Translations under genes and position numbers: made by a program
The notes under the pieces: generated by a model
Told to the model about the DNA's origin: nothing
Databases searched by the model: none
What the model saw: the letters and a program-made list of their open reading frames with translations, nothing else
Part shown: positions 1-62,761 of the stretch, one piece after another
Layout of the letters: each line of letters starts with the position of its first letter
How positions within the stretch are numbered: the first letter of the stretch is position 1
Origin: Bacteroidota bacterium
Lineage (GTDB): Bacteria > Bacteroidota > Bacteroidia > AKYH767-A > OLB10
Assembly (NCBI GenBank): GCA_046303115.1
Contig: JBKCGZ010000190.1
Coordinates: forward strand, 1 to 62,761
Length of the DNA: 62,761 nt
Direction: 5' to 3'

Positions 1-1334
1 AGAACATCGTTAGTAGTAACATTGTCACGACCCATCGATATATTATCTTCAATCGTACCATTAAACAATTCATCCCCATTGATATAAGATCCTATTAACT
101 TTCTAACGGAATCAATTTGATAATTTCCAACTGGTAAATCATTAAAACAAATAGCACCATTTTGAATTTGAAATTGTCCAGAAATCAACTTCATCAAGGT
201 AGATTTTCCTGATCCATTATTTCCATGAATTGCAATTTTAGAATTTGACGGAACTTGCAGATTACAATTTTCAATAGTCAAATTGGCTGCATTCGGATAA
301 CTAAATAAAACATCCTTTAACTCCAAACTAATAGAAGCTGATGCCTTAATCGTCATGCCACTACTAATACTCTCCAGTTCAAGGTCAGATACTTGTCCGA
401 TTTTTTCTAACGATGTTAGTACATCATAAATCGTTTCTAGGCAAAGAATAATTTTTTCAACAGAACTAATTACAAGTAATATAATCAATTCGGCAGCGAC
501 AAACTGTCCTATGTTCATTTGCTGATTAATTACTAACACACCACCAATACTAAGCAAACATGCGGCAATAAAAACTTTAAATCCGATTAAATAAACCATT
601 TGCTGCTTTAGAATCATATAATGATTTTCACGAGCCAACAAGTATTTATTTACTCGACGATCGGTTTCATTACCTGCAAGGTGATTACTTCCAGCCATTT
701 TAAACGATACTCTAGCATGTGCCAATTCTTGTAGCCAAAAGGCTACGTTGAATTTATTACCTGACTCTTTTAAACTCGTTTCAAAACCTTTTTTACTTGT
801 AAATTTTAAAATGAAATAAAGCACAAGAACAACCGTAATACTTAATAAAATAAATAGAGGATGATAGAGTGATAACAAGAACAATCCAAAAACGATTTGT
901 AATGTTGCTAGTGAAAAGTCTATCAATATTTTAGACAATCCCTTTTGAACTGTTGTAATATCAAAAAAACGATTCATTAATTCAGGAGCATATTTTTTAT
1001 ACAGCTCTTCTGATTTAATATTGGGAATACGTAAAGCAAAATCAAAGGCTGCTCTTGCAAATAGTGATTGTTGAATATTTTCTGTTATGCGCAATTGCAT
1101 TACCTGTAATGTACCTGCGAGGATAATTCCAGCAATGACAATAATAATTAATACTATAAATGAGATAGAAATTTCCCCACCTTGTATTAAATTAATAATA
1201 GCCTGAATACCTAATGGCAGAGTAAGTGCCACGAGGCCGCTGAAAAAAGAAAGTGAATAGATCTGTCTAATCTCCTTATTATTCGCTTTTAAAAGCGACC
1301 AGAATCTAATTAATGGGTTTGGAAAGTTGTCCAT
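1..1334 (-). CDS. ABC transporter permease/ATP-binding protein (type I secretion/exporter type), partial, runs off window start
   Basis: Not in the ORF track; manually translated from ATG at 1334 (overlaps TetR stop, TAATG): MDNFPNPLIRFWSLLK...LPLGIQAIINLI...PELMNRFFDITTVQKG...IGQFVAAELII...Walker A GNNGSGKST. Confidence 0.9.
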   Translation of the reverse strand, partial: MDNFPNPLIRFWSLLKANNKEIRQIYSLSFFSGLVALTLPLGIQAIINLIQGGEISISFIVLIIIVIAGIILAGTLQVMQLRITENIQQSLFARAAFDFALRIPNIKSEELYKKYAPELMNRFFDITTVQKGLSKILIDFSLATLQIVFGLFLLSLYHPLFILLSITVVLVLYFILKFTSKKGFETSLKESGNKFNVAFWLQELAHARVSFKMAGSNHLAGNETDRRVNKYLLARENHYMILKQQMVYLIGFKVFIAACLLSIGGVLVINQQMNIGQFVAAELIILLVISSVEKIILCLETIYDVLTSLEKIGQVSDLELESISSGMTIKASASISLELKDVLFSYPNAANLTIENCNLQVPSNSKIAIHGNNGSGKSTLMKLISGQFQIQNGAICFNDLPVGNYQIDSVRKLIGSYINGDELFNGTIEDNISMGRDNVTTNDV

Positions 1335-2020
1335 TATTTTTTTGTTGTTGCTATAGATTTGAAAACAATTTCTGTAAAAAAAAGTTGTATATGATCTTCT
1401 TTTGTTGATGCATTTGTTAGTCTGGGTAAATGATCTTTAAAATGATGCTGAAGATGGGCACCTTCAATAACTGTTGAAATTAACATGTTAGGGAATTTAT
1501 ATTTCGGATTTAACTCCAACACAATTTCAGATACTTTTTCAACAAATTTTTTATACTCACCGAATGCACCCAGTTTATTTTCTTTATCAACTTCTTTATT
1601 TAAAAATGATTTAGTCGATTCAGTAAATACAATGCTATTTAATTTTTTCAAATTGATGTAATCATATTTCTCATCGTTTTCGATTTTATCAGTGATCAAA
1701 CTAATTGCCCTTTCTAATTTAACTTTAGGAGAACTGATATTAGTCGTGGCAAAAACCAAACGATATTCCATCCAGCTCCAATACCAATAAATTAGATAAA
1801 GTAACAACTTTTGCTTGCTTTCAAAATATCGATAAATAGATGCCTCTGTAGAGTTTATGCCCTGAGCTAATTTTCGAATGGTAAAATCTTCAAAACCCAT
1901 TGAATTAATTAAGTCAATGCTTTTAGAGATGATTTTAACACCTAAATCGCTGCTATTAGGATCTTTAAGGTAAAGTTTCGCGTTGACCTGTATCGGAATT
2001 GTGGTAGGAAGCTCAAACAT
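1334..2020 (-). CDS. TetR/AcrR family transcriptional regulator
   Basis: HTH GFEDFTIRKLAQGINSTEASIYRYFESK; start moved to ATG 2020 because a -7 box and operator lie at 2039-2059. Confidence 0.9.
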   Translation of the reverse strand: MFELPTTIPIQVNAKLYLKDPNSSDLGVKIISKSIDLINSMGFEDFTIRKLAQGINSTEASIYRYFESKQKLLLYLIYWYWSWMEYRLVFATTNISSPKVKLERAISLITDKIENDEKYDYINLKKLNSIVFTESTKSFLNKEVDKENKLGAFGEYKKFVEKVSEIVLELNPKYKFPNMLISTVIEGAHLQHHFKDHLPRLTNASTKEDHIQLFFTEIVFKSIATTKK

Positions 2021-2038
2021 GAGTAGTTTAATTTTGGG

Positions 2039-2059
2039 CAAATATAATAGTAATACTAT
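2039..2059 (-). promoter_or_regulatory. -7 promoter box (TATATTTG) with abutting palindromic operator ATAGTA-A-TACTAT, probable TetR autoregulatory site
   Basis: caaatata at 2039-2046; perfect inverted repeat at 2047-2059. Confidence 0.65.
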
Positions 2060-2305
2060 CATAATTGCACAATTTTAACAAAATTTAACAATTAATCTGA
2101 CATGGTTTCAGAAACCATAGAATCAAATCATAAAGGTTGCTGCTCTTAACTGTAATAAACGTTTGTAAATGGATATAAGTACTTAATATTTGTCGCGAAT
2201 AGTGCAGAACCATAAATTTGTCGTGGGGCGGAGGTGTGGTGGCCCCCTCAAAATTGGATTAAAATTTTCGTGTATTAACTAATCGGAATTACATCAAAAA
2301 TATTC

Positions 2306-2986
2306 CTATCCCAATACACCAACAAAATAATCCCATACCGCATCCTTCGGTGGATTGGCCGTTATAAAAACAGGCTCTTTTGTTACTGGATGTTCAAACT
2401 TCACAGCTCTAGCATGTAAGTGAATAGATCCATCGGGATTACTGCGATTAAATCCATATTTCAAATCGCCTTTTATCGGACAACCAATATCGGCTAACAT
2501 GGTTCTTATTTGATGATGTCGGCCCGTATGTGGATTGATCTCTAACAAATGATAATTATCTGATGAAGCAAGTAGGGTATAGGTCAGTTCACTTTTTAAA
2601 GCAGCCTCTTTGGCTACCTTGCTACAATAACTTTTATTTTGCTTTTCGTTCTTAGTCAAATAGCGAACAACCAATTCCTGCGTATGCATAGGTTTATTCT
2701 TAACTACTGCCCAATACGTTTTTTGAATTTCCTTACTTTGAAACATCGCATTCATACGTGCAAGGGCCTTGCTTGTCCTCGCAAAAATAACAACCCCACT
2801 AACGGGACGGTCTATACGATGAACTACACCTAAAAAAACTTCACCTGGCTTGTTGTACTTTTCTTTGATATAGGCTTTTACCTTATCGCTTAAAGGAACA
2901 TCTCCGGTCTTATCTCCCTGAACAATATCACCCGATTTCTTATTGACAACAATCAGATGATTATCTTCGTAAATAACTTCGATCAT
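2306..2986 (-). CDS. RluA family RNA pseudouridine synthase
   Basis: VHRIDRPVSG catalytic Asp motif, TGRHHQIR, PIKGDLKYG. Confidence 0.93.
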   Translation of the reverse strand: MIEVIYEDNHLIVVNKKSGDIVQGDKTGDVPLSDKVKAYIKEKYNKPGEVFLGVVHRIDRPVSGVVIFARTSKALARMNAMFQSKEIQKTYWAVVKNKPMHTQELVVRYLTKNEKQNKSYCSKVAKEAALKSELTYTLLASSDNYHLLEINPHTGRHHQIRTMLADIGCPIKGDLKYGFNRSNPDGSIHLHARAVKFEHPVTKEPVFITANPPKDAVWDYFVGVLG

Positions 2987-3802
2987 TTAGTATTGCTCCT
3001 TTTCATTAGGAAAATCTTTTGCCTTCACATCAGCAATATACTGTTCCGTGGCACACTTAATTTCATCAAAAAGATTCAAGTAACGGCGTAAAAATCGTGG
3101 ATTAAATCCTTGGTTTAATCCAAGCATATCATGTAGTACTAATACCTGTCCATCTGTACCATTACCTGCACCAATCCCAATCGTAGGAATTTTTAGTGAG
3201 GAGGAAACTTCTGTTGCCAACTGAGCAGGAATTTTTTCAAGCACTAGGGAAAAACAACCAATATCTTCCAACATTTTTGCATCTTCTCTCAATCGCTGGG
3301 CTTCCTGTACTTCCTTTGCTCGAACAACATACGTTCCGAATTTATAGATAGACTGAGGCGTTAATCCTAGATGTCCCATTACGGGTATCCCTGCCGTTAG
3401 AATACGTTCAATTGCTTCTTTAATTTCTCTTCCACCTTCTAACTTCACTGCATGAGCGCCTGTTTCCTTCATAATGCGAATAGCAGAGTTCAACGCTTCT
3501 TTCGAATTCCCCTGATAAGAACCGAAAGGTAAATCAACAATAACTAAAGCACGATTAACAGCTCTCACCACACTCGCCGCATGATAAATCATCTGATCTA
3601 ATGTAATGGGCAGGGTAGTTTCATGTCCTGCCATCACATTACTTGCTGAATCACCAACTAAAATCACATCAATACCTGAGGCATCAACTATTTTTGCCAT
3701 ACTATAATCGTAGGCTGTTAGCATCGCAATTTTTTCGCCCTTGCGCTTTAATTCTGTTAGCGTATGAGTGGTGACCTTTTTAATTTCCTGATGTACTGAC
3801 AT
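2987..3802 (-). CDS. panB: 3-methyl-2-oxobutanoate hydroxymethyltransferase
   Basis: [29 protein letters not shown] motifs. Confidence 0.97.
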
Positions 3803-3805
3803 AGT

Positions 3806-4906
3806 TTATTTTTTTGATGAACCAGCATTCAACTTTTTCAATTTTCGATTAAGTGCAGCGTTTTCCTTTTCCAATTCATGATTTTTTTGTTTAGTATCGT
3901 CCAATTCCAACATTAAAGCATCTATTTCAGGATCTACGGCTGAAGTCATAGTCTGCGCGCTTTTCAACGAATCATACTTATTATTTACAAACAAATACTC
4001 ATTGACTAACGAATCATACTTTAGCTTTAATGAATTATAAGCAGCAACCGATGATACATATTTCGACTCAAAATCATCTGGAGATGTATAGCCCTTCGCC
4101 TTCATTGTTTCAACTACCAATGCTAATTCATCATTATCATTTTGCAATTTTTCTATAGTGGCTTTCAATTTTGCTATTTCAACATTGACCGCAGCACTAG
4201 TCTCAGTAATAATACTATTATTATTGATAACTGCTTGATTACTTTTTTCTGTTTGTGTAACAACTATATTATCAATCGATAATTTCGTTTCAGGCCCAAT
4301 TAAAATTCCGAAACTACCTTCCTTATATTCAATATCATTAAATGATAATAATCGCTTAGAATTAATCATTAGATCATAACTTCTATTCTGACAAGCTATC
4401 GTGATGATGTTGTTTTGATTATAATTTACTAATCCTTCAGAAGTCACCCATCCATTTGACTTGCTATCTCCTGTTATGTTTACATACAATCCATTTTTTA
4501 CCTGACGTAATCTGTATTTTGATAAAGGACCAATTTCAAATATATAGCCGCCAATACTGGATTCCTGAAGCATAAATAAAACACCAACGTAGCCTTCAAT
4601 ACCTATTTCAATTGGGTTAATTCTAACATTCAATTGAAATGCTGAAGCATTAATTTTCTTTGAACTCAAAACTGCATATGGCTCACCTTTAACTTTTCTA
4701 TTCATGTAATATGATCCATTCTGAATCATAAATAAATTATTGAAATTAGATAGGGTAGGCCAATCGGTTGAAGCACTATCAAAATCTTCTCTGAATAAAG
4801 GCGTATTAAATTCAGCATTTACCAAAGCACTATTACTCATCTGAATTTGTGCTTGAGCAACAACTCCATAAAATAGCATTAGTAAAATGACAATTGTTTT
4901 TTGCAT
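3806..4906 (-). CDS. Secreted hypothetical protein: N-terminal beta-sandwich (DUF1080-like) and C-terminal coiled coil
   Basis: Signal peptide (VVAQA), LFREDFD start, beta-rich middle, heptad-rich C-terminus; tightly packed in operon. Confidence 0.7.
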   Translation of the reverse strand: MQKTIVILLMLFYGVVAQAQIQMSNSALVNAEFNTPLFREDFDSASTDWPTLSNFNNLFMIQNGSYYMNRKVKGEPYAVLSSKKINASAFQLNVRINPIEIGIEGYVGVLFMLQESSIGGYIFEIGPLSKYRLRQVKNGLYVNITGDSKSNGWVTSEGLVNYNQNNIITIACQNRSYDLMINSKRLLSFNDIEYKEGSFGILIGPETKLSIDNIVVTQTEKSNQAVINNNSIITETSAAVNVEIAKLKATIEKLQNDNDELALVVETMKAKGYTSPDDFESKYVSSVAAYNSLKLKYDSLVNEYLFVNNKYDSLKSAQTMTSAVDPEIDALMLELDDTKQKNHELEKENAALNRKLKKLNAGSSKK

Positions 4907-4915
4907 AACAGTTAT

Positions 4916-5800
4916 TTATAAACCTTTTAGTGCAGACTTTAATTTTGATTTCAATCCAGCACTCACTTTTACCAATGGTAAACGCACTTGGTCTTCCATA
5001 ATTTTCAATTCAGACAATACCACTTTTACTCCTGCAGGATTACCTTCTTGAAAAAGTAAAGGAATAAAACTATGGAATGGATAGTAATGCTTTTGAGCAG
5101 TTTTATTATCGCCCTTAAGTGCAGCATTAACCATTTGAGAAAACTTCTTCGGATAGGCATTAGCCACAACAGAAATAACTCCAACAGCACCAGCAGCAAC
5201 TAACGGTAAGGTGATGCCGTCATCACCTGATATTACTAAAAAGTCCTTGGACTTATGTTCAATAATCGACATTGCCTGTTCTACATTTCCACTCGCTTCT
5301 TTAATTCCAATAACCGATTTACACTGCTTTGCAATTTCAAGTACAGTTGAAGGAATCATATTTGATCCTGTTCGAGATGGAACATTGTATAATATCACGG
5401 GCACAGGACAAACCTTGTCTATTGACTTATAATGCTCAATGATTCCAGCTTGCGATGGCTTGTTATAAGCAGGAGATACTGATAAAATAGCATCGACACC
5501 TTTGAAATTAGTGCTTTTAATTTCTTCAACTAATTGCTGCGTATTATTTCCACCAATGCCTAAAACAACTGGTAAACGACCTTTATTGGTATTGATGACT
5601 GTCTGAATAACTAATTGCTTTTCGTCACTCGTTAATGTTACTCCTTCACCTGTCGTGCCTAAAACAACTAAATAATCGCAACCACCTTTCACAATATGCT
5701 GCACCAACTTCTCTAATGCCTTTACATCAACAGCTCCATTATTTTTAAAAGGCGTTACTAATGCAACACCTGTCCCAATAAACTTATTTCGATTTTTCAT
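4916..5800 (-). CDS. dapA: 4-hydroxy-tetrahydrodipicolinate synthase
   Basis: ALVTPF, GTTGE, LYNVPSRTG, GIKEASG, SGDD. Confidence 0.97.
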   Translation of the reverse strand: MKNRNKFIGTGVALVTPFKNNGAVDVKALEKLVQHIVKGGCDYLVVLGTTGEGVTLTSDEKQLVIQTVINTNKGRLPVVLGIGGNNTQQLVEEIKSTNFKGVDAILSVSPAYNKPSQAGIIEHYKSIDKVCPVPVILYNVPSRTGSNMIPSTVLEIAKQCKSVIGIKEASGNVEQAMSIIEHKSKDFLVISGDDGITLPLVAAGAVGVISVVANAYPKKFSQMVNAALKGDNKTAQKHYYPFHSFIPLLFQEGNPAGVKVVLSELKIMEDQVRLPLVKVSAGLKSKLKSALKGL

Positions 5801-6338
5801 TTTTAATTTGCTTTAAATAATGATTCACCTGTTCAATAAAAGCAGGTAATTGCGTTTGCTCATTCACACTTATCATAAAGTTGTAATATCGCTCAGCATT
5901 TTTAGCGTATTTCCCAATTTTGAATTTCGCCTTTGAAGAGGCTACCACATACTTAACAGGAATATGATGCCCAATATGCAAGTCTATAAGAATATCAAAC
6001 TCACGATCAACAAAACGTTTAACAATGGGAGAGATAGGCTTATAAAACCAATTTAAATCTTTACGTGTAAAAAAATCGAGACCTAATTTAGAAAATCGTA
6101 GTGTAGGTAATTCTTTCTGATCATAATATCCCAACGCCAAAACATCTTTATGAAATATCTCTCTTAAGTCTTTCACATATTTACGCACCATATCGTAATG
6201 GGCTTCATTTGTTGAATCGTATATAATTCCAATGCTTTCAGCCTGGTCAAAAGGAATAAGATTGCTTTTAAGTGTTTTATTCCTGAATTCATTCAAAAAC
6301 ACTACATGTGCAATTTTATGTCGTAAGTTTTTCTTCAT
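5784..6338 (-). CDS. Conserved hypothetical protein (DUF6913-like) found upstream of dapA in Bacteroidota
   Basis: DLNWFYKP, FDILIDL, SKAKFKIG motifs; ligA-X-dapA synteny. Confidence 0.7.
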   Translation of the reverse strand: MKKNLRHKIAHVVFLNEFRNKTLKSNLIPFDQAESIGIIYDSTNEAHYDMVRKYVKDLREIFHKDVLALGYYDQKELPTLRFSKLGLDFFTRKDLNWFYKPISPIVKRFVDREFDILIDLHIGHHIPVKYVVASSKAKFKIGKYAKNAERYYNFMISVNEQTQLPAFIEQVNHYLKQIKNEKSK

Positions 6339-6365
6339 CTTAATACTATCAAGTAAATTTAGAAT

Positions 6366-8393
<2,028 letters not shown>

Positions 8394-10337
8394 TTAATCA
8401 ATACGAGTAAACTTATAATTGTTAGGAGGAGAAACAATCAACGGAACTTTTTCAATGGTCACATTGCTTGTATCTAATCCGAATGCTTTCTCCTCTGAAA
8501 TCGTAAGTTTCTTCATGAAGAAATACATATTTAAAATCACTTTAGTATAAACATCCAACGTATTTTCATACGATAAAAACTTTTCCATTACAACGAATTT
8601 GAAGTCGCCAATTAGGTGTTGTTTGTTCAACGATGAATAACGACTTGTTAAATCCACTTCTTTGTTTTTCACCAATTCTTCTACTACCTGACGGAACATT
8701 AAATTAATTCGCGGTGCTACACGAAATCCTAATTTAAATCGTATATGAATTATTTTATCATTCACCAACTCGCGCACTTTATATTCCATGCGATAAGGTT
8801 CATCACAAACATCCAAGTGAACAAACCAATAAATATCGGCCCGCTTTGGTTGTTTCTGAAGGATACTATAAACAACTTTATTTTCTACTTCATCATCATG
8901 CGAAGCACTTGTAAGATAAACTAAGTGAGTCGAATATTTAGGAATAGATTCATCCTTGCTAACATCGCTGATGATTTCAAAATAATCAGGAAGCTTAACG
9001 AATTCAATTAACGCTGTATTAATTTTTCTTGCTTCTCTCCACACATACATAACTGCCACAATCGCAGCTGCAATAAATACGGTCACATAACCGCCATGAG
9101 AAAATTTATCAAGATTAGCAATTAAAAAAGCTAATTCGATTGTTGTAAATAAAATTACCACTAACCAAATTAAAATACGAGAATACTTTTTCAAATAAAG
9201 ATAATAGACCAACAGGGTAGTAGTACTAAGCATCGTAAGTACAATTGCTAATCCATATGCTGCTTCCATCTTACCTGACTCCTGGAAGTAAAGTACAATT
9301 CCAATACATCCTAAACACATTAACCAGTTTACGGTAGGAATATACAATTGTCCTCTGATATCCGTTGGATATTCAATTCGTCCTTTAGGAAGAAAATCCA
9401 TTCGCATACCTTCGTTAATTAACGTAAAAGTACCACTGATTAAAGCCTGACTTGCAACGATAGCTGCTGATGTTGCGATACCAATTCCGAAAGGTAAAAA
9501 CCAACGAGGCATTAACACATAAAATGGTTTTAAGTCGCCCAAGGTAGTTCCTGCATGTTGCATTAACCAAGCTGCTTGTCCAAAGTAATTGACCAATAGC
9601 GCCACCTTCACAAAGATCCAACTCACCCGAATATTTTGTCGACCACAGTGGCCCAAATCAGAATAAAGCGCTTCGGCTCCTGTTGTACATAAAAAGACTG
9701 CTCCTAATAACCAAAATCCTTCCGGATAACGAACGAGTAAATCGAACGCATACATTGGGTTGATTGCCTTTAAGACACTAGGGAATTGAGCCAACTGGTT
9801 AAAACCAAGAACAAATAACATCAAGAACCAGATAAACATTACAGGTCCGAAAAACCTTCCCACGAATTTGGTCCCGAACTGCTGAATAAAAAACAAAAAG
9901 AAAATTATTGAAATAACAATGGGTATTATCTCAATATTTGGATTAATCACTTCTAATCCTTCAATCGCAGAAGCTACGGATATGGGTGGCGTTATAATAC
10001 CATCCGCAAGTAAAGCAGCACCACCAATCATTGCCGGGACAAACAACCATTTCAGATGCATTTTTCGTACAAGTGCGTACAAAGAAAAAATCCCTCCTTC
10101 GCCTTTATTGTCTGCACGAAGTGTTAGGATAATATACTTGAATGTGGTTTGCAATGTTAAGGTCCAGAAGATACACGAAAGTCCGCCTAAGACTAATTGC
10201 TCGGTAATTGTTCTACTACCAACAATCGCATTCATTACGTAAAGTGGAGATGTTCCAATATCGCCAAAGATAATTCCGAGTGTAACGAGCAACCCCGCTG
10301 CCGTTACTTTATTATGATCAATATGTCCTGCTGCCAT
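8394..10337 (-). CDS. kup: KUP/HAK/KT potassium transporter
   Basis: GIIFGDIGTSPLY, ADNKGEGG, TGAEALYSDLGH, GQLYIP. Confidence 0.97.
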   Translation of the reverse strand: MAAGHIDHNKVTAAGLLVTLGIIFGDIGTSPLYVMNAIVGSRTITEQLVLGGLSCIFWTLTLQTTFKYIILTLRADNKGEGGIFSLYALVRKMHLKWLFVPAMIGGAALLADGIITPPISVASAIEGLEVINPNIEIIPIVISIIFFLFFIQQFGTKFVGRFFGPVMFIWFLMLFVLGFNQLAQFPSVLKAINPMYAFDLLVRYPEGFWLLGAVFLCTTGAEALYSDLGHCGRQNIRVSWIFVKVALLVNYFGQAAWLMQHAGTTLGDLKPFYVLMPRWFLPFGIGIATSAAIVASQALISGTFTLINEGMRMDFLPKGRIEYPTDIRGQLYIPTVNWLMCLGCIGIVLYFQESGKMEAAYGLAIVLTMLSTTTLLVYYLYLKKYSRILIWLVVILFTTIELAFLIANLDKFSHGGYVTVFIAAAIVAVMYVWREARKINTALIEFVKLPDYFEIISDVSKDESIPKYSTHLVYLTSASHDDEVENKVVYSILQKQPKRADIYWFVHLDVCDEPYRMEYKVRELVNDKIIHIRFKLGFRVAPRINLMFRQVVEELVKNKEVDLTSRYSSLNKQHLIGDFKFVVMEKFLSYENTLDVYTKVILNMYFFMKKLTISEEKAFGLDTSNVTIEKVPLIVSPPNNYKFTRID

Positions 10338-10446
10338 AGCGTTGCAAATATACTTTGAAAGCCTTTAAATTTTGAAGATTTAGCACCTTATTTTTAAGTG
10401 ATGTTTAAGCATTTTTTTTAATATATTTGAAGTCTATTTTTATACT

Positions 10447-10836
10447 ATGAATTCAAAAAACGAAAGACTTTTACATGTCCTTGGCAGTATTATGATTATT
10501 TGCGGCTTTTTAGCCTATTTCTATGCAGGACAGAAGGCTATCAATTTATTAGGCGCCTCAATTGGCTTTGGATTCATTGCATGGATCATTGCTTATCTGC
10601 AAAAAATTAATAAAGTTACTGCTTGGTACGGATTTGCTTTCACGCTATTATCAACAGTCATTTTTGGACAACGTTGTCTTGCAAACCTGATGACATTGAT
10701 AGGAATAATTCAAAATCGATTGGCATCAAATGCTTATCACAAGAGTATTTATGTTGTATTACTAAGCATTATCTGCGTTAGTTCCATTTGCTCCATGATA
10801 GTTTACTACGTAAATCTGGAGGAGCCCAAAAAATAA
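10447..10836 (+). CDS. Hypothetical 4-TM membrane protein
   Basis: Four hydrophobic segments; -7 box TATATTTG at 10422-10429; 3 nt from CDGSH gene. Confidence 0.7.
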   Translation: MNSKNERLLHVLGSIMIICGFLAYFYAGQKAINLLGASIGFGFIAWIIAYLQKINKVTAWYGFAFTLLSTVIFGQRCLANLMTLIGIIQNRLASNAYHKSIYVVLLSIICVSSICSMIVYYVNLEEPKK

Positions 10837-10839
10837 CCT

Positions 10840-11061
10840 ATGAAAACAAGAATCAAAATAAACTCAAACGGATCGATTAGAGTAGAGGGAGACTTTGAAA
10901 TTGTTGACCACGAAGGCAATGTTTTTAATCTAAATGGCAGAACATCTGTCGCTCTCTGCAGATGTAACTTATCAGAAAATCGTCCTTTTTGCGATGGTGC
11001 TCACAAAGGAAAATTTGATTGCCCATCAGTAGCGTTTGAACTACCTGCTCCTAAAGCTTAA
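10840..11061 (+). CDS. CDGSH iron-sulfur domain protein
   Basis: ALCRCNLSENRPFCDGAH motif. Confidence 0.92.
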   Translation: MKTRIKINSNGSIRVEGDFEIVDHEGNVFNLNGRTSVALCRCNLSENRPFCDGAHKGKFDCPSVAFELPAPKA

Positions 11062-12467
11062 TTAGGTAATTTATTTATTACATCCTGAAACATTGGATCT
11101 CCAAGTAAGGAGTTGAATTCTGTGGTTTGATTAACTCTTGCACGTTGATTAAACCCTTTGTTTCCTGCTGTCCTTAAATAATCAATAGCCTTAGAATTTG
11201 CTCCAAATCGAGCTTCCATAATTGCAGCTAAAAACCACGACTCGCTATTGTCAGGATCAATATAGCGGTATAAAACAGAAAGGTAATGTGCATCTTGATT
11301 GGAATTAGCCTTCATGGTTTTATCCAGATTCATGTAACACATCAGACTTAATCCGTTGCGGACACGCATCAACTGCGCTTGTTTTAAATTATTCTTTTCC
11401 GTCTGAATACTCCTATTTAACAGTTGCATTTCATTACACCACCACGTTGTGTCTTTTATCCCCATAGCAGCATAGTAACTATTCTTAATCCCTATCTCTT
11501 CTTTTATCAGATTTTGCTCAGCATTTTTCTCAGCTAAATAATCCGCTGATTGAATCATAGCACCGTAAGCTTTACCGTATATATCGACCTCCTTTTGATA
11601 AGCCAATGTCTTGAGAATTCTTTCGTAAAACAAGGACTTATAAATTTTAGAGCTTGCACAATAATCTGATTTATCAAGTGAGTCGTAGAATGATAATACA
11701 ACGTCTAATTTCTTTTTATCATTTTCGATACTATCGCGAACAGCATAAGCAGTAAAGATGGCCAATGATTCTTGTATTTTCTTTAATGATGGCCATTCGT
11801 GTATTCCTTTATCGCGCATGATTAATATTCTGCTTCGTTGTCCTTTATCCTTGATTGCATCTAAAGCAAGAATCTCAGGTAGGTTCATGTCGCCATCGTT
11901 GGCCGCTGCTATAATTACAGAAGGACTTAAATTCTTCCAGTTTTCTATTGGGAAACCAGCTCCTGCAATCATTAATCCTTGAATGCCTGATCCGCTCATT
12001 GCCAATAATGCAGCATATCGGGCACCTCCAGAAAATCCACCAACATACACGCGATTGGGAATGACAGGTAACTGACTAGATATACTTCCAAGTAATGTCT
12101 GCATTGTATGACCTGCGGTCTCACCATCTAAGCCGTTTTTAATTGCGCTCGTCGACATTAAAATATACTCAAATTGATCTGCTGCCTCGGTATATTTATT
12201 AATTGCAAAATGACCATCACCTTGCGGATCAAAAAGTAATAAGATGGGATACTTTTTACCTTCTTCAAACGACTTCGGTAAGTAATAAGAGAATTTTATA
12301 TTAGGGTCTAGTGAGCAAGATTGATCAATAATTCCAGATGTTGAACCACCCGCAGTTTCTGTTGTTTCATTGGATGATGTCTTTTCGTTATTTGAATTTG
12401 AAGAGCAAGATAAAATCAAGCCTGAAAGGATTACTAAAATAAAAGCAAATAATCTATAATATTTCAT
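11058..12467 (-). CDS. Lipoprotein with alpha/beta-hydrolase (esterase-like) domain and C-terminal helical/TPR-like region
   Basis: Lipobox ILSC; GGFSGG nucleophile elbow; GIHEWP His motif; start moved to ATG 12467. Confidence 0.7.
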   Translation of the reverse strand: MKYYRLFAFILVILSGLILSCSSNSNNEKTSSNETTETAGGSTSGIIDQSCSLDPNIKFSYYLPKSFEEGKKYPILLLFDPQGDGHFAINKYTEAADQFEYILMSTSAIKNGLDGETAGHTMQTLLGSISSQLPVIPNRVYVGGFSGGARYAALLAMSGSGIQGLMIAGAGFPIENWKNLSPSVIIAAANDGDMNLPEILALDAIKDKGQRSRILIMRDKGIHEWPSLKKIQESLAIFTAYAVRDSIENDKKKLDVVLSFYDSLDKSDYCASSKIYKSLFYERILKTLAYQKEVDIYGKAYGAMIQSADYLAEKNAEQNLIKEEIGIKNSYYAAMGIKDTTWWCNEMQLLNRSIQTEKNNLKQAQLMRVRNGLSLMCYMNLDKTMKANSNQDAHYLSVLYRYIDPDNSESWFLAAIMEARFGANSKAIDYLRTAGNKGFNQRARVNQTTEFNSLLGDPMFQDVINKLPN

Positions 12468-12477
12468 TGTATAAATA

Positions 12478-13344
12478 TTAAATTTTACGATAATTCTTGT
12501 ATTCAAAAAAGCGATGACCAGTTACTTTCTCCAGAAAATTCAGTATGCGATATTTCAACTTAGTTTTAACTTTTGAAACATCAAACTGAAAATCCCAGTC
12601 CATCTTTGTAATTCTATTTTTCATCACCGGAGGATGAACGCCATCAAACAATGCTAAGGAATCAATCGCATTATAATCGTACTCATCAGCTTGAACCATA
12701 TTTTTAACAGTTTCGTCGCTATGCCAAAGCTTATGGAAATTCTTTTGCTTTTCTGTTTGTTGGTTGGGATTTTTAACCCAGCCATAATGATATATAAAAG
12801 CATCAATAGGCTTTACATTTAGCTTTCTATTATCAATTCTAAATCCTTGAGCATCTTTATAAGAATAGACACCGATATTATTTCGAACGATACGAATCTC
12901 ATGACGATACCATTTGCGTGAATTACCTACATACTGATAACTTCCATAAAAATGTCGGTAGTTGAATAGCAAGCCTTCTACTTTCAAATCATCTTTGTAG
13001 CGAAGCATTCCATTACGAATAGCATCATAATCTGCTTCATGAATCACTTCATCACCTTGCAAATAAAAACACCAATCAGCATCATTAGAAACGGCTGCAA
13101 GTGCTTTATTTGTCTCGACCGCTAGTATTTTTCCACCTTCACGAAGGGAATCATCCCAAACAGTATGAATGATTTTAATTTTAGGAGATCCAATATTTTC
13201 AATTAGTCCGATTGTATCATCAGAAGAATCACCGATACAAACAATCAGTTCATCAACGAGGGGCAGGAGGGATGTGATGGATTCTACAACAGGATAATCG
13301 TAACGGACTGCATTACGAATAAAAGTAAATCCTGCAACTTTCAT
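12478..13344 (-). CDS. Glycosyltransferase family 2 protein
   Basis: MKVAGFTFIRNA, SSDDT, YLQGDE, IYHYGWV. Confidence 0.88.
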   Translation of the reverse strand: MKVAGFTFIRNAVRYDYPVVESITSLLPLVDELIVCIGDSSDDTIGLIENIGSPKIKIIHTVWDDSLREGGKILAVETNKALAAVSNDADWCFYLQGDEVIHEADYDAIRNGMLRYKDDLKVEGLLFNYRHFYGSYQYVGNSRKWYRHEIRIVRNNIGVYSYKDAQGFRIDNRKLNVKPIDAFIYHYGWVKNPNQQTEKQKNFHKLWHSDETVKNMVQADEYDYNAIDSLALFDGVHPPVMKNRITKMDWDFQFDVSKVKTKLKYRILNFLEKVTGHRFFEYKNYRKI

Positions 13345-13350
13345 TTTTGA

Positions 13351-14892
13351 TTAGTTACTTCTTTGCATTTGAGAACTCACAAATTTTTCCCACTCTTCTA
13401 ACTGATGATTTTTCATCACACGAGGGAATTTGTTTTGATTACCAATCTTGCCCTTGCTTTCCATCCAATTTAAAAATACCTCATGAGGCAATACATCAAT
13501 AACAATATCTTTTAAAGCAGAAGTTCGCTCAACACGATAATCATCGTTAAGCATCTTTAGCTTCGTATCAATTAAAAATTTTAATTCAACAACATCCACC
13601 TTATCATCAGTACCGATAAACCATTTATGCGCAAACAAACTTCCATGCTTTATACCAGCAACCGTAAACTCATTAATACGAATATCTAAATCATCAGAAA
13701 CCATTTCAATGGCTTTGTTCATATTATCAACCGACAAATGTTCTCCACATAAACTCAAGTAATGTTTTGTACGTCCGGAAATAATAATTTCTGCTTTCTC
13801 TACATTGGTAAACTTAACAACATCGCCAATTAAATAACGCCATGCACCTGAACAGGTCGAAAGGAGTAAGGCATATTCTTCATCCACTTTTACTTCATCA
13901 ATTAACAACGTTTTTGGCTTTCTTACTAATTCCCCATCTCCATTAAAATTCTCTTCGTTGAAAGGAACAAACTCGAAAAACAATCCGTTATTCGTCACCA
14001 GCTTCATTGAACGATTATCCTGCTCATCCTGATAAGCGATAAATCCTTCAGACGCTAAATAAGTCTCAATACACGTTAATGGTTTACCAACTAACGAATC
14101 AAAACTTTTGCGATATGGCTCGAATGAAACACCACCATGCACGTAAATGGTGAGGTTGGGCCATAACTCATGAATATTTTTTAATTGATATCGCTCGATG
14201 ATTTTCTCAAGCAACAACTGGCACCAGGCAGGGACACCAACTAAAATTCCAATATCCCATGAAGGAGCAGTTTCAACAATCTCTTCAAGCTTCGTTGACC
14301 AATCTGTTTCACTCGCTATTTTCTTTCCTGGCTTGTAAAAATGCTGAAACCAAAAAGGAATTTTACTCGCTGTAATTCCACTTAAATCACCTTCAAAATA
14401 AGAGCCTTTCTGATTCAAGTGCGTACTACCACCTAACATCAAAATCCCCTTCGAAAAAATATCATCTGGTAAACCCTGATAACCACCTAAAGAAATTATC
14501 TGACGTAAACTGGTACGCTGTATGGCTTTTACCATTTCACGCGTAACAGGTATATGCTTACTCGAACTTTCACTCGTACCGCTGCTCAACGCAAAGTACT
14601 TTACTTGTCCTGGCCAACATACATTCTCTTGATGATGCAAGGCTTTATTCCACCACTGTGCGTAGATGGAATTATAATCGTGAACAGGAACTGTAGCTCT
14701 GAATTTATTGACAAAATTGCGAGAGTTTACCATATTGGAGAAATTGTAGTTCTGACCGAACATGGTAAACTCCGATTTACGCAATAGTTTTTTTAATTCT
14801 TTTTTCTGGTAGAATAAAGGAGTCTTTTCTGAACGACGAATTTTATGACGTAGTTCGATTCCTTTTTTGATAATGCTTGCCAGAATAGCCAT
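13351..14892 (-). CDS. GH3 family acyl-adenylate-forming protein (auxin-responsive GH3-like)
   Basis: SSGTS, YLASEGF, WRYLIGDVV, GNQNKFPR. Confidence 0.92.
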   Translation of the reverse strand: MAILASIIKKGIELRHKIRRSEKTPLFYQKKELKKLLRKSEFTMFGQNYNFSNMVNSRNFVNKFRATVPVHDYNSIYAQWWNKALHHQENVCWPGQVKYFALSSGTSESSSKHIPVTREMVKAIQRTSLRQIISLGGYQGLPDDIFSKGILMLGGSTHLNQKGSYFEGDLSGITASKIPFWFQHFYKPGKKIASETDWSTKLEEIVETAPSWDIGILVGVPAWCQLLLEKIIERYQLKNIHELWPNLTIYVHGGVSFEPYRKSFDSLVGKPLTCIETYLASEGFIAYQDEQDNRSMKLVTNNGLFFEFVPFNEENFNGDGELVRKPKTLLIDEVKVDEEYALLLSTCSGAWRYLIGDVVKFTNVEKAEIIISGRTKHYLSLCGEHLSVDNMNKAIEMVSDDLDIRINEFTVAGIKHGSLFAHKWFIGTDDKVDVVELKFLIDTKLKMLNDDYRVERTSALKDIVIDVLPHEVFLNWMESKGKIGNQNKFPRVMKNHQLEEWEKFVSSQMQRSN

Positions 14893-14921
14893 CGTTTCTG
14901 TTAAAGATTTAACTTTTACAA

Positions 14922-16259
14922 TTACATGTTTTTGATAATCTCATCGCCGAACTCAGAGCACTTTAACATTGTTGCTCCTTCCATCAAACGATGAAAATCG
15001 TAAGTCACACGCTTAGCTGCGATGCTCTTTTCGATACCACTGTACATTAACTGAGCAGCTTCTAACCAACCTAAATGTTCCATCATCATTGCTCCAGATA
15101 AAATCACAGATCCTGGATTTACTTTATCTTGATTAGCATACTTAGGAGCAGTTCCGTGAGTCGCTTCGAAAATAGCATGTCCTGTAACGTAGTTGATATT
15201 CGCACCTGGTGCAATACCGATTCCACCAACTTGCGCTGCTAATGCATCTGATAAATAATCACCATTCAAGTTCAATGTAGCAATTACATCAAAATCTTCA
15301 GGACGCGTTAATACTTGTTGTAATGCGATATCAGCAATTGCATCTTTCACTAAAATTTTTCCTGATGCTAATGCTGCTTTTTGCTCATCGTTGGCAGCAG
15401 CTTCACCTTTTTCTTTCTTCGTTTTTTCCCATTGCATCCAAGTGTAGCACTTATCACCGTACTTACTTTCTGCTAAAGCATAACCCCAATCGCGGAAGCC
15501 ACCTTCAGTAAACTTCATGATGTTTCCTTTGTGAACGATTGTTACTGATTTTCTTCCGTGACGGATAGCAAATTCAATTGCAGCTCCTACTAAACGCTCA
15601 GTACCCACTTTACTTACTGGCTTAATTCCGATACCAACATTCACTGATGTAGCATCAGCACTTGTATCAGCACCTGCAGTTTTTAAATAAGCTTCTGCTT
15701 TCTCTGCAGTACCAAAACGGATTTTATTAAACTCTTTCGGAAATTCTTTTGCAATGAACTCTAATACTTTTGCATTCTCAGGTGTGCCTGCTGCGAATTC
15801 AATTCCTGCATAAATATCTTCTGTATTCTCACGGAAGATGGTCATATCAACAGCACCTGGATTCTTCACTGGTGAAGGTGTTCCTTCAAACCAACGCACA
15901 GGACGCAAGCAAACATATAAATCAAGAATCTGACGTAATGCCACATTCAATGAACGAATACCACCACCAACTGGCGTAGTAAGAGGTCCTTTAATTCCAA
16001 CTAAATATTCTTTAAATGCATCTAATGTTTCATCTGGCAACCAGTTACCTGTTGCATTAAATGCTTTTTCACCTGCTAAAACTTCTTTCCAGATGATTTT
16101 TTTCTTTCCACCATAAGCCTTTTCTACTGCTGCATCCATTACACGCACTGATGCTGCCCAGATATCTGGACCAGTTCCGTCACCTTCGATAAAAGGGATG
16201 ATAGGTTGATCAGGTACTACTAACTTTCCATTTTGAATTGAGATTTTTCCGCCTTCCAT
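14922..16259 (-). CDS. icd: NADP-dependent isocitrate dehydrogenase (dimeric, E. coli type)
   Basis: [52 protein letters not shown]. Confidence 0.97.
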
Positions 16260-16322
16260 TTCTAATTTTTATTTTGTTTGATGTTATTTTTTTCAGTTTG
16301 CAAATTTACACTTTATTCGTTC

Positions 16323-18197
16323 TTAATAATCGATTTCTAATCCCAGTCTGATTCTTAATTCATCAATATCGGGATTGGTCTGCATCATTACCCGGTATTT
16401 TTCCTTCGGACTGGTAATTAATTCCTTTGATCCGCTTAAGTCAACGATACGGGTAACTAAATTAAGATGATCATTTTTTAATTCACGTCGTAAGAACTCC
16501 AAAATATCTTGCTTTTCTTCTTGCACTAAAAGCTCTTGAGCCCTATTGTGAATGACCAATTCCATGTCTTGTTCATTGATCATGGTAGGTTTATTCATTG
16601 CCATAGTGGTATAGATCTGTTGCCCACCTGTTTTGTTATATCGCTCAGCAAATTTCATCCAAAATGCCTGCAAGTTACTTTCATCAATTTTCTGATTCTC
16701 CTTTTTTTCAACCACCATTTCTACCGTATCGGCATTAGATTCTTCTTGCTTTGGTTTGCCAATAGCCGAAAGCGATATTCCTCGCATACCACCAACACCT
16801 TTCACAAGCTTGGGAACCACTTTTTCTTCTTGCGGTTTGTTTTCTACAGGAGGATTTTCCTTTTTTGGAGCAGGAGTAGGAGCTGTAACAATTGGAGCAG
16901 CAGGTGTTTCTACAACAGGAGCATCAGCTACAGCCCCAGGTGCAGAAGCAACGGGTGCAGGCGTACTTGCAGGAGCCACAGGTGGAGCCATTACAACTGG
17001 TCCCGATGGAGCCGTTACAACTGGTCCTGCTGGAGCAGATTGTTCCTGACTAATTGGTGGAACAGAAGTGACTAACTCAGGATTTTTTTTTTCGCCTGAT
17101 AATGAATTACCGGCGGAACACATCCTAATCAAGGCTAACTCCACATGGAGTCGTTGGTTTTTGGATGCTTTATAATCTAAATCACAACGATTACAGATAT
17201 CCAGTAAATTCAATAGTAAAAGTACGGGAGTCTTTTTCGACTGCTCATTATATCTTGCTTTGGTACTATTGCTTACTTCCAATAATTGAATGGTAGAAGC
17301 ATCCTGACAAACCAGTAAATCACGGAAGTGAGCTGCTAGTCCATTGATGAAGGTATGTCCATCAAAACCACTCGATAAAATCTCATTGAATAATAAAAGA
17401 GAAGCAGGAATATTTCCTTCCAGAATGTTATCGGTCACTCGGAAATAATAATCGTAATCTAAAATATTCAGATTATCGATTACATCTTTATAGGTTAATT
17501 TATTCCCAGCAAAGCTGACAATCTGATCGAAGATAGAAAGCGAATCACGCAATGCTCCATCTGCCTTTTGAGCAATCATGTGTAGCGCATCCATTTCTGC
17601 TTCCACACCTTCTTTACCAGCTACGTAAGCAAGATGGTTAGCGATATCTTCTACTTGAATTCTATTGAAATCAAATATCTGACAACGCGATAGAATAGTA
17701 GGAATAATTTTATGCTTTTCCGTCGTAGCCAAGATGAAAATAGCATACGATGGTGGTTCTTCTAACGTCTTTAAAAAAGCGTTAAAGGCTGATGGAGATA
17801 GCATGTGAACCTCATCAATAATATAAATCTTGTATTTGCCTGAAGCCGGAGAGAAGCGTACTTGCTCTACGAGATTTCGAATATCATCCACCGAGTTATT
17901 CGACGCCGCATCTAATTCGAAAATATTTAGTGATTGTCCGTTGTTAAACGACACACACGACTCACATTGATTGCAAGCCTCGTTGGCATCGGTGATAAAC
18001 TGACAATTGATGGTCTTTGCTAAAATCCTTGCACAGGTAGTCTTTCCAACTCCACGTGGCCCACAGAATAAAAACGACTGCGCCAAATGATTATTACGAA
18101 TAGCATTTTTTAAGGTATTCGTGATTTGCGCCTGCCCAACAACGGTATCAAAGGTTGCTGGCCTGTATTTTCTTGCCGATACTACAAACTGATTCAT
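16323..18197 (-). CDS. dnaX: DNA polymerase III subunits tau/gamma
   Basis: ARKYRP, GPRGVGKTT, zinc-binding Cys cluster, DEVHML, TILSRCQ; Pro/Ala linker then tau C-domain. Confidence 0.97.
   Translation of the reverse strand: MNQFVVSARKYRPATFDTVVGQAQITNTLKNAIRNNHLAQSFLFCGPRGVGKTTCARILAKTINCQFITDANEACNQCESCVSFNNGQSLNIFELDAASNNSVDDIRNLVEQVRFSPASGKYKIYIIDEVHMLSPSAFNAFLKTLEEPPSYAIFILATTEKHKIIPTILSRCQIFDFNRIQVEDIANHLAYVAGKEGVEAEMDALHMIAQKADGALRDSLSIFDQIVSFAGNKLTYKDVIDNLNILDYDYYFRVTDNILEGNIPASLLLFNEILSSGFDGHTFINGLAAHFRDLLVCQDASTIQLLEVSNSTKARYNEQSKKTPVLLLLNLLDICNRCDLDYKASKNQRLHVELALIRMCSAGNSLSGEKKNPELVTSVPPISQEQSAPAGPVVTAPSGPVVMAPPVAPASTPAPVASAPGAVADAPVVETPAAPIVTAPTPAPKKENPPVENKPQEEKVVPKLVKGVGGMRGISLSAIGKPKQEESNADTVEMVVEKKENQKIDESNLQAFWMKFAERYNKTGGQQIYTTMAMNKPTMINEQDMELVIHNRAQELLVQEEKQDILEFLRRELKNDHLNLVTRIVDLSGSKELITSPKEKYRVMMQTNPDIDELRIRLGLEIDY
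16983..17036. repeat. 24-bp tandem duplication in the dnaX Pro/Ala linker
   Basis: tggagccattacaactggtcccga / tggagccgttacaactggtcctgc / tggagc, encoding GPVVTAPS-GPVVMAPP. Confidence 0.8.
17072..17093 (-). other. A10 slippage/frameshift site in dnaX with stops in both alternate frames
   Basis: Minus strand GAA AAA AAA AAT CCT GAG TTA G; +1 A gives ...AAA TCC TGA, -1 A gives ...ATC CTG AGT TAG. Confidence 0.8.
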
Positions 18198-18329
18198 ACA
18201 TCACAAATGTATCGAAAAAGTCAATGGAAAATTATAGTTTTTAGCCTTTGTGAATATTTTTAAATCCCTAAAATTCAATGCTTCGGAAAAATCTAATTTG
18301 GCTGTCCCAATAATTTGGTATTTTTCAGC

Positions 18330-19880
18330 ATGATTAAAAACGACAACCTGCCGGCTATTGAAAAATGGGGCTTCCGAATTATTCTGTTTTTACATCTTTT
18401 GCCCGTTTTATTATTGACTCCTTTTGTTACGCTCGATGGACCTGCTCACTTGTATAATGCGGTTTTAATTCGTGAATTAATCGGGACTCAATCATATGAT
18501 ATCATTACTAATCCACATTTTTTTCTGCAATTCAATGCTTTTCCAGAGCCTAATTGGACAGGCCATTTTGTGATGTCGCTATTGACTTTTATTTTACCTG
18601 TTTTGATGGTAGAAAAAGTCATGTTATTAGCTGTTCTGTTATTAACGGCCTTCGGATATCGCAAACTTATTCGTTCGTTTCAGTCGGATAGTTTATTGAA
18701 CTCCTGGATGCTTTTTCCATTCTTGTTCAACTTCGTTTTTTGCCTCGGATTTATTAATTATTCTCTCGCATTTGCACTCTTCCCTTTTGCACTTTCGTGG
18801 TGGATCAACAATAGAAACAATTTTACATTCAAAAATATTTTAATCGGCTTTTGTTGGTTGGCGCTGATTTATTTTTCTCACCTAGTTATCTTTTTATTTA
18901 CGGTTATCGCAATGGGCTTATACACGTTAAGTCATTGGAAAAAATTGAATGGCGACTTTTGGAAAGAAATTAAGTTCTTATCCGTTTTTTCACTTCCGTG
19001 GATTTTATTCTCCGCATTGTTTGTGTGGCTAAGTGGAACCAATGGATACAGGGGAGAAGTATCGTATTTACCATTCACCGATTTATTGCAACAGATTATT
19101 GAATCAAGGATTTTTATCGTTTATAATTATGATGATGAAAATGGTCTGACTCTGATTTATTCGTTCTTTATTCTCTTAGCTTTAATTTGGACATTTATCG
19201 AGCGGAAGAATATCAAGTTTCAGTTGTTTCCTATCTTATTAATGATTGTTTCGCTGCTGATGATTTTTATTTTACCGGATAGTTTAGCCTCTGGTGGAAT
19301 ATTATCCATTCGTATCATTCAACTCTTTTTTATCTGTTTGATTTTTTGGTTGGCATCAATTGAAACATCAAGAATAAAAAGCATTGCAATGGCTATTTTT
19401 TCTGTTGGATTTAGTGCCATGATGTTGTTTCATCATTATCCAACACAAAAAGGATTAAGCGATGATGCACATTCATTCATTGAGGCAGGAAAACAACTTC
19501 AATCGTCTAATTTGGTTATGCCACTGAATTATAGTCCAAATTGGATGCACGCCAACATGTGCTCGTATATGGGTGCCGTTAGCAAGGCCATGGTATTGGA
19601 TAATTACGAGCCTACGCAAGGACATTTCCCGCTCGTATGGAAAGAGTCGAAAAACCCTGAAAAAGTATTAGGCAATTACACCTCATCAAATCATCCTTGT
19701 GTTCATCTCGATGATTTTGAAAATACCTTCCAACGAAAAATCACCACCGTTTCCGTCTGGAAAAAAGAAAATAGTTCCGAAAGTGATTCTTGCGATCAAA
19801 GCGTTCAGCCATTACTCAACAAGCAATTTCAAATCATCTATCAGGACAACAATATCCAGCTCCTAATAAGAAAAGATTAA
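18330..19880 (+). CDS. Polytopic membrane protein, possible GT-C-fold glycosyltransferase
   Basis: About 11-12 TM segments, DGPAH motif in first outer loop, GFINY and FSHL motifs, soluble C-terminal domain. Confidence 0.55.
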   Translation: MIKNDNLPAIEKWGFRIILFLHLLPVLLLTPFVTLDGPAHLYNAVLIRELIGTQSYDIITNPHFFLQFNAFPEPNWTGHFVMSLLTFILPVLMVEKVMLLAVLLLTAFGYRKLIRSFQSDSLLNSWMLFPFLFNFVFCLGFINYSLAFALFPFALSWWINNRNNFTFKNILIGFCWLALIYFSHLVIFLFTVIAMGLYTLSHWKKLNGDFWKEIKFLSVFSLPWILFSALFVWLSGTNGYRGEVSYLPFTDLLQQIIESRIFIVYNYDDENGLTLIYSFFILLALIWTFIERKNIKFQLFPILLMIVSLLMIFILPDSLASGGILSIRIIQLFFICLIFWLASIETSRIKSIAMAIFSVGFSAMMLFHHYPTQKGLSDDAHSFIEAGKQLQSSNLVMPLNYSPNWMHANMCSYMGAVSKAMVLDNYEPTQGHFPLVWKESKNPEKVLGNYTSSNHPCVHLDDFENTFQRKITTVSVWKKENSSESDSCDQSVQPLLNKQFQIIYQDNNIQLLIRKD

Positions 19881-19945
19881 AATACATAAGTCAATCAGAA
19901 ATAGAAACAAATCAAATTGTATTTTTGCACTCAAATAAAAAAACT

Positions 19946-21991
19946 ATGAATAAGTTAATGAATTATGCCCTCGGAAAATGGGTAGCAGGTGAAGGCGACG
20001 GGCAAGTTTTATATAATGCTGTTAACGGAAGCAAATACGCAACAGCTTCTTCGAAAGGACTTGATTTTGCCTTGATGACCAACTACGCAAGAACAGTTGG
20101 TGGTCCTGCCTTGCGCAAATTAACTTTTCACGAGCGAGGAAGAATGCTAAAAGCATTAGCAATGCATCTAACAGCTAAGAAAGAAGATTTCTATAAAATC
20201 AGTTGGGCTACGGGCGCAACACGTGTAGATAGCTGGATTGATATTGAAGGAGGAATTGGAAACTTATTCGCGTATGCAAGCCTTCGTCGTCAGTTTCCAG
20301 ATATGCCGTATTGCATTGACGGAGATCCTGTGATGTTATCGAAAGGCGGTTCATTCATTGGTCACCATTTATGCGTTCCGAAAGAAGGAGTAGCTATTCA
20401 TATCAACGCATTTAACTTTCCGGTTTGGGGAATGTTGGAGAAAATTGCAGTGAACTTTTTAGCGGGCGTTCCTGCGATTGTTAAGCCTGCAACAGTAACC
20501 TCTTTCCTAACAGAAGCTGTCGTGAAAGAAATTGTTGCTTCGGGAATTTTACCAGAAGGAAGTTTGCAATTAATCTGTGGTTCTGCTAACGGAATTTTAG
20601 ATCATGTAACGAGTCAAGATGTAGTCACATTTACAGGTTCTGCTTCAACAGGAAAAATGTTGAAGTCGCACCCGCGAATTTTAGAAGAGGCAGTTCCTTT
20701 TAACATGGAAGCGGATTCATTGAACTCTTGTATTCTCGGACCAGATGCAATTCCTGGCACTCCTGAATTTGATATTTTCATTAAAGAAGTTCAACGTGAA
20801 ATGACAGTGAAAGCAGGACAAAAATGTACTGCTGTCCGTCGTATAATGGTGCCTGAAAATTTAGTAGAAGATGTTCAATTAGCATTGAGCAAACGATTAT
20901 CAACTACCAGCATTGGTGACCCCAATGTAGAAGGTGTGCGCATGGGACCATTAGCCTCTGCGAGTCAGGTGCAAGAAGTAAAAGAGAAAATTCAACTGTT
21001 AGCTAAGACACAAGAAATTGTTTTTGGAAATGCTGATATGACTCCAATTGGTGATGGCACTGATAAAGGAGCCTTTTTATCGCCTGTATTATTCATCAAT
21101 AGCGATCCATTTAAAAATACCGACTGCCATAACATCGAACCATTCGGACCTGTTTCTACCATTATGCCTTACAAAAATATTGGAGAGGCTATTGAGTTAG
21201 CGAAGATGGGAAAAGGTTCGTTAGTATGCAGTATTGTTACAGCTGATAATGCAACGGCGCGTGATTTTGTAGTAGGTGCTGCATCGATGCACGGAAGGGT
21301 TTTAGTTTTAAATAACGATTGTGCGAAAGAATCTACCGGTCACGGATCACCGATGCCAATGTTAGTGCACGGCGGACCGGGACGAGCAGGTGGTGGAGAA
21401 GAAATGGGAGGTAAGCGAGGAGTATTCCACTATTTACAGCGCACCGCTATTCAAGGATCACCAACTACGTTATCGTATATTACAGAAGTATATCAACGAG
21501 GTGGAAAACAAATTGAGAAAGATATTCATCCTTTCAAAAAGTATTTCGAAGAATTAGAAATTGGTGAAACATTAATTACAGCTAAGCATACCGTTAGTGA
21601 AGCGGACATTACCAATTTTGCGAATGTGAGTGGCGATAATTTTTATGCGCATATGGATGCAACTTCCTTAGAGGGAACCATCTTTACACAGCGAGTAGCA
21701 CACGGGTATTTTGTATTATCAAAAGCAGCGGGATTATTTGTTGATGCGAAGAAAGGTCCCGTGTTATTAAACTACGGATTAGACGAATGTCGTTTTACAA
21801 AACCTGTTTATCCTGGAATGACCATCGGAGTAAAACTAACAGTAAAAGAAAAAGTAGATACCGAAAAGAAAACCGAAGAAGATATTGCCAAAGGAATTGT
21901 AAAATGGTTAGTAGATGTGTATGATGAAACAGGTGAAACAGTAGCCATCGCTACCATTTTAACTATGGTAAAAAAAATAAATCAAGATTAA
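19946..21991 (+). CDS. paaZ: Phenylacetate degradation bifunctional protein (aldehyde dehydrogenase + MaoC hydratase)
   Basis: INAFNFPVWG, FTGS, MEADSLN, AGQKCTAVRR, C-terminal MaoC (VAHGYFVLS); start moved to ATG 19946, downstream of -7 box TATTTTTG 19920-19927. Confidence 0.95.
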   Translation: MNKLMNYALGKWVAGEGDGQVLYNAVNGSKYATASSKGLDFALMTNYARTVGGPALRKLTFHERGRMLKALAMHLTAKKEDFYKISWATGATRVDSWIDIEGGIGNLFAYASLRRQFPDMPYCIDGDPVMLSKGGSFIGHHLCVPKEGVAIHINAFNFPVWGMLEKIAVNFLAGVPAIVKPATVTSFLTEAVVKEIVASGILPEGSLQLICGSANGILDHVTSQDVVTFTGSASTGKMLKSHPRILEEAVPFNMEADSLNSCILGPDAIPGTPEFDIFIKEVQREMTVKAGQKCTAVRRIMVPENLVEDVQLALSKRLSTTSIGDPNVEGVRMGPLASASQVQEVKEKIQLLAKTQEIVFGNADMTPIGDGTDKGAFLSPVLFINSDPFKNTDCHNIEPFGPVSTIMPYKNIGEAIELAKMGKGSLVCSIVTADNATARDFVVGAASMHGRVLVLNNDCAKESTGHGSPMPMLVHGGPGRAGGGEEMGGKRGVFHYLQRTAIQGSPTTLSYITEVYQRGGKQIEKDIHPFKKYFEELEIGETLITAKHTVSEADITNFANVSGDNFYAHMDATSLEGTIFTQRVAHGYFVLSKAAGLFVDAKKGPVLLNYGLDECRFTKPVYPGMTIGVKLTVKEKVDTEKKTEEDIAKGIVKWLVDVYDETGETVAIATILTMVKKINQD

Positions 21992-22000
21992 AATAAATTT

Positions 22001-22771
22001 ATGTCGCAAGAAACAGGACGTGTGCATTCACACATAGAAAACAATATAGGATACGTTACCTTTTTTCATCCGCAGAGTAACTCATTACCCGGACAAGTAT
22101 TACGCGATTTAGCTGCGGCTATTGAAGCGATGGGAACGAATGATGAAGCTCGTGTAATTATTTTACAAAGTGAAGGAGAAAAAGCATTTTGTGCTGGTGC
22201 CTCTTTCGATGAATTAATTGCTATTGATGACCATGCAACAGGAACTTATTTCTTTTCAGGATTTGCAGGTGTAATTAACGCTATGCGCAAGGCGCCTAAA
22301 TTTGTTATTGCTCGTGTGCAAGGCAAAGCAGTTGGTGGTGGTGTTGGATTAGCCTCTGCTGCTGATTATACCTTTGCAGTAAGCGGCGCTGCTGTTAAGT
22401 TAAGCGAGCTAGCTGTTGGCATAGGTCCTTTTGTAGTAGGACCCGCAGTAGAACGTAAAGTAGGTAAATCAGCGTTTACACAAATGACCATTGATGCTAC
22501 CACATTTCATTCGGCAGAATGGGCAAAAGAAAAAGGACTGTATGCACACTTATACAATACCGTTGAAGAGATGGATGCTGCAATTAATACGCTTGCAACG
22601 AAATTATCATCCAGCAATCCAGAAGCGATGAGCATGCTTAAAAAAATCATGTGGGAAGGAACAGAAAATTGGGACGAACTTTTAATTGAAAGAGCAGGGA
22701 TGAGTGGTAAATTAGTTTTATCTGATTTTACAAGAAACGCGATTCAGAAGTTTAAGTCGGCTGCGAAGTGA
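22001..22771 (+). CDS. Enoyl-CoA hydratase/isomerase family protein (methylglutaconyl-CoA hydratase-like)
   Basis: AFCAGASFDE, GKAVGGGVG, LSELAVGIGP. Confidence 0.9.
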   Translation: MSQETGRVHSHIENNIGYVTFFHPQSNSLPGQVLRDLAAAIEAMGTNDEARVIILQSEGEKAFCAGASFDELIAIDDHATGTYFFSGFAGVINAMRKAPKFVIARVQGKAVGGGVGLASAADYTFAVSGAAVKLSELAVGIGPFVVGPAVERKVGKSAFTQMTIDATTFHSAEWAKEKGLYAHLYNTVEEMDAAINTLATKLSSSNPEAMSMLKKIMWEGTENWDELLIERAGMSGKLVLSDFTRNAIQKFKSAAK

Positions 22772-22832
22772 TTTTTATTAATTAAAATAGAACAATCATT
22801 AAAGTAGATTTAAATAAATGATTATGATAAAT

Positions 22833-22862
22833 AAAAAAGTCCCGAGTTTCGCTCGGGACTTT
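22833..22862 (-). terminator. Intrinsic terminator between convergent genes
   Basis: aaagtcccgag-tttcg-ctcgggacttt with A6 on the left (U-tract on minus strand). Confidence 0.85.
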
Positions 22863-22882
22863 CCATATAACTAAATTTTTAT

Positions 22883-24133
22883 TTAAAAATTCATATTCTC
22901 TTCTTCACCTAAAATTTTACGTCCAAGTAAAATCTGACTTTTAGCAAGATCACTTAACGTAAATGTATATTCTTCGCGCTTTTTGTCAATCACGCTTTGA
23001 GGGAAATTAATTCCATTTTCTAAACGGAAAATATATTCCTGATGAACAGAAGGTAATGCATCAGCCACCTGGCTTAATTCATATTGTCGAGCAGCATCAA
23101 TAACGGCTTCTTTCCAATCAACATTAGCACGAATAGTTACTTTGTTTCCTGCAAGGCGCAATGTTTCTAAGGCATCATCTAATTCAATGTTATCATCCAT
23201 TTGCGATTGAAATTCTTCAACAGCTTTGCAATATTTTAAGGTGCGCTTATCTTCAAATTGCTTAACAAAAGATTCTACAAGAGTAGTATCGAAGATGCTT
23301 AAAAACGGACGATTATCTGTCGATTTTTTCGACTCCGTATTTTTAATTTCTTTTAACTGTTGCTTGCGCGCTGCAGCACGGTATTTCTGCTCTTTATCAC
23401 CTCTCGTATCAGGTAATCCTAATAAATATCCTGTTCCCATATGTTCATCAAAGAACTTATACCAAGATGGGATGCGCGACTCAAGAGGACCATCGATACC
23501 AGGGAAATAGCAATCATCAGCTTCCGCTTTAAAGGCATCGTAATCCTGCCAGTTATCAAATCCGAAAACCTGATTTGCCTGACCTGACTTTAGAAACTTT
23601 ATGTACAACTCCAATTCAGCTTTGCTAACAGGAGAGATATAAGGACAATGTTGAATGTTTGTTCCGAGCGTTAAAAATTGTGTTGAGTGTTCTACACCTT
23701 TCAATCGTACTTGCTCAGCACGCCACTGGCATTGTAGATTAAATAATTTCTTTTGCTGAATAGCCCACAGCGCTTCTTCTGCAAGCATTTTATATTTCAG
23801 ATCTTTCTGTTCTTGAAGATTCATGTAATCTTGTCCACGAGTAAGATATAAGGCCTTACGACGAGCATAGTTCTTAATAAATGATTCCACAGAATGCGGA
23901 TTGAACTGCTTGAAGAATTCCTGATAAATAGATTGAGATCGAAGCTCTTCTTCCGTCTGCTGACGAATGATTTCGACTCTTAATTCTTCTTCGAATTTAT
24001 CCTGCAAGTGAGCAGGCACCTTTAAATCCTGTATCTGTTTATTCATGGCATTAAAAATTACAGGTCCTTCAACGGCAATAATTCTTAAGAGTTCCATGTT
24101 ATTTGAAAAAAAACGAATATTAGGTGCTTTCAC
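22883..24133 (-). CDS. Hypothetical soluble helical protein (start uncertain; ATG 24097 or 24046 also possible)
   Basis: Long ORF with normal codon usage and its own terminator; IQQKKLFNLQCQWRAE segment; no catalytic motif recognised. Confidence 0.75.
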   Translation of the reverse strand: MKAPNIRFFSNNMELLRIIAVEGPVIFNAMNKQIQDLKVPAHLQDKFEEELRVEIIRQQTEEELRSQSIYQEFFKQFNPHSVESFIKNYARRKALYLTRGQDYMNLQEQKDLKYKMLAEEALWAIQQKKLFNLQCQWRAEQVRLKGVEHSTQFLTLGTNIQHCPYISPVSKAELELYIKFLKSGQANQVFGFDNWQDYDAFKAEADDCYFPGIDGPLESRIPSWYKFFDEHMGTGYLLGLPDTRGDKEQKYRAAARKQQLKEIKNTESKKSTDNRPFLSIFDTTLVESFVKQFEDKRTLKYCKAVEEFQSQMDDNIELDDALETLRLAGNKVTIRANVDWKEAVIDAARQYELSQVADALPSVHQEYIFRLENGINFPQSVIDKKREEYTFTLSDLAKSQILLGRKILGEEENMNF

Positions 24134-24229
24134 TCAAATAAAGAGCGGTTCTTAATCTAACAATATACCGTTGAAAATTATCAAAATCAGGTATTGCAAG
24201 GCTTCTGTAAAAGCCATAAAATTGTATTT

Positions 24230-25105
24230 ATGAATACACCCATCAACGACAATGAAGTAAAGGCACTGATTAGCCTTTTAGATGATTCAGATAAGGAAGT
24301 TTATTCTCATATAGAAGAAAAATTAATCAGCCTTGGTAGAGAGGTCATTCCTTTTTTGGAAGATGCCTGGTCGCATGCATTTGATGCGGTATTGCAACAG
24401 CGCATTGAAGCCATTGTGCATCGTATTCAATTTGAAAATTTATTAGAAGACTTAAAACTGTGGATTCATACCAACGATGATAATCTGTTAAACGGAGCCT
24501 TATTAATTGCAAGGTATCAATATCCGGATATGGATACTTCACGCATTTTTGAGCAATTACAGCAGATTAAAAAAGAGATCTGGTTAGAGTTGAATGAGAA
24601 CCTCACTGCGTTAGAGATTATCAATATTATCAATCATATTCTATTTACGAATCATAATTTCAGTGGTAATACTGCTAATTACCATGCTCCTCAAAATTCG
24701 TTTATCAATATCGTATTAGAGAGCAAGAAAGGAAATCCGTTAACGTTAGGGATTGTTTATTTAACGATTGCGGAAATGTTAGGCTTACCGATTTATGGTG
24801 TTAATCTTCCAGAGCATTTTGTATTGGCGTATTGTGGTAACGACGAGCATTTTCAACTTGACAAGAAAAATGTGCTTTGTTACATTAATCCGTTTAGCAA
24901 AGGAACGGTGTTTGGCAAAAGTGATGTAGATGTATTCGTTAATCGACTAAAGCTTACTCCGCAAGACAGTCATTATTATCCTTGCTCTAACCGTGATATG
25001 ATTTTAAGAATGGTTAGAAACTTATCGCATTCCTATCAAAAATTAGGTGATACCGATAAGGTGGAAGAGTTGGCTCAGATGATTGCCTTGTTTAATGTGA
25101 AATAA
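24230..25105 (+). CDS. Transglutaminase-like SirB1-family protein
   Basis: ALISLLDD, NSFINIVLESKKGNPLTL, GVNLPEHF, YINPF; start moved to ATG 24230. Confidence 0.85.
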   Translation: MNTPINDNEVKALISLLDDSDKEVYSHIEEKLISLGREVIPFLEDAWSHAFDAVLQQRIEAIVHRIQFENLLEDLKLWIHTNDDNLLNGALLIARYQYPDMDTSRIFEQLQQIKKEIWLELNENLTALEIINIINHILFTNHNFSGNTANYHAPQNSFINIVLESKKGNPLTLGIVYLTIAEMLGLPIYGVNLPEHFVLAYCGNDEHFQLDKKNVLCYINPFSKGTVFGKSDVDVFVNRLKLTPQDSHYYPCSNRDMILRMVRNLSHSYQKLGDTDKVEELAQMIALFNVK

Positions 25106-25685
25106 TTTTTTTGAAGGTCAACCAGATAATTTTAATATCGGTTGTTAAACTTTTTTCAGCAATATACTTCTGATTTAAAAGCAGCTTTGCTGGCATTATT
25201 TCATCGATGTAGGTGCGTTCTGGATCGTTGGATTTAGCAAGCAACTCATTTTCTTCGGAATACTCAATAGAAGCATAATCAGTAATACCAGGCTTCACCG
25301 ATAACACCTTTTGTTGTTCTACATTATAAAGGTCAACATACTTTCTTACCTCCGGACGCGGACCCACTAAACTCATGGAGCCAAACAATACATTTAATAA
25401 TTGAGGTAGCTCATCTAATTTATACTTGCGTAAAAAATATCCGATAGGCGTTACGCGTGGATCACGACCACCAACAGTTAAGAGTCCTGCTTTATCCGCA
25501 TTCATCTGCATAGTGCGGAATTTAAAAATTTTGAAATCACGACTGTTTAGTCCTACACGCGTTTGCATGTAAAACACGGGACCCTTACTTCCTAATTTAA
25601 TCAAGAGCGCAATTATCAGAAAAAATGGTGATACCAATAAAAGCATTGGAATGGTAATCATCAAATCAAATAATCGCTTTACCAT
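25092..25685 (-). CDS. Bacterial sugar transferase (initiating phosphoglycosyl transferase, PglC/WcaJ-like)
   Basis: KRLFD, KFRTM, LDELPQL, MSLVGPRPE, KPGIT. Confidence 0.95.
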   Translation of the reverse strand: MVKRLFDLMITIPMLLLVSPFFLIIALLIKLGSKGPVFYMQTRVGLNSRDFKIFKFRTMQMNADKAGLLTVGGRDPRVTPIGYFLRKYKLDELPQLLNVLFGSMSLVGPRPEVRKYVDLYNVEQQKVLSVKPGITDYASIEYSEENELLAKSNDPERTYIDEIMPAKLLLNQKYIAEKSLTTDIKIIWLTFKKIISH

Positions 25686-25690
25686 AATAC

Positions 25691-26911
25691 TTACGATAAG
25701 GTAGAAGTAACTGCATTCGCTACTGCATCAACAATACGTTTCAGCATTTCATCTGATAAATCATAAAATACCGGTAAGGAAATTTCACGACTGTAATTAT
25801 CATACGTCACAGGATAATTAGAAATGTTATATCCACGGTTTTTGTAGAATGATAACATCGCCAGCGGAATGAAATGCACATTCACACTTACATCCGCATC
25901 AAATATCTTTTGAATAATGGCATCGCGCTGCGCCTCAGAAATTCCTTTTATACGAATAGGATAGAGGTGATAAGAAGTTTCAGCAGTATCGTTTTTCAAA
26001 GGAGGTAATTGCGCCCACTCGAAATTTTTAAAATGATTGGCATAGTACTCACAAACCGCTTTTCGTTTTAACAGCGTATCATTTTCATAGCGCTTCAACT
26101 CAATTAATCCGATGGCCGCCATCAAATCCGTCATGTTGCATTTGTAACCAGCTTCGATAATATCATAGCGCCAATTTCCTTTTTGCATCTTCGCCAATGC
26201 ATCTTTATTCTGACCATGCAAAGTAAAAATGCAGAGGTATTTGTAAATGTCTTCGTTATTAAATGGAGCAGGGAAGTTCAATGCAATGGCACCACCTTCG
26301 GCAGTGGTTAAGTTCTTCACTGCGTGGAAAGAATAAACCGTTGCATCCGCCCATACACCTGTATGCTTGCCTTTGTAGTACGCACCTAACGAATGTGCCG
26401 CATCCGAAAGCACCATTATTCTTCCTAATGTAGTTTGATTTTCTCCTTCAGCCACAAAATGTGATTTGATAACCGGATCATTCACAAGATCCATGATAGC
26501 TGAATAATCGCAAGGATAGCCAGCAATATCAACGGGCATAACCACTTTCGTTTTTGAAGTAATTGCTTTGCGGATATTCGCCACGTTAATATTGAAATCA
26601 TCCGCATTCACATCCACCAGCACCGGTGTAGCACCACAATGTACCACCACATTCGCAGTAGCCGAATACGTATATGCGGGTAGAATCACTTCATCGCCTT
26701 CTTTTACTCCGTACCATTTCAACATCACTTCTAATCCAGCCGTAGCAGAGTTCAAACAAAGCGTTGCTGCATTACCGTTATAAGCAGATAGTTCCTTTTC
26801 AAACTGCTTGGTTCGCGGACCAGTAGTAATCCAACCAGAACGTAAAGTGGCTACAACTTCATTAATAATTTCATCGTCGATACGAGGTGGGGCAAAGGGG
26901 ATGAGGGACAT
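25691..26911 (-). CDS. DegT/DnrJ/EryC1/StrS family sugar aminotransferase
   Basis: SGWITTGP, NSATAGL, DAAHSLGA, SFHAVKNLTTAEGG (PLP Lys). Confidence 0.95.
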   Translation of the reverse strand: MSLIPFAPPRIDDEIINEVVATLRSGWITTGPRTKQFEKELSAYNGNAATLCLNSATAGLEVMLKWYGVKEGDEVILPAYTYSATANVVVHCGATPVLVDVNADDFNINVANIRKAITSKTKVVMPVDIAGYPCDYSAIMDLVNDPVIKSHFVAEGENQTTLGRIMVLSDAAHSLGAYYKGKHTGVWADATVYSFHAVKNLTTAEGGAIALNFPAPFNNEDIYKYLCIFTLHGQNKDALAKMQKGNWRYDIIEAGYKCNMTDLMAAIGLIELKRYENDTLLKRKAVCEYYANHFKNFEWAQLPPLKNDTAETSYHLYPIRIKGISEAQRDAIIQKIFDADVSVNVHFIPLAMLSFYKNRGYNISNYPVTYDNYSREISLPVFYDLSDEMLKRIVDAVANAVTSTLS

Positions 26912-26918
26912 ATGTTTT

Positions 26919-27002
26919 AATTTGAAGATTAATTAATTTGAAAATTTGAAGATGTGCTTCCCGATGCCTCGGGATTGATGATTTGGTAATTTATTAATTT
27001 GA
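26919..27002. repeat. Intergenic AATTTGAA-type short repeats around a GC palindrome TCCCGA-TGCC-TCGGGA
   Basis: aatttgaagat at 26919 and 26943, aatttgaa at 26935, degenerate copies to 27002; palindrome 26959-26974. Confidence 0.7.
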
Positions 27003-27009
27003 GGAAGTA

Positions 27010-28239
27010 TTATAAAGTGTCCCCGGAGGGGTCTACTTTATGAATTCGACCGAAGAGGCTAATGATTAATGCAAAGAAGATGGCGCCGCGTTGTGCTTCT
27101 AACATAGATTCTGTTAAACAATTCAATGCAAAAATAAATAACATCATCAATAGTAATGGATGATAACTGTTACGCATGATCCAAGGAATTATAATCGTCA
27201 GTAAAAACAAGAGTAATCCGATTATTCCAAGTGCTAAGAACGATTGTAAATACTGATTATGTGCATTCAGCGATTTTTCATAGCCGTATGCGAAATCATG
27301 TTTATGATATTCCAAATTCAAAACATCTTTCACATCACCAGTGCCTGTCCCCAATAACCAATACTCCGGCAACAACGAAATCGTTTCTTTCCATATCTCC
27401 ACTCTACCTGTAGTGCTATTATATGACACAGTGGTTGGGGCTTCATTATGCTGCACCGCCACTTCTACCTGCGTAAAGCGATTGCTGTACTTCAGCATAA
27501 ACACTTGTAAACTTGTCGCAACAGCAAATACAAACAATAGGGGATAAATAAATCGATAACTTCCTTTTTTCTTCCAATACAAAACAATCATTACTAAAAT
27601 CGAAATAAAGGCAGTTGCTTCGGCTGTTCGTGCTGACAATAAAATAATCATCGAGAAAAATAAAATCATAAATGCGGCACCCATCCAGATCGTTCTTCGG
27701 TGGTTGGATAAAATCATTTCATGAAATACAAATATCAACGCTGCATTTAAGTACAAACTAAAGTAAGTAGGATGCATCAGGTGACTCGATAATTCAGAAT
27801 AAAAGAACACCGACAATTGTCTCGAATGAAAATAGCTGTTGAACGAAATTGCTAATAAATAAATGCAGGATACTAAAACACCTCCGATGAAATACCTTCT
27901 GATTTTATTTATAAACGCATCGTCAATTTGAAAGGAGGAAAGTATAATCGGCAACAATAAAAAAGTAAGTTTAATCTGTAAGTCTAAACCAGCCTGCGAA
28001 TAATTGCTCGTCCACAATACGCCCAACAAATGCATCACATACAACGCAGGTAACAACCATAAATACTTTTCGCTTTTAAACTGATTGATCATTAATGATC
28101 GATGTTCTTTCAGAAACAAAGAAATCAATCCTATCAAAACCCAGCAAACAATCGACACCAACAAATTAAAAGAAAAGCAAAATACTGAAATCAGCAGTAG
28201 CCATTTCTTAAGTGATGTTGATGGTAATTGTGTTATCAT
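27010..28239 (-). CDS. O-antigen ligase/polymerase (Wzy_C) family protein
   Basis: Multi-TM; HPTYFSLY, SART, GRVEIW, GTGTGD, NAHNQYLQ. Confidence 0.88.
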   Translation of the reverse strand: MITQLPSTSLKKWLLLISVFCFSFNLLVSIVCWVLIGLISLFLKEHRSLMINQFKSEKYLWLLPALYVMHLLGVLWTSNYSQAGLDLQIKLTFLLLPIILSSFQIDDAFINKIRRYFIGGVLVSCIYLLAISFNSYFHSRQLSVFFYSELSSHLMHPTYFSLYLNAALIFVFHEMILSNHRRTIWMGAAFMILFFSMIILLSARTAEATAFISILVMIVLYWKKKGSYRFIYPLLFVFAVATSLQVFMLKYSNRFTQVEVAVQHNEAPTTVSYNSTTGRVEIWKETISLLPEYWLLGTGTGDVKDVLNLEYHKHDFAYGYEKSLNAHNQYLQSFLALGIIGLLLFLLTIIIPWIMRNSYHPLLLMMLFIFALNCLTESMLEAQRGAIFFALIISLFGRIHKVDPSGDTL

Positions 28240-28263
28240 TTGCAGTATAAAAATACGCTTCTT

Positions 28264-29475
28264 TTAATTAAATGTGCTTACCCAATCAGCTGTTATTTTC
28301 TTACGCATGAAGAACTTTTGAACATACGATTGACCATTGGCACCCATTGTTTTTACGACATCCGGATTAGCTTCGAGATAGAGCGACTTTTCAGCCAGCA
28401 TCTGACTGTTTTCGGGCTCAATAAATAATCCGGCATTGCCTTCATCAATAAACAATCGTCTAGCCTCACCATCCACTGAAAGCAATAATGGTTTTGCCAA
28501 GGCTAAGTTTTCAAATATCTTCGATGGTATAGCACCGAGAAATAAATCCATTTTCTTCAAAGGAATAACCGCTACATCAACTGAATCAACATAAGAGGGA
28601 ACCACCTCTCTGCTCACCAATTCTAAAAACTTTACTCGGGTAATGTTTTCATCATTCACGCGCTGCATTAAACGGCTCTTCTCAGGACCATCACCTAATA
28701 ATAAATAAACGATTTTACTTTCAGCAGGAAGTAATTTAGCAGCATCCAAAATCACATCAAGTCCTTGCGCTAGTCCGATAATTCCAGCATACATAATCAG
28801 AAAATCATCTTGCGCTAATTGTAATTGCTGACGAACGTTATCTTGTTTCTTAAACCTAAAAATCGATTCATCTACTCCGTTAGGAAGCCAATGAACTTTT
28901 TTATCAGGAAAACGACTTTTAATATTTTGTACAATTCCTTGCGTCTGACCCGTCACCATAAACGACTTTTTATAAAGCCATTCTTCGAGGATAGTAGCCA
29001 GTTTAAGAAATAGTTTATTCGTTATCACTCCTAATTTCTCTGCTGATTCAGGCCATAAATCGCTCACGTTAAAAACCATCTTAGCTTTCTTGCGTTTGCT
29101 GATCCACCATGCACTAATACCAAGAAATAGAGGAGGGGACTCCACCATTAGATAATCGAAATTCCCTTTAATTTTTGAAGCATAATACATCGATGAAAAT
29201 GTAAACGAAAAGTAATTCATCAACCTTGAAATAACCGAACGATTTTTACTTACATAAATCCACGCACGATGTACAGGAATATTTTCAAACTCATCGCAGA
29301 CATATTTCTTACCGATATAATCAGCATGAATTTGCATTGCGGGATAATTGGGCATGGCGGTTAACACAACCACCTCATGTCCCATTTGTTTTAACTCTCT
29401 TGCCAAACCACTCAATCGGTTTTGAGGCGCTCCTGTTTCAGGAGGATAGTACTGAGTTAAAATCAAAAAACGCAT
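28264..29475 (-). CDS. Glycosyltransferase family 4 (WbuB-like)
   Basis: TQYYPPETGA, MPNYP, DLWPES, PSKIFE. Confidence 0.92.
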   Translation of the reverse strand: MRFLILTQYYPPETGAPQNRLSGLARELKQMGHEVVVLTAMPNYPAMQIHADYIGKKYVCDEFENIPVHRAWIYVSKNRSVISRLMNYFSFTFSSMYYASKIKGNFDYLMVESPPLFLGISAWWISKRKKAKMVFNVSDLWPESAEKLGVITNKLFLKLATILEEWLYKKSFMVTGQTQGIVQNIKSRFPDKKVHWLPNGVDESIFRFKKQDNVRQQLQLAQDDFLIMYAGIIGLAQGLDVILDAAKLLPAESKIVYLLLGDGPEKSRLMQRVNDENITRVKFLELVSREVVPSYVDSVDVAVIPLKKMDLFLGAIPSKIFENLALAKPLLLSVDGEARRLFIDEGNAGLFIEPENSQMLAEKSLYLEANPDVVKTMGANGQSYVQKFFMRKKITADWVSTFN

Positions 29476-29477
29476 GA

Positions 29478-30545
29478 CTATAAAATTAATTCATTAACGA
29501 TGCGCGTTGCTGCTTTTCCACCACCGTATAAATCAACATTGAAATCGCAGTTAGCCGATAATGCCGATGTATAAGCACTTAGAATTTTCTCTTCATCAGC
29601 ACCTGCCAATAGATTAAATCCTCCTTTCACTAACTCTACCCATTCTGTTTCATCACGAAGGGTGATACAAAACTTCTGAAAGAAAAAGGCTTCCTTCTGC
29701 AATCCACCGCTGTCTGTCATGACCAACTTGCAATGCTTTAACAATTCAAGCATATCGAAATAGCCAACAGGATCAATAATCGTAAGCGAAGTATTCATTC
29801 CTGCGTCCTTCATGATTTTTTGCGTTCGCGGATGCAAAGGCAAAACCACTTGACGTTCGGTATTTATTTTTTCGAGTGCATTAATAATCGATTGCAAACG
29901 ATGAAGATCATTTGTGTTTTCTGCTCTATGTAACGTGCATAGCACAAAATCCTGTAAGTTTAATGATTTGAAAACTGTCGATTTCTCCTCTGAATATTCA
30001 GCATAATACATCGCTGCATCCTGCATCACATCGCCAGAAAGAATTAATTTATTATTCGCAAATGGATATCCTTCTTTTGTTAAATTATCAATTGCCGTTT
30101 GCGTAGGACAGAAGAGCATGGATGCAAGTCGATCGGTAAGAATACGATTTTGTTCTTCAGGCATTGCCATGTTAAACGAACGAAGTCCTGCTTCTACATG
30201 CGCTACTGGAATCAATAATTTAGAAGCTGCCAATGCACCCGCTAAAGTGCTATTGGTATCTCCATAAACTAAAACTAAATCGGGCTTTTCATCAACCAGA
30301 ATGCGTTCTATTCCTTCTAACATTTGTCCTGTCATTGCTCCATGACCTAAACCATGAATACCTAAATGAAAGGCCGGTTTAGGAATATCCATCTCATCGA
30401 AAAACACATCCGACATATTCGCATCGTGATGCTGACCAGTATGAATGATAAGCTCAGTAACCGCTGCATGTTTTTTTAACTCACGACTAACTACCGCCGC
30501 TTTCACAAACTGAGGACGAGCTCCAACAACGGTAATGATTTTCAT
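29478..30545 (-). CDS. wecB: UDP-N-acetylglucosamine 2-epimerase (non-hydrolysing)
   Basis: VGARPQFVK, HTGQH, GDTNST, HVEAGLRS, TDSGGLQKEA. Confidence 0.95.
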   Translation of the reverse strand: MKIITVVGARPQFVKAAVVSRELKKHAAVTELIIHTGQHHDANMSDVFFDEMDIPKPAFHLGIHGLGHGAMTGQMLEGIERILVDEKPDLVLVYGDTNSTLAGALAASKLLIPVAHVEAGLRSFNMAMPEEQNRILTDRLASMLFCPTQTAIDNLTKEGYPFANNKLILSGDVMQDAAMYYAEYSEEKSTVFKSLNLQDFVLCTLHRAENTNDLHRLQSIINALEKINTERQVVLPLHPRTQKIMKDAGMNTSLTIIDPVGYFDMLELLKHCKLVMTDSGGLQKEAFFFQKFCITLRDETEWVELVKGGFNLLAGADEEKILSAYTSALSANCDFNVDLYGGGKAATRIVNELIL

Positions 30546-30596
30546 GCTATACGATTGTTAAATAGAAGAACAAAAAGAAATTAAATCCTAATGAAA

Positions 30597-32156
30597 TTAC
30601 TTAGCATAATTCACTGCTCTCGTCTCACGAATAACAGTCACCTTTACCTGACCAGGATACGTCATTTCCGTTTGAATACGATTAGCGATATCAAATGATA
30701 ATTGCTCTGTTGCTTTATCATCTAACTTCTCACTCTCAACAATCACACGTAACTCACGACCAGCTTGAATAGCAAATGCTTTTTCAACACCTTTATATCC
30801 TTGAGCAAGATTTTCCATTTCCTTTAATCGCTTCATGTATTGCTCAACGATTTCACGACGAGCACCTGGACGCGCACCACTGATAGCATCACAAACCTGA
30901 ACGATAGGAGAGATCATACTTGTCATTTCGATCTCATCATGATGGGCTCCAATCGCATTGATAACTTCCGCGTTTTCCTTGCTGCGTTCAGCCATCTTCA
31001 TACCTGCAATAGCATGTGGAAGTTCTGTATCTTCTTCAGCAACTTTACCAATATCGTGTAGTAGACCTGCACGCTTAGCTAACTTCACATTCAAGCCTAA
31101 TTCAGCAGCCATTAATGCACAAAGGTTCGCTACTTCGCGAGAGTGTTGTAATAAATTTTGTCCGTAAGATGAACGATATTTCATTCTACCTACCATACGA
31201 ATTAACTCAGGAGCTAATCCGTGAATTCCTAAATCGATAGCCGTACGCTTACCGATCTCAATAATTTCTTCGTCTAACTGACGACGAACTTTCGCCACTA
31301 CTTCTTCAATTCTCGCAGGGTGAATACGTCCGTCGGATACTAACTGATGCAACGCTAAACGCGCTAACTCTCTTCTTACCGGATCAAAACCTGAAAGGAT
31401 AATTGCTTCTGGAGTATCATCCACAATAATTTCAATTCCTGTTGCTGCTTCTAATGCACGAATATTTCTTCCTTCACGTCCGATTACACGACCTTTTACT
31501 TCATCATTATCAATATGAAAAACAGTCACCGCGTTTTCAATTGCATGCTCTGTAGCCACACGTTGAATCGTTTGAATAACGATACGCTTCGCTTCCTTAT
31601 TAGCAGTTAATTTTGCTTCGTCGATAGAGTCCTTAATAAACGACATTGCTTCTGTTTTAGCTTCAGCTTTTAAAGCTTCTACTAATTGTGCTTTTGCATC
31701 TTCTGCTGATAGTCCTGCAATTTTCTCTAATGCATGAACCTGCTTCTGATGTGCTTTCTCTAACTCTTCCTTACGGCGATTGATGACTTCTAACTGAGCA
31801 TTTAAGTTCGTTTGAATCGTTTCAACTTCCGTTTGCTTTCTCTTGTTTTGCTCTAATTGCTGATTAAGCGTTGTTTCTTTTTGTTTGATTCTGTTTTCAG
31901 CAGCTAAGATGGCTTTATCTTTTTCAGTGATATGCTTCTCATGCTCTGTCTTCATTTGATAAAAGCGATCTTTCGCTTCCATCGTTTTATCCTTCAGATA
32001 CAATTCGCCTTTCGCCTGTGCTTCTTTAATAATTGCTTGTGCTTTTTCTTCTGCAGCAGCAACAATTCCGTTGTTGTTTTTTCTGGTAACTATAAATGTT
32101 AATACTCCGCCTACTGCAAGTCCCGCAAGTGCGAGTATGATAGAAATTGGTTCCAT
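30597..32156 (-). CDS. rny: Ribonuclease Y
   Basis: N-terminal TM, coiled coil, KH ([11 protein letters not shown]), HD domain (LLHDIGK). Confidence 0.97.
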
Positions 32157-32215
32157 AATTTAATTTTTGTTTGTTTATATAGTGATTTGTCTTGCGACAA
32201 TAATTGCTTTTTTTT

Positions 32216-32380
32216 GAAGCTCCGCATCCACCCTGGGAGAATTAAAACCCATTAGATAGGGTCGGAGTACACCCCATTGATTCATGCTTTCCTTGCGGAC
32301 ATGCAATCGGCAACGCAAAATGCCTCCTAAGTGTTTGAATGTTGATTTTAATCTGCGACCAGAATGGTATGCGGATCTTC
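32216..32380 (-). ncRNA. ssrS: 6S RNA
   Basis: 165-nt element whose ends pair (5' GAAGAUCCGCAUACCAUUCUGG with 3' CCAGGGUGGAUGCGGAGCUUC), central bubble, apical GCAUG-UCC-GCAA-GGA-AAG-CAUG arm; directly downstream of zapA, the usual ssrS position. Confidence 0.85.
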
Positions 32381-32426
32381 TAACTATTTTTTATCCCTTT
32401 TCGGGTGATGATCAAAGAACGAAGAA

Positions 32427-32726
32427 CTATTGATTATCAGGCCCGAAAGCAGTCACCAATTCAGAAAGCTTGGTCAGCTCACTCGCCAACTCCTGTTCTT
32501 TCTTATCTCTATTGCTGTTGGCAGTAATAATATCTGCTGCCTGTTGTAACGCACACATCGCCAAAATATCCTGAGGCTCCTTTAAATTGAAAGACGATTG
32601 ATAGGTTTTAAGTTGCTCAGCAACCTTCGCAGCTGCTTTTTGCAAGATTTCAACCTGATCCTCTTTCACCTTGAGGGGGTAGGACTTATTGGCAATTTGT
32701 ACCTGTATAGAGACGGTTTTGCTCAC
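32427..32726 (-). CDS. zapA: Cell division protein ZapA
   Basis: IANKSYPL, QDILAMCAL; zapB-zapA-ssrS-rny synteny. Confidence 0.9.
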   Translation of the reverse strand: MSKTVSIQVQIANKSYPLKVKEDQVEILQKAAAKVAEQLKTYQSSFNLKEPQDILAMCALQQAADIITANSNRDKKEQELASELTKLSELVTAFGPDNQ

Positions 32727-32729
32727 CTT

Positions 32730-33026
32730 TTAATCTTTGTTCAACAACGACAAACAACGATCAATTTCGCGTAAGTAGTTGTTAATTTGAATTTTAAGCT
32801 CTCGGGTTTCCGTTTTCTCCGGTACCGCTAAAGCCTGTGCTAATTTAATTGTTTTCAACTGTTCTTTTAGTGCCTCACACTCATTAATTGCAACTTCTTT
32901 TTCAACTTGCAACTGTTCATTTTGTGATGCCAGTTTTGAATTCTCTTTCTGTAATTTATGATGCTGCTCCACCGCCAATTTTATTTGCGATTTCAACTTT
33001 TGTATTTGATCCATTACAGAATTCAT
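32730..33026 (-). CDS. ZapB-like coiled-coil protein
   Basis: All coiled coil, ends LREIDRCLSLLN; upstream of zapA; -7 box at 33052-33059. Confidence 0.75.
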   Translation of the reverse strand: MNSVMDQIQKLKSQIKLAVEQHHKLQKENSKLASQNEQLQVEKEVAINECEALKEQLKTIKLAQALAVPEKTETRELKIQINNYLREIDRCLSLLNKD

Positions 33027-33136
33027 AAATCAGTGATTTTGAACAATGAAACAAATGTAATTGAATATATGGTTTTAACCAAAAAAATGCGTTTATTTAT
33101 AGGAAGTGGAAATATTATTCTATTTTCATAGCCCGT

Positions 33137-34798
33137 ATGATGCTTCGAAATAACTTCTTTTATTCATTGGTCTGCCTCTTTTTAGGGATTACTTTTTCTT
33201 CAGTTGGACAAAATAGCAAGCCCGATTTTAGATCGCCGGTGGATATTCCTATTTCACTGGCGGGCAATTTTTGTGAAATCAGACCCAATCATTTTCATTC
33301 CGGTATCGATATCCGAACAAATGGAAAGGAAGGCTTACCCATATTTGCAATTGATGATGGATATGTTTCAAGAATCAAGGTGAGTCCAACAGGATTTGGA
33401 AGAGTCGTTTATATCAACCATCCCGAAGGATATACCTCCGTTTATGCCCATTTATCTTCTTTCAATTCTCCGTTGGATGCTTTTGTCGACTCCATTCAAA
33501 AGGCCAACGAATCATACGATATGGAAGAATTTCCCGATGCCAAAAGATTTAAAGTCAATAAAGGGGATTGCATAGGATGGAGTGGTAATTCAGGATCGAG
33601 TGCTTCGCCACATCTGCACTTTGAAATTCGTGATTTGAAATCGGAAGAGCCATTGAATCCGCTGGCGTTTTTAAATTATGAAGATTCTATTGCGCCAGTT
33701 ATTGAACGGATTAGAATAGTCCATATCAATTTAGATAAAGTTTATAAACCAATAACTGATATCTCAACTTCAGATTATTTAATAACTGTAACCACCGGTA
33801 TTGATTATGGGGATTATTATTTTGAATTAAAAGGAAGTGACAATAGTGGAGATTCGTATATGAACTTTTATTCCATTAACGTAATGACAAATAAAGGCGA
33901 TACACTATTTGATTGTAAGTTCGACCGATTTAATTTCGACGAAACAAGAATGGTAAATTCATTTATTAATTACTCTTCATTAGTAAACGATAAAGAAGAA
34001 TGGCAAAGACTTTACAAGCTACCCTCCAACACAGCTACACTATTTAAAAACTGTATTTCGAAACCACTTACCATTTCGGATGATAATGATACAATATATT
34101 TTAAAGTTACTGACTATAGTGGCAATTCAACAGTTGAACAAGTCATACTATACGGATTTAAACAAGAAGAAATAATAGGAGATTATAAAGAATCAATTTG
34201 CAGATATTACAATGAAAGTTTTACCATTCCTTTTAAATATGGATTCATGAATATCCCTGCTAGTGGAATAGATCAATCACTTTGTTACGAATTAACCGAT
34301 TACGATACAATCCCCGACTCAACAACCTTTTTAATTGGAGATCCTTCTGTTCCTTTAATCAAGAATGCAACAGTAGTGATTCAAAAAAAACTAGGCACTA
34401 ACTTTTGGCTTTGCGAAAGAAATTGGAAGAATGAATTAACCGGAACCTCATTCAAGTTAGACAGTGCGAAATACGGTTATCAAACAAGCATTAAAAAAAT
34501 GGGATGGTACTCGGTAGAATGCGATAGTGTAGCACCACAACTCATAAAAGTAATATCAGAAAAAGACCCTATCATCAAGGAACAGAAAAACATATTATTA
34601 AAAATCAGCGATGATATTTCAGGAGTTAAAAAAGCCAATGTATTCATTAATGGAAATTTCCTTCCATGCGAATTTGATTTAAAACGAAGCAGCGTTGTGA
34701 TTAAAGGAAGTCAACTCAAAAAAGGTGATATCATCCATTTAAAATTAATCGACTATCAAGGAAATACTACCTTAATAGAAAAAGTCGATTGGAATTGA
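33137..34798 (+). CDS. M23 family metallopeptidase
   Basis: Signal peptide; HFHSGID, YAHL, PHLHFEIR. Confidence 0.92.
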   Translation: MMLRNNFFYSLVCLFLGITFSSVGQNSKPDFRSPVDIPISLAGNFCEIRPNHFHSGIDIRTNGKEGLPIFAIDDGYVSRIKVSPTGFGRVVYINHPEGYTSVYAHLSSFNSPLDAFVDSIQKANESYDMEEFPDAKRFKVNKGDCIGWSGNSGSSASPHLHFEIRDLKSEEPLNPLAFLNYEDSIAPVIERIRIVHINLDKVYKPITDISTSDYLITVTTGIDYGDYYFELKGSDNSGDSYMNFYSINVMTNKGDTLFDCKFDRFNFDETRMVNSFINYSSLVNDKEEWQRLYKLPSNTATLFKNCISKPLTISDDNDTIYFKVTDYSGNSTVEQVILYGFKQEEIIGDYKESICRYYNESFTIPFKYGFMNIPASGIDQSLCYELTDYDTIPDSTTFLIGDPSVPLIKNATVVIQKKLGTNFWLCERNWKNELTGTSFKLDSAKYGYQTSIKKMGWYSVECDSVAPQLIKVISEKDPIIKEQKNILLKISDDISGVKKANVFINGNFLPCEFDLKRSSVVIKGSQLKKGDIIHLKLIDYQGNTTLIEKVDWN

Positions 34799-34861
34799 CA
34801 AGGGTCATTCACGTACTATGATGTAAGTCATTTTAAAATGTTATCCGTCGCTGTACTTTTG
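34796..34861 (+). promoter_or_regulatory. Crp/Fnr-type promoter: tandem TGA-N6-TCA boxes and -7 element
   Basis: TGACAAGGGTCA 34796-34807, TGATGTAAGTCA 34819-34830, 23-nt gap, TACTTTTG 34854-34861. Confidence 0.75.
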
Positions 34862-34864
34862 ATT

Positions 34865-34955
34865 TCGAGATGGAGACATCCCATTGTACTAAAATAATAG
34901 TACCATAGTTTACTGGTTTGGATAGAGTCGCAGCAATGCGGCTCTACTTTTTTTT
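34865..34955 (+). ncRNA. Candidate unannotated ~90-nt small RNA
   Basis: Own promoter; hairpins GATG-GAGA-CATC and GTACTA-N6-TAGTAC; single-stranded GU-rich tract; ends in intrinsic terminator; the next gene has a separate -7-like box (TACTTTCG 34959-34966). Confidence 0.6.
34923..34955 (+). terminator. Intrinsic terminator
   Basis: tagagtcgca-GCAA-tgcggctcta followed by C and T8. Confidence 0.9.
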
Positions 34956-34976
34956 AGTTACTTTCGCGAAAGATTT

Positions 34977-35699
34977 ATGCTTATTCTATTTTACTTTTTG
35001 GCATTAGTGGCGGAGGTTGTTGGAACAATTGGAGGGTTTGGTTCTTCCATCTTTTTTGTCCCCATTGCATCATTCTATTTCGAACCTAAATTAGTCCTTG
35101 GCATCACTGCATTTTTTCATGTGTTTAGCAATATCTCAAAGCTGGTGTTATTTGGAAAGCATATCAAAATGAACATCGCTTTGAAGTTTATAATACCGAG
35201 TGTAATTGGTGTTATCATTGGAGCGCTGTTAGTCGCTAAACAATCAGGAGAGATTTTTTCTTTATCGATTGGAATATTCCTGATTTTATTTGCACTGTAC
35301 TTTTTAATTTATCCGAATAAAACAATCAACGCAACCAACAAGAACATTGTGATAGGAGGAAGTAGCGCAGGATTTTTAGCAGGATTTATTGGTACAGGCG
35401 GAGTCATTCGTGGAGCAGCAATGGCGGCATTTAATCTCGAAAAGAATTGCTTTGTTGCTACCTCAGCATTTATCGATTTATTCGTTGATATTAGTCGTTC
35501 TGCAATCTATTATCAAAATGAATTTATTGCAAAAGATAAATGGTATTATATCCTTCCGTTGATTTTCATTTCTTTCGCTGGAAGCTATATTGGAAAATTA
35601 ATTCTTGAAAAATTAAACCAAGATAAGTTCAGAAGAATAGTTTTAATTTTAATTTCGATAATGGGAACAGTATCGGTAATTCGATTTATATGCCAGTAA
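34977..35699 (+). CDS. TSUP / sulfite exporter TauE/SafE family protein
   Basis: GTIGGFGSS and AGFIGTGG repeats, 8 TM. Confidence 0.85.
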   Translation: MLILFYFLALVAEVVGTIGGFGSSIFFVPIASFYFEPKLVLGITAFFHVFSNISKLVLFGKHIKMNIALKFIIPSVIGVIIGALLVAKQSGEIFSLSIGIFLILFALYFLIYPNKTINATNKNIVIGGSSAGFLAGFIGTGGVIRGAAMAAFNLEKNCFVATSAFIDLFVDISRSAIYYQNEFIAKDKWYYILPLIFISFAGSYIGKLILEKLNQDKFRRIVLILISIMGTVSVIRFICQ

Positions 35700-36688
35700 A
35701 GGATAAAAATTTCAGGACAAAAGTAAATGCCATTTCAGTGGTGCTGGCACTTTCTGTTTTGATTATGCTCATCAAATTCGTTGCTTATTACGTTACGAAA
35801 TCGAATGCATTATTATCAGATGCCCTTGAATCGTTTATCAATATTGCCACCAGCTCATTTACGCTTTACAGTATTTATTATTCTGCAAAATTAAAAGACC
35901 ATGATCATCCTTACGGACATGGTAAGATTGAATACCTTGCTGTAGGATTTGAAGGTGCCTTGATTTTAGGAACGGGCGTTTACATTTTATATGAAGCCTT
36001 TAATCATTTCATCCATCCAGAGCCTTTACAAAATGTAGATCTCGGAATTATGATTACTGCATCCACTGGACTATTCATGTATTTCATTGGATCGTTTTTG
36101 AAGAAGAAAGGTCGTGAGTTAGATTCAATTACTTTGGTTGCAGATGGAGAACATTTTCACTTGGACACTATCACCAGCATCGCACTAATTGTTGGATTAG
36201 TTTTATATCACTTAACCAAGTTAACCTGGATTGATCCATTACTCGCTGTATTGCTCGCTGTCCATATTATGATGAGTGGATATAAGCTTACCAAAGAGTC
36301 TATTGATCGTTTACTAGATAAAGCCGATTTCGATACCATTCAGAATGTGGTGAACTCCTTAAATAAAAATCGTAAACCCAACTGGATTGATATTCACAAT
36401 TTACGAATGCAGCGCTTTGGAAATATTATCCATATTGATTGTCATCTAACGCTTCCGTTTTATTACGCACTCGACCAAGTGCATAATGAAATCAAAAATT
36501 TAGAAGCAGATATCAATAAAGACTTCAATCAAGAAGTTGAGTTTTTTGTTCATACCGATCCTTGCAATGAAGAATTCCCTTGCAAGCTATGTAATGTAGA
36601 AGAATGTGCGTTTCGAAAGTTCGACCACCTTCAAACAGTTGATTGGGATATTAAAAATCTGATGGCTAATAAAAAGCATCAGCTGTAA
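35690..36688 (+). CDS. Cation diffusion facilitator family transporter
   Basis: ALLSDALES, DHDHPYGHGKIE, ADGEH, DIHNLR, Cys-rich tail. Confidence 0.93.
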   Translation: MPVKDKNFRTKVNAISVVLALSVLIMLIKFVAYYVTKSNALLSDALESFINIATSSFTLYSIYYSAKLKDHDHPYGHGKIEYLAVGFEGALILGTGVYILYEAFNHFIHPEPLQNVDLGIMITASTGLFMYFIGSFLKKKGRELDSITLVADGEHFHLDTITSIALIVGLVLYHLTKLTWIDPLLAVLLAVHIMMSGYKLTKESIDRLLDKADFDTIQNVVNSLNKNRKPNWIDIHNLRMQRFGNIIHIDCHLTLPFYYALDQVHNEIKNLEADINKDFNQEVEFFVHTDPCNEEFPCKLCNVEECAFRKFDHLQTVDWDIKNLMANKKHQL

Positions 36689-36691
36689 AAT

Positions 36692-37396
36692 TTATCTACA
36701 AGTTTGATGTGTCTTCACACGTTCATGCTTGCAACAATCACCTTCACCACTTTTCATTACACTACCTCGATGGATTAAAAACAAGGCTAATGCTATTGCA
36801 ATAAATGGAGATAGTTTGTTGATGGATAATTTTACTTTAGAACTAAAAATATTTTGAGATACTGCCACTATGTACATCAATGGTAGGGTGCCTAATCCAA
36901 ACAAAAGCATATAAGCCGCAGCATTAGTAATACCTCCATAACTAATAGCGCCCGCCATGGCTAAGTAAACAAATCCACAAGGTAATATTCCGTTTGCTAG
37001 TCCTACAACATACATTGCCGCAAATGATTTCTTCTTGATGTAATTTCCGATAACTGATTTAATCCTGAAAGACATTTTTACTAAACGTCCATTGACTTTA
37101 CTCAATAGTTTATCGTTTAAAAACAATACAACAAGGATGATTAATATTCCAGAGAAAATACTCAAATCACTTTGCAATCCTTTTAATTGAAAACTAATTC
37201 CAATTAATCCTGCTATCACACCCAACAGCATATACATCGTAACACGACCGAGTTGGTACATCAAGCGACCCAAATAAAAATGTCTTGCATCACCATCAAC
37301 AACAGGTAATGATAACGCAATGGGTCCGCACATACCAAGGCAATGAAAACTCCCTAAAAATCCGAGCGACAATGCGCTAATCAGATAATAATTCAT
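36692..37396 (-). CDS. cbb3-cluster membrane protein (DsbD_2 / TauE-like)
   Basis: GSFHCLGMCGPI and NGILPCGFVY motifs; last gene of the cco operon. Confidence 0.88.
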   Translation of the reverse strand: MNYYLISALSLGFLGSFHCLGMCGPIALSLPVVDGDARHFYLGRLMYQLGRVTMYMLLGVIAGLIGISFQLKGLQSDLSIFSGILIILVVLFLNDKLLSKVNGRLVKMSFRIKSVIGNYIKKKSFAAMYVVGLANGILPCGFVYLAMAGAISYGGITNAAAYMLLFGLGTLPLMYIVAVSQNIFSSKVKLSINKLSPFIAIALALFLIHRGSVMKSGEGDCCKHERVKTHQTCR

Positions 37397-37397
37397 T

Positions 37398-37829
37398 TTA
37401 CTGCAGCATTAATTTTTCTTCTTGCAAATATTCTTTTCCATCACAACTCCAGGCAATGGTTAATCGCCAATAGCCACCTGATAATTTATCCGACTGAACC
37501 AGCATTTTACCATTTTCGTTTTTGATGTTCATTGTAAAATCCTTTTGTTTATCGTCAGGACGATAAAATGTCAATTTGCCTTTTATGGCACGATTAGCAA
37601 ATTCAGAAGGAAAAGATAACTCAACTGATTTGTCATTGACAGGATTACATACTACCGTTGCTGCAGCGGCATTCTGCATTTTATTATAACGGTCTTGATA
37701 TTTTACTTCCTGATCGTAATAATTATCAGCAACCAACTCTGTGTTTTGTTGCGTGCATTTGTAAACCAATGTCAACATACCAACAACAAACAACACATAA
37801 ACAAACATTATTTTATATCCCCAATTCAT
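37398..37829 (-). CDS. ccoH: FixH/CcoH family protein
   Basis: MNWG start, LVADNYYDQE, FYRPDD; follows ccoG. Confidence 0.85.
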   Translation of the reverse strand: MNWGYKIMFVYVLFVVGMLTLVYKCTQQNTELVADNYYDQEVKYQDRYNKMQNAAAATVVCNPVNDKSVELSFPSEFANRAIKGKLTFYRPDDKQKDFTMNIKNENGKMLVQSDKLSGGYWRLTIAWSCDGKEYLQEEKLMLQ

Positions 37830-37831
37830 AG

Positions 37832-39244
37832 CTATTTTATTTTTACAGGACCAATGAAATTAGTCTTGATTGTTTCAATTATTTTGTTGCCAGATTTCAC
37901 TTCTAATACAATAGGCAGTCTGGCATTTACAATTTGATTTTGATTAATCATCACAAAGAATTCCCCATCCGCGCTACCTTGTCCTTCTAATTTTGTAATC
38001 CCATCGCCAACCCATTTCACACTTCCGTTCGGAGAAACGAGTTTAATATCAACGGGCATCTGATCGAACGTTTTATTAATGAGGTTCACGTTATATAAAT
38101 TTGAATAGATACTATCATTTTGTTGTTGGTAGATCATACCAGGAGTACGCAGTATAGTAGATTCCACATCGGAACGCATAATTAAAAGCGACAATAAGGT
38201 AGTCAGCAAAACGAAGAGTACAAATGAATACGCTTTTATTCTTCCTGTTATTTGAAATTTCGTCCCTTCAGCAATGGCATTTTCACTTGTATAACGGATA
38301 AGGCCATGTGGCTTTTTAATTTTATCCATGATGCCATCACATGCATCAATACAAGCAGTACAGTTTACACATTCGAGCTGCGTACCATTACGGATATCGA
38401 TACCGGTAGGACATACATTCACACATTGATGACAATCGATGCAATCACCAAATTTAGATTCAGCAGTCTTTTGCAATTTACCTCTTGGCTCTCCGCGTTT
38501 ATAATCGTACGCAATTACCACCGAATTTTTATCAAGCAAAACACCTTGTAGCCTTCCATAAGGACAAACAATTAAACAAGCCTGCTCGCGAAAACGCATA
38601 TACACCGCAAAGAACACGAACCTAAAAACGAGAATCGCTATTAACCCACCGACGTGATTGGATGGATCAACCAAAACAATTTGTTTTAATTCATCGATGC
38701 CAATGATGTAAGCAAGAAATGTATTTGCAATGATAAATGAAATCAGAAAAAAGATACTTCCTTTTAAAATTCGCTTTCTGAATTTTTCAGGAGATGGAGG
38801 AGCATTCTTCAATGCCTTTTGTTGTGCAGCATCACCTTCAATCCAGTATTCAATTTTACGAAAGACCATTTCCATGAAGATAGTTTGTGGGCAAGCCCAA
38901 CCACACCAGAGTCGCCCGAACAACGCTGTAAATACAATAATAAAAACAACAAACGTAAGCATCGCCAACACGAACAAGTAAAAGTCCTGTGGCCAAAAAG
39001 CAATTCCGAATAAAATAAACTTCCGCTCAACAACATTTAATAACATGAATGGGTGTCCGTTTAATTTAATAAACGGACCCACAAACATGACTGCTAATAA
39101 GAAATAACTAAATAATGTCCTTTTATTATAAAAGCGACCTTTAGGCTTCTTCGGAAAAATCCAATTACGGTTACCGTCTTTAGAAATAGTTGAAATACTA
39201 TCTCTAAAACTATCGGCTTCGTCGTAAATAGCGGGATCCATCAT
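37832..39244 (-). CDS. ccoG: Cytochrome c oxidase accessory protein CcoG
   Basis: CGWACPQT, CPYGRLQ, CIDCHQCVNVCPTGIDIR, CVNCTACIDAC. Confidence 0.96.
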   Translation of the reverse strand: MMDPAIYDEADSFRDSISTISKDGNRNWIFPKKPKGRFYNKRTLFSYFLLAVMFVGPFIKLNGHPFMLLNVVERKFILFGIAFWPQDFYLFVLAMLTFVVFIIVFTALFGRLWCGWACPQTIFMEMVFRKIEYWIEGDAAQQKALKNAPPSPEKFRKRILKGSIFFLISFIIANTFLAYIIGIDELKQIVLVDPSNHVGGLIAILVFRFVFFAVYMRFREQACLIVCPYGRLQGVLLDKNSVVIAYDYKRGEPRGKLQKTAESKFGDCIDCHQCVNVCPTGIDIRNGTQLECVNCTACIDACDGIMDKIKKPHGLIRYTSENAIAEGTKFQITGRIKAYSFVLFVLLTTLLSLLIMRSDVESTILRTPGMIYQQQNDSIYSNLYNVNLINKTFDQMPVDIKLVSPNGSVKWVGDGITKLEGQGSADGEFFVMINQNQIVNARLPIVLEVKSGNKIIETIKTNFIGPVKIK

Positions 39245-39252
39245 TTTAATTA

Positions 39253-40218
39253 TTAGTTAGCTGTAGTAGTAATTGTAGTTGCTGTTGAGTCAGTAGCAGT
39301 AGGAGCAGAGTCATCACCCCAAACATCACCTTGCGCAGGTTTTGCATTAGCAGGATTCGTATTCTGCATTGACAAAATATAACTTGAAACAGCTTGAATA
39401 TTCTTAGGTGTTAATTGCGTTTTCCAGCTGATCATTCCTTTTAAAGGAACGCCATTCGTGATTGTTCTAAAAACATTTTTTATTCCACCACCATGAATCC
39501 AATTAGGGTCAGTTAAATTGGGGCCTATGTTACCTTCCAAATTTTGACCGTGACAAGAAGTACAGTTTTTATTAAAAATTTCTTTTCCTTCACTTAAAAC
39601 AGTTGCATCGGTCAGCAACTTCACATTTTCAGCAGTCACCATGTCCGCCATTTTTTCATTTCTGATACGTTGTGCTTCATCAGCAGCTTGAACAGAAGCA
39701 ATGTACTCCTGATCTTGACTATAACCTGTTTTGAAAACATGGAAATGAAACACATAAATTACAGCCCATATAATGGTGAAGTAAAAACCCCATTTCCACC
39801 AAGGAGGTAAATTATTATCTAATTCACGAATTCCATCATAGTCATGATGAAGCATGATGTCCTCTTCCTTTTCAACAGGCACTGCTTGCGTTAAAACGTT
39901 ACGATCAAAGCGAGACCAAAACGATTCTGTCTGAACAGGCTTTACCGTTTCTGATTTTACCTGTTGCTCTTTTTGAGGAGCCATTCCTCTTGCAATAACT
40001 AATAACGTTCGTGCCATAACGAAAATGGCAATCAAGAGAATCAGAATAAAAATAGCCAGGTAATAAAAAGAAGGTTGGTAGAATAGTGGATCAACGGTTT
40101 TAAAGTATTGTCCACTGTTCGCTACTGTTGTACTATCTGTTACAGCTTGTGCATGGACAGTTGTATTGAAAAACAACTGTCCTGAAATTAATCCAATTGT
40201 GATGATGTACTTTTTCAT
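39253..40218 (-). CDS. ccoP: cbb3-type cytochrome c oxidase subunit III (single heme)
   Basis: HDYDGIRELDNNLPPWW, CTSCH, GPNLTD; ATG 40218 preferred. Confidence 0.93.
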   Translation of the reverse strand: MKKYIITIGLISGQLFFNTTVHAQAVTDSTTVANSGQYFKTVDPLFYQPSFYYLAIFILILLIAIFVMARTLLVIARGMAPQKEQQVKSETVKPVQTESFWSRFDRNVLTQAVPVEKEEDIMLHHDYDGIRELDNNLPPWWKWGFYFTIIWAVIYVFHFHVFKTGYSQDQEYIASVQAADEAQRIRNEKMADMVTAENVKLLTDATVLSEGKEIFNKNCTSCHGQNLEGNIGPNLTDPNWIHGGGIKNVFRTITNGVPLKGMISWKTQLTPKNIQAVSSYILSMQNTNPANAKPAQGDVWGDDSAPTATDSTATTITTTAN

Positions 40219-40228
40219 GATAATCAAT

Positions 40229-40405
40229 TTATGCGTTATTGGTTTCGTCGTTGCTTAATGGCAACCTGCTTATTTCATTTAACTCTTCTTTATTTGCCTT
40301 TACCACATAAACAATCAAGGCAGTAAAGAATACGAAGAATACCAGCAGAGAGAACATAGGATAAATACCTACGTCAGTAATTTGTTCTAAATATTGTTTA
40401 AACAT
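40229..40405 (-). CDS. ccoQ: cbb3-type cytochrome c oxidase subunit IV (58 aa; not in ORF track)
   Basis: Manual translation MFKQYLEQITDVGIYPMFSLLVFFVFFTALIVYVVKANKEELNEISRLPLSNDETNNA; fills the ccoNO-ccoP gap. Confidence 0.9.
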   Translation of the reverse strand: MFKQYLEQITDVGIYPMFSLLVFFVFFTALIVYVVKANKEELNEISRLPLSNDETNNA

Positions 40406-40413
40406 ATGCTTGC

Positions 40414-42546
40414 TTATTTTGTAGTTGAATTATCAGAAACTTTATTTGCTTTAATATCGACACCTAATCGTTGTAAGTAGGCAATCATTGCTACTAACTC
40501 TTTATTTGCATCGATAGGAGCACCACTCTTATTTAAGTCCGCGGCAATTTCATTTGCTTGCTTCATCAAATCAGCATTGGCTTGTTGATCGTACCCTTTT
40601 GTGTAAGGAACGCCTAACGTAATCATCGCTCTGATTTTTGCTGGAGTAGAAGCAGTATCTAAATTATTTTCTGCAAGAAAAGCATATGGAGGCATGATAG
40701 AACCTGGCGACATAGTTCGAGGATCAATCATATGATGATAATGCCATACGTTTTGATATTTTCCTCCAACACGTAATAAATCAGGACCTGTTCGCTTAGA
40801 ACCCCATTGGAAAGGATGATCATACACAAACTCACCAGCTTTAGCATATTCTCCATAACGTTCTGTTTCGTGACGGAACGGACGAACCATTTGCGAGTGA
40901 CAAGTGTAACAACCTTCACGGATATAAATATCACGACCTTGTAATTCAAGTGGAGTATAAGGCTTCACTGATGCAATCGTTGGAATATTTTCTTTAATCA
41001 TGAATGTTGGAATCATCTCTACTAATCCACCAATTAAAATCAACACCGTTGCAAACAACATCATCTGAATTGGTCTTCTTTCAATCCAACGATGCCAGTG
41101 ACCACCTTCATGAACAGGAACAGCTTCTAATGCTGGAGCTTCTGCTGGTTCATTCGCTAATAAATCGCCCGTCTTCATCGTCATCACTAAATTGTAAACC
41201 ATCGTTAACGCACCTGCTAAATACAACGTACCACCAACAGCACGTAACTTATACATCGGCATTAACTTCGTTACCGTTGCTAAGAAGTTTGGATATTTTA
41301 ATAATCCATCATCAGTAAATTGTTGCCACATCATGTATTGTTCAAACCCTGCCCAATACATCGGAATGGCATAGAATAAAATTCCTAACGTTGCTAACCA
41401 GAAGTGATAGCTTGCTAATTTTTTAGAGTATAATTCGGTTTGATAAATGCGAGGGATTAACCAATATAAAATACCAAATGTTAACATACCATTCCATCCA
41501 AGTCCACCAATATGCACGTGTGCGATGGTCCAATCTGTAAAGTGAGAAATTGCATTCACTGATTTCAATGATAACATCGGACCTTCAAATGTTGCCATAC
41601 CATAGGCAGTGATTGCAACAACCATAAACTTCAATACAACACTTTCACGAACACGATCCCATGCACCACGCAATGTCAAAAGTCCGTTGATCATACCACC
41701 CCAGCTCGGAGCAATTAACATGATAGAGAAAACAGTTCCTAATGATTGCGCCCAATCAGGTAATGCAGTATATAATAAGTGATGAGGACCTGCCCAGATA
41801 TAAATAAAAATTAATGCCCAGAAGTGAATTATCGATAATCGATAAGAATACACCGGACGATTAGCAGCCTTCGGAACGAAATAATACATCAAACCTAAAT
41901 ACGGCGTAGTTAAAAAGAAGGCTACTGCATTATGTCCGTACCACCATTGCACTAACGCATCTTGCACACCTGCATATACAGGATAGCTCTTTAATATACT
42001 TACAGGAATTTCAATACTATTTACAATGTGAAGTACTGCAACAGTAACCACCGTTGCAATATAAAACCAAATGGCAACGTATAGATGTCGCTCGCGACGT
42101 TTGATAATTGTACCAAACATATTCACCGCAAATACAACCCAAGTAAGTGTGATCAAGATATCAATCGGCCATTCTAATTCAGCATATTCTTTACCTGTTG
42201 TATGTCCGGTAATTAATGTTAATGCAGCAAGCACAATAATCGATTGCCACATCCAAAAATGAAGTTTGCCTAACAAGTCGCTAAACAATCTCGCTTTCGT
42301 TAAACGTTGAAGGGAATAATACAATCCCATAAAAATTCCATTACCTACAAAGGCAAAAATGATGGCGTTGGTATGTATAGGTCGTACGCGACCAAATGTA
42401 ACATACTCACCAGCATTTAAACCAGGAAAAGGTATTTGAAGGGCTGCAATTAAACCCACCAGCATTCCTACAATTCCCCAGATAATTGTCGCAACTGCAA
42501 AATTCCTAACAATGCGATTGTCGTAGCTATACTTCTCAATTGTCAT
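40414..42546 (-). CDS. ccoN: cbb3-type cytochrome c oxidase fused subunits I/II (CcoN-CcoO)
   Basis: QWWYGHNAVAF, WAGPHH, AHVH; CcoO part CYTCHSQMVRP, GSKRTGPDL. Confidence 0.97.
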   Translation of the reverse strand: MTIEKYSYDNRIVRNFAVATIIWGIVGMLVGLIAALQIPFPGLNAGEYVTFGRVRPIHTNAIIFAFVGNGIFMGLYYSLQRLTKARLFSDLLGKLHFWMWQSIIVLAALTLITGHTTGKEYAELEWPIDILITLTWVVFAVNMFGTIIKRRERHLYVAIWFYIATVVTVAVLHIVNSIEIPVSILKSYPVYAGVQDALVQWWYGHNAVAFFLTTPYLGLMYYFVPKAANRPVYSYRLSIIHFWALIFIYIWAGPHHLLYTALPDWAQSLGTVFSIMLIAPSWGGMINGLLTLRGAWDRVRESVVLKFMVVAITAYGMATFEGPMLSLKSVNAISHFTDWTIAHVHIGGLGWNGMLTFGILYWLIPRIYQTELYSKKLASYHFWLATLGILFYAIPMYWAGFEQYMMWQQFTDDGLLKYPNFLATVTKLMPMYKLRAVGGTLYLAGALTMVYNLVMTMKTGDLLANEPAEAPALEAVPVHEGGHWHRWIERRPIQMMLFATVLILIGGLVEMIPTFMIKENIPTIASVKPYTPLELQGRDIYIREGCYTCHSQMVRPFRHETERYGEYAKAGEFVYDHPFQWGSKRTGPDLLRVGGKYQNVWHYHHMIDPRTMSPGSIMPPYAFLAENNLDTASTPAKIRAMITLGVPYTKGYDQQANADLMKQANEIAADLNKSGAPIDANKELVAMIAYLQRLGVDIKANKVSDNSTTK

Positions 42547-42718
42547 AATGATTGATTTTTGATTTTTCGTTTGATGTTATTTCATTATCCATTAATATGC
42601 GAACTGCAGGGGAAGTATCATCATCAAATTGTCCTGTTTTAACAGACCAGAAAAATGCAATCAGAAATCCGATAGCAACGGTTAAACTGGCAATGATTAA
42701 AAGGATGATTACTTTCAT
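42536..42718 (-). CDS. ccoS: cbb3 oxidase maturation protein CcoS
   Basis: Hydrophobic N-terminus then WSVKTGQFDD...PAVRIL. Confidence 0.93.
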   Translation of the reverse strand: MKVIILLIIASLTVAIGFLIAFFWSVKTGQFDDDTSPAVRILMDNEITSNEKSKINHYDN

Positions 42719-42726
42719 AACGAGAG

Positions 42727-42791
42727 CAAATCTATTTCGAGAGTAGGATTAATTAAATGACTGCTATTAGGGTGATTTATGATAATTGTCA
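42727..42791 (-). promoter_or_regulatory. Crp/Fnr-type promoter of ccoS-NO-Q-P-G-H operon
   Basis: -7 box TAGATTTG (42727-42734, minus), 23-nt gap, TGACTGCTATTA 42758-42769, TGATAATTGTCA 42780-42791. Confidence 0.75.
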
Positions 42792-42793
42792 AC

Positions 42794-45211
42794 CTACTTC
42801 GTGAAACCTAATTGTCGTGCTTTTATCGAGCTGGCCACTACCGTATATATCACTAAACTGCTTGTGCTGATAGGCATTAAAATAGCCGCAATTACAGGCG
42901 ATAAAGTTCCTTGTACTGCAAACCATAATCCCAGAAAATTATACACCAGTGATATGATAAAACTGATGATGATAATTCGGTTAGCCGACTTGGCAAGACG
43001 AATTAACTTCTCCAATTTTGATAAATTACTTCCAATAATAATAGCATCACATGCAGGAGTAAAATTGTTGATGTCGTTTGAAATGGCAATTCCTACATGG
43101 CTATGCATTAACGCACCTGCATCATTTAATCCATCACCAACCATCATTGTTTTAAATCCATGTTGATTAAGTTCATTGATGTAATTTAACTTATCAATTG
43201 GTTTGCAATGAAAGCGCATATGCGTTCCTTCGGGAAGAATTGTACTTAGGTTGATTCGCTCATGCTCATCATCACCACTGATCACACCTAATTGAATATT
43301 GTGATTTGATAAGTCGGAAGTTAACTCTTGAACGCCTTCGCGATATTTATTTTGAATTGCGAAATATCCGTATACCTCATTATCAATTCCAATATATACT
43401 CGTGTTGATTTTAATGTATCGAGTTGTTTTTTTCCTGTCAGGTATTCTTCACTTCCAATTTTATAGTGATGTCCGAAAATCATGGCCGTTAATCCTTGAC
43501 CAGGAAATTCTTCAATATGAATAGATGTATCTGCGAATGCTTTTAATTTCAAATATTTCGATAATACAATACTTAATGGATGAGTAGAAGAGGATACAAT
43601 TGTATAGATAGCACGTAAATGAAAATCGCTCAATTCAACACCAACATAATTTATCTGATTAGATTCAGGTTCCGTTAATGTGCCTGTTTTATCAAATATA
43701 ACGGTATCAATATCCGCCAACTTTTCTATTACCTGAACATTGCGTAGATAAATTCCTTTCTTACCAAGCAATCGAATAATATTTCCGAAGGTGAAAGGAG
43801 CAGATAATGCCAATGCACAAGCACACGCAATAACAAGTACCGCAGTGAAAGCATTAATTGCTCTTGTAAAATCCTGATGATACCAATAAGCAAAGGATGA
43901 TATAGCAATCACAACGGTCACGAGAACAAACCATCGGCTAATGGTATTCACCATTTTTTGAAAATAACTTGTCTGATTAACTTTATCACTTTGTTGATTC
44001 CAAAGTTTGGTCAGGTAACTATTAGAGGTTGCCTGATCGACCATCACGTCGATAGGACCATTCAACAACTTTGCTCCCGCATAAATCAATTCACCTTTAT
44101 TGACTTTTATAGGTGTTGATTCACCAGAAACAAAACTATAATCGATATGAGCAGATTGATTTAACAGTTTTACATCAGCAGGAATAATCTCATGATTGCG
44201 AATCTTTAGTCGATCACCTTTAACAACATCATTTACTAAAACAGTTTCTTCTTTAATGCCATTGTATCTCGTAACCGCAATAGGGAAGTAGGAGGTATAA
44301 TCCCTGTTAAACGAAAGCCATTGATAGGTTTTATCTTGAAAATTTCTTCCAATAAGCATGAAGAAGATAAGTCCCGTCATACTATCAAAATAACCAGGAC
44401 CCGTACCAGAAACAATTTCGTACAAGCTTCTTAAAAACATGGCTAAAATACCGATGGCAATAGGCACATCAATATTGACAACCTTTTGTCGGAAGCTTCT
44501 AAAAGAGTTAATAAAAAACTCACTTGCAGAATAAAAGAAAACCGGCAATGCTAAAACCACAATCACATATCGAAATAAATGTCGGAAGTCCTCAGCGCCA
44601 AAAACACCTCCCGATAAATATTCAGGAAAACTCAACAACATAATATTTCCAAAAGCAAATCCAGCTAAACCAATTTTATAAATCCTTGCATTCGATTTTT
44701 TAGCGAACTGATGATTGCTGACTTTATTTAAATTCAATTCTGGCTCGTAACCAATTAATGTAAGTTGTTCAACTATATTGCGAAGGGAAGTTGCCGACGA
44801 ATTAAAAACAATCAATATTTCCTTGCTGACAAAATCAACTTGCGATCGTATTACGCCCTTATCGATTCTTGAAAAATTCTCTAACAACCAAATACAACTA
44901 CTACAATGCATATTCGGAATATGAAAACGAATATGAACTTCATTCTTAGATTTAAAACTGATTAACTTCTCAATAATTTGCTCTTCCTCTAAAAAAGCAA
45001 AGCGATTACCGAGATAACTGTTCTTACGATTTATGCCAGGGTTATCGGAAATAGCGTAATAATTACAAAGGTTGTTTTCATTCAGTACTTCATATACTAA
45101 CTTACAACCTACGCAACAAAAGTCTTTATCATCAAATTTAACTTTGTCTTCTTCACACTTTTCGTGACAGTGATAACAATTGATAACTACTGAAGTATTT
45201 GTTAATGACAT
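42794..45211 (-). CDS. ccoI: Heavy-metal (copper) P1B-type ATPase CcoI/FixI
   Basis: CYHC and FCCVGC N-terminal motifs, HCSSC, SGES, CACAL, DKTGT, GDGLNDA. Confidence 0.93.
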   Translation of the reverse strand: MSLTNTSVVINCYHCHEKCEEDKVKFDDKDFCCVGCKLVYEVLNENNLCNYYAISDNPGINRKNSYLGNRFAFLEEEQIIEKLISFKSKNEVHIRFHIPNMHCSSCIWLLENFSRIDKGVIRSQVDFVSKEILIVFNSSATSLRNIVEQLTLIGYEPELNLNKVSNHQFAKKSNARIYKIGLAGFAFGNIMLLSFPEYLSGGVFGAEDFRHLFRYVIVVLALPVFFYSASEFFINSFRSFRQKVVNIDVPIAIGILAMFLRSLYEIVSGTGPGYFDSMTGLIFFMLIGRNFQDKTYQWLSFNRDYTSYFPIAVTRYNGIKEETVLVNDVVKGDRLKIRNHEIIPADVKLLNQSAHIDYSFVSGESTPIKVNKGELIYAGAKLLNGPIDVMVDQATSNSYLTKLWNQQSDKVNQTSYFQKMVNTISRWFVLVTVVIAISSFAYWYHQDFTRAINAFTAVLVIACACALALSAPFTFGNIIRLLGKKGIYLRNVQVIEKLADIDTVIFDKTGTLTEPESNQINYVGVELSDFHLRAIYTIVSSSTHPLSIVLSKYLKLKAFADTSIHIEEFPGQGLTAMIFGHHYKIGSEEYLTGKKQLDTLKSTRVYIGIDNEVYGYFAIQNKYREGVQELTSDLSNHNIQLGVISGDDEHERINLSTILPEGTHMRFHCKPIDKLNYINELNQHGFKTMMVGDGLNDAGALMHSHVGIAISNDINNFTPACDAIIIGSNLSKLEKLIRLAKSANRIIIISFIISLVYNFLGLWFAVQGTLSPVIAAILMPISTSSLVIYTVVASSIKARQLGFTK

Positions 45212-45230
45212 ATCATATAAATCTTGAATA

Positions 45231-45295
45231 CAAGATTATTCAATGTATACACCTATACGAATGACAAATGTCAGTTGCTATTTTGATAGTGGTCA
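45231..45295 (-). promoter_or_regulatory. Crp/Fnr-type promoter of ccoI
   Basis: -7 variant TAATCTTG (45231-45238, minus), 23-nt gap, TGACAAATGTCA 45262-45273, TGATAGTGGTCA 45284-45295. Confidence 0.75.
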
Positions 45296-45338
45296 CAAAA
45301 CATTTTTTCCAAAAAGTGGTTTAAATTATATCTATGAA

Positions 45339-45381
45339 TGACGTAGGTCATTTGCAACTCATCTTGAATAAAGCAATTTTG
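45339..45381 (+). promoter_or_regulatory. Crp/Fnr-type promoter of the 45402 hypothetical gene
   Basis: TGACGTAGGTCA 45339-45350, 23-nt gap, -7 variant CAATTTTG 45374-45381. Confidence 0.65.
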
Positions 45382-45401
45382 CAAATACATAATTGAACAA
45401 C

Positions 45402-45803
45402 ATGTTATCCGAAACAAAAGCGTCGAGCTCGCTACACCTTTACATCGATTTAAACTCAAGACTATCTGAAATCCAGAGAGAGTTCAATTCTTATTTCCCA
45501 TTCTTAAAGATTGAATTTTTTAAAGCACCTCATAAAATCGGACAAGGATTAAAGAAAGATCTAATCATCAATTCGAATAAATTAGTGAAGGATTGTTCAA
45601 CTATCAAAAAGGGTGGTGTAATTGAATTTACCAATATCACTTCTGTAAGCGATTTAGAAACGAAATTTTTCAAAGACTTTAAATTATCTGTGCAGGTATT
45701 TAGAAAGGCAGGTAGGGTATGGTTAGAAACAACTGCAACAGATAGCTGGACCCTAGCGCAACAAAATGAAGAAGGCGCTGAATTCTCAACGCCCTCTAAA
45801 TAA
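45402..45803 (+). CDS. Conserved hypothetical protein
   Basis: EIQREFNSYFPFLKIEFF, VQVFRKAGRVWLETTATDSWTLAQQN; ATG 45402 follows promoter. Confidence 0.8.
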   Translation: MLSETKASSSLHLYIDLNSRLSEIQREFNSYFPFLKIEFFKAPHKIGQGLKKDLIINSNKLVKDCSTIKKGGVIEFTNITSVSDLETKFFKDFKLSVQVFRKAGRVWLETTATDSWTLAQQNEEGAEFSTPSK

Positions 45804-45816
45804 TATGATCTTCTTT

Positions 45817-46875
45817 TTAAGCTTTTAAATGTCGAAGCTTTTCATCATTGATGATTTTAATTTTTCCTTCTTTAATCTCAATTAACTTTTCTTCTTTAAA
45901 ATCACTAAGCGTTCTAATCAACGACTCAGTAGCTGTCCCAACAATATTGGCTAAATCTTCACGAGCGATAGCCATAGCAAAATGAGATGCATCAGTCGTC
46001 TTGTACTTATCTTGTAATAAAATCAATGCCTCGGCAGTTCTCTTTCTAACAGAACTGTAAGCCAATTCTAATAGACGTTCTTGCTTATCGATAACACCCT
46101 TTGTTAAGAAACGAATAAAGTTCTTCGTAACGGCATGGTTGCTATAAACCAGATTAAAAAACTCTTCCTTCGGAATGAAAATCACTTCTGACTCTTCTAG
46201 CGTTTCAGCACTTTCAATATAAGGCTTTTCTTCTAACAGCGACACATATCCGAAGAAATCACCTTCTTTCAATAAATCAGTGATCAACTCTTTACCATAC
46301 TCATGCGTCTTGGTAATTTTAACCTTACCTGACTTCACATAATAAATTCCGTTAGGGTAGTGGTGCTCCTGATAAATCTTTTCTTTCTTTTTATAATGAT
46401 TCACTTTTTTACCATCTAGGAATTTCTTCAAGGCTGCATCACCAGCCACATCACTGATGAAATGACTTAGTCCATCAAAGTCAGGCTGATAATCTTTCTT
46501 AAGTGCATCAGCTCTTTTCAAACGACTTTCAATAGCGTTTAATAATTCCGTCTTATCAAAAGGTTTGGTGATATAATCATCAGCACCTAAATCCATTCCT
46601 TTACGCATATCGCTGCGCTCAGCTTTTGCCGTCAAGAAAATAAATGGAACTGAATTTAAATCATTATCCTTACTCAGTAAATGTAAAACTCCATAGCCAT
46701 CTAAACCTGGCATCATGATATCACAGATAATCAAATCTGGTTTTTCCTTACGAGCCATTTCAACACCCTCTTTTCCATCCGGTGCTGTACAAACTGTATA
46801 ATTCGCCAGCTCTAAAATTTCAGCTGTATTTTCTCTTACATCCAGATTGTCTTCAATTAATAAAATCTTTTTCAT
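45817..46875 (-). CDS. Response regulator: receiver domain fused to a Crp/Fnr cNMP-like and HTH domain
   Basis: LLIEDN, ICDIMMPGLDG, FLTAK, DDYITKPF; then GKVKI, GDFFG; HTH REDLANIVGTATESLIRTLSDFK. Confidence 0.93.
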   Translation of the reverse strand: MKKILLIEDNLDVRENTAEILELANYTVCTAPDGKEGVEMARKEKPDLIICDIMMPGLDGYGVLHLLSKDNDLNSVPFIFLTAKAERSDMRKGMDLGADDYITKPFDKTELLNAIESRLKRADALKKDYQPDFDGLSHFISDVAGDAALKKFLDGKKVNHYKKKEKIYQEHHYPNGIYYVKSGKVKITKTHEYGKELITDLLKEGDFFGYVSLLEEKPYIESAETLEESEVIFIPKEEFFNLVYSNHAVTKNFIRFLTKGVIDKQERLLELAYSSVRKRTAEALILLQDKYKTTDASHFAMAIAREDLANIVGTATESLIRTLSDFKEEKLIEIKEGKIKIINDEKLRHLKA

Positions 46876-46879
46876 AGCA

Positions 46880-48121
46880 TTAATTTATTTGATTCGGAAA
46901 AGTGATCTCAATCCTTGTTCCTTCGTTTAGTTTACTTGTTAAATGTAAATGACCTTTCATAATGTCAACATAGTTGCCCACAATATGCAACCCTAATCCT
47001 GTACCTTGAATATTAAATGCATTTTTTCCTCTATAGAAACGCTCAAACAAATGCTTCAAATCTTCTTCGCTAATTCCAATTCCCTGATCTTGCACCACCA
47101 TCTTTATTTCATTGGTATTTACATCTGCATCCAATGTTATAGACTTGCCTTCTGATGAAAATTTAATAGCATTACTTAAAAGATTAAAAAGAATATTCTT
47201 GATTAGCTTAGCATCAAGAAACACCAAATTATCACCACGATAATTAATAATTATTTCTTGTCCTGCTTTTGTATTCTGACGCATATCACTCGCAATTTCA
47301 TTTATCAGCATATTCAAATCGAACATACTCATATCGGCATGAATCTTTCCTTCTTCTAATTTACTGATGGATAGAAAATCACTTAAGATATCATTCAGGT
47401 TATTAACTGACGATTGAATTCGTTTGATATGCTTTTGCTTTTTCTCTTCTTGCTCAGGAGTTTTATATTCTGAAATCAAAACAGCAGAAGAAAGGATAGT
47501 GGTGAGTGGTGTACGAAACTCATGCGATGCCATTGAAATAAATCGCGACTTTAAATCATTCAGGTCTTTTTCTTTTTCAAGTGCCATACTTAATTCTGAT
47601 CTCGACTTCTCTAATTCCAAAATTGCTTCCTGCAAAACGCTGGTACGATCAGAAACCTTTCGTTCTAAATCTTCATTCGACTTTTGCAAGGTAAGTGCAA
47701 TCTGTTCGAGTTCTAATTGTTTTTCCTTAACCGCAGCTTCAATTTTCTTTCTGATAGAAATATCAATTAAAAAGGCAATTATGTATTTTCGATCATCCTT
47801 AAAAATAGGACTCAAACTAATCTCGATAGGAAACAAGGTCCCATCTTTTCTTAAAGCATATAAATCTAAACCCAATCCCATCGGACGAGCGTGAGGCTTA
47901 TCGACATACGATTTACGATGATGTTCATGATGTACTTTGATGTTCTTAGGAACCAATACATCAATCGATTCATTTAATAATTCATTCGACTCATATCCGA
48001 ACATCTTACATGCTGCTGGATTCATCAATTGAATCAATCCACTTTCATTGGAAATAATAATCCCTTCAGTAGCATGATTGAATAGGGCATCGAGCAACTC
48101 GACTTTCTCAAAATTCTGCAT
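46880..48121 (-). CDS. Cytoplasmic PAS-domain sensor histidine kinase (FixL-like)
   Basis: PAS (NPAACKMFGY...HHEHH...RPMG...RKDGTLFPIEISLS), H-box SHEFRTPL, N-box NLLSNAIKF, G-boxes DQGIG and GTGLGL; no TM. Confidence 0.93.
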   Translation of the reverse strand: MQNFEKVELLDALFNHATEGIIISNESGLIQLMNPAACKMFGYESNELLNESIDVLVPKNIKVHHEHHRKSYVDKPHARPMGLGLDLYALRKDGTLFPIEISLSPIFKDDRKYIIAFLIDISIRKKIEAAVKEKQLELEQIALTLQKSNEDLERKVSDRTSVLQEAILELEKSRSELSMALEKEKDLNDLKSRFISMASHEFRTPLTTILSSAVLISEYKTPEQEEKKQKHIKRIQSSVNNLNDILSDFLSISKLEEGKIHADMSMFDLNMLINEIASDMRQNTKAGQEIIINYRGDNLVFLDAKLIKNILFNLLSNAIKFSSEGKSITLDADVNTNEIKMVVQDQGIGISEEDLKHLFERFYRGKNAFNIQGTGLGLHIVGNYVDIMKGHLHLTSKLNEGTRIEITFPNQIN

Positions 48122-48170
48122 TTGACTAAAATAAGTAAGCTCTAAAAATAAACATTTTTAATGCGCTCTT

Positions 48171-48350
48171 TTATTTATTGCTGTTATATCCTGCTAAATA
48201 ATACAACGGACAAAATCCAGAAGCACCTGTTACAAACGGGATTAATCCCGAAATTGCCCAAAATGAATTATGATAGATAAAAAAAGACGCGACAGCTACT
48301 CCAGCAACTAAGCGAATAACTCGTTCATTAAAATTTTCATTGGTTACCAT
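48171..48350 (-). CDS. DUF2892 (YgaP-like membrane domain) protein
   Basis: NENFNERVIRL, GFCPLY motif; start moved to ATG 48350. Confidence 0.85.
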   Translation of the reverse strand: MVTNENFNERVIRLVAGVAVASFFIYHNSFWAISGLIPFVTGASGFCPLYYLAGYNSNK

Positions 48351-48372
48351 AGTGATATTTATTTGTTGAATC

Positions 48373-48437
48373 CAAAAGTAGATGCTCCATCCAACCAAAT
48401 AAATTACGCTAATCAGTACACGTTATGATAAATATCA
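48373..48437 (-). promoter_or_regulatory. Crp/Fnr-type promoter upstream of DUF2892-kinase-regulator
   Basis: -7 box TACTTTTG (48373-48380, minus), 23-nt gap, TTACGCTAATCA 48404-48415, TGATAAATATCA 48426-48437. Confidence 0.75.
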
Positions 48438-48438
48438 C

Positions 48439-49839
48439 TTAAATCTGATAAGAAGCCCCATCTTCAGGAATTTCAATATTCGAAAAGCCTAATTCTTCCA
48501 ATCGCTCTTTGAAAGCTGTTGCCGCTTCTAATTCTCCATGGATAAGGAAAACATTTTGCGTCAACTTCGGATTCTGACAGGTAATAAATTGAATTAACTC
48601 ATCGGCATCCGCATGTGCAGAATAAGAATCAATCACTTCAATCTTAGCGTTCACATTATACAAATCACCAAAAATCTTCACTTGCGTATCTCCATTTTTC
48701 AAACGACCTCCCATACTGTTGGGCGTAACATACCCAACAATTAAAATGGTGTTTTTTGCATCTTCAATATTATTCTTGATATGATGTTTTACGCGACCAG
48801 CTTCCATCATTCCAGAGGCTGAAATGATAATACAAGGATCATCACTTTCATTTAACATCTTAGAATCTTCCACATCACGTATATAGCTTACATCATCATA
48901 TCCGAAAGGATTGTCATCCTTTACCATATACTCTAAAATATCTCCGTTAAACGACTCTGTATGCTTCTTCATTATTTCAGTCGCGTTAATCGACAATGGA
49001 GAATCAACAAACACAGGAACGTGAGGCATTTTACCTTCTGTATGTGCACGGTCTAACGCATAAATAATTTCTTGCGTTCGGCCTAAACTAAACGCTGGGA
49101 TAATCACTTTTCCTTTACGATTTACGCAGGTATCAATCACAATATCTAGCAAGCGATTTTCAGCATCGTTCGTATGTTCGTGCAAACGATTACCATAGGT
49201 TGTTTCCATTAAGATTATATCCGCCTGTGGAAAATCTTCTGGAGCTCTTAATATTTTATCATTATATCTTCCAACGTCACCACTAAAAAACACTTTTCTG
49301 ATTTTATTTCCTTCGTTCACCAATACATTCACACATGCGCTTCCTAAGATATGTCCCGCCTCCGAAAAATGAAACGAAAGTTCATTATCAATTTTAGTGA
49401 GTTCATGCAATCGAACGGGAACAAATTGTTTTAATGCTTGATTAACATCATCAATCGTATAAATAGGCTTTAATAATTCCTGATGTTTTCTTGCTCTGCG
49501 CTTATTCAAATACTGCACATCGTATTCTTGAATATGAGCACTATCCGCCAACATAATACGACATAAGTCGATGGTAGCCGGCGTTGCGAATATCGGTCCC
49601 GTATAGCCGCTCTTAACAAGCTGAGGAATATTGCCTGCATGATCGGCATGCGCATGCGAAAGGATTAGATAATCGATAGTAGTGGGATCAAATCCGAAAT
49701 GACGATTAAGCGACTCCGTTTCAGAGCCACGGCCTTGAAACAATCCACAATCGAGTAATAAGTTCTTTCCACCTTCGGTAGTAATTAAATGTTTACTGCC
49801 TGTAACAGTTTGCGCAGCTCCGTAAAAAGTAATTTTCAT
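48439..49839 (-). CDS. MBL-fold beta-CASP ribonuclease family protein
   Basis: SHAHADHAG, AGHILGS, FSGDVG, METTYG, YSAHAD, LIHGE. Confidence 0.93.
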   Translation of the reverse strand: MKITFYGAAQTVTGSKHLITTEGGKNLLLDCGLFQGRGSETESLNRHFGFDPTTIDYLILSHAHADHAGNIPQLVKSGYTGPIFATPATIDLCRIMLADSAHIQEYDVQYLNKRRARKHQELLKPIYTIDDVNQALKQFVPVRLHELTKIDNELSFHFSEAGHILGSACVNVLVNEGNKIRKVFFSGDVGRYNDKILRAPEDFPQADIILMETTYGNRLHEHTNDAENRLLDIVIDTCVNRKGKVIIPAFSLGRTQEIIYALDRAHTEGKMPHVPVFVDSPLSINATEIMKKHTESFNGDILEYMVKDDNPFGYDDVSYIRDVEDSKMLNESDDPCIIISASGMMEAGRVKHHIKNNIEDAKNTILIVGYVTPNSMGGRLKNGDTQVKIFGDLYNVNAKIEVIDSYSAHADADELIQFITCQNPKLTQNVFLIHGELEAATAFKERLEELGFSNIEIPEDGASYQI

Positions 49840-49850
49840 TGTACTGAATT

Positions 49851-50900
49851 TTAAAATATTAATACTTCGGTAGCACCAATTCCATACTTTGAAAAATCGG
49901 CAGGCCGGTAATTTAATTGCAACTCTTTTAATTCTGAAATAATAGCATCCTTTAACTTGCCATTTCCAACACCATGAATAAAAACAATTGTTTGCATTCG
50001 CGAAACCATGGCTTTATCCAGTTCACTTCTGAAATGATTTAACTGAATGCGGATTAGTTCGCTATTTGAATAACCGTCGGGAAATTCGATTAGCGATTCA
50101 ATATGTAAATCGACAATACTATTCACACCCGACAAACCATACTTCCTTAGCAAATTACCTTCTTGCTTTTTTACTTTCGCTTCGTGAGGCTTACTCACCT
50201 GATTCGATTTCGGATTAGTCGAAGGATTATATTTATCTTTCAATAATTCTAGTGGTAGATCTTCACTGGAATTAGCAGTTTTATATATTTCATGACTACA
50301 TGCAAAGCAGAATGGTGCGGTTAACTTAGGGTATTGTTGAACGAGTCCTGGATATTCAATGGTTATTTCTTTACTGCCTGATGAGAACATCTCATTATCA
50401 GAGTAAACATAGGAAACCACCAGTGAATCAAACGACATTAACTGTTCACGAGTACACTCAAATAATTCACTTTGCTGGTTAGTACTTAAAGAGAAAACAG
50501 CTATTCGCTTTAGTTTATTCTTTCGTTTTTCAAAACAAGCTCCTTGAATTTGTCCACCAAGCGCATTCACCAGGATAAACTTAACTTTTCCTGTTAGCAC
50601 TGCAGATTGCTCGGGCACCGCTAAAAGCACCACGGAGGCATTTTCAATATGACTTGAAAAATCAGGAGTAGGGAAAATGGCAGTTGTTTTATCGGTAGAC
50701 TTATTATCAATAGGTTTTACACCCATTGCTTTTTCCTGAGAGGACTTAACAACTACAATTTCTTTGGAGAGGACATCGAGGGTAAAGCCATCTTCAATTT
50801 CCACAACAACAATATTATTGGACTTAAAGCCTAAAACAATTCCGTTTTGTTTTTCATTAATAAATGTGACTGAATCGCCTATGTTAAATACTGCTGACAT
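49851..50900 (-). CDS. Smr/MutS2-domain protein (DUF2027-like)
   Basis: N-terminal IGDSV/IEDGF, C-terminal VDLHIE, FIHGVGNGKL, YGIGAT. Confidence 0.85.
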   Translation of the reverse strand: MSAVFNIGDSVTFINEKQNGIVLGFKSNNIVVVEIEDGFTLDVLSKEIVVVKSSQEKAMGVKPIDNKSTDKTTAIFPTPDFSSHIENASVVLLAVPEQSAVLTGKVKFILVNALGGQIQGACFEKRKNKLKRIAVFSLSTNQQSELFECTREQLMSFDSLVVSYVYSDNEMFSSGSKEITIEYPGLVQQYPKLTAPFCFACSHEIYKTANSSEDLPLELLKDKYNPSTNPKSNQVSKPHEAKVKKQEGNLLRKYGLSGVNSIVDLHIESLIEFPDGYSNSELIRIQLNHFRSELDKAMVSRMQTIVFIHGVGNGKLKDAIISELKELQLNYRPADFSKYGIGATEVLIF

Positions 50901-51001
50901 ATAACTGCAAAATAAAGCATTTAAAGTATGTCATTTAAGCGAATGTTCTTTTTTATCTGACAATTAAAATATGCCACGTATTCACTATTTTCGTGACTCC
51001 C

Positions 51002-51577
51002 ATGGCAAGAGAGAAAGATTATAGTAAAATTGATAAAATCTTTGAAGCGACCCTTCGATTAGTTTATGAAAAAGGCTTTGCCGGCATCAAACTAACGGAC
51101 GTTGCTCGCCTTTCAGGAATTGCTATTGGCACTATCTACTTGTACTTTAAGGATAAAGATGATTTGGTTAGTCAGCTATACCAATACATCCAACGAAAAA
51201 AGAAGCAAGAGGTAAATATTGAAATTGATTTAAACAGACCTGCAATTGAATTGATAAAAGAATTGTGGATGGCTTATTATCAGGCGGTATTTGATGATTT
51301 GAAAGCAGCCGATTTTTTTTATCAGTATCAGCAGAGCAATGCAGTTGTGAAAATCATCAATGAACATGATTTGTTTGTTTTCACTAATTTAAGGCGAGTT
51401 TTATCAAAAGGAGTGATGGAAGGGAAGATTAAAAATATGGATGCGGATATACTTTATACCATTTTAATTGGACCTGTTCACGAATTGGCAAAACATGCAT
51501 TAAGAAATAATTTCAAAGCAACATCCGAAGAAAAAGAAGAGCTATTTAATTGTCTTATCAATAGCATCAAAATATAA
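51002..51577 (+). CDS. TetR/AcrR family transcriptional regulator
   Basis: GFAGIKLTDVARLSGIAIGTIYLYFKDK; ATG 51002 (GTG 50993 possible). Confidence 0.92.
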   Translation: MAREKDYSKIDKIFEATLRLVYEKGFAGIKLTDVARLSGIAIGTIYLYFKDKDDLVSQLYQYIQRKKKQEVNIEIDLNRPAIELIKELWMAYYQAVFDDLKAADFFYQYQQSNAVVKIINEHDLFVFTNLRRVLSKGVMEGKIKNMDADILYTILIGPVHELAKHALRNNFKATSEEKEELFNCLINSIKI

Positions 51578-51614
51578 GACCTATCAACCAAAACAACACA
51601 ACCAAAATAATCCA

Positions 51615-54600
51615 ATGAAAAAATCATTTTTAACTTTTATCGTAGTAATTACCTCGATAACATTCAGCAAGGCAGATGTCTCTGACTGGTTTAAGCCTGT
51701 GAAGCAGGAGTCAATCAAAAATGAAAAATTAGCTCGTAGAAATTCAACTCCTTCTTCAGCTTATTTTTATGAAATTGATTTACAGAAATTAAAGAATGAA
51801 TTAGCAACTGCTCCGCTAAGAGGAACAATTAATGCAGCTCCAGTGGTAATTAATTTCCCAAATGCCTACGGAAAAATTGAGCAATTCAAAGTGTATGAGT
51901 CGCCAATTATGCACCGTGATTTAGCGAGCAAATACCCAATGATTAAAACCTATGCTGCGCAAGGTATCACTGATCCAACCTCAACCATGCGTTTTAGTAT
52001 TACGCAATTCGGGTTACATACAATGACAATTTCAGGCTTGCATGCTTCGAACTATATCGATCCATATACGAGCAATGGAAAGTTTATCATTGTTTACGAT
52101 AAGCATTCGTTGTCTTCTAGTAATCAAAATTTCGAATGTACTACTCCTGATGCTGCTGAATTACCTTCGTTAAGAAACGGTGGTACGCCAATGCAGTTTG
52201 ATGCGAATGATCAAATATTCAGAACGTACCGATTAGCACAATCATGCACTGCTGAGTACGGAAATATTTTCGCTTTAACACCGGGACAAGAGGTGGCAGA
52301 TATTCAAGCGCAAATGACGATCACCATGAATCGCGTGAATGGAGTTTTTGAAAGAGATTTGGCTGTTACAATGGAATTTGTTCCGGACAATGACACCTTG
52401 ATTTTTTATGGAAGCACTACTGCGGATCCATGGTCAAATGAGTGGAATACAAAGACGGCTCAAACGATTGATGCAAGAATTGGAGTTAATAACTATGACA
52501 TCGGACATAATTTTAATACTACAGGTGGTGGAAATGCAGGTTGTATTGCTTGCGTTTGTTTGAGCACCTCACAATCAGGCACACACAAGGGTAGAGGTAT
52601 GACAGGTTCTCCAAATCCTACGGGTGATCCATTTGATATTGATTATGTAGCGCATGAAATGGGACATCAATTTGGAGGATATCATGTCATGAACACGTGT
52701 TCGAGAAGCGGAAGTGGTAATACGGAAGTAGAACCAGCAAGTGGAAGTTCAATTATGGGTTACGCCGGTATTTGTTCAAGTAATGTTCAATCTAATAGCG
52801 ATGATGATTTCAACTATGTAAACGTTCGTGATATCACCGCAAATATTCAAACAGGCAATAGTACGTGTGCATTTCAATCACCAATAACGAATCAACCACC
52901 AACTGCTGATGCAGGTCCAAACTATACGATTCCTAAAGGAACAGCTTTTATATTAGAAGGAATAGCTACTGATCCAGATGGTATCGCTTCGTTAACTTAT
53001 AACTGGGGACAAAATGATCCAGCGCAATCACCTGGAAATGCAGCACCACAACCAACATACAATGTAGGACCGATGTACAGAAGTATTTCTCCGCAACCAT
53101 CTCCTAATCGTTATATGCCTAATTTAAGAAGTGTGGTTCTTAACAATTTAACACCTACATGGGAAGTTACGCCATCAGTTGCAAGAACAATGAACTTTTC
53201 TTTTATCGTTAGAGATAATGATATTCAGGGAGGACAAACAGCATCTGATTTAATGACAGTAATAGTTGATAATGCTGGTCCATTTGTAGTGACTTCGCAA
53301 AACACAACAGTTACCTGGAATGCAGGCACAAGTGAAACAATTACATGGAATGTTGCCAATACAAACAACGCAACTGTCAATTGTCAGAATGTAAATATTT
53401 ATTTATCGCTTGATAGTGGTTACACCTATCCTTATACGTTAGCAACAGGAGTTCCGAATAATGGATCAGCTGTTGTAACCGTTCCCGCAGGTGCAACAAC
53501 AACAACAGGTAGAATTATGGTTCGTGGTGCTGGTAATATTTTCTATGCATTAAACACTTCGTTGATTACTATTCAATCATCCGAGTTCGTAATGAATTTC
53601 AGCACGGCTAATCAGAATTTATGTTTACCGAATGATGCTCTTTACAATTTCAATTATCAAACATTCTTATCGTTCAGTGATACAACTACCTTCTCTGTTT
53701 CGGGTTTACCAAGTGGAGCTACAGCGACGTTTAACCCTGCAACGGCAGTTAACGATGGCACTCCTGTTTTGTTAACTATTTCAGGATTGACGAATTCGAT
53801 GGTGGGTAATTATAACTTGACGATTACAGGAACATCTGCCTCTGTGACTAAATCAACTAATGTTGCTTTAAATATTCTAGAAAGCAATTTAAATGCTGTG
53901 ACATTAACATCTCCAAGCAACAGCGCTACAGGAATTGCAACAGCTGCTCAATTAAGCTGGACAACAATCACAAGTCCTGGAGTAACTTATGCTGTTGAAA
54001 TTTCAACCGACAGTTTGTTCTCCAATATTGTAGCAAGTGCATCTAATATTAATTCTGGAAATTATTCAGCAACAGGATTGTTACCTAGCAGCACTTACTA
54101 CTGGCATGTAACAGCAACAAATGATTGTGGAAGCTCGCCAGTATCTGGATTTTATAGTTTCTCTACTAATGCATGCGCAAATAATATCAGCTTAAATGTT
54201 CCTGTATCCATTTCTGGTAATGGTTCTCCGAGCTATACTTCTACACTAACTGTTAATTTATTAGGAACTATCAATGATATCAATGTAATTGGATTAATAG
54301 GAACACATTCATGGATTAACGATATGACATTTAATATAACTGGCCCTAACGGAGCTGTATGTACGTTATTTGATCAAATATGTAGTGATGAAGATGACTT
54401 TGATGTAAACTTTGATGACCAGGCAACACCAGGAGCATTACCTTGTCCTCCTGTTGGTGGCGGCACATTCCAACCTAGCACACCTCTTTCGATATTCAAC
54501 GGAATTGCAGCAAGCGGTACATGGACATTAAACATAATTGATAATGCAAATCAAGATGGTGGTTCAGTTGATAATTGGGGATTAGAAATTTGCACCAATA

Positions 54601-54875
54601 CTAGTGTAGGAGTAGCGACCTTCACAACAAGCAATGGATTTGTCGTATTCCCAAACCCGTCTACAGCTATTTTCCATATCCGTAAGAATACCTTATCAAA
54701 TGAAAAATGTAATTTGCGTTTAACAAATACACTTGGACAAATGATAGTTGCGAATGAAATAATGACCAATCAGAATTACGATATGGATTTAAGCAACCTA
54801 GAAAGCGGAATCTATTTTATAACGGTTACCACTAACGAAAAGTCGGAAACCCAAAAGATTTATCTGGCAAAGTAA
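51615..54875 (+). CDS. Secreted reprolysin-like zinc metalloprotease with Fn3-like, proprotein-convertase P domain and T9SS C-terminal sorting domain
   Basis: Signal peptide; HEMGHQFGGYH; SIMGYAG Met-turn; HSWINDM...GTWTL P-domain; VFPNPS...LESGIYFI. Confidence 0.9.
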   Translation: MKKSFLTFIVVITSITFSKADVSDWFKPVKQESIKNEKLARRNSTPSSAYFYEIDLQKLKNELATAPLRGTINAAPVVINFPNAYGKIEQFKVYESPIMHRDLASKYPMIKTYAAQGITDPTSTMRFSITQFGLHTMTISGLHASNYIDPYTSNGKFIIVYDKHSLSSSNQNFECTTPDAAELPSLRNGGTPMQFDANDQIFRTYRLAQSCTAEYGNIFALTPGQEVADIQAQMTITMNRVNGVFERDLAVTMEFVPDNDTLIFYGSTTADPWSNEWNTKTAQTIDARIGVNNYDIGHNFNTTGGGNAGCIACVCLSTSQSGTHKGRGMTGSPNPTGDPFDIDYVAHEMGHQFGGYHVMNTCSRSGSGNTEVEPASGSSIMGYAGICSSNVQSNSDDDFNYVNVRDITANIQTGNSTCAFQSPITNQPPTADAGPNYTIPKGTAFILEGIATDPDGIASLTYNWGQNDPAQSPGNAAPQPTYNVGPMYRSISPQPSPNRYMPNLRSVVLNNLTPTWEVTPSVARTMNFSFIVRDNDIQGGQTASDLMTVIVDNAGPFVVTSQNTTVTWNAGTSETITWNVANTNNATVNCQNVNIYLSLDSGYTYPYTLATGVPNNGSAVVTVPAGATTTTGRIMVRGAGNIFYALNTSLITIQSSEFVMNFSTANQNLCLPNDALYNFNYQTFLSFSDTTTFSVSGLPSGATATFNPATAVNDGTPVLLTISGLTNSMVGNYNLTITGTSASVTKSTNVALNILESNLNAVTLTSPSNSATGIATAAQLSWTTITSPGVTYAVEISTDSLFSNIVASASNINSGNYSATGLLPSSTYYWHVTATNDCGSSPVSGFYSFSTNACANNISLNVPVSISGNGSPSYTSTLTVNLLGTINDINVIGLIGTHSWINDMTFNITGPNGAVCTLFDQICSDEDDFDVNFDDQATPGALPCPPVGGGTFQPSTPLSIFNGIAASGTWTLNIIDNANQDGGSVDNWGLEICTNTSVGVATFTTSNGFVVFPNPSTAIFHIRKNTLSNEKCNLRLTNTLGQMIVANEIMTNQNYDMDLSNLESGIYFITVTTNEKSETQKIYLAK

Positions 54876-54888
54876 ATTGCCACAAACT

Positions 54889-54922
54889 AAAAAAGGTGAT
54901 TCTTTCGAATCACCTTTTTTTT
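54889..54922. terminator. Bidirectional intrinsic terminator
   Basis: A6-ggtgattc-tttc-gaatcacc-T8 between convergent genes. Confidence 0.92.
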
Positions 54923-54936
54923 GAAATATATTTTTT

Positions 54937-55827
54937 TTACTTTTTGAAATTATCAGCTACAACAGTATCCTTACTTCCTTTAGTGTACTTGTAAAATCCT
55001 TGCCCTGATTTAACACCTAAATTACCACTCACAACCATATTCACTAATAGGGGACATGGAGCGTATTTAGGATTTCCAAATCCATCGTGCAATACACGCA
55101 TGATACTTAAACAAGTATCTAATCCGATAAAGTCGGCTAATTGCAATGGTCCCATTGGATGAGCCATACCTAACTTCATTACCGTATCAATTTCTTCTAC
55201 ACCAGCTACACCTTCAAAAAGCGTATTGATAGCTTCGTTAATCATCGGCATTAAAATTCTGTTGGCCACAAAGCCTGGATAATCATTTACCTCTACAGGT
55301 ACTTTTCCTAATTTCTGAGCAGTTTCAAAAATCAATTTCGTTACTTCATCCGACGTATTATAACCTCTGATAACCTCAACCAATTTCATTACTGGAACAG
55401 GATTCATAAAGTGCATTCCGATTACTTTATCACCACGATTTGTAACTGAAGCAATTCTTGTGATGGAGATCGAAGAAGTATTAGAAGCAAGAATACAATC
55501 AGGTTTTGTATTCGCATCAAGCTCTTTAAAAATGAATAATTTCAAATCGATATTTTCAGTTGCTGCTTCCACTACTAAATCAGCATTGGAAACGCCCGCC
55601 TTCATATCAGTTGTAGTTTCAATATTACCAAGTGTAAGTGACTTTACATCTTCTGAGATTAAGCCTTTCGATAACTGACGATCTAAATTGTTAGAGATAG
55701 TTTGAACTGCTCTCGCTAAAGCTTCTTCTTTGATATCAATCAAAGTAACTTTAAAACCATTTTGAGCAAATACGTGAGCAATACCATTGCCCATCTGCCC
55801 AGAACCAATAACTGAAATATTTTTCAT
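54937..55827 (-). CDS. hbd: 3-hydroxybutyryl-CoA dehydrogenase
   Basis: GSGQMGNGIA, VVEAATE, ASNTSS, GMHFMNP, HPMGPLQLAD. Confidence 0.93.
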   Translation of the reverse strand: MKNISVIGSGQMGNGIAHVFAQNGFKVTLIDIKEEALARAVQTISNNLDRQLSKGLISEDVKSLTLGNIETTTDMKAGVSNADLVVEAATENIDLKLFIFKELDANTKPDCILASNTSSISITRIASVTNRGDKVIGMHFMNPVPVMKLVEVIRGYNTSDEVTKLIFETAQKLGKVPVEVNDYPGFVANRILMPMINEAINTLFEGVAGVEEIDTVMKLGMAHPMGPLQLADFIGLDTCLSIMRVLHDGFGNPKYAPCPLLVNMVVSGNLGVKSGQGFYKYTKGSKDTVVADNFKK

Positions 55828-55877
55828 ATGCTATAATTATAACTGCAAAACTATAAAATTGAATAAAGCAAAAGGAG

Positions 55878-56165
55878 TTAAATTAACTCCTCCATACTAA
55901 ACGCTTCGGTTTTAGCTACAAATAATGGTTTAACCTTCTCCCAGGTCGATTTAAAAACATCTGAATCGCGATAGACATTTAGATGATCTTCGCTTTCCCA
56001 TTTACTGAATGTAATAACAACACCTTCCTGGTTTATATCTTTATAAAGTGATAAATCACAACACCCAGGAAAATTTCTGATTTTAGAAAATGATTCCTTA
56101 AAATAATTTTGAAAGATAGAGACATTTTCAGGAGCTACTTTCATTCTCACAATTCGAACAATCAT
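55878..56165 (-). CDS. Antibiotic biosynthesis monooxygenase (ABM) family protein
   Basis: MIVRIVRM, IRNFPGC, WESEDHLNVYR. Confidence 0.85.
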   Translation of the reverse strand: MIVRIVRMKVAPENVSIFQNYFKESFSKIRNFPGCCDLSLYKDINQEGVVITFSKWESEDHLNVYRDSDVFKSTWEKVKPLFVAKTEAFSMEELI

Positions 56166-56932
56166 TTTATATCAATACGAATAGGGTCATTCATTTTAAT
56201 TCCTAAAAGCTTATTCGCCATACCTTGATTTTGTGCAATTTCAAGCAATCCTGCATCATTGAATAAGGCCACCATATTTCCTGTATCAACATCGGTGTAA
56301 TTAGAGAGTATTTTAGTAGTAGAAAACTTACGAATATTAATTTCAAATTTTCTATCCTTCACCTGATTGTAAAATAAGTCGCGTTGAATATTAGAAACTG
56401 CATTGCCAAAGCTATCAATGTAAATAATAGTACCACGGATAACATCTTCTTCCAATACTGGTTCAAAACCTTTACGCACTACATATTCATCTGGCCTACT
56501 ACCTAACTCAAATACATTTTGTCCTGATAATAAGTGAGTAGCCACAAACGTAAGCACCTCTAAATCGTATCCTGGTTTCTGATCAATATCTAACTTAACA
56601 GCAACCATATTTGAAGGAGGCTGATCGCCAAATACCAATGAAAATAAGCCATCATTCATTCCCACAAATCCAAACCCATCTCTCTTAATTGCCAACAGAT
56701 CAGTTTTAACAGGACCTGCATTTTGAACAGCTACGATATGAACAGTCCCTTCGGGATAGCGCTTATAAACATTGCTAAAAAGATAGGCTGCCTGTTGAAT
56801 GGAGAAGTGAGGAATATCATGCGAAATGTCTACAACCAGCACATCTGGAAAAACACTATAAAGTAATCCTTTTAAAGCACCAACATGATGATCATTCGTT
56901 CCCCAATCGGTGGTAAGCGTTATTATCTTCAT
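56162..56932 (-). CDS. SAM-dependent chlorinase/fluorinase (DUF62) family protein
   Basis: TLTTDWG, DISH, YIDSFGNAVSNI, GLLEIAQNQG. Confidence 0.87.
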   Translation of the reverse strand: MKIITLTTDWGTNDHHVGALKGLLYSVFPDVLVVDISHDIPHFSIQQAAYLFSNVYKRYPEGTVHIVAVQNAGPVKTDLLAIKRDGFGFVGMNDGLFSLVFGDQPPSNMVAVKLDIDQKPGYDLEVLTFVATHLLSGQNVFELGSRPDEYVVRKGFEPVLEEDVIRGTIIYIDSFGNAVSNIQRDLFYNQVKDRKFEINIRKFSTTKILSNYTDVDTGNMVALFNDAGLLEIAQNQGMANKLLGIKMNDPIRIDIK

Positions 56933-57013
56933 TGTTGTCAAATATAAATTATTTTACAGTTTAAATTGAATCTATTATTTCCTTTATTCAACAATTTTTT
57001 CCACCTTCGTTGA

Positions 57014-57304
57014 ATGCGTAGGACAAACGAAAAATCATTAGGAAAAATTCTTGAGGAAGTCATTAAGGATAATAACCTTGGTGATGGAATTACGCAGGCA
57101 AAAATAAACGAGATATGGGTTGAGCTTATGAGCAGACCTATAATTTCCAGAACCACAAGACTTCGTTTTTCTAATAAGACACTTACTATTTACCTCACCT
57201 CATCGGTAATCAGAAACGAACTCGACTATCAAAAAGATGAATTGAAAAAACAATTCAACGATAAGTTAGGAGAGATGGTAATTGAAAGAATTGAGTTCAA
57301 ATAA
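57014..57304 (+). CDS. DUF721 / DciA family protein
   Basis: W..LM, LTIYLTSSVIRNEL pattern, 96 aa. Confidence 0.8.
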   Translation: MRRTNEKSLGKILEEVIKDNNLGDGITQAKINEIWVELMSRPIISRTTRLRFSNKTLTIYLTSSVIRNELDYQKDELKKQFNDKLGEMVIERIEFK

Positions 57305-57335
57305 AAAGAGCCTTTACAATGTAAAAGCCCTCTCT
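57303..57335 (-). terminator. Intrinsic terminator of ndk
   Basis: Minus strand AGAGGGCTTTTAC-ATT-GTAAAGGCTCTTTTT (pairs with G-U). Confidence 0.65.
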
Positions 57336-57351
57336 AATAATCTAGTTTTTA

Positions 57352-57771
57352 TTAAAACTTCTCTTGCGTAGAGAAATAAAAGTTTCCTTCGATTTCTGCA
57401 TTCTCGTCACTGTCAGAACCGTGAACTGCATTTGCATCAATTGACTTTGCATATAAGTTACGGATTGTTCCTGGCTCTGCTTTGGCAGGATCAGTTGCTC
57501 CGATAATCTTACGGAAGTCCTCCACCGCATTTTCCTTCTCAAGAATAGCAGCTACGATTGGTCCTGAAGACATATAGCTAACTAAATCCTTGTAAAAAGG
57601 ACGCTCCTTATGTACTTCATAAAACTTACCAGCTGATTCAGCAGATAGTTTAGTGTATTTCATGGCAACGATTTTAAAACCTGCCTTTGTAATGTGATCC
57701 AAGATAGCTCCGATATGTCCGTTTTCAACAGCATCAGGCTTAAGCATGGTAAATGTGCGATTAGTTCTCAT
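57352..57771 (-). CDS. ndk: Nucleoside diphosphate kinase
   Basis: [27 protein letters not shown]. Confidence 0.98.
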
Positions 57772-57830
57772 CTTATTTTATTGTCTTTTATTGGGCTGCA
57801 AAGGTAATTGGATTAAATTTGACACACAAT

Positions 57831-58847
57831 ATGAAACCCCATTTTGATCAAAATAAAATAGAATCTGTTAAATCGCTGATTCTTAGCAGTAAGTGTATTG
57901 TAATTACAACGCATTACAAGCCAGATGGCGATGCATTGGGTTCTTCATTAGGATTATGGGCGTATTTAAAGTCGCTGAACCTTCATGCAGATGTGGTTTT
58001 ACCTAGCGAATTTCCCAATTTTCTAAAATGGATGCACGGCAGTGCAGAAACAACAGACTTTTCGAAATCGCCAGAGCAAGCAGCCAATTTAATTGATAAG
58101 GCAGATCTTCTTTTTTGTTTGGACTTTAATGATCCTACACGAACAGAAGAAATGAGTGATTTACTTGTTAATTCATCTGCTAAAAAAATAATGATTGATC
58201 ATCATTTAGCACCTAAAGACTTTTGCGATTACACTTTTTCATTTCCTGAAATAGGATCGACCTGTGAGTTAATTGTACATTTTATTGAAGCCTTAGAAGG
58301 ACTTTCTCAAATCACGATGGATAGTGCAGCCTGCCTTTATGCGGGAATCATGACTGACACGGGAAGCTTTCGATTTAGCAGCGTTACTGCGGAGACACAT
58401 CGCGTAGTGGGAATTTTATTGAACACAGGTATGCGTAATGACTTCGTGCATGAAGCTGTTTATGATACTTCTTCGGAAGACCGTTTGCGATTTTTAGGAC
58501 ATGTATTACTCAATAATATGTTTGTTTTGAACCAACATAAGGCCGTCTATTTTCAATGTACCAAAGAGGATATGAAGCAATTTAATCATCAATCGGGCGA
58601 CCTTGAAGGCATAGTGAATTACGGATTAAGCATTGATGGAATTAAAATGGCCGTGCTCTTTAGCGAGCGAGATGGAATAATTAAAATTTCTTTCCGTTCT
58701 AAAGGGGATTACTCTGTGAAAGATTTAGCCGAAAAACATTTTGAAGGTGGTGGACATAAGAATGCGGCAGGAGGTAAATCCAATCTTTCTTTAGAAGATA
58801 CTGTTCAGAAGTTTAAGAATATACTTAAGGAAAATCACCATGCGTAA
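57831..58847 (+). CDS. nrnA: DHH family phosphoesterase (NrnA-like nanoRNase/pAp phosphatase)
   Basis: HYKPDGDALGS, LDFN, IDHH, TDTGSF, GGGHKNAAG. Confidence 0.9.
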   Translation: MKPHFDQNKIESVKSLILSSKCIVITTHYKPDGDALGSSLGLWAYLKSLNLHADVVLPSEFPNFLKWMHGSAETTDFSKSPEQAANLIDKADLLFCLDFNDPTRTEEMSDLLVNSSAKKIMIDHHLAPKDFCDYTFSFPEIGSTCELIVHFIEALEGLSQITMDSAACLYAGIMTDTGSFRFSSVTAETHRVVGILLNTGMRNDFVHEAVYDTSSEDRLRFLGHVLLNNMFVLNQHKAVYFQCTKEDMKQFNHQSGDLEGIVNYGLSIDGIKMAVLFSERDGIIKISFRSKGDYSVKDLAEKHFEGGGHKNAAGGKSNLSLEDTVQKFKNILKENHHA

Positions 58848-59406
58848 ATTATCATCTTCATTACTTCGATTGCTTGCGATTTGCATTCCGTTGATATACG
58901 CATGTGGAGGCACAGAAGGAACAGGCGGAAGTGATAATGAAGTCATCTATAGCGGTAACGAGCAAATTAATCCGAAGGATAAAGAATCACTGATTGATAG
59001 AAATAAAAAAATGATTTTGCTAGAGCAAGAAAAAATCGATTCTTTCATAGCTCAGAGGAATTATAAAATGGAGAAAACTAAAACTGGAATCCATTACATC
59101 ATCGACGAAACAGGAAAAGGAGAAAAGCCAAAAAATCTGGCAGAGGTTGAATTAAAATATACCATTCACTTATTAAACGGCGACTATTGCTATTCGAGTG
59201 ATAGCTCTGGAGTAATGCAGATCAAAATAGGGCAGAGTAACGAACCAACAGGATTACAAGAAGCACTTCAACAAATTCCCTGTGGCTCTAAAGCAACGAT
59301 TATAATTCCTTCCTATTTAGCTTATGGAATCAGCGGAGATGGAAATAAAATCGGAAGCCAGGCAAGCTTAGTATATAATATCGAATTATTAAAAGTAAAA
59401 AATTAA
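58840..59406 (+). CDS. FKBP-type peptidyl-prolyl isomerase lipoprotein (GldI-like)
   Basis: Lipobox IYAC; TKTGIHY, GLQEAL, IPSYLAYG. Confidence 0.85.
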   Translation: MRKLSSSLLRLLAICIPLIYACGGTEGTGGSDNEVIYSGNEQINPKDKESLIDRNKKMILLEQEKIDSFIAQRNYKMEKTKTGIHYIIDETGKGEKPKNLAEVELKYTIHLLNGDYCYSSDSSGVMQIKIGQSNEPTGLQEALQQIPCGSKATIIIPSYLAYGISGDGNKIGSQASLVYNIELLKVKN

Positions 59407-59411
59407 TACCC

Positions 59412-60284
59412 ATGATTCACAGCAGTAAGTCAATTGCATTTTTAATATTAACAGTAATCATCAGCATTACACTCCTTACTTCGTGTCATAAAAACGGATT
59501 CGAGAAAACAGAAAGTGGTTTAGAATATAAAATCATCGAATCAAAAAACGGTCGTAAGCCTAAACTAACAGATGTCTTACGAATGAATATCAAATTCACG
59601 AGCCAGTCAGACTCTACCTTTTCCGATAATAAACTTTTCATCACCGAATTATTCCAACCCTCATTCGTAGGTGGACTAGAAGAAGGATTCGCTTTAATGA
59701 CGGAGGGAGATTCTGCAAGCTTTTTAATCCCATCGGACTCTGTATTTAAATACATTTTCAAACAACCAATGCCTGAGTTTATTAAGACAGGTGAGAAAAT
59801 CAGAATCGATGTTCGTTTGTTGGAAGTAAAAACAAAAGAAGAATTTGAAAAGTTAGCTAACGCTGAAATCAACGAGTACATACAGCAAGATAAATTAGAG
59901 ACTGAAAACTTTATGGCTCAGAATAGTTTATCTGGAACACAAATTTCTCCAGGTTGTCAGTTTATCATTTTAAAAGAAGGCAATGGTAATTTCCCTGCTG
60001 CCGGCGATACCGTGAGAATTCGATTTACTGCTAAAATTATTACAGGAGAGATTTTCGAATCATCGAAACAAATAGGCAAGGACTTTCAATATGTCATGGG
60101 TGCGCCTGAGGTTCCTACCATTTGGGATATATCAACTGCTAATTTAAAAGTAGGTGGTCTTTACCGAATCATATTCGATACTAAAAACAGAAAAGGACTT
60201 CCAGGAACTAATAAATTAAAAGGACCAGGTCCGGTAATTTATGATGTTGAACTGGTATCTATAAATGGAAAAGCCTCCATATAA
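59412..60284 (+). CDS. Two-domain FKBP-type peptidyl-prolyl isomerase lipoprotein
   Basis: Lipobox LTSC; TESGLEY, GLEEGFALMTEGDSASF, second FKBP domain ending IYDVELV. Confidence 0.85.
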   Translation: MIHSSKSIAFLILTVIISITLLTSCHKNGFEKTESGLEYKIIESKNGRKPKLTDVLRMNIKFTSQSDSTFSDNKLFITELFQPSFVGGLEEGFALMTEGDSASFLIPSDSVFKYIFKQPMPEFIKTGEKIRIDVRLLEVKTKEEFEKLANAEINEYIQQDKLETENFMAQNSLSGTQISPGCQFIILKEGNGNFPAAGDTVRIRFTAKIITGEIFESSKQIGKDFQYVMGAPEVPTIWDISTANLKVGGLYRIIFDTKNRKGLPGTNKLKGPGPVIYDVELVSINGKASI

Positions 60285-60297
60285 ACAGAGGCTTTTC
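60268..60297. terminator. Probable bidirectional terminator overlapping the FKBP stop codon
   Basis: gaaaagcctc-N10-gaggcttttc. Confidence 0.7.
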
Positions 60298-60319
60298 TTA
60301 TTGACTTTTTAAGTTGATG

Positions 60320-61570
60320 TTACGATATTGAAGTAACAATCTTATCCAGATTATATTTTCCTGCCTGTAAATTCTTCTTAATGTCTTTGAAGGCATTGAT
60401 TGTATAAGTTACATCTTCTAACGTATGAACCGCTGTTGGAATCAAACGTAACATGATTACTCCTTTAGGAACAACAGGATAAACTACCATTGAACAGAAG
60501 ATATCATAGTTCTCACGTAAATCAAGAATCAAGTTAGTAGCTTCCGGAATAGTACCATTTAAATATACTGGAGTAACTGGAGAATCAGTATTTCCTAATT
60601 CAAAACCTTCCGCTTTTAATCCTGATTGAAGAGCATTTGTAATCTCCCACAATTTGTTTTTAAGTTCAGGTTGCGTTCTTAATAATTCAAGACGTTTTAA
60701 AGCACCAATTACAAGTGGCATAGGTAACGACTTAGCAAAAATCTGCGAACGCATATTGTAACGTAGGTATTCTACTACTTGCTCTTCGCTGCTAATGAAA
60801 GCTCCAATTAAAGCCATCGATTTAGCAAACGTTCCAAAATAAATATCAACTCCGTCTTGCACATCTTGATGTTCTGCAGTACCAGCACCTGTTTTTCCCA
60901 TCGTACCGAATCCATGAGCATCATCAACGAATAAACGGAAATTGAACTTCTTCTTTAATTCAACGATTTCTTTTAATTTACCTTGATCTCCCGACATTCC
61001 GAAAACACCTTCCGTAATTACCAGGATAGCACCGTTGGTATTTTCAACCAATTTCGTTGCTCTCTCTAATTGCTTTTGAAGGTTAGCGATATCGTTATGT
61101 GGATAAACAAAACGTTTACCCATATGAAGACGTAATCCATCGATGATACAAGCGTGAGCTTCAGAATCGTAAACAATCACATCATGACGATCTACAAGCG
61201 CATCAATCGCACTCACCATTCCTTGATATCCGAAGTTTAATAAGATAGTATCTTCTTTACTCATGAAGCTAGATAATTCTGCTTCCAGCTTTTCGTGTGG
61301 ATTTGAATTACCAGACATCATACGAGCACCCATCGGTAAGGCAAAGCCATACATTTTAGCACCTTCTTCATCTGCTTTTCTTACTTCTGGATGGTTGGCT
61401 AAACCAAGGTAGTTGTTTAAGCTCCACACTAATCTTTCCTTCCCACGGAAAATCATCTTGTTCGAAATATCTCCCTCTAACTTTGGAAATGTAAAATAAC
61501 CATGAGCATCCTTTGCATGCATCCCTAATGGTCCGCGGTTTTGCTTTAGCTTTTCAAATAAATCAATCAT
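60320..61570 (-). CDS. PLP-dependent alpha-oxoamine synthase, most likely cysteate acyl transferase of sulfonolipid (capnine) synthesis (SulA/CapB/CfaT type)
   Basis: AHGYFTFPKLEG, WSLNNYLGLANHP, MGARMMSG, DDAHG, GTFAKS, RYNMRSQIFAKS; start ATG 61570. Confidence 0.8.
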   Translation of the reverse strand: MIDLFEKLKQNRGPLGMHAKDAHGYFTFPKLEGDISNKMIFRGKERLVWSLNNYLGLANHPEVRKADEEGAKMYGFALPMGARMMSGNSNPHEKLEAELSSFMSKEDTILLNFGYQGMVSAIDALVDRHDVIVYDSEAHACIIDGLRLHMGKRFVYPHNDIANLQKQLERATKLVENTNGAILVITEGVFGMSGDQGKLKEIVELKKKFNFRLFVDDAHGFGTMGKTGAGTAEHQDVQDGVDIYFGTFAKSMALIGAFISSEEQVVEYLRYNMRSQIFAKSLPMPLVIGALKRLELLRTQPELKNKLWEITNALQSGLKAEGFELGNTDSPVTPVYLNGTIPEATNLILDLRENYDIFCSMVVYPVVPKGVIMLRLIPTAVHTLEDVTYTINAFKDIKKNLQAGKYNLDKIVTSIS

Positions 61571-61730
61571 TCTATTTTTTTTAAGTTTTAATTCGATTAA
61601 AATTCGCTTCAAAAGTGAGCACAAAATTAACTTTTAATTGCTTATCAATTACAATATTTTTAACAAGTTCTTGTTTAATGAGGGATTTTTGATGCTCTAA
61701 TTAGTTAAATTTGCACATATTTTAGATAAA

Positions 61731-62540
61731 ATGAAGAAAGGAATAGCCTTCCTTGTAATGGTTTTGGTGATGTCATCATGCAGTAAGTTTCAGAAGCTTA
61801 CCAAGAATCCAGATATGGATGCCAAGTATAATGGAGCAGTGAAATACTACGAGAAGAAGGATTATTACCATGCTTTACAACTTTTTGAAGAGCTTATTTC
61901 CGTTTACCGGGGCACTTCAAAAGCAGAAGATTCCTACTACTACTACGCTTATTGTACTTTCTATGTAGATGATTATCAGACGGCAGCTTATTATTTTAAC
62001 AATTTTGTTCAGACATTCCCTAATAGCAAGCACGCGGAAGAAGCCCAGTACATGTATGCATACTGCTATTATTTAGATAGTCCTATTTCTAGTCTCGATC
62101 AGACATCAACTTTAGAGGCCATTGAAAAATTCCAGCTATTCATTAACCGATATCCTTCGGGAACAAAGGTAGGAGAGGCGAATATCCGCATCGACGAATT
62201 GCGTAAAAAACTGGAAGACAAATCATTTGATATAGCAAAGCTTTATTTCGATATGGAAGAGTACAAAGCTTCTGTTGTGGCTTTCGAAAATTTAATGACT
62301 AATTATCCGGGGACAGAATACAAGGAAGTGGCTCTTTTTACGATGTTAAAAGCCCAATTTACTTATGCAGGTAAGAGCATCGAATCAAAAAAAGAGGAGC
62401 GATTTAAAAATACTTTAGATATCTATTACAAATTAGTAGATAATTTCCCACAAAGTAGGTATCTTCGCGACGCAGAAAAAATATTCGAAGCCACTAAGGC
62501 TGAATTGAAAAAGTTGGATGCACCAGTAAAAAATTCATAA
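61731..62540 (+). CDS. bamD: Outer membrane protein assembly factor BamD
   Basis: Lipobox MSSC, TPR repeats, LDQTST, upstream of rpoZ; -7 box TAAATTTG 61706-61713. Confidence 0.93.
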   Translation: MKKGIAFLVMVLVMSSCSKFQKLTKNPDMDAKYNGAVKYYEKKDYYHALQLFEELISVYRGTSKAEDSYYYYAYCTFYVDDYQTAAYYFNNFVQTFPNSKHAEEAQYMYAYCYYLDSPISSLDQTSTLEAIEKFQLFINRYPSGTKVGEANIRIDELRKKLEDKSFDIAKLYFDMEEYKASVVAFENLMTNYPGTEYKEVALFTMLKAQFTYAGKSIESKKEERFKNTLDIYYKLVDNFPQSRYLRDAEKIFEATKAELKKLDAPVKNS

Positions 62541-62561
62541 AAACGAAAATTATTCATAAAC

Positions 62562-62761
62562 ATGGCAAACTATAAATCTTCTACCAACACAACTGTTACT
62601 CGCGACCTGTTGAACTTTGAAGAAAAGACAGGAAACATCTACGAATCAATTGTAGTTTTATCTCGTCGTTCAAACCACATCGCAGCAGAAATGAAAGAAG
62701 AATTAACAGATAAATTATCTGAATTCGCTTCTGCAACAGACAACTTAGAAGAGATTTTCGA
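62562..62761 (+). CDS. rpoZ: RNA polymerase omega subunit, partial (runs off window end)
   Basis: Manual translation MANYKSSTNTTVTRDLLNFEEKTGNIYESIVVLSRRSNHIAAEMKEELTDKLSEFASATDNLEEIF; bamD-rpoZ synteny. Confidence 0.9.
   Translation, partial: MANYKSSTNTTVTRDLLNFEEKTGNIYESIVVLSRRSNHIAAEMKEELTDKLSEFASATDNLEEIF

Follow-up and report, generated by a model that had tools for sequence, protein, structure and literature searches.

Five promoters in a 62,761-nt stretch of DNA from a Bacteroidota bacterium (the window) share a geometry in which a TGA-N6-TCA-type box stands before a -7 element and is itself preceded by a second box, degenerate at one of the five. The explanation that we favour, and judge to be fairly probable, is that these boxes are the operators of the receiver-Crp/Fnr regulator encoded at 45817-46875, acting in a one-step low-oxygen pathway through a FixL-like kinase and by class-II-like activation.

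Tandem boxes and -7 elements at five promoters

A preliminary description, made from the sequence alone, had claimed these boxes and a constant 23-nt spacing. Direct re-location in the sequence placed all the claimed boxes, nine of them good, and the five -7 elements where they had been described, and the distance from proximal box to -7 element was exactly 23 nt at all five sites. TGA-N6-TCA is perfect at 34796, 34819, 42780, 45262, 45284, 45339 and 48426 and carries a single mismatch at 42758 (TGActgctaTTA) and 48404 (TTAcgctaaTCA), and a tighter motif, TGAY-N4-RTCA, is fitted by all nine good boxes. The -7 element is perfect at three of the five sites, with one mismatch at sites 3 and 4, and the start-to-start distances of the paired boxes are 23, 22, 22, 22 and 22 nt. 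The elements are the following:

34796..34807, + strand: site 1 distal box, TGACAAGGGTCA, perfect
34819..34830, + strand: site 1 proximal box, TGATGTAAGTCA, perfect
34854..34861, + strand: site 1 -7 element, TACTTTTG, 23 nt past the proximal box
42780..42791, - strand: site 2 (ccoS operon) distal box, perfect
42758..42769, - strand: site 2 proximal box, TAATAGCAGTCA on the - strand, one mismatch
42727..42734, - strand: site 2 -7 element, TAGATTTG, with the ccoS ATG (42718) 8 nt further on
45284..45295, - strand: site 3 (ccoI) distal box, perfect
45262..45273, - strand: site 3 proximal box, perfect
45231..45238, - strand: site 3 -7 element, TAATCTTG, one mismatch
45317..45328, + strand: site 4 distal box, TGGTTTAAATTA, degenerate, two mismatches to TGAY-N4-RTCA
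45339..45350, + strand: site 4 proximal box, TGACGTAGGTCA, perfect
45374..45381, + strand: site 4 -7 element, CAATTTTG, one mismatch
48426..48437, - strand: site 5 distal box, perfect
48404..48415, - strand: site 5 proximal box, one mismatch
48373..48380, - strand: site 5 -7 element, TACTTTTG, perfect

The first TGA of the site 1 distal box doubles as the stop codon of the M23 peptidase gene upstream.

The sigma-A TAnnTTTG box of Flavobacterium psychrophilum is reported to lie at -12 to -5 (PMC9723704). Under this frame the box centres fall at -41.5 and -63.5, in agreement with the preliminary description, the start of site 1 is predicted at about 34866, and the proximal box ends at -36, abutting the place of a -33 element. 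In 119 aligned promoters no conserved -33 TTTG was found after the proximal box, and the first base alone of the spacer was conserved (T in 89 of them).

Enrichment in the genome and conservation in relatives

Plain TGA-N6-TCA was not enriched in the window (34 observed vs 28.6 expected, with at least 34 in 19 of 100 shuffles), and genome-wide its intergenic density was no higher than its coding density; the signal is the tighter motif together with the geometry. The whole genome held seven tandem pairs (gap of 9-11 nt, at most one mismatch in total), four intergenic and three in coding DNA, and the mean in 20 shuffles was 1.75. The four intergenic pairs are exactly those of the preliminary description, all lie inside a stretch of about 14 kb, and all four have a -7 box 22-24 nt downstream. 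When the intergenic DNA (1039 segments, 193 kb) was subjected to 200 dinucleotide shuffles, tandem pairs appeared with a mean of 0.08 and a maximum of 2, and no composite site (tandem pair plus -7 box) was obtained, so that the shuffle comparison proposed in the preliminary description gave four composite sites against none. The single box followed by N23 and TAnnTTTG (at most one mismatch in the box and at most one in total, TAnnTTTG included) had 45 matches in 2.66 Mb, five of them within the 13.6 kb that hold the five promoters. Neither the whole-genome nor the intergenic scan revealed tandem sites in the rest of the genome, beyond the window, and the tandem-box regulon is local in this genome. 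A matrix trained solely on relatives ranked the window's sites at the top in this genome, the site 3 proximal box having the highest score of all.

The arrangement was also analysed, with the reversed sequence as control, in 80 loci, 648 kb in total, that surround orthologous receiver-Crp/Fnr genes of other Bacteroidota species. Perfect boxes numbered 228 in these loci vs 23 in the control. The distances, which were not presupposed, showed sharp peaks: box-to-box starts at 22 nt (26 pairs) and 23 nt (7 pairs), the spacer between box and TAnnTTTG at 23 nt (21) and 45 nt (53). The full composite (box, 10 nt, box, 23 nt, TAnnTTTG) was found in 60 of the 80 loci, with 146 sites vs none in the reversed control, and both the 10-nt gap and the 23-nt spacer were each present in 132 of the 146; the spacing in orthologous promoters, chosen beforehand as a refutation test, is conserved. 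The distal box was perfect in 111 of these sites vs 65 for the proximal one, and the box consensus was [A/C]TGAY-N4-RTCA[T/G]. Of 20 larger neighbourhoods taken from relatives, 13 contained the composite; the other seven, and 20 of the 80 loci, had none at the thresholds used. In loci L010, L011, L019 and L020 the composite was located at ccoS, ccoI, unknown-protein and kinase promoters. Among 41 relatives, the perfect tandem pattern was detected at 102 sites vs 11 in the control, counts that, like those of the loci, overstate independence because the compared genomes are kin; the five genomes without the fused regulator had 0, 0, 1, 0 and 1 such sites.

Signal, binder and sign of regulation

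The genes and the candidate RNA next to the five sites are as follows:

34866..34955, + strand: candidate RNA of about 90 nt, with a hairpin (34923-34946) and then T8 (34948-34955)
36692..42718, - strand: ccoS-ccoNO-ccoQ-ccoP-ccoG-ccoH-DsbD_2 operon for cbb3 oxidase and its maturation (Pfam FixS, COX1+FixO, FixP_N, FixG, FixH, DsbD_2)
42794..45211, - strand: ccoI, FixI-type copper P-type ATPase (Pfam E1-E2_ATPase, ATPase-cat_bd, HMA)
45402..45803, + strand: 133-aa protein of a Bacteroidota family (about 130 aa) without Pfam or NCBIfam name
45817..46875, - strand: response regulator with receiver, cNMP-binding-like and HTH_Crp domains (Pfam), the proposed binder
46880..48121, - strand: histidine kinase (PAS-HisKA-HATPase) whose PAS domain is FixL/DosP-like
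48171..48350, - strand: DUF2892 (YgaP-like TM) small membrane protein (Pfam), first gene of the kinase/regulator operon

For the DUF2892 gene, the ATG at 48350 is a more likely start than the TTG at 48398, which is upstream of the -7 box. In 10 of the 80 loci, tandem boxes precede a homologue of the 133-aa protein; the structural model of the protein itself (pLDDT 84.8) had no PDB match at E <= 0.001. The candidate RNA, a candidate sRNA in the preliminary description, could equally be the terminated leader of the TauE-family gene; its fold z-score is -2.74, it is conserved in an alignment with four other genomes of the genus, where the terminator stem shows compensatory changes, and it had no Rfam family match.

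The PAS domain of the kinase matches the haem domains of FixL and DosP (E about 1e-12) and the column of the proximal His does not vary among all 22 orthologues, which suggests that the domain is probably haem-binding. The column of the FixL distal Arg (R220 in Bradyrhizobium numbering) is occupied by Leu in this kinase, and by Met, Leu, Ile, Ser or Phe in 19 of the 22 orthologues and by Arg in only three; since this residue is mostly not kept, ligand chemistry may differ from that of FixL. We infer a low-oxygen signal from the targets and from the FixL/DosP-like PAS domain. The same cis-architecture and regulator might instead serve a kinase that reports something other than O2 shortage, for example NO, CO, redox state or a non-haem ligand, and the regulon would in that case be a general stress or dormancy response in which cbb3 happens to be included. 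This alternative, to which we give a minor but real probability, draws on the missing distal Arg and on the first ORFs after composite sites in relatives, which among 141 recurrently encode DoxX (14), Usp (12), HSP20 (9), TerB (4) and hemerythrin/ScdA (2), a stress-type rather than strictly respiratory set. On the other hand, the most consistent respiratory targets in the same set are the high-affinity oxidase and the copper pump (ccoI 12, ccoS 4, ccoN 2), the solved PAS domains nearest to that of the kinase belong to O2 sensors, and O2 limitation is reported to induce cbb3 strongly in F. psychrophilum (PMC9723704).

The regulator carries D9, D52, T82 and K104, and all 100 orthologues compared keep both its helix GTATE[ST]xIR and the acceptor Asp. 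No Cys is found in the sequence of its Crp part, and among solved structures PDB 2gau comes closest to residues 135-348 (E 2e-24). In 18 of 20 neighbourhoods kinase and regulator lie side by side. The adjacent regulator, proposed as binder in the preliminary description, is the best candidate: the genome encodes just one other Crp/Fnr protein, and in 28 of the 80 loci tandem boxes stand before the regulator's own operon (kinase first in 22, DUF2892 first in 6). Two relatives without the fused regulator, G017 and G033, keep one or two boxes at ccoS promoters and encode a stand-alone FNR-like homologue whose recognition helix is nearly the same as that of the fusion, so the box type is not exclusive to the fusion.

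It is improbable that the boxes are bound instead by the other family member, a 211-aa protein (C197:1209-1844), with targets of the fused regulator lying elsewhere. Its homologues occur in 28 of 41 relatives, in two of which, G021 and G030, they adjoin the fused regulator, so that it may be a second binder, and directly behind its gene there is a box followed at 23 nt by a -7 element; but that site and similar single sites read GTGA...TCAC, with G before TGA in both halves, a base found in only 4-12% of half-sites of tandem boxes (groups with at least 24 half-sites). Moreover, this protein is 18% identical to the fused regulator and its recognition helix, SSREVISR, is unlike TATESLIR, its gene is unlinked to the cco locus, and no homologue was detected at E <= 1e-20 in G013, G023, G027, G028 and G035, genomes that carry 2 to 7 perfect tandem sites.

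Regarding the sign of regulation, CRP/FNR proteins at class II promoters canonically activate from -41.5, and a missing -33 element is typical of activator-dependent promoters. Both features count against the improbable case of a regulator that binds but represses, occluding the -33 region and shutting the promoters under the signalling condition, as might be suggested by the abutting end of the proximal box and by the negative autoregulation described for FixK2 (PMC9104804); in addition, the same geometry serves cbb3, which low O2 induces rather than represses in the flavobacterium (PMC9723704). Chance clustering of functionless AT-rich palindromes, in whose favour stands the lack of enrichment of plain TGA-N6-TCA, is of negligible probability and is refuted by the shuffles without a composite site and by the spacing peaks and counts of the 80 loci.

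Known systems and proposed mechanism

The system resembles the rhizobial FixL-FixJ-FixK cascade (fixNOQP/fixGHIS) in its haem-PAS-like histidine kinase, its presumed low-O2 logic and a predicted Crp/Fnr-type activator with a TGA-N6-TCA-core box before cbb3 and ccoGHIS-type maturation genes. Unlike in rhizobia, receiver and Crp/Fnr DNA-binding module are one polypeptide, so that a separate FixJ with its LuxR-type output and a relay through fixK transcription are both lacking. FixL's distal Arg is not retained, the rhizobial box is TTGA-N6-TCAA vs the consensus given above, and here abutting site pairs 22 bp apart precede a promoter of the Bacteroidota -7 type.

Escherichia coli FNR belongs to the same superfamily and shares the conserved Glu and Arg of the recognition helix (E..xR), and its FnrS small RNA may have a counterpart in a regulated small RNA here. 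The -41.5 placement is likewise shared under the F. psychrophilum frame (PMC9723704), whereas the second site at -63.5 is obligatory here. In contrast to FNR, the N-terminal Cys cluster is absent from the regulator, and control would be exerted by phosphorylation and not by an Fe-S cluster; stand-alone Cys-bearing FNR-like homologues are present in relatives without the fusion.

The mycobacterial DosS/DosT-DosR system, which governs a hypoxia (dormancy) regulon, combines, like the one proposed here, a haem-based kinase with a response regulator, and Usp and alpha-crystallin/HSP20, prominent in the DosR regulon, are prominent among targets in relatives here. However, its sensor is GAF vs PAS here, its output is of LuxR/NarL type vs Crp/Fnr, its DNA motif is unrelated to the tandem boxes, and mycobacteria are a different phylum. 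The closest solved structure, 2gau, is a Crp/Fnr-family regulator of Porphyromonas gingivalis, from the same phylum, but has 232 residues without a receiver domain, and the entry title gives no function.

In the mechanism that we propose, the neighbouring kinase would use its PAS domain to sense a fall in O2, or else a related haem ligand, and would phosphorylate Asp52 of the regulator. Two regulator dimers would then fill, presumably with cooperativity, the abutting sites, whose centres lie at -63.5 and -41.5 on one helix face, the distal site usually being the better match and the weaker proximal one abutting the place of the missing -33 element, and would recruit, in class-II-like fashion, the sigma-A RNA polymerase. 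The outputs predicted for this genome are the cbb3 operon, ccoI, the conserved 133-aa protein, the 90-nt RNA or leader, and the kinase/regulator operon itself, which would provide positive feedback. A literature search found no published description of tandem-box low-oxygen promoters or of a fused-regulator short-cut, and this short-cut for low-oxygen sensing is apparently undescribed. It would represent the rhizobial FixL-FixJ-FixK cascade functionally collapsed into a single phosphotransfer step, from FixL to a fused FixJ and FixK.

Genes and tandem boxes of the locus

Pfam assignments at the locus placed the cbb3 oxidase genes beside a fused regulator and its neighbouring kinase, as follows.

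Genes of the locus and position of site 1
Minus strand: ccoS-ccoNO-ccoQ-ccoP-ccoG-ccoH-DsbD_2
Minus strand: ccoI
45402-45803, plus strand: protein of 133 aa (133-136 aa), without any Pfam family
45817-46875, minus strand: protein with a receiver, a cNMP-binding-like domain and a Crp-type HTH (the fused regulator)
46880-48121, minus strand: PAS-HisKA-HATPase kinase
Minus strand: small DUF2892 membrane protein
Between the M23 peptidase gene and the TauE-family gene: site 1

Reading of the four intergenic regions bore out all the coordinates of the preliminary description, which had claimed five low-oxygen promoters sharing one geometry, and the spacer between the proximal box and a -7-type element was exactly 23 nt at all five. 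These promoters, named by their proximal boxes, are 34819 (plus strand, site 1, candidate RNA), 42758 (minus, ccoS), 45262 (minus, ccoI), 45339 (plus, 133-aa protein) and 48404 (minus, DUF2892).

Boxes and -7 elements
34796, 34819, 42780, 45262, 45284, 45339, 48426: perfect TGA-N6-TCA boxes (seven)
42758, 48404: boxes with one mismatch (two)
45317: degenerate 'distal' box of the 45339 promoter
34854; 42727-34 (minus); 48373-80 (minus): perfect TAnnTTTG (three of the five promoters)
TAATCTTG: -7 element of ccoI, one mismatch
CAATTTTG: -7 element of the 133-136-aa protein, one mismatch

The five -7 elements correspond to the Bacteroidota sigma-A element TAnnTTTG (three perfect, two with one mismatch), and the narrower motif TGAY-N4-RTCA was matched by all nine perfect and one-mismatch boxes. 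Within the divergent region between ccoI and the family-less protein gene, box starts at 45262, 45284, 45317 and 45339 are separated by 22, 33 and 22 bp, each a multiple of about 11. At site 1 the distal box overlaps the M23 peptidase gene, whose stop codon supplies its first TGA.

Main-text passages of a study on Flavobacterium psychrophilum (PMC9723704) place the sigma-A TAnnTTTG box at -12 to -5 and describe strong induction of the cbb3 oxidase when oxygen is limiting; neither Fnr nor Crp is named in that main text. With TAnnTTTG taken at this position, the proximal box would span -47 to -36, with a predicted centre at -41.5, the position of class II activators, and the distal box would span -69 to -58, centred at -63.5, as had been estimated. 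Among 119 aligned sites with a gap of 10 nt and a spacer of 23 nt, all of which carry the -7 element since it was itself a selection criterion, a TTTG at -33 after the proximal box was not conserved; the only conserved spacer base was the first one, a T in 89 of the 119. The missing conserved -33 element fits what may be activator-dependent promoters.

The -7 box of ccoS lies only 8 nt from the ATG (42718-42734, minus strand; 8-14 nt in relatives), so that the predicted leader is of about 4 nt and the transcript would be nearly leaderless. The longest DUF2892 ORF (48171-48398, minus strand) would begin at a TTG (48398) that precedes the predicted -7 box; with the ATG at 48350 as start, the protein has 59 aa, which agrees better with the promoter and with the relatives of 60-65 aa. 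The 133-aa protein belongs to a nameless family restricted to Bacteroidota, with invariant residues that include F28, P33, G104, W107 and Q121-N122. Its confident structural model (pLDDT 84.8) predicts two beta-alpha-beta units and gave no match in the PDB at E ≤ 0.001, and the ESM Atlas returned unnamed Bacteroidota clusters only.

The promoter of site 1 points at a stretch of about 90 nt (34866-34955, plus strand) that ends in a hairpin and T8 just before the TauE-family start codon. This stretch folds better than shuffled sequences (z -2.74) and is kept in four other aligned genomes of the genus, where base changes in the terminator stem compensate each other; an invariant stretch around 34904-34921 is predicted to be single-stranded. 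A search at the DNA level recovered it from one genome, of the same genus, among 40 sampled in the family, and from two of five further genomes of the genus. Rfam gave no real match over 34000-49000, where two snoRNA rows (E 0.27 and 0.67) stayed below the gathering score. The stretch may be either a terminated leader or a small RNA, the latter comparable in idea to FnrS of Escherichia coli. When 2107 start regions were scanned for targets by duplex energy, no coherent picture emerged, the top matches being a TPR protein, an unknown protein, an ECF sigma factor and proline dehydrogenase.

Enrichment and conservation of the layout

The plain TGA-N6-TCA motif is not enriched in the window (34 observed vs 28.6 expected), and genome-wide its density is about the same in intergenic and coding DNA. 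When the whole genome (2.66 Mb, 212 contigs) was scanned for tandem TGAY-N4-RTCA pairs with a gap of 9-11 nt and at most one mismatch in total, seven were found, against a mean of 1.75 in shuffled sequences. The four intergenic ones are precisely the four pairs noticed beforehand. All four carry a -7 box at 22-24 nt, and 200 dinucleotide shuffles of the intergenic DNA (193 kb) yielded a mean of 0.08 tandem pairs and no composite site, that is, no tandem pair with such a -7 box. Thus the box geometry, unlike the bare motif, is highly enriched.

A matrix trained only on relatives ranked the sites of the window first in this genome; the remaining matches were single boxes of lower score. The tandem-box regulon of this small genome appears confined to the window. 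The lower-scoring candidates, which are leads only, precede genes for a FIST protein, AhpC, MbnP, an HlyD-type protein and a multihaem cytochrome. At position 16622 of contig C26, a single good box lies 45 nt ahead of a perfect TATATTTG, before an MbnP-family gene (C26:16737-17540; copper acquisition); if real, this box could tie copper supply to the cbb3 regulon.

Of 41 relatives, related at up to order level, 36 have the fused regulator. In 20 fetched neighbourhoods, the kinase adjoins it in 18, ccoNO lies inside the fetched stretch in four, and at least one composite site occurs in 13 at the thresholds used here. The four cbb3-bearing loci keep the box-10-box-23-TAnnTTTG layout at their ccoS, ccoI, family-less-protein and kinase/DUF2892 promoters; the DUF2892 promoter of one relative has three boxes in phase. 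Perfect tandem sites numbered 102 in the 41 relatives vs 11 for a reversed-pattern control, two genomes being inflated by 21-bp repeats, and 0, 0, 1, 0 and 1 in the five genomes without the fused regulator. The repeat arrays, with a TGAC-N4-GTCA in each unit, lie in relatives G028 (C104:100536-100610) and G032 (C129:66-140 and C238:12821-12895). In the closed genome of relative G030, five of six perfect tandem sites fall within 42 kb around the regulator gene, a clustering as in the present genome.

A one-genome-per-species collection contains at least 577 stretches encoding relatives of the fused regulator; carriers among the matches listed include Chitinophagaceae, Sphingobacteriaceae, Spirosomataceae (including Runella limosa), Fluviicola and Flavobacteriales MAGs. 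The geometry was analysed without presupposing the spacing in the best 80 of these at least 577 loci (648 kb). Perfect boxes numbered 228 vs 23 in reversed sequence, box-to-box start distances peaked at 22 (26 pairs) and 23 (7 pairs), and spacers between a perfect box and a perfect TAnnTTTG peaked at 23 (21) and 45 (53), with almost none elsewhere. The full composite occurred in 60 of the 80 loci, with 146 sites and none in the control; a 10-nt gap and a 23-nt spacer were each seen in 132 of these sites, and the distal box was perfect in 111 of the 146 vs 65 for the proximal one. Counts across loci are not independent events because the genomes are related; spacing peaks this sharp across families are, despite this kinship, hard to explain without function.

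The first ORFs after composite sites are tallied below. No locus extends beyond 4 kb to each side of the regulator gene, so the numbers speak for the surroundings of that gene rather than for whole genomes.

First ORF downstream of composite sites (141 first ORFs after 146 sites in 80 loci, with flanks of up to 4 kb around the regulator gene)
Kinase: 22
DUF2892 (precedes the kinase): 6
ccoI: 12
ccoS: 4
ccoN: 2
Usp: 12
DoxX: 14
HSP20: 9
Unnamed 130-aa family: 10
TerB: 4
Beta-CASP: 3
Hemerythrin: 2
BON: 2
Single families: 8
Other ORFs without family: 31

The fused regulator, its relatives and the kinase

The fused regulator belongs to the Crp/Fnr family, with PF00027 (5e-22), PF13545 (1e-13) and PF00325 (2e-5) all above cut-off and a match to PDB 2gau at E 2e-24. 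It is also a response regulator, with receiver PF00072 at 8e-31 and residues D9, D52, T82 and K104 read from the sequence. The phospho-acceptor Asp was kept in 100 of 100 orthologues, as were the Glu and the Ile-Arg of the recognition helix GTATE[ST]xIR. Neither the regulator nor the kinase scored above cut-off with any NCBIfam model. That the sites lie together with the gene, and that the helix keeps its Glu and Arg, suggests that the protein would bind the two-fold symmetric TGA-N6-TCA site as a dimer. Co-variation between helix variants and box bases was limited to small differences, for instance a higher share of G at -2 with the Lys variant (40 half-sites), in data that are few and related.

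FixK, a stand-alone protein that lacks sensory input and depends on FixJ for expression of its gene, is ruled out by the fusion to a receiver; the fused regulator may work like FixJ and FixK combined. FNR proper, the Fe-S oxygen sensor, is likewise ruled out, as the N-terminus is a receiver and the only Cys residues, C29 and C51, both lie in it, with none in 130-352.

Only two Crp/Fnr-family proteins are encoded in this genome. The second (211 aa, contig C197) is 18% identical to the fused regulator and has the helix SSREVISR; homologues of it were not found in several relatives with tandem sites. Its gene row (C197:1-5500, locus L009) reads FdhD, DUF7009, a YdeP-like molybdoenzyme, Crp, OsmC and two rhodaneses. 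Directly behind its stop codon lies a GTGA-N6-TCAC box (C197:1200-1211), with a -7-like element 23 nt downstream; the G that precedes TGA in this box is rare in tandem boxes. Single GTGA...TCAC sites also occur at C191:5825 and C100:107848, and these sites may form a separate small regulon.

Two relatives, G017 and G033, have cbb3 genes without the fusion and keep one or two boxes at ccoS. Each encodes a stand-alone homologue of 236 aa, 39% identical over the Crp part (L033:1780-2490, minus strand, and L034:1292-2002, plus strand), with a helix nearly the same as that of the fused regulator (GTATETTIR in G017, GTATETAIR in G033). These homologues have an N-terminal C-x2-C-x8-C motif and Fnr as their best NCBIfam match, and their genes adjoin a cytochrome c gene and a putatively NosZ-like ORF, judged by its N-terminal sequence. 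Since both genomes lack the fusion yet keep the boxes and an Fnr-like homologue, we assign the box to an Fnr-like subfamily of Bacteroidota. These comparisons suggest that the fused regulator is a member of this subfamily, in which a receiver would have replaced the Fe-S sensory extension during evolution.

The first 140 residues of the kinase match the haem-PAS proteins FixL and DosP at E 4e-13 to 2e-10, and the proximal His of FixL aligns with a His invariant in 22 of 22 orthologous kinases. On the strength of this match and the proximal His, predicted haem binding is plausible. The distal Arg, located by the residue numbering of FixL, is aligned with a Leu here and is Arg in 3 of the 22 orthologues; because it is mostly not kept, the ligand logic may differ from that of FixL. 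In the 21 other orthologous kinases (from loci L046-L108) this position is Met in 11 and Arg in 3, the rest being Leu, Ile, Ser or Phe. The Met is reminiscent of E. coli DosP, which uses Met as distal haem ligand, and by this analogy the haem of the kinase may be six-coordinate.

A possible oxygen-responsive switch

The data confirm what the preliminary description had observed and firmly establish a conserved, precisely spaced cis-architecture linked to a widespread receiver-Crp/Fnr regulator and a PAS kinase. Its interpretation is largely supported: location and co-occurrence tie the architecture to regulator and kinase, and we infer binding by the regulator, activation, cooperativity between the two sites and oxygen as the signal. 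Class-II-like activation by a Crp/Fnr protein would here be joined to FixL-type two-component sensing.

Taken jointly, we consider it possible, if somewhat short of probable, that aerobic Bacteroidota share an unrecognised master hypoxia switch, covering Chitinophagales, Cytophagales, Sphingobacteriales and some Flavobacteriales. The haem-PAS kinase would directly phosphorylate the Crp/Fnr-type activator, and phosphorylation would drive a dimer of dimers onto two sites 22 bp apart, the distal one (-63.5) strong and the proximal one (-41.5) weak. With both sites occupied, the response would be cooperative and switch-like. The regulon, dormancy-like in character, would comprise cbb3 oxidase, CcoI, Usp, HSP20, DoxX and two unnamed protein families, to which this genus would add an FnrS-like small RNA.

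In the literature searched, neither a receiver-Crp/Fnr fusion nor an Fnr-type box of Bacteroidota nor the tandem layout was found described, and receiver fusions are not mentioned in main-text passages of PMC3590769, PMC8510549 and PMC9723704. For transcription mechanism, the system offers a natural case of a Crp/Fnr activator under proposed phosphorylation control, in which two abutting sites at a fixed distance, an unusual arrangement, precede promoters that lack a -35 element. Class II activation models were built on promoters with such an element. Aerobic Bacteroidota are abundant in lakes, soils, wastewater and fish disease, and to our knowledge the mechanism by which they sense oxygen and induce their high-affinity oxidase has not been established. 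The finding supplies candidates for the sensor and the regulator, an operator of exact geometry and a conserved list of targets.

Follow-up and report, generated by a model that had tools for sequence, protein, structure and literature searches.

Oxygen-responsive small RNAs are known in Proteobacteria. AniS of Neisseria is reportedly an sRNA of oxygen limitation and, going by the title of its description, depends on Hfq. The enterobacterial FnrS is described as an anaerobically induced, base-pairing sRNA activated by FNR and ArcA (PMC10993149), and PaiI of Pseudomonas is presented as another sRNA of oxygen limitation (PMC5703892). AniS and PaiI indicate that control of sRNAs by FNR or anaerobiosis has evolved more than once, in separate lineages. 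For Bacteroidota, GibS is described as pairing with translation initiation regions through a conserved, single-stranded seed, in a source that also gives the -7 promoter consensus of the phylum as TAnnTTTG, distinguishes 5'-UTR-derived, 3'-UTR-derived and intra-operonic classes of Bacteroides sRNA, and notes that Bacteroides has no evident homologue of Hfq or ProQ (PMC7366714). Up-regulation of the cbb3 oxidase under oxygen limitation is reported for Flavobacterium psychrophilum (PMC9723704). A search of open-access full texts found no oxygen-responsive sRNA in Bacteroidota; the supplementary sRNA tables of two transcriptome papers might list comparable RNAs.

The locus described here comes from an uncultured freshwater bacterium and adjoins genes for low-oxygen respiration. 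It is held in a 178-nt gap between an M23 peptidase gene (stop 34798) and a TSUP gene (start 34977) of the window, the whole 62,761-nt stretch of DNA that was analysed. A sequence-only reading had described a complete mini-transcription unit in this gap, with promoter boxes, a -7 element, two hairpins, a single-stranded tract and a terminator, and every one of these features was found where that reading had placed it, within 34796-34955. The features of the unit and its neighbours, all on the forward strand, are as follows.

33137-34798, + strand: M23 peptidase gene (Pfam PF01551), whose stop codon overlaps the distal box
34796-34807, + strand: distal Crp/Fnr-type box TGACAAGGGTCA (TGA-N6-TCA), recognised by sequence and by its geometry in relatives
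34819-34830, + strand: proximal Crp/Fnr-type box TGATGTAAGTCA (TGA-N6-TCA), centred ~41-43 nt before the predicted start, a class II-like position
34854-34861, + strand: -7 promoter box TACTTTTG, Bacteroidota consensus TAnnTTTG
34866-34955, + strand: predicted non-coding RNA of ~87-90 nt, with a probable start at 34866-34869 and a probable end in the U-tract
34869-34880, + strand: hairpin 1, GATG-GAGA-CATC (GAUG-GAGA-CAUC in RNA), from fold and covariation
34886-34903, + strand: hairpin 2, GTACTA-AAATAA-TAGTAC (GUACUA-AAAUAA-UAGUAC in RNA), from fold and covariation
34904-34921, + strand: invariant unpaired 18-nt tract CATAGTTTACTGGTTTGG (CAUAGUUUACUGGUUUGG in RNA), a candidate seed, from fold and conservation; unpaired to 34922
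34923-34946, + strand: terminator stem TAGAGTCGCA-GCAA-TGCGGCTCTA, 10 bp with a GCAA loop, followed by C and by T8 (U8 in RNA) at 34948-34955
34960-34967, + strand: -7-like box TACTTTCG, a candidate second promoter 10 nt before the TSUP start codon
34977-35699, + strand: gene for a TSUP / TauE-SafE family membrane protein (Pfam PF01925, E = 7e-36)
35690-36688, + strand: cation diffusion facilitator (CDF) gene (Pfam PF01545 and PF16916), overlapping the TSUP stop

As in canonical intergenic sRNAs, the 3' end of the unit is an intrinsic terminator, with a 10-bp covarying stem and U8. The unit resembles FnrS in comprising a short predicted RNA with such a terminator and a Crp/Fnr-family box at class II-like distance, and for the unit, as for FnrS, the role put forward is post-transcriptional control within the low-oxygen response. 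It is unlike FnrS in having a host that lacks Hfq, in lacking any sequence or structure match in Rfam, in its leader position before an operon, and in its likely regulator, a phosphorylation-controlled receiver-Crp/Fnr fusion in place of an iron-sulfur FNR. Over the whole window, Rfam gathering thresholds gave 0 matches; with the limit relaxed to E up to 10, cmscan over 33500-36500 assigned the unit neither to FnrS nor to any other family. The sole Rfam match touching it, leuA-Halobacteria on the terminator stem, scored 17.5 bits vs a cut-off of 47.9 bits and was rejected. The unit falls outside the FnrS family and is classed as a new RNA family of a known kind. The earlier description of it as analogous to FnrS in role, not in sequence, was the right caution, because the Infernal/Rfam search leaves this RNA without a family; by analogy, a functional counterpart of FnrS is possible. 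AniS and PaiI differ from the unit in belonging to other phyla and in their unrelated sequences. GibS and the intergenic or UTR-derived sRNAs of Bacteroides thetaiotaomicron share with it the phylum, the combination of a TAnnTTTG promoter with an intrinsic terminator, and a host in which neither Hfq nor ProQ is evident. In contrast to GibS, the unit, known in silico, has an unrelated sequence, carries its candidate seed next to the terminator instead of at the 5' end, and belongs to a different, uncultured host lineage.

Conservation in related genomes, whose absence the sequence-only reading had named as a ground for refutation, was found in two genera. A DNA search of 60 relatives recovered the region in four genomes of the same genus (E 3.5e-67 to 8e-25). 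In the five-genome alignment, sequence between the -7 box and the terminator is far better kept than the flanks, with a mean column identity of 89% over the RNA vs 63% over the wider region. The tract is identical in 5/5 genomes of the window's lineage and 16/18 identical both in the genus's second lineage and in a second genus, even where the identity of the TSUP protein is only 53-60%. A covariance model built on the five window-lineage sequences detected weaker, tract-bearing copies in three more genomes of the genus and in three of the second genus. The string CATAGTTTNCNGGTTTGG is present exactly once per genome in 11 of 83 family genomes (8/12 in the window's genus, 3/20 in the second genus, 0/51 in the other 21 genera), and its reversed control gave 0 matches in the same 83 genomes.

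A second model, consisting of tract and terminator, was searched against 146 genomes of the order. It matches 126 of the 146 when E values up to 0.05 are admitted, nearly all of them at ordinary terminators, and for that reason copies were recognised by the bit-score gap together with presence of the tract. The 11 known copies score 76-87 bits; the next score down, 44 bits, belongs to a diverged copy in G090, which is a fourth carrier within the second genus. Seven lower-scoring matches were inspected and proved to be ordinary terminators, and G067 is counted only among the genomes without a true copy. In total the unit is present in 8/12 genomes of the window's genus (one copy each), in four of the second genus and, from a metagenome scan, on 7 more contigs. 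A loose pattern scan of contigs, with only 15 fixed bases, matched at least 119 stretches; among the matches listed, most were chance occurrences in unrelated phyla, and 16 passed a terminator filter, of which 1 was a true copy, on a contig of a same-genus genome. The range is thus narrow, two genera of one family only. Between these genera the 5' parts cannot be aligned: they run from 36 to ~165 nt, or comprise a whole Hsp20 gene, and differ completely, and the two genera have in common only the tract, the terminator and one arm of the final small hairpin.

The 94 nt at 34862-34955 fold into three hairpins at -24.4 kcal/mol (z = -2.64; 3/200 shuffles equally stable), and the tract is open in both the MFE and the centroid structures. 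These single-sequence fold statistics, like the motif statistics, are modest, and conservation is what sets the unit above chance. In an alignment of the eight genus copies that was fitted to the covariance model, a fit that biases the count, 140/140 pair cells hold standard pairs, and in 7/20 pairs both partners have changed (one pair in hairpin 1, two in hairpin 2, four in the terminator). Shuffles reached the observed pairing values in 0/500 cases, with slid controls at 0-1, and RNAalifold on MAFFT alignments recovers the same helices independently of the model-fitted count. In hairpin 2, two of the six pairs are altered on both sides and one on a single side, and every cell stays paired. 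Compensatory changes in the terminator affect 4/10 stem pairs within the genus and 6/14 predicted pairs across genera. The place of hairpin 1 is taken in the second lineage of the genus by CUGAU-N6-AUCAG. Across homologues, all three helices keep their pairing by compensatory change. The earlier interpretation is supported in that the unit is a conserved, structured, non-coding stretch between a promoter and a terminator. The unit is very probably a real, conserved, structured feature at the RNA level.

A conserved coding sequence is absent from the unit among these relatives. That its product is a tiny peptide (ATGGAGACATCC..., from 12 codons in the window) is a far-fetched reading, rejected in spite of an ATG inside hairpin 1 that is retained in 5 window-lineage genomes: the frame and length of this ORF (ATGGAG...) vary, a 2-nt indel shifting the frame to give products of 6 to 12 residues with differing tails (frames read by eye), the second lineage has only a 3-codon ORF, with a GTG start in one genome, and the tract, the best-kept part, lies outside the ORFs or at their very end.

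By its geometry the promoter of the unit goes with those of the cbb3 oxidase genes, with which co-induction had been proposed from the letters of the window. Across the window there are 11 occurrences of TGAYNNNNGTCA vs 3.5 expected, a number reached in 0/100 shuffles. TAnnTTTG stands at the equivalent place in 11/11 genome loci, and in 10/11 the distal TGA-N6-TCA box starts 57-58 nt before it; the exception is G004, which has kept the proximal box and in which the distal one has decayed. Spaced 22-23 nt from the first box comes a second box or an RTCAT half-site, and the right half of the proximal box, RTCAT, is retained in all homologous loci. The same two-box geometry is common to four promoters of the window: those of the unit, of ccoS-ccoNO, of ccoI (-7 box TAATCTTG), and of a sensor operon encoding a YgaP-like membrane protein, a PAS kinase and a receiver-Crp/Fnr fusion regulator. 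Genome-wide, the two-box architecture occurs 10 times vs 1-4 in shuffles.

The neighbours on the minus strand form a cbb3 oxidase cluster (DsbD_2-family protein, FixH, FixG, FixP and a CcoN-CcoO fusion) and include a CcoI-type ATPase, a receiver-cNMP-HTH_Crp fusion regulator and a PAS histidine kinase. The PAS domain of the kinase is closest to the heme-PAS sensors FixL and DosP (E = 4e-13 to 2e-12) and keeps a histidine in the column of the FixL heme ligand. In the regulator, the C-terminal part matches Crp/Fnr-family structures and is combined with a receiver domain. Sensor and regulator genes that fit the earlier low-oxygen reading are thus encoded nearby, and the geometry that the unit shares with the cbb3 and sensor-operon promoters makes its low-oxygen control by the FixL-like kinase and the receiver-Crp/Fnr regulator a reasonable inference from sequence. 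Whether the RNA acts in trans or in cis, the regulon signature is useful for annotating relatives: it joins a TGA-N6-TCA box 57 nt before a -7 box with genes for a FixL-like kinase and a receiver-Crp/Fnr fusion.

The best reading of the unit, to which a probability of about 0.5 is given, is a stand-alone or leader-derived base-pairing sRNA under Crp/Fnr-type control that acts through the invariant tract. A Crp/Fnr (FixK)-type regulator would bind the two TGA-N6-TCA boxes; most likely this would be the receiver-Crp/Fnr fusion encoded 11 kb away, itself controlled by the FixL-like heme-PAS kinase. The TACTTTTG promoter would then be activated at low oxygen, alongside the cbb3 oxidase genes, to yield a transcript of ~87-90 nt with two short hairpins that ends at the strong intrinsic terminator. 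In this transcript the 18-nt tract, almost invariant across the two genera, would be exposed between hairpin 2 and the terminator and would most likely serve as a seed for base-pairing with other RNAs, giving a trans-acting sRNA that works without Hfq or ProQ. In favour of action in trans, the tract is kept as sequence, is unpaired and has no conserved partner nearby, and the 5' parts vary where the module of tract and terminator stays constant. Neither Hfq (PF17209) nor ProQ (PF04352) was matched in the 98.9% complete genome, by models that scored in control genomes, and Bacteroides, with no evident homologue of either, provides a precedent for base-pairing sRNAs with single-stranded seeds (PMC7366714). 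If the RNA does act in trans, it would offer a first handle on post-transcriptional control of the cbb3 switch in a phylum given as lacking Hfq and ProQ, and one seed module would be hosted in both leader and 3'-UTR contexts.

Against the base-pairing sRNA, no target rises above background. The searches were crude, using rough gene calls and mostly one genome, and the trans action proposed earlier drew no support from any of them. A whole-genome duplex scan with the tract in the window's genome left no target standing out. Up to 5 mismatches to the seed complement were allowed, and the 7 sites at 4 mismatches included none at a gene start. The best of 5577 candidate start regions reached -25.2 kcal/mol, which is at the level of shuffled seeds, eight of which gave optima between -20.2 and -23.8. 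The motif AAACC-N0-8-AACTATG occurs near starts 8 times vs 2-8 for controls in the window's genome and 6-8 times vs 3-10 in five relatives, and CCAAACC occurs near gene starts 6 times vs 1-15 for control heptamers. A site in the start region of a sigma-factor gene was discarded as a target since it is not retained in 4 relatives, and near-complements in five other genomes fall at non-orthologous places. With neither Hfq nor targets found, the unit also differs from FnrS in the latter's Hfq-dependent pairing with mRNAs of aerobic metabolism.

One lead did emerge from the start of the YgaP-like gene, the first gene of the sensor operon. Its complementarity to the seed is absent in G006 and G001 (shuffled seeds as good in a fraction of 0.59 and 0.97), borderline in G011, G077 and G005 (0.06-0.13) and, as 9 bp over the start codon counted by eye, in G000 and G007 (about 0.05-0.06), and strong in G009, G088 and G078 (0 to 0.003). 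With strong pairing in 3/10 genomes, borderline pairing in 5 and none in 2, the gene is a lead only as a seed target. It would fit a broader scheme, put forward tentatively, in which an sRNA that needs no chaperone is driven by the FixL-like kinase with the fusion regulator and supplies, through its 18-nt seed, the post-transcriptional arm of the microaerobic (cbb3) regulon of a Bacteroidota lineage. In this scheme the module is portable, residing in a leader or stand-alone RNA in some species and in the 3' UTR of a co-regulated Hsp20 gene in sister species. Such a portable module may feed back on the sensor operon, to judge from the complementarity of its first-gene start in some genomes.

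The tie between the unit and the genes behind it weighs further against the sRNA and brings up its main rival. In 12/12 genomes and 7/7 metagenome contigs the DoxX/TSUP/CDF operon follows directly behind the unit, even where Hsp20 is inserted between promoter and tract. The gene order is M23, unit, TSUP, CDF in the window's genus and M23, unit, DoxX, TSUP, CDF in two genomes of the second genus. In G077, G090 and one metagenome contig, also of the second genus, it is Hsp20, tract and terminator, DoxX, with the Hsp20 stop codon inside the tract; a box promoter before Hsp20 is seen in G077 only, where CDF is also seen. Presence of the unit follows that of TSUP within the window's genus: an orthologue is found in 9/12 genomes, 8 of which have the unit and the ninth of which is cut at a contig end, and the three genomes without the TSUP gene are also without the unit. 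The earlier statement that the RNA is not simply the TSUP leader is supported in that the downstream gene keeps a -7-like box of its own, and weakened in that the unit always sits directly upstream of the same operon. Because of this strict position, a role in cis remains a serious rival, if an unlikely one.

Under that rival, the box promoter would be the real promoter of DoxX/TSUP/CDF, the terminator would gate entry into the operon, the tract would dock a protein, a small RNA or a ligand, and the short RNA would be a by-product. The unit does lie between a promoter and the candidate regulated genes, and it shares with attenuator and riboswitch leaders the order of promoter, structured leader, terminator and operon, as well as a conserved stretch that touches the terminator, the tract lying 0-3 nt from the terminator stem in all copies. 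Of 7 second-genus loci that lack the unit, 5 have DoxX preceded at once by a TGA-N6-TCA box with a TAATTTTA box, so that elsewhere the operon manages without the unit; the same fact counts against the sRNA. A predicted alternative hairpin between the tract and the 5' arm of the terminator appears in 7/9 nascent-RNA folds. This hairpin, however, is weak: it takes two registers, contains many G-U pairs or mismatches, does not covary and is missing from the window's copy. A conserved antiterminator, as in attenuator leaders, was thus not found in these folds. It also lacks a shared aptamer: no conserved sensor domain lies upstream of the terminator across the two genera, whose 5' parts differ completely and in two genomes are replaced by Hsp20. 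Rfam gives no match to a riboswitch or leader family, no conserved pairing partner for the tract was found within 1.5 kb on either side, and the operon retains its own -7-like box after the terminator. Should the cis reading hold, the unit would be a new attenuator before a membrane-transport operon, DoxX/TSUP/CDF, linked to cbb3 oxidase assembly.

The invariant tract might instead bind a protein, which is improbable; the RNA would then be a decoy or sponge, or would be recognised there by a nuclease or chaperone. Conservation of the tract as sequence and not by pairing speaks for a protein site, as do the two similar half-blocks within it, AGUUU and GGUUUGG, and the lack of an RNA target points the same way, although the search behind it was crude (rough gene calls, one genome). 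Known protein-sponge RNAs carry repeated sites, whereas each of these RNAs has only one tract, and no candidate binding protein was identified.

Still less probable is that no RNA starts here, the hairpin being the terminator of the M23 (or Hsp20) gene and the boxes regulating something else. There is no other terminator between the M23 stop (34798) and 34923, and where Hsp20 is present, in two genomes and on one metagenome contig, the module directly ends that gene. Four metatranscriptome runs contained 5-10% of sampled sequence words; over 34600-35400 they yielded five contigs of 151-169 nt at a depth of 2-3.5, 90-99% alike. One of these spans 34840-34990, across both the predicted start and the terminator, and others cover 34748-34898, 34627-34797 and 34600-34851. 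Two of them cross the M23 end or the predicted start, a weak argument for this reading in that RNA-library contigs may derive from DNA carry-over or from relatives; the contigs speak neither for a discrete RNA nor against one. A terminator alone leaves the invariant tract unexplained, and likewise the covarying hairpins 1 and 2 and the constant spacing between the boxes and the consensus -7 element in 10/11 loci, with the geometry of three other promoters of the window.

The base-pairing sRNA and the operon behind it need not be separate in expression. The -7-like box after the terminator, on which the earlier claim of an independent TSUP promoter rested, is retained in relatives: TAnnTT(C/A)G follows the terminator in 8 window-genus loci and in G077 and G090, with poorer versions in two second-genus loci, and its variants include TACATTCG, TATCTTCG and TATATTCG, with TATCTTAG in two genomes. 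In this genome, by rough gene calls, TAnnTTCG occurs in 112/2005 upstream regions vs 25/2005 inside genes, the second-highest ratio of ten TAnnTTnn variants; TAnnTTTG has 396 upstream vs 37 inside. This enrichment and the retention of the box support TSUP expression that need not depend on read-through of the terminator. Since the box is weaker than the consensus, read-through of the RNA from its 5'-leader position may add a low-oxygen component to expression of the DoxX/TSUP/CDF operon. Many -7 boxes of this genome lie within 10 nt of a start codon, again by rough gene calls. Short 5' UTRs are seen elsewhere too, with 8 nt between box and ATG at ccoS.

One geometry is common to four promoters that lie less than 14 kb apart in the window (at 34796, 42791, 45295 and 48437). 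In each, a Crp/Fnr-type TGA-N6-TCA box starts 57-58 nt 5' of a TAnn(T/C)TTG element, and a second box or an RTCAT half-site follows 22-23 nt after the first. In this lineage the arrangement may mark a cbb3 respiration regulon and is a candidate signature for it. A sensor-regulator operon of three genes carries the same box geometry in its promoter as does the unit, the predicted ~87-90-nt non-coding RNA at 34866-34955 (+):

45817-48437, - strand, sensor operon with its promoter
48171-48350, - strand, YgaP-like membrane protein, 59 aa
46880-48121, - strand, FixL-like heme-PAS histidine kinase
45817-46875, - strand, receiver-cNMP-HTH_Crp fusion regulator

The shared geometry of the promoter in front of the operon suggests autoregulation. 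With its kinase and fusion regulator, the operon resembles a FixL/FixJ/FixK cascade condensed into a pair of proteins. A small ORF precedes the ccoN-ccoO fusion gene, downstream of the box promoter:

42550-42716, - strand, small ORF (MKVIILLIIASL...)

Only 8 nt separate its start codon, ATG, from the -7 box, and the putative product is CcoS-like. Across the window's own genome, in which genes were roughly called, TAnnTTTG boxes were sought up to 70 nt upstream of each gene; ~30% of them end ≤10 nt from the start codon, hinting that very short leaders may be frequent in this organism. The related TAnnTTCG element has a count of 112 for upstream regions and 25 for the insides of genes, the second-highest upstream-to-coding ratio among ten TAnnTTnn variants compared.

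Five second-genus loci that lack the unit (L208, L209, L210, L214 and L215) have a TGA-N6-TCA and an TAATTTTA box directly before the DoxX-TSUP-CDF operon. These unit-less relatives indicate that such boxes were already present at the operon when the unit was inserted there or, alternatively, lost.

The tract, a conserved unpaired 18-nt stretch of the unit (34904-34921), is complementary in both halves to the start region (AAACCAcaaAAACTATGG) of one gene elsewhere in the genome:

G000:C206:4666-5118, + strand, 150-aa membrane protein

Two GTCAT half-sites and an TAATTTTG box lie upstream of this gene; the same complementary site is found in only one relative. At 34914, where the window has T, one metatranscriptome contig belonging to a close relative has G. 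This position falls in the tract's variable middle (ACT, GCA or ACG), and the change agrees with a putative seed of two blocks, CAUAGUUU and GGUUUGG, whose middle is free to vary.

At three loci, from two second-genus genomes and a metagenome contig, the tract contains the end of an Hsp20 gene:

L077 (genome G077), 1059-1560, Hsp20-tract locus
L232 (genome G090), Hsp20-tract locus
L307, Hsp20-tract locus

The Hsp20 reading frame stops at the TAG within the tract's CATAG (CTTAG in G090), and the module formed by tract and terminator is thus the predicted 3' UTR of Hsp20 at these loci. A box promoter is seen upstream of the Hsp20 gene in G077.

Among the relatives, the sequence of G004 (L005/L071) is identical to that of G007 (L002/L074) from the terminator onward but only ~75% alike upstream of it, which points to recombination or to a chimeric assembly bin.

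Follow-up and report, generated by a model that had tools for sequence, protein, structure and literature searches.

The contig analyzed here, referred to as the window, comprises 62,761 nucleotides from a member of the Bacteroidota and carries the genes of a sensor kinase and a response regulator upstream of ccoI-ccoS-ccoNO-ccoP-ccoG-fixH (Table 1). This arrangement raises the question of what controls a cbb3 oxidase in this phylum and whether, as an earlier note had proposed, the FixLJ-FixK cascade of rhizobia has here been collapsed into two proteins. How oxygen governs respiration has been established in detail for Proteobacteria (FNR, FixLJ-FixK, ArcAB) and Actinobacteria (DosRST); to our knowledge hardly anything has been established for Bacteroidota, a phylum that is dominant in soils, waters, and guts.

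Table 1. Genes and predicted regulatory sites of the cbb3 region, by position in the window; offsets are from box to -7 element
Feature	Position	Strand	Description	Basis
Tandem boxes TGACAAGGGTCA (34796) and TGATGTAAGTCA (34819)	34796..34830		before perfect -7 element TACTTTTG; offsets 52 and 29	
TauE/SafE-family membrane protein	34977-35699	+	downstream of tandem-box promoter	Pfam
CDF cation-efflux protein	35690-36688	+	downstream of tandem-box promoter, after TauE gene	Pfam
DsbD_2 membrane protein	36692-37396	-		Pfam
FixH	37398-37829	-		Pfam
ccoG	37832-39244	-		Pfam
ccoP	39253..40227	-	cbb3 subunit III	Pfam FixP_N and Cytochrome_CBB3
ccoNO (fused)	40414..42546	-	cbb3 oxidase subunits I and II	Pfam COX1 and FixO; NCBIfam NF011053, 1266 bits
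ccoS/fixS	42536..42718	-	cbb3 maturation protein	Pfam PF03597
Box TGATAATTGTCA	42780..42791		-63.5 of ccoS-ccoNO promoter; -7 element TAGATTTG	
ccoI/fixI	42794..45211	-	P1B-type Cu-transporting ATPase for cbb3 assembly	Pfam and NCBIfam
Tandem boxes TGACAAATGTCA (45262) and TGATAGTGGTCA (45284)	45262..45295		22 bp apart, ccoI promoter; -41.5 and -63.5, offsets 29 and 51 to TAATCTTG	
Box TGACGTAGGTCA	45339..45350		-41.5 of orf136 promoter; offset 29 to CAATTTTG	
orf136	45402..45803	+	conserved Bacteroidota protein; convergent with regulator gene; box-preceded	
Response regulator	45817..46875	-	352 aa; REC, cNMP-like barrel, Crp-type HTH	Pfam
Soluble sensor histidine kinase	46880..48121	-	413 aa; PAS, coiled linker, HisKA, HATPase_c	Pfam
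ygaP	48171..48350	-	small YgaP-like membrane protein, DUF2892-type	Pfam PF11127
Box TGATAAATATCA	48426..48437		upstream of ygaP-kinase-regulator operon; near-consensus -7 elements at offsets 28 and 51	

The earlier note placed both reading frames exactly, and Pfam bears out its description of a soluble PAS kinase beside a receiver-Crp/Fnr regulator. The kinase domains (PAS 9-122, HisKA 191-258, HATPase_c 303-411, all above Pfam cut-offs) leave no room for a membrane segment. A same-strand kinase lies directly 5' of the regulator in 75 of 80 related loci, and the pairing is therefore far from chance. The first gene of the operon is probably ygaP, for which ATG at 48350 is a likelier start than the alternative TTG at 48398; in the closest relatives too, a homolog stands 5' of the kinase, and 6/6 of these homologs have a box upstream. 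Just before ccoP, a 58-aa ORF (40229-40405) matched no family and resembles ccoQ in position alone, and an Rfam scan of the TauE leader returned only a sub-threshold match at chance level.

The string by which the kinase had been recognized, HHEHH..Y......R.MG...RKDG..FP, is present (HHEHH at 64-68, Y72, R79, M81-G82, RKDG at 91-94, FP at 97-98), but its histidine run is conserved only at H65, which is kept in 66 of 68 orthologs, compared with 4/68 for H64, 9/68 for H67, and 37/68 for H68. Among the same 68 kinases R69 is found in 63, Y or F at position 72 in 68, P76 in 60, R79 in 67, and M81 and G82 in 66 each, while H200 of the HisKA domain is invariant (68/68). The best 14 PDB matches of the PAS domain are all haem-PAS proteins. 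Nearest among solved PAS structures is FG214 of Fimbriimonas ginsengisoli (PDB 10jx/10jy), with 5e-14 for 10jx and approximately 35% identity over 94 aligned residues, followed by BjFixL (~1e-12) and DosP (~3e-12), all ungapped and with the proximal His aligned to H65. Chains of BjFixL and RmFixL together matched without gaps along some 120 residues, with E from 1e-12 to 2e-10, and the proximal haem ligand of BjFixL, its H200, falls on H65. BjFixL numbering was checked against its R206A and R220A mutant chains, 2cmn and 1y28, in the same search.

Describing the kinase as FixL-like was thus correct as to haem-PAS-type homology and the proximal His, but not as to the distal, FG-loop arginines by which FixL couples O2 binding to signalling: R220, which stabilises O2, is absent, aligning with L85 (M 28, L 15, R 8, K 6 of 68), and R206 is absent, aligning with S71, a variable position among the 68 kinases. 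Agreement with FG214 is closer, since its H156, H159, R160, Y163, P167, R170, M172, and G173 correspond to H65, H68, R69, Y72, P76, R79, M81, and G82. According to a preprint, FG214 binds haem b via H156, the second ligand being H175 or M172, and a dithionite-soaked crystal has the H156-M172 pair (bioRxiv 10.64898/2026.03.15.711900). The ferric distal ligand His175 is absent here and aligns with G84 (G 50, N 14 of 68), and FG214 is a haem-b HTH-PAS one-component switch, whereas the output here is a histidine kinase. As judged from these alignments, the pocket fits the His/Met haem-b sensor FG214 better than FixL, and H65 and M81 probably form a haem-b pocket, for which they are the candidate residues.

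The regulator consists of Response_reg 4-116, cNMP_binding 160-243, and HTH_Crp_2 279-350, all above Pfam cut-offs (PF00072 107 bits, PF00027 78, PF13545 51, PF00325 25), and matches the Crp/Fnr structure 2gau at 2e-24. As the earlier note had it, a complete receiver is joined to a Crp/Fnr body. The catalytic residues E8, D9, D52, and K104 of the receiver are kept in 81/81 regulators, as is T or S at position 82. The claim that there is no FNR-type Cys cluster also holds, because the only cysteines, C29 and C51, are both receiver residues; where 24 FNR-like relatives have Cys, Y and I are found here. Equally, the recognition helix GTATESLIR (TESLIR at 316-321) keeps the E and R of FNR and CRP, with E317 and R321 in 81/81, and has Ile in 80/81 at the position of the FNR Ser (I320). 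The barrel cassette reads E-S-A, at a position that presumably corresponds to R82/S83 in the phosphate-binding cassette with which CRP holds cAMP, and the cNMP-binding Arg is absent at position 221 in all 81 regulators (E 48, D 15, S 9, H 5, G 4).

The proposal of a collapsed FixLJ-FixK cascade did not survive these comparisons. The receiver scores highest against OmpR/PhoB- and PleD-type receivers, and the Crp module is homologous to Bacteroidota FNR-like proteins with a Cys cluster, so the regulator reads as a sensor swap on an FNR-like protein and not as a fusion of FixJ with FixK. An identification as FixJ was rejected since the domains adjacent to the kinase are REC, cNMP_binding, and HTH_Crp_2 with no LuxR/NarL HTH, and an identification as FixK was rejected since the protein carries its own receiver and the nearest relatives of its Crp module are Cys-cluster FNR-like proteins. 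Like the rhizobial cascade, the system couples a homologous haem-PAS kinase to a final effector that is a Crp/Fnr protein without Cys cluster, with predicted binding to boxes of FNR geometry before fixNOQP/fixGHIS-type genes, but it does so with two proteins instead of three. Identity between the receiver-Crp protein and Bacteroidia FNR-like proteins is 34–38%, with the same fold and domain order over the C-terminal 220 residues. The two share the helix GTATE[S/T]xIR, the box consensus, the -41.5/-63.5 geometry, and the slot before ccoI. What differs is the input: the C-x2-C and internal Cys of FNR and FNR-like proteins are missing here and a 120-residue receiver is found instead, so that an intrinsic cluster there corresponds to a kinase here. 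By homology, then, the regulator is an FNR-family protein whose Cys-cluster sensor is replaced by a receiver, in a direction that the tree does not set; this was a quick tree with a very long outgroup branch, so it can establish neither its own root nor which way the swap went.

A literature search found no paper on the receiver-Crp regulator or on the kinase/regulator pair in Bacteroidota, and an earlier census listing of the domain combination is possible. The response-regulator census of Galperin from 2006 reportedly may list the receiver-Crp architecture. Crp/Fnr homologs of Flavobacteriales and Saprospiraceae have been assigned to MalR-like carbon sensing, in passages that do not mention receiver fusions (PMC8510549).

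Putative operators are found before ccoI, ccoS, orf136, the TauE gene, and the kinase operon, with the consensus (A/C)TGA(T/C)-N4-(A/G)TCA(T/G) and a centre 29.5 or 51.5 bp ahead of the -7 element. These distances correspond to -41.5 and -63.5, which are activator positions for CRP/FNR proteins. Exact TGAC-N4-GTCA occurs three times in the window against 0.62 expected, always in one of two promoters, and TGACGTAGGTCA sits inside a perfect 16-bp palindrome, AATGAC-N4-GTCATT. As a general motif, this strict form was rejected as too narrow, since it covers only 13/69 kinase promoters and 3/24 ccoS promoters, and TGAY-N4-RTCA with a geometry rule was used instead. In the 200 bp in front of each gene, the relaxed box occurs in 24/24 loci for ccoS, with its position conserved in all 24, in 16/19 for ccoI, and in 6/6 for ygaP, but in only 33/69 for the kinase and 16/37 for orf136; the background rate is 0.058 per 200 bp. 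As to geometry, among 169 box/-7 pairs from 80 loci, 71 have offset 51 and 31 have offset 29, with a mean of 0.6 at other offsets. Compared with the FNR site TTGAT-N4-ATCAA, the box shares spacing and the TGA/TCA core and has A/C instead of T as outer base; E. coli FNR has an E--SR helix and the regulator E--IR. In Flavobacterium, the -7 box extends from -12 to -5 (PMC9723704). The box at 48426..48437 is a candidate autoregulation site.

The pairing with a haem-PAS-type kinase, the retained E and R of the recognition helix, and the boxes before cco genes make direct phosphorylation of the Crp/Fnr factor the best reading of the sequence. We consider it rather probable that the locus encodes an autoregulated two-component system that switches on a low-oxygen or redox regulon, centred here on the cbb3 locus. 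The PAS domain would hold haem b via His65 with Met81 as probable sixth ligand, in an FG214/DosP-like hexacoordinate pocket and not a five-coordinate one like that of FixL. When oxygen falls, or when the haem is reduced or loses a ligand, the kinase would phosphorylate its own H200, from which the phosphate would move to D52 of the regulator. Phosphorylation would then promote a DNA-binding dimer, as acquisition of [4Fe-4S] does in FNR, and the dimer would bind boxes at -41.5 and/or -63.5 and activate ccoI, ccoS-ccoNOQP-ccoGH, orf136, the TauE/CDF pair, and its own operon, and in other genomes also Usp, Hsp20, HemN, DoxX, and similar genes. The logic recalls mycobacterial DosS/DosT-DosR, in which a haem kinase phosphorylates one regulator that drives a hypoxia set including Usp and Hsp20 (alpha-crystallin), but with GAF-haem rather than PAS-haem and with a NarL-type DosR and an unrelated DNA site. 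The proposed circuit is concrete enough for experiment, with a candidate sensor pair (H65/M81), a phospho-acceptor (D52), an operator with promoter positions, and a small regulon.

Distribution of the two regulators among genomes of the same class is complementary where ccoN is present. Among 70 ccoN genomes, 19 carry both, 22 only the receiver-Crp protein (spread over eight families), 28 only the FNR-like protein, and one neither, so that at least one of the two occurs in 69/70, although the sampled genomes are related to each other and these counts overstate independence. The genome of the window has ccoN and the receiver-Crp protein with no FNR-like match at 1e-40. Cultured carriers of the kinase/regulator pair include Runella limosa DSM 17973 and Rufibacter latericius. 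All 24 FNR-like proteins examined carry GTA[T/S]E[S/T]xIR as recognition helix, and their box consensus is that of the receiver-Crp protein. The iron-sulfur sensor and the receiver thus appear to replace each other on one DNA-binding module, a natural experiment well suited to the question of how two unrelated inputs can drive FNR-type dimerisation, with possible engineering use as a haem- or phospho-controlled FNR scaffold. More tentatively, and with slightly less than even confidence, we suggest that one FNR-type module, box, and geometry serve two interchangeable oxygen front ends in Bacteroidia, an intrinsic Cys cluster or a receiver with a His/Met haem-b kinase, with the receiver-FNR protein as master of a phylum-wide hypoxia regulon. 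If true, the protein would be the first activator of the FNR family known to be under phosphorylation control, and the regulon would be an uncharacterised one comprising cbb3 with Cu/haem assembly genes, Usp, Hsp20, HemN, and the orf136 family.

Co-occurrence of the regulator with ccoN, which the earlier note had put forward as a check, is weak: in 100 same-class genomes ccoN is found in 41/55 regulator-positive and 29/45 regulator-negative genomes (75% vs 64%). A regulator dedicated to cco was rejected on this basis and because 14 of the 55 carriers have no ccoN. Box-preceded neighbours in other loci include ScdA/hemerythrin, Usp (12 loci), Hsp20 (5 loci), HemN, rhodanese, and DoxX, and together with the 14 genomes in which the pair occurs without ccoN they indicate a regulon wider than cbb3. 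The carriers without ccoN and the stress-like character of most of these neighbours could also mean that the wiring is as proposed but the PAS domain has no haem or does not sense oxygen, and that the signal is redox, NO/CO, haem availability, or a metabolite. This is the alternative that fares best, and we regard it as unlikely, at perhaps one chance among several. It gains from the lack of conservation of the distal residues of the oxygen sensors FixL (R220) and DosP (R97), and from the description of FG214 as a redox or ligand switch and not an O2 sensor (bioRxiv 10.64898/2026.03.15.711900). It has to contend with the near-invariance of both the proximal His and the Met, with a set of best PDB matches made up of haem-PAS proteins, and with the substitution of the kinase/receiver-Crp pair for a Cys-cluster FNR-like protein. 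Moreover, the core targets (cbb3, ccoI/S/G/H, HemN) belong to the classical set of low-O2 genes, and O2 limitation induces cbb3 in F. psychrophilum (PMC9723704).

A second alternative, which we hold to be improbable, is that a second Crp/Fnr protein in this genome recognizes the boxes and that the receiver-Crp protein controls something else and lies beside cco by chance. The genome has one other HTH_Crp_2 protein, of 211 aa (contig C197), whose helix R-E-V-I-S-R is of the canonical FNR E--SR form, and the OsmC gene beside it has a box with -41.5 geometry in front. A box also lies upstream of ccoS/ccoNO in 16/20 genomes without receiver-Crp, so the box alone does not identify the receiver-Crp protein. 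Those genomes, however, have a stand-alone FNR-like protein with the receiver-Crp helix signature, and in six of them this protein, with its Cys cluster, fills the slot before ccoI, whereas the 211-aa paralog is unlike both types in helix and N-terminus and sits on a very long branch. Contact by the FNR helix Ser is the basis for an argument from the outer base, and an outer A/C in place of T fits the E--IR helix family. The kinase operon is itself box-preceded, and 22 of the 23 ccoN genomes without an FNR-like protein have receiver-Crp. Lastly, that the regulator represses, or acts unphosphorylated with kinase/phosphatase activity turning genes off, is very improbable, for although some Crp/Fnr proteins repress and the box at several promoters overlaps a divergent region (ccoI/orf136), 102 of the 169 box/-7 pairs sit exactly at the two activator positions and no box overlaps the -7 element.

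Under the preferred reading of a phosphorylated FNR-type activator, the uncharacterised, conserved orf136 family gains a regulatory context. A homolog is present in 37/80 loci and box-preceded in 16. The protein has no Pfam or NCBIfam match, and the Atlas holds hypothetical clusters only. Its AF2 model (pLDDT 83) gave no clear fold match to the PDB by Foldseek (best E 0.58), and VIA-align wide gave Z of at most 3.9 to beta-grasp or ubiquitin-like and MCU N-terminal domains; these matches are too weak and the fold is left unnamed.

Over the whole genome the box is not enriched, with 192 observed and approximately 227 expected by extrapolation from window shuffles, and sites are picked out only by geometry and intergenic filters. 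Requiring an exact -7 element leaves only five sites at the key offsets. A scan with a relaxed -7 element returned as extra, tentative candidates the genes of MbnP, a multi-haem cytochrome c, FIST, DUF983, a T9SS-tail protein, and OsmC.

The kinase-regulator pair beside the cbb3 oxidase genes is real, and it is more structured than could be seen by the earlier note. Both ORFs lie exactly where that note had placed them, all of their domains score above Pfam cut-offs, and 4 bp separate the kinase stop from the regulator start. On the same strand, downstream of the regulator, follow ccoI/fixI, ccoS, a fused ccoNO, a 58-aa ORF, ccoP, ccoG, FixH and a DsbD_2 protein; two plus-strand genes, for a TauE/SafE protein and a CDF transporter, run convergently toward this cluster, and a gene for a small YgaP-like membrane protein lies upstream of the kinase. 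The favoured model has a haem-PAS kinase acting on a receiver-FNR activator of cbb3, its haem, signal, phosphotransfer and DNA-binding steps being proposals. The kinase would phosphorylate an FNR-family activator whose Cys-cluster sensor was exchanged for a receiver, and the system would drive its own expression, the cbb3 locus from class II and class I-like positions and, in other genomes, a wider hypoxia/stress gene set. The comparison with a FixLJ-FixK cascade collapsed into two proteins holds in part: by the proposed model the system would work alike in compressed form, but it does not derive from those families. A search of one literature library found no publication on the kinase-regulator system, and the domain combination may already stand in response-regulator censuses.

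Features discussed, with coordinates in the window unless a contig of the same genome is named
Feature	Position	Strand	Description
Kinase	46880-48121	minus	413 aa; PAS 9-122, HisKA 191-258, HATPase_c 303-411 (Pfam)
Regulator	45817-46875	minus	352 aa; Response_reg 4-116, cNMP_binding 160-243, HTH_Crp_2 279-350 (Pfam)
orf136	45402-45803	plus	133-aa ORF between regulator and ccoI; no family match
Relaxed boxes	45262, 45284, 45339		ccoI/orf136 promoters
Relaxed box	42780		ccoS promoter
Relaxed boxes	34796, 34819		TauE promoter
Relaxed box	48426		promoter of ygaP-kinase-regulator operon
-7 element	about 34854		TACTTTTG; TauE tandem-box promoter
TauE leader	34862-34960	plus	about 100 nt between tandem-box promoter and TauE start codon (34977)
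MbnP-family gene	238-1038 (contig C26, locus L123)	plus	preceded by a box and a perfect -7 element (TATATTTG)
Paralog set	688-2876 (contig C197, locus L082)	minus	Crp/Fnr paralog, OsmC-like protein, two single-domain rhodaneses; apparent operon

The architecture joining a receiver, a cNMP-binding domain and a Crp-type helix-turn-helix is common, being present in all of the best 120 of at least 8000 scored regulator matches; those named by source, a minority of the 120, came from Bacteroidota-type organisms under generic names such as 'response regulator'. Among 80 loci from named genome assemblies (nine shorter than 6 kb), 75 had a homologous kinase immediately upstream in the same orientation, with one of the five exceptions cut by a contig end, and in 68 of the 75 its alignment to the window kinase began at residue 15 or earlier. 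The fetched flanks held a cco gene in 32 loci, and an orf136 homolog was found in 37. At three loci (L057, L059 and L076, Rufibacter latericius among them) the adjacent kinase aligned only from about residue 145 on; by alignment their N-terminal sensor differs or has strongly diverged, so that sensor modules may be swapped at the kinase level too. Two or three full-length receiver-Crp paralogs occurred in each of eight sampled genomes (G370, G266, G062, G390, G258, G398, G090 and G170), suggesting that the family has diversified beyond one hypoxia regulator.

Compared with all solved structures, the kinase PAS matched FG214 (10jx) at 5e-14, E. coli DosP/EcDOS at about 3e-12, and FixL of B. japonicum and R. 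meliloti at 1e-12 to 2e-10; these haem-PAS structures outranked any flavin or other PAS, and every alignment was ungapped. H65 of the kinase aligns with the proximal His (FixL H200, DosP H77), S71 with FixL R206, R79 with H214, M81-G82 with I216-G217, and L85 with the O2-binding Arg (FixL R220, DosP R97). As described in a 2026 preprint (bioRxiv 10.64898/2026.03.15.711900), FG214 carries haem b with H156 proximal and H175 distal when ferric, M172 is an alternative distal ligand, and the H156-M172 pair was seen in a dithionite-soaked crystal. FG214 residues H156, H159, R160, Y163, P167, R170, M172 and G173 correspond to H65, H68, R69, Y72, P76, R79, M81 and G82 of the kinase, whereas the distal H175 aligns with G84. 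Conservation was assessed in 68 kinases, i.e. the window's and 67 of the 75 adjacent ones, eight having failed an 85% coverage or start-codon filter: H65 was kept in 66, R69 in 63, Y/F72 in 68, P76 in 60, R79 in 67, M81 in 66 and G82 in 66, and position 85 was variable (M 28, L 15, R 8, K 6). By these counts the 'HHEHH' run, offered earlier as a motif, is mostly idiosyncratic, H65 being its sole family feature. From homology we read the domain as a haem-b PAS with predicted His65/Met81 ligation, and its haem chemistry would be closer to that of FG214/DosP than to five-coordinate FixL.

In the regulator, the receiver catalytic residues E8, D9, D52, T/S82 and K104 were all present in 81 of 81 sequences, and by score the receiver is OmpR/PhoB- or PleD-like, not FixJ-like. 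No cassette Arg is present in the cNMP-like barrel (residue 221 was E or D in 63/81 and Arg in 0/81), and the regulator has two Cys in all, both inside the receiver. Retention of the E and R in its recognition helix, T-A-T-E-S-L-I-R, was confirmed across the family, E317 and R321 being invariant among the 81 sequences and I320 present in 80 of them.

The candidate operator box in its exact form, TGAC-N4-GTCA, has three occurrences in the window where 0.62 would be expected, each of them within one of two promoters, and the ccoI/orf136 spacer contains AATGAC-N4-GTCAgT together with a perfect AATGAC-N4-GTCATT; for the relaxed form TGAY-N4-RTCA there were 11 occurrences where 5.4 would be expected, seven falling in the promoters tabulated. 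Within 200 bp upstream of the gene in related loci (background 0.058 per 200 bp), a box preceded ccoS in 24/24 (positions -65 to -100), ccoI in 16/19, ygaP in 6/6, the kinase in 33/69 and orf136 in 16/37, and tandem boxes were frequent, with a spacing of 22 bp. Box centres lay at quantised distances from the first base of TAnnTTTG, the Bacteroidota -7 element: of 169 pairs (offsets 6-119, 80 loci), 71 lay at 51(.5) and 31 at 29(.5), with a mean of 0.6 per other offset. The consensus over 102 geometry-validated sites was (A/C)TGA(T/C)-N4-(A/G)TCA(T/G). Activators of the CRP/FNR type have their textbook class II position at -41.5. As the Flavobacterium -7 box spans -12 to -5 (PMC9723704), the box centres fall at -41.5 and -63.5; according to the same paper, O2 limitation strongly induces the cbb3 oxidase of F. 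psychrophilum.

Distribution was analyzed in 400 genomes of the phylum, each at least 90% complete and 100 of them in the window's class; because these genomes are mutually related, the counts are descriptive rather than a formal test. Full-length receiver-Crp was present in 55/100 same-class genomes versus 3/300 others, ccoN in 70/100, and a stand-alone FNR-like protein, with a Cys cluster and no receiver, in 48/100, three further matches being the receiver-Crp itself. The 70 ccoN-positive genomes comprised 19 with both regulators, 22 with receiver-Crp only, 28 with the FNR-like protein only and one with neither, the corresponding numbers for the 30 ccoN-negative genomes being 0, 14, 1 and 15. 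Presence of the FNR-like protein is closely linked to that of ccoN (47 of 48 carriers); receiver-Crp is not (ccoN in 41/55 with it versus 29/45 without), so the co-occurrence proposed as a check in the earlier note came out weak. At least one of the two was present in 69/70 ccoN genomes, and when the FNR-like protein was missing receiver-Crp was found in 22/23, spanning 8 families. The window's genome has ccoN and receiver-Crp and no FNR-like protein.

A real rival for the cco boxes is the paralog, a 211-aa protein with helix R-E-V-I-S-R that, with the regulator, makes up the only two HTH_Crp_2 proteins of the window's genome (2.66 Mb, 98.9% complete). Presence of a box is not enough to single out receiver-Crp, since among 29 same-class ccoN genomes without it, 20 of which were fetched, a box lay upstream of ccoS/ccoNO in 16 and was absent there in four (L089, L092, L097, L099). 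In six genomes lacking receiver-Crp, a stand-alone Crp/Fnr gene (235-258 aa) precedes ccoI in the slot of the kinase-regulator pair. These six and 18 more across the sample (20 fetched, two without an ORF under the filter used being excluded) share the helix GTA[T/S]E[S/T]xIR, which is also the signature of the regulator; their identity to regulator residues ~150-347 is 34-38%, and the box consensus at their loci (19 sites) is the same. The paralog is unlike both in helix and N-terminus, which argues against the paralog as the reader of the cco boxes. The FNR-like proteins have an N-terminal C-x2-C (a full C-x2-C-x8-C in five) and further conserved Cys in 'G[VI][FY]C[IV]' and 'VCF[IV]P', whose counterparts in the regulator are 'GIYYV' and 'VIFIP'. 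A quick ML tree, with a very long outgroup branch and read as unrooted only, set all 81 regulator Crp-modules apart from the 24 FNR-like proteins across one branch (SH-aLRT 93). The paralog itself has a Cys-rich stretch 'CAMTFTCC' and adjoins OsmC and rhodanese genes; a box (TGACTATTATCA) stands at -41.5 geometry before the OsmC gene, and the set may form a separate thiol or sulfur-stress circuit on a similar operator.

In the 80 loci plus the window, genes with an intergenic box 25-160 bp ahead were, by loci, the kinase (33), orf136 (16), ccoI (15), tandem Usp (12), DoxX (12), a 125-aa family of unknown function (9), TerB-like (5), Hsp20 (5), an unknown 108-aa family (5), and HemN, ScdA/hemerythrin, MBL-rhodanese and YceI (2 each); ccoS, below the ORF length filter, was counted separately. 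When the window's genome was scanned for intergenic boxes paired with a -7 element of at most one mismatch, the peaks were six sites at offset 29 and seven at offset 51, while the 41 other offsets with hits held one site at the median and three at most. The scan recovered all five window promoters. Its extra sites, candidates only as regulon members, precede MbnP (perfect -7), a multi-haem cytochrome c, FIST, DUF983, a T9SS-tail protein and the OsmC gene by the paralog. The box before the copper-acquisition gene MbnP, at -63.5 geometry, hints at joint regulation of copper supply and the Cu-dependent cbb3 oxidase.

The family of orf136, often box-preceded and adjoining the pair, is Bacteroidota-wide, about 125-135 aa long and without a Pfam model, with invariant motifs including F..FP.L and G..W...Q-N; a confident AF2 model (pLDDT 83) predicts a duplicated beta-alpha-beta unit with weak, beta-grasp-like matches only (Z ≤ 3.9). 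The TauE leader had no credible Rfam match. It contains, by our reading, a 12-codon mini-ORF, and at its end a strong hairpin precedes a T8 run (MFE -26.6 kcal/mol, z -3.33, 0/200 shuffles folding as well); the leader could act as an attenuator, or as a small RNA under the control of the receiver-Crp regulator.
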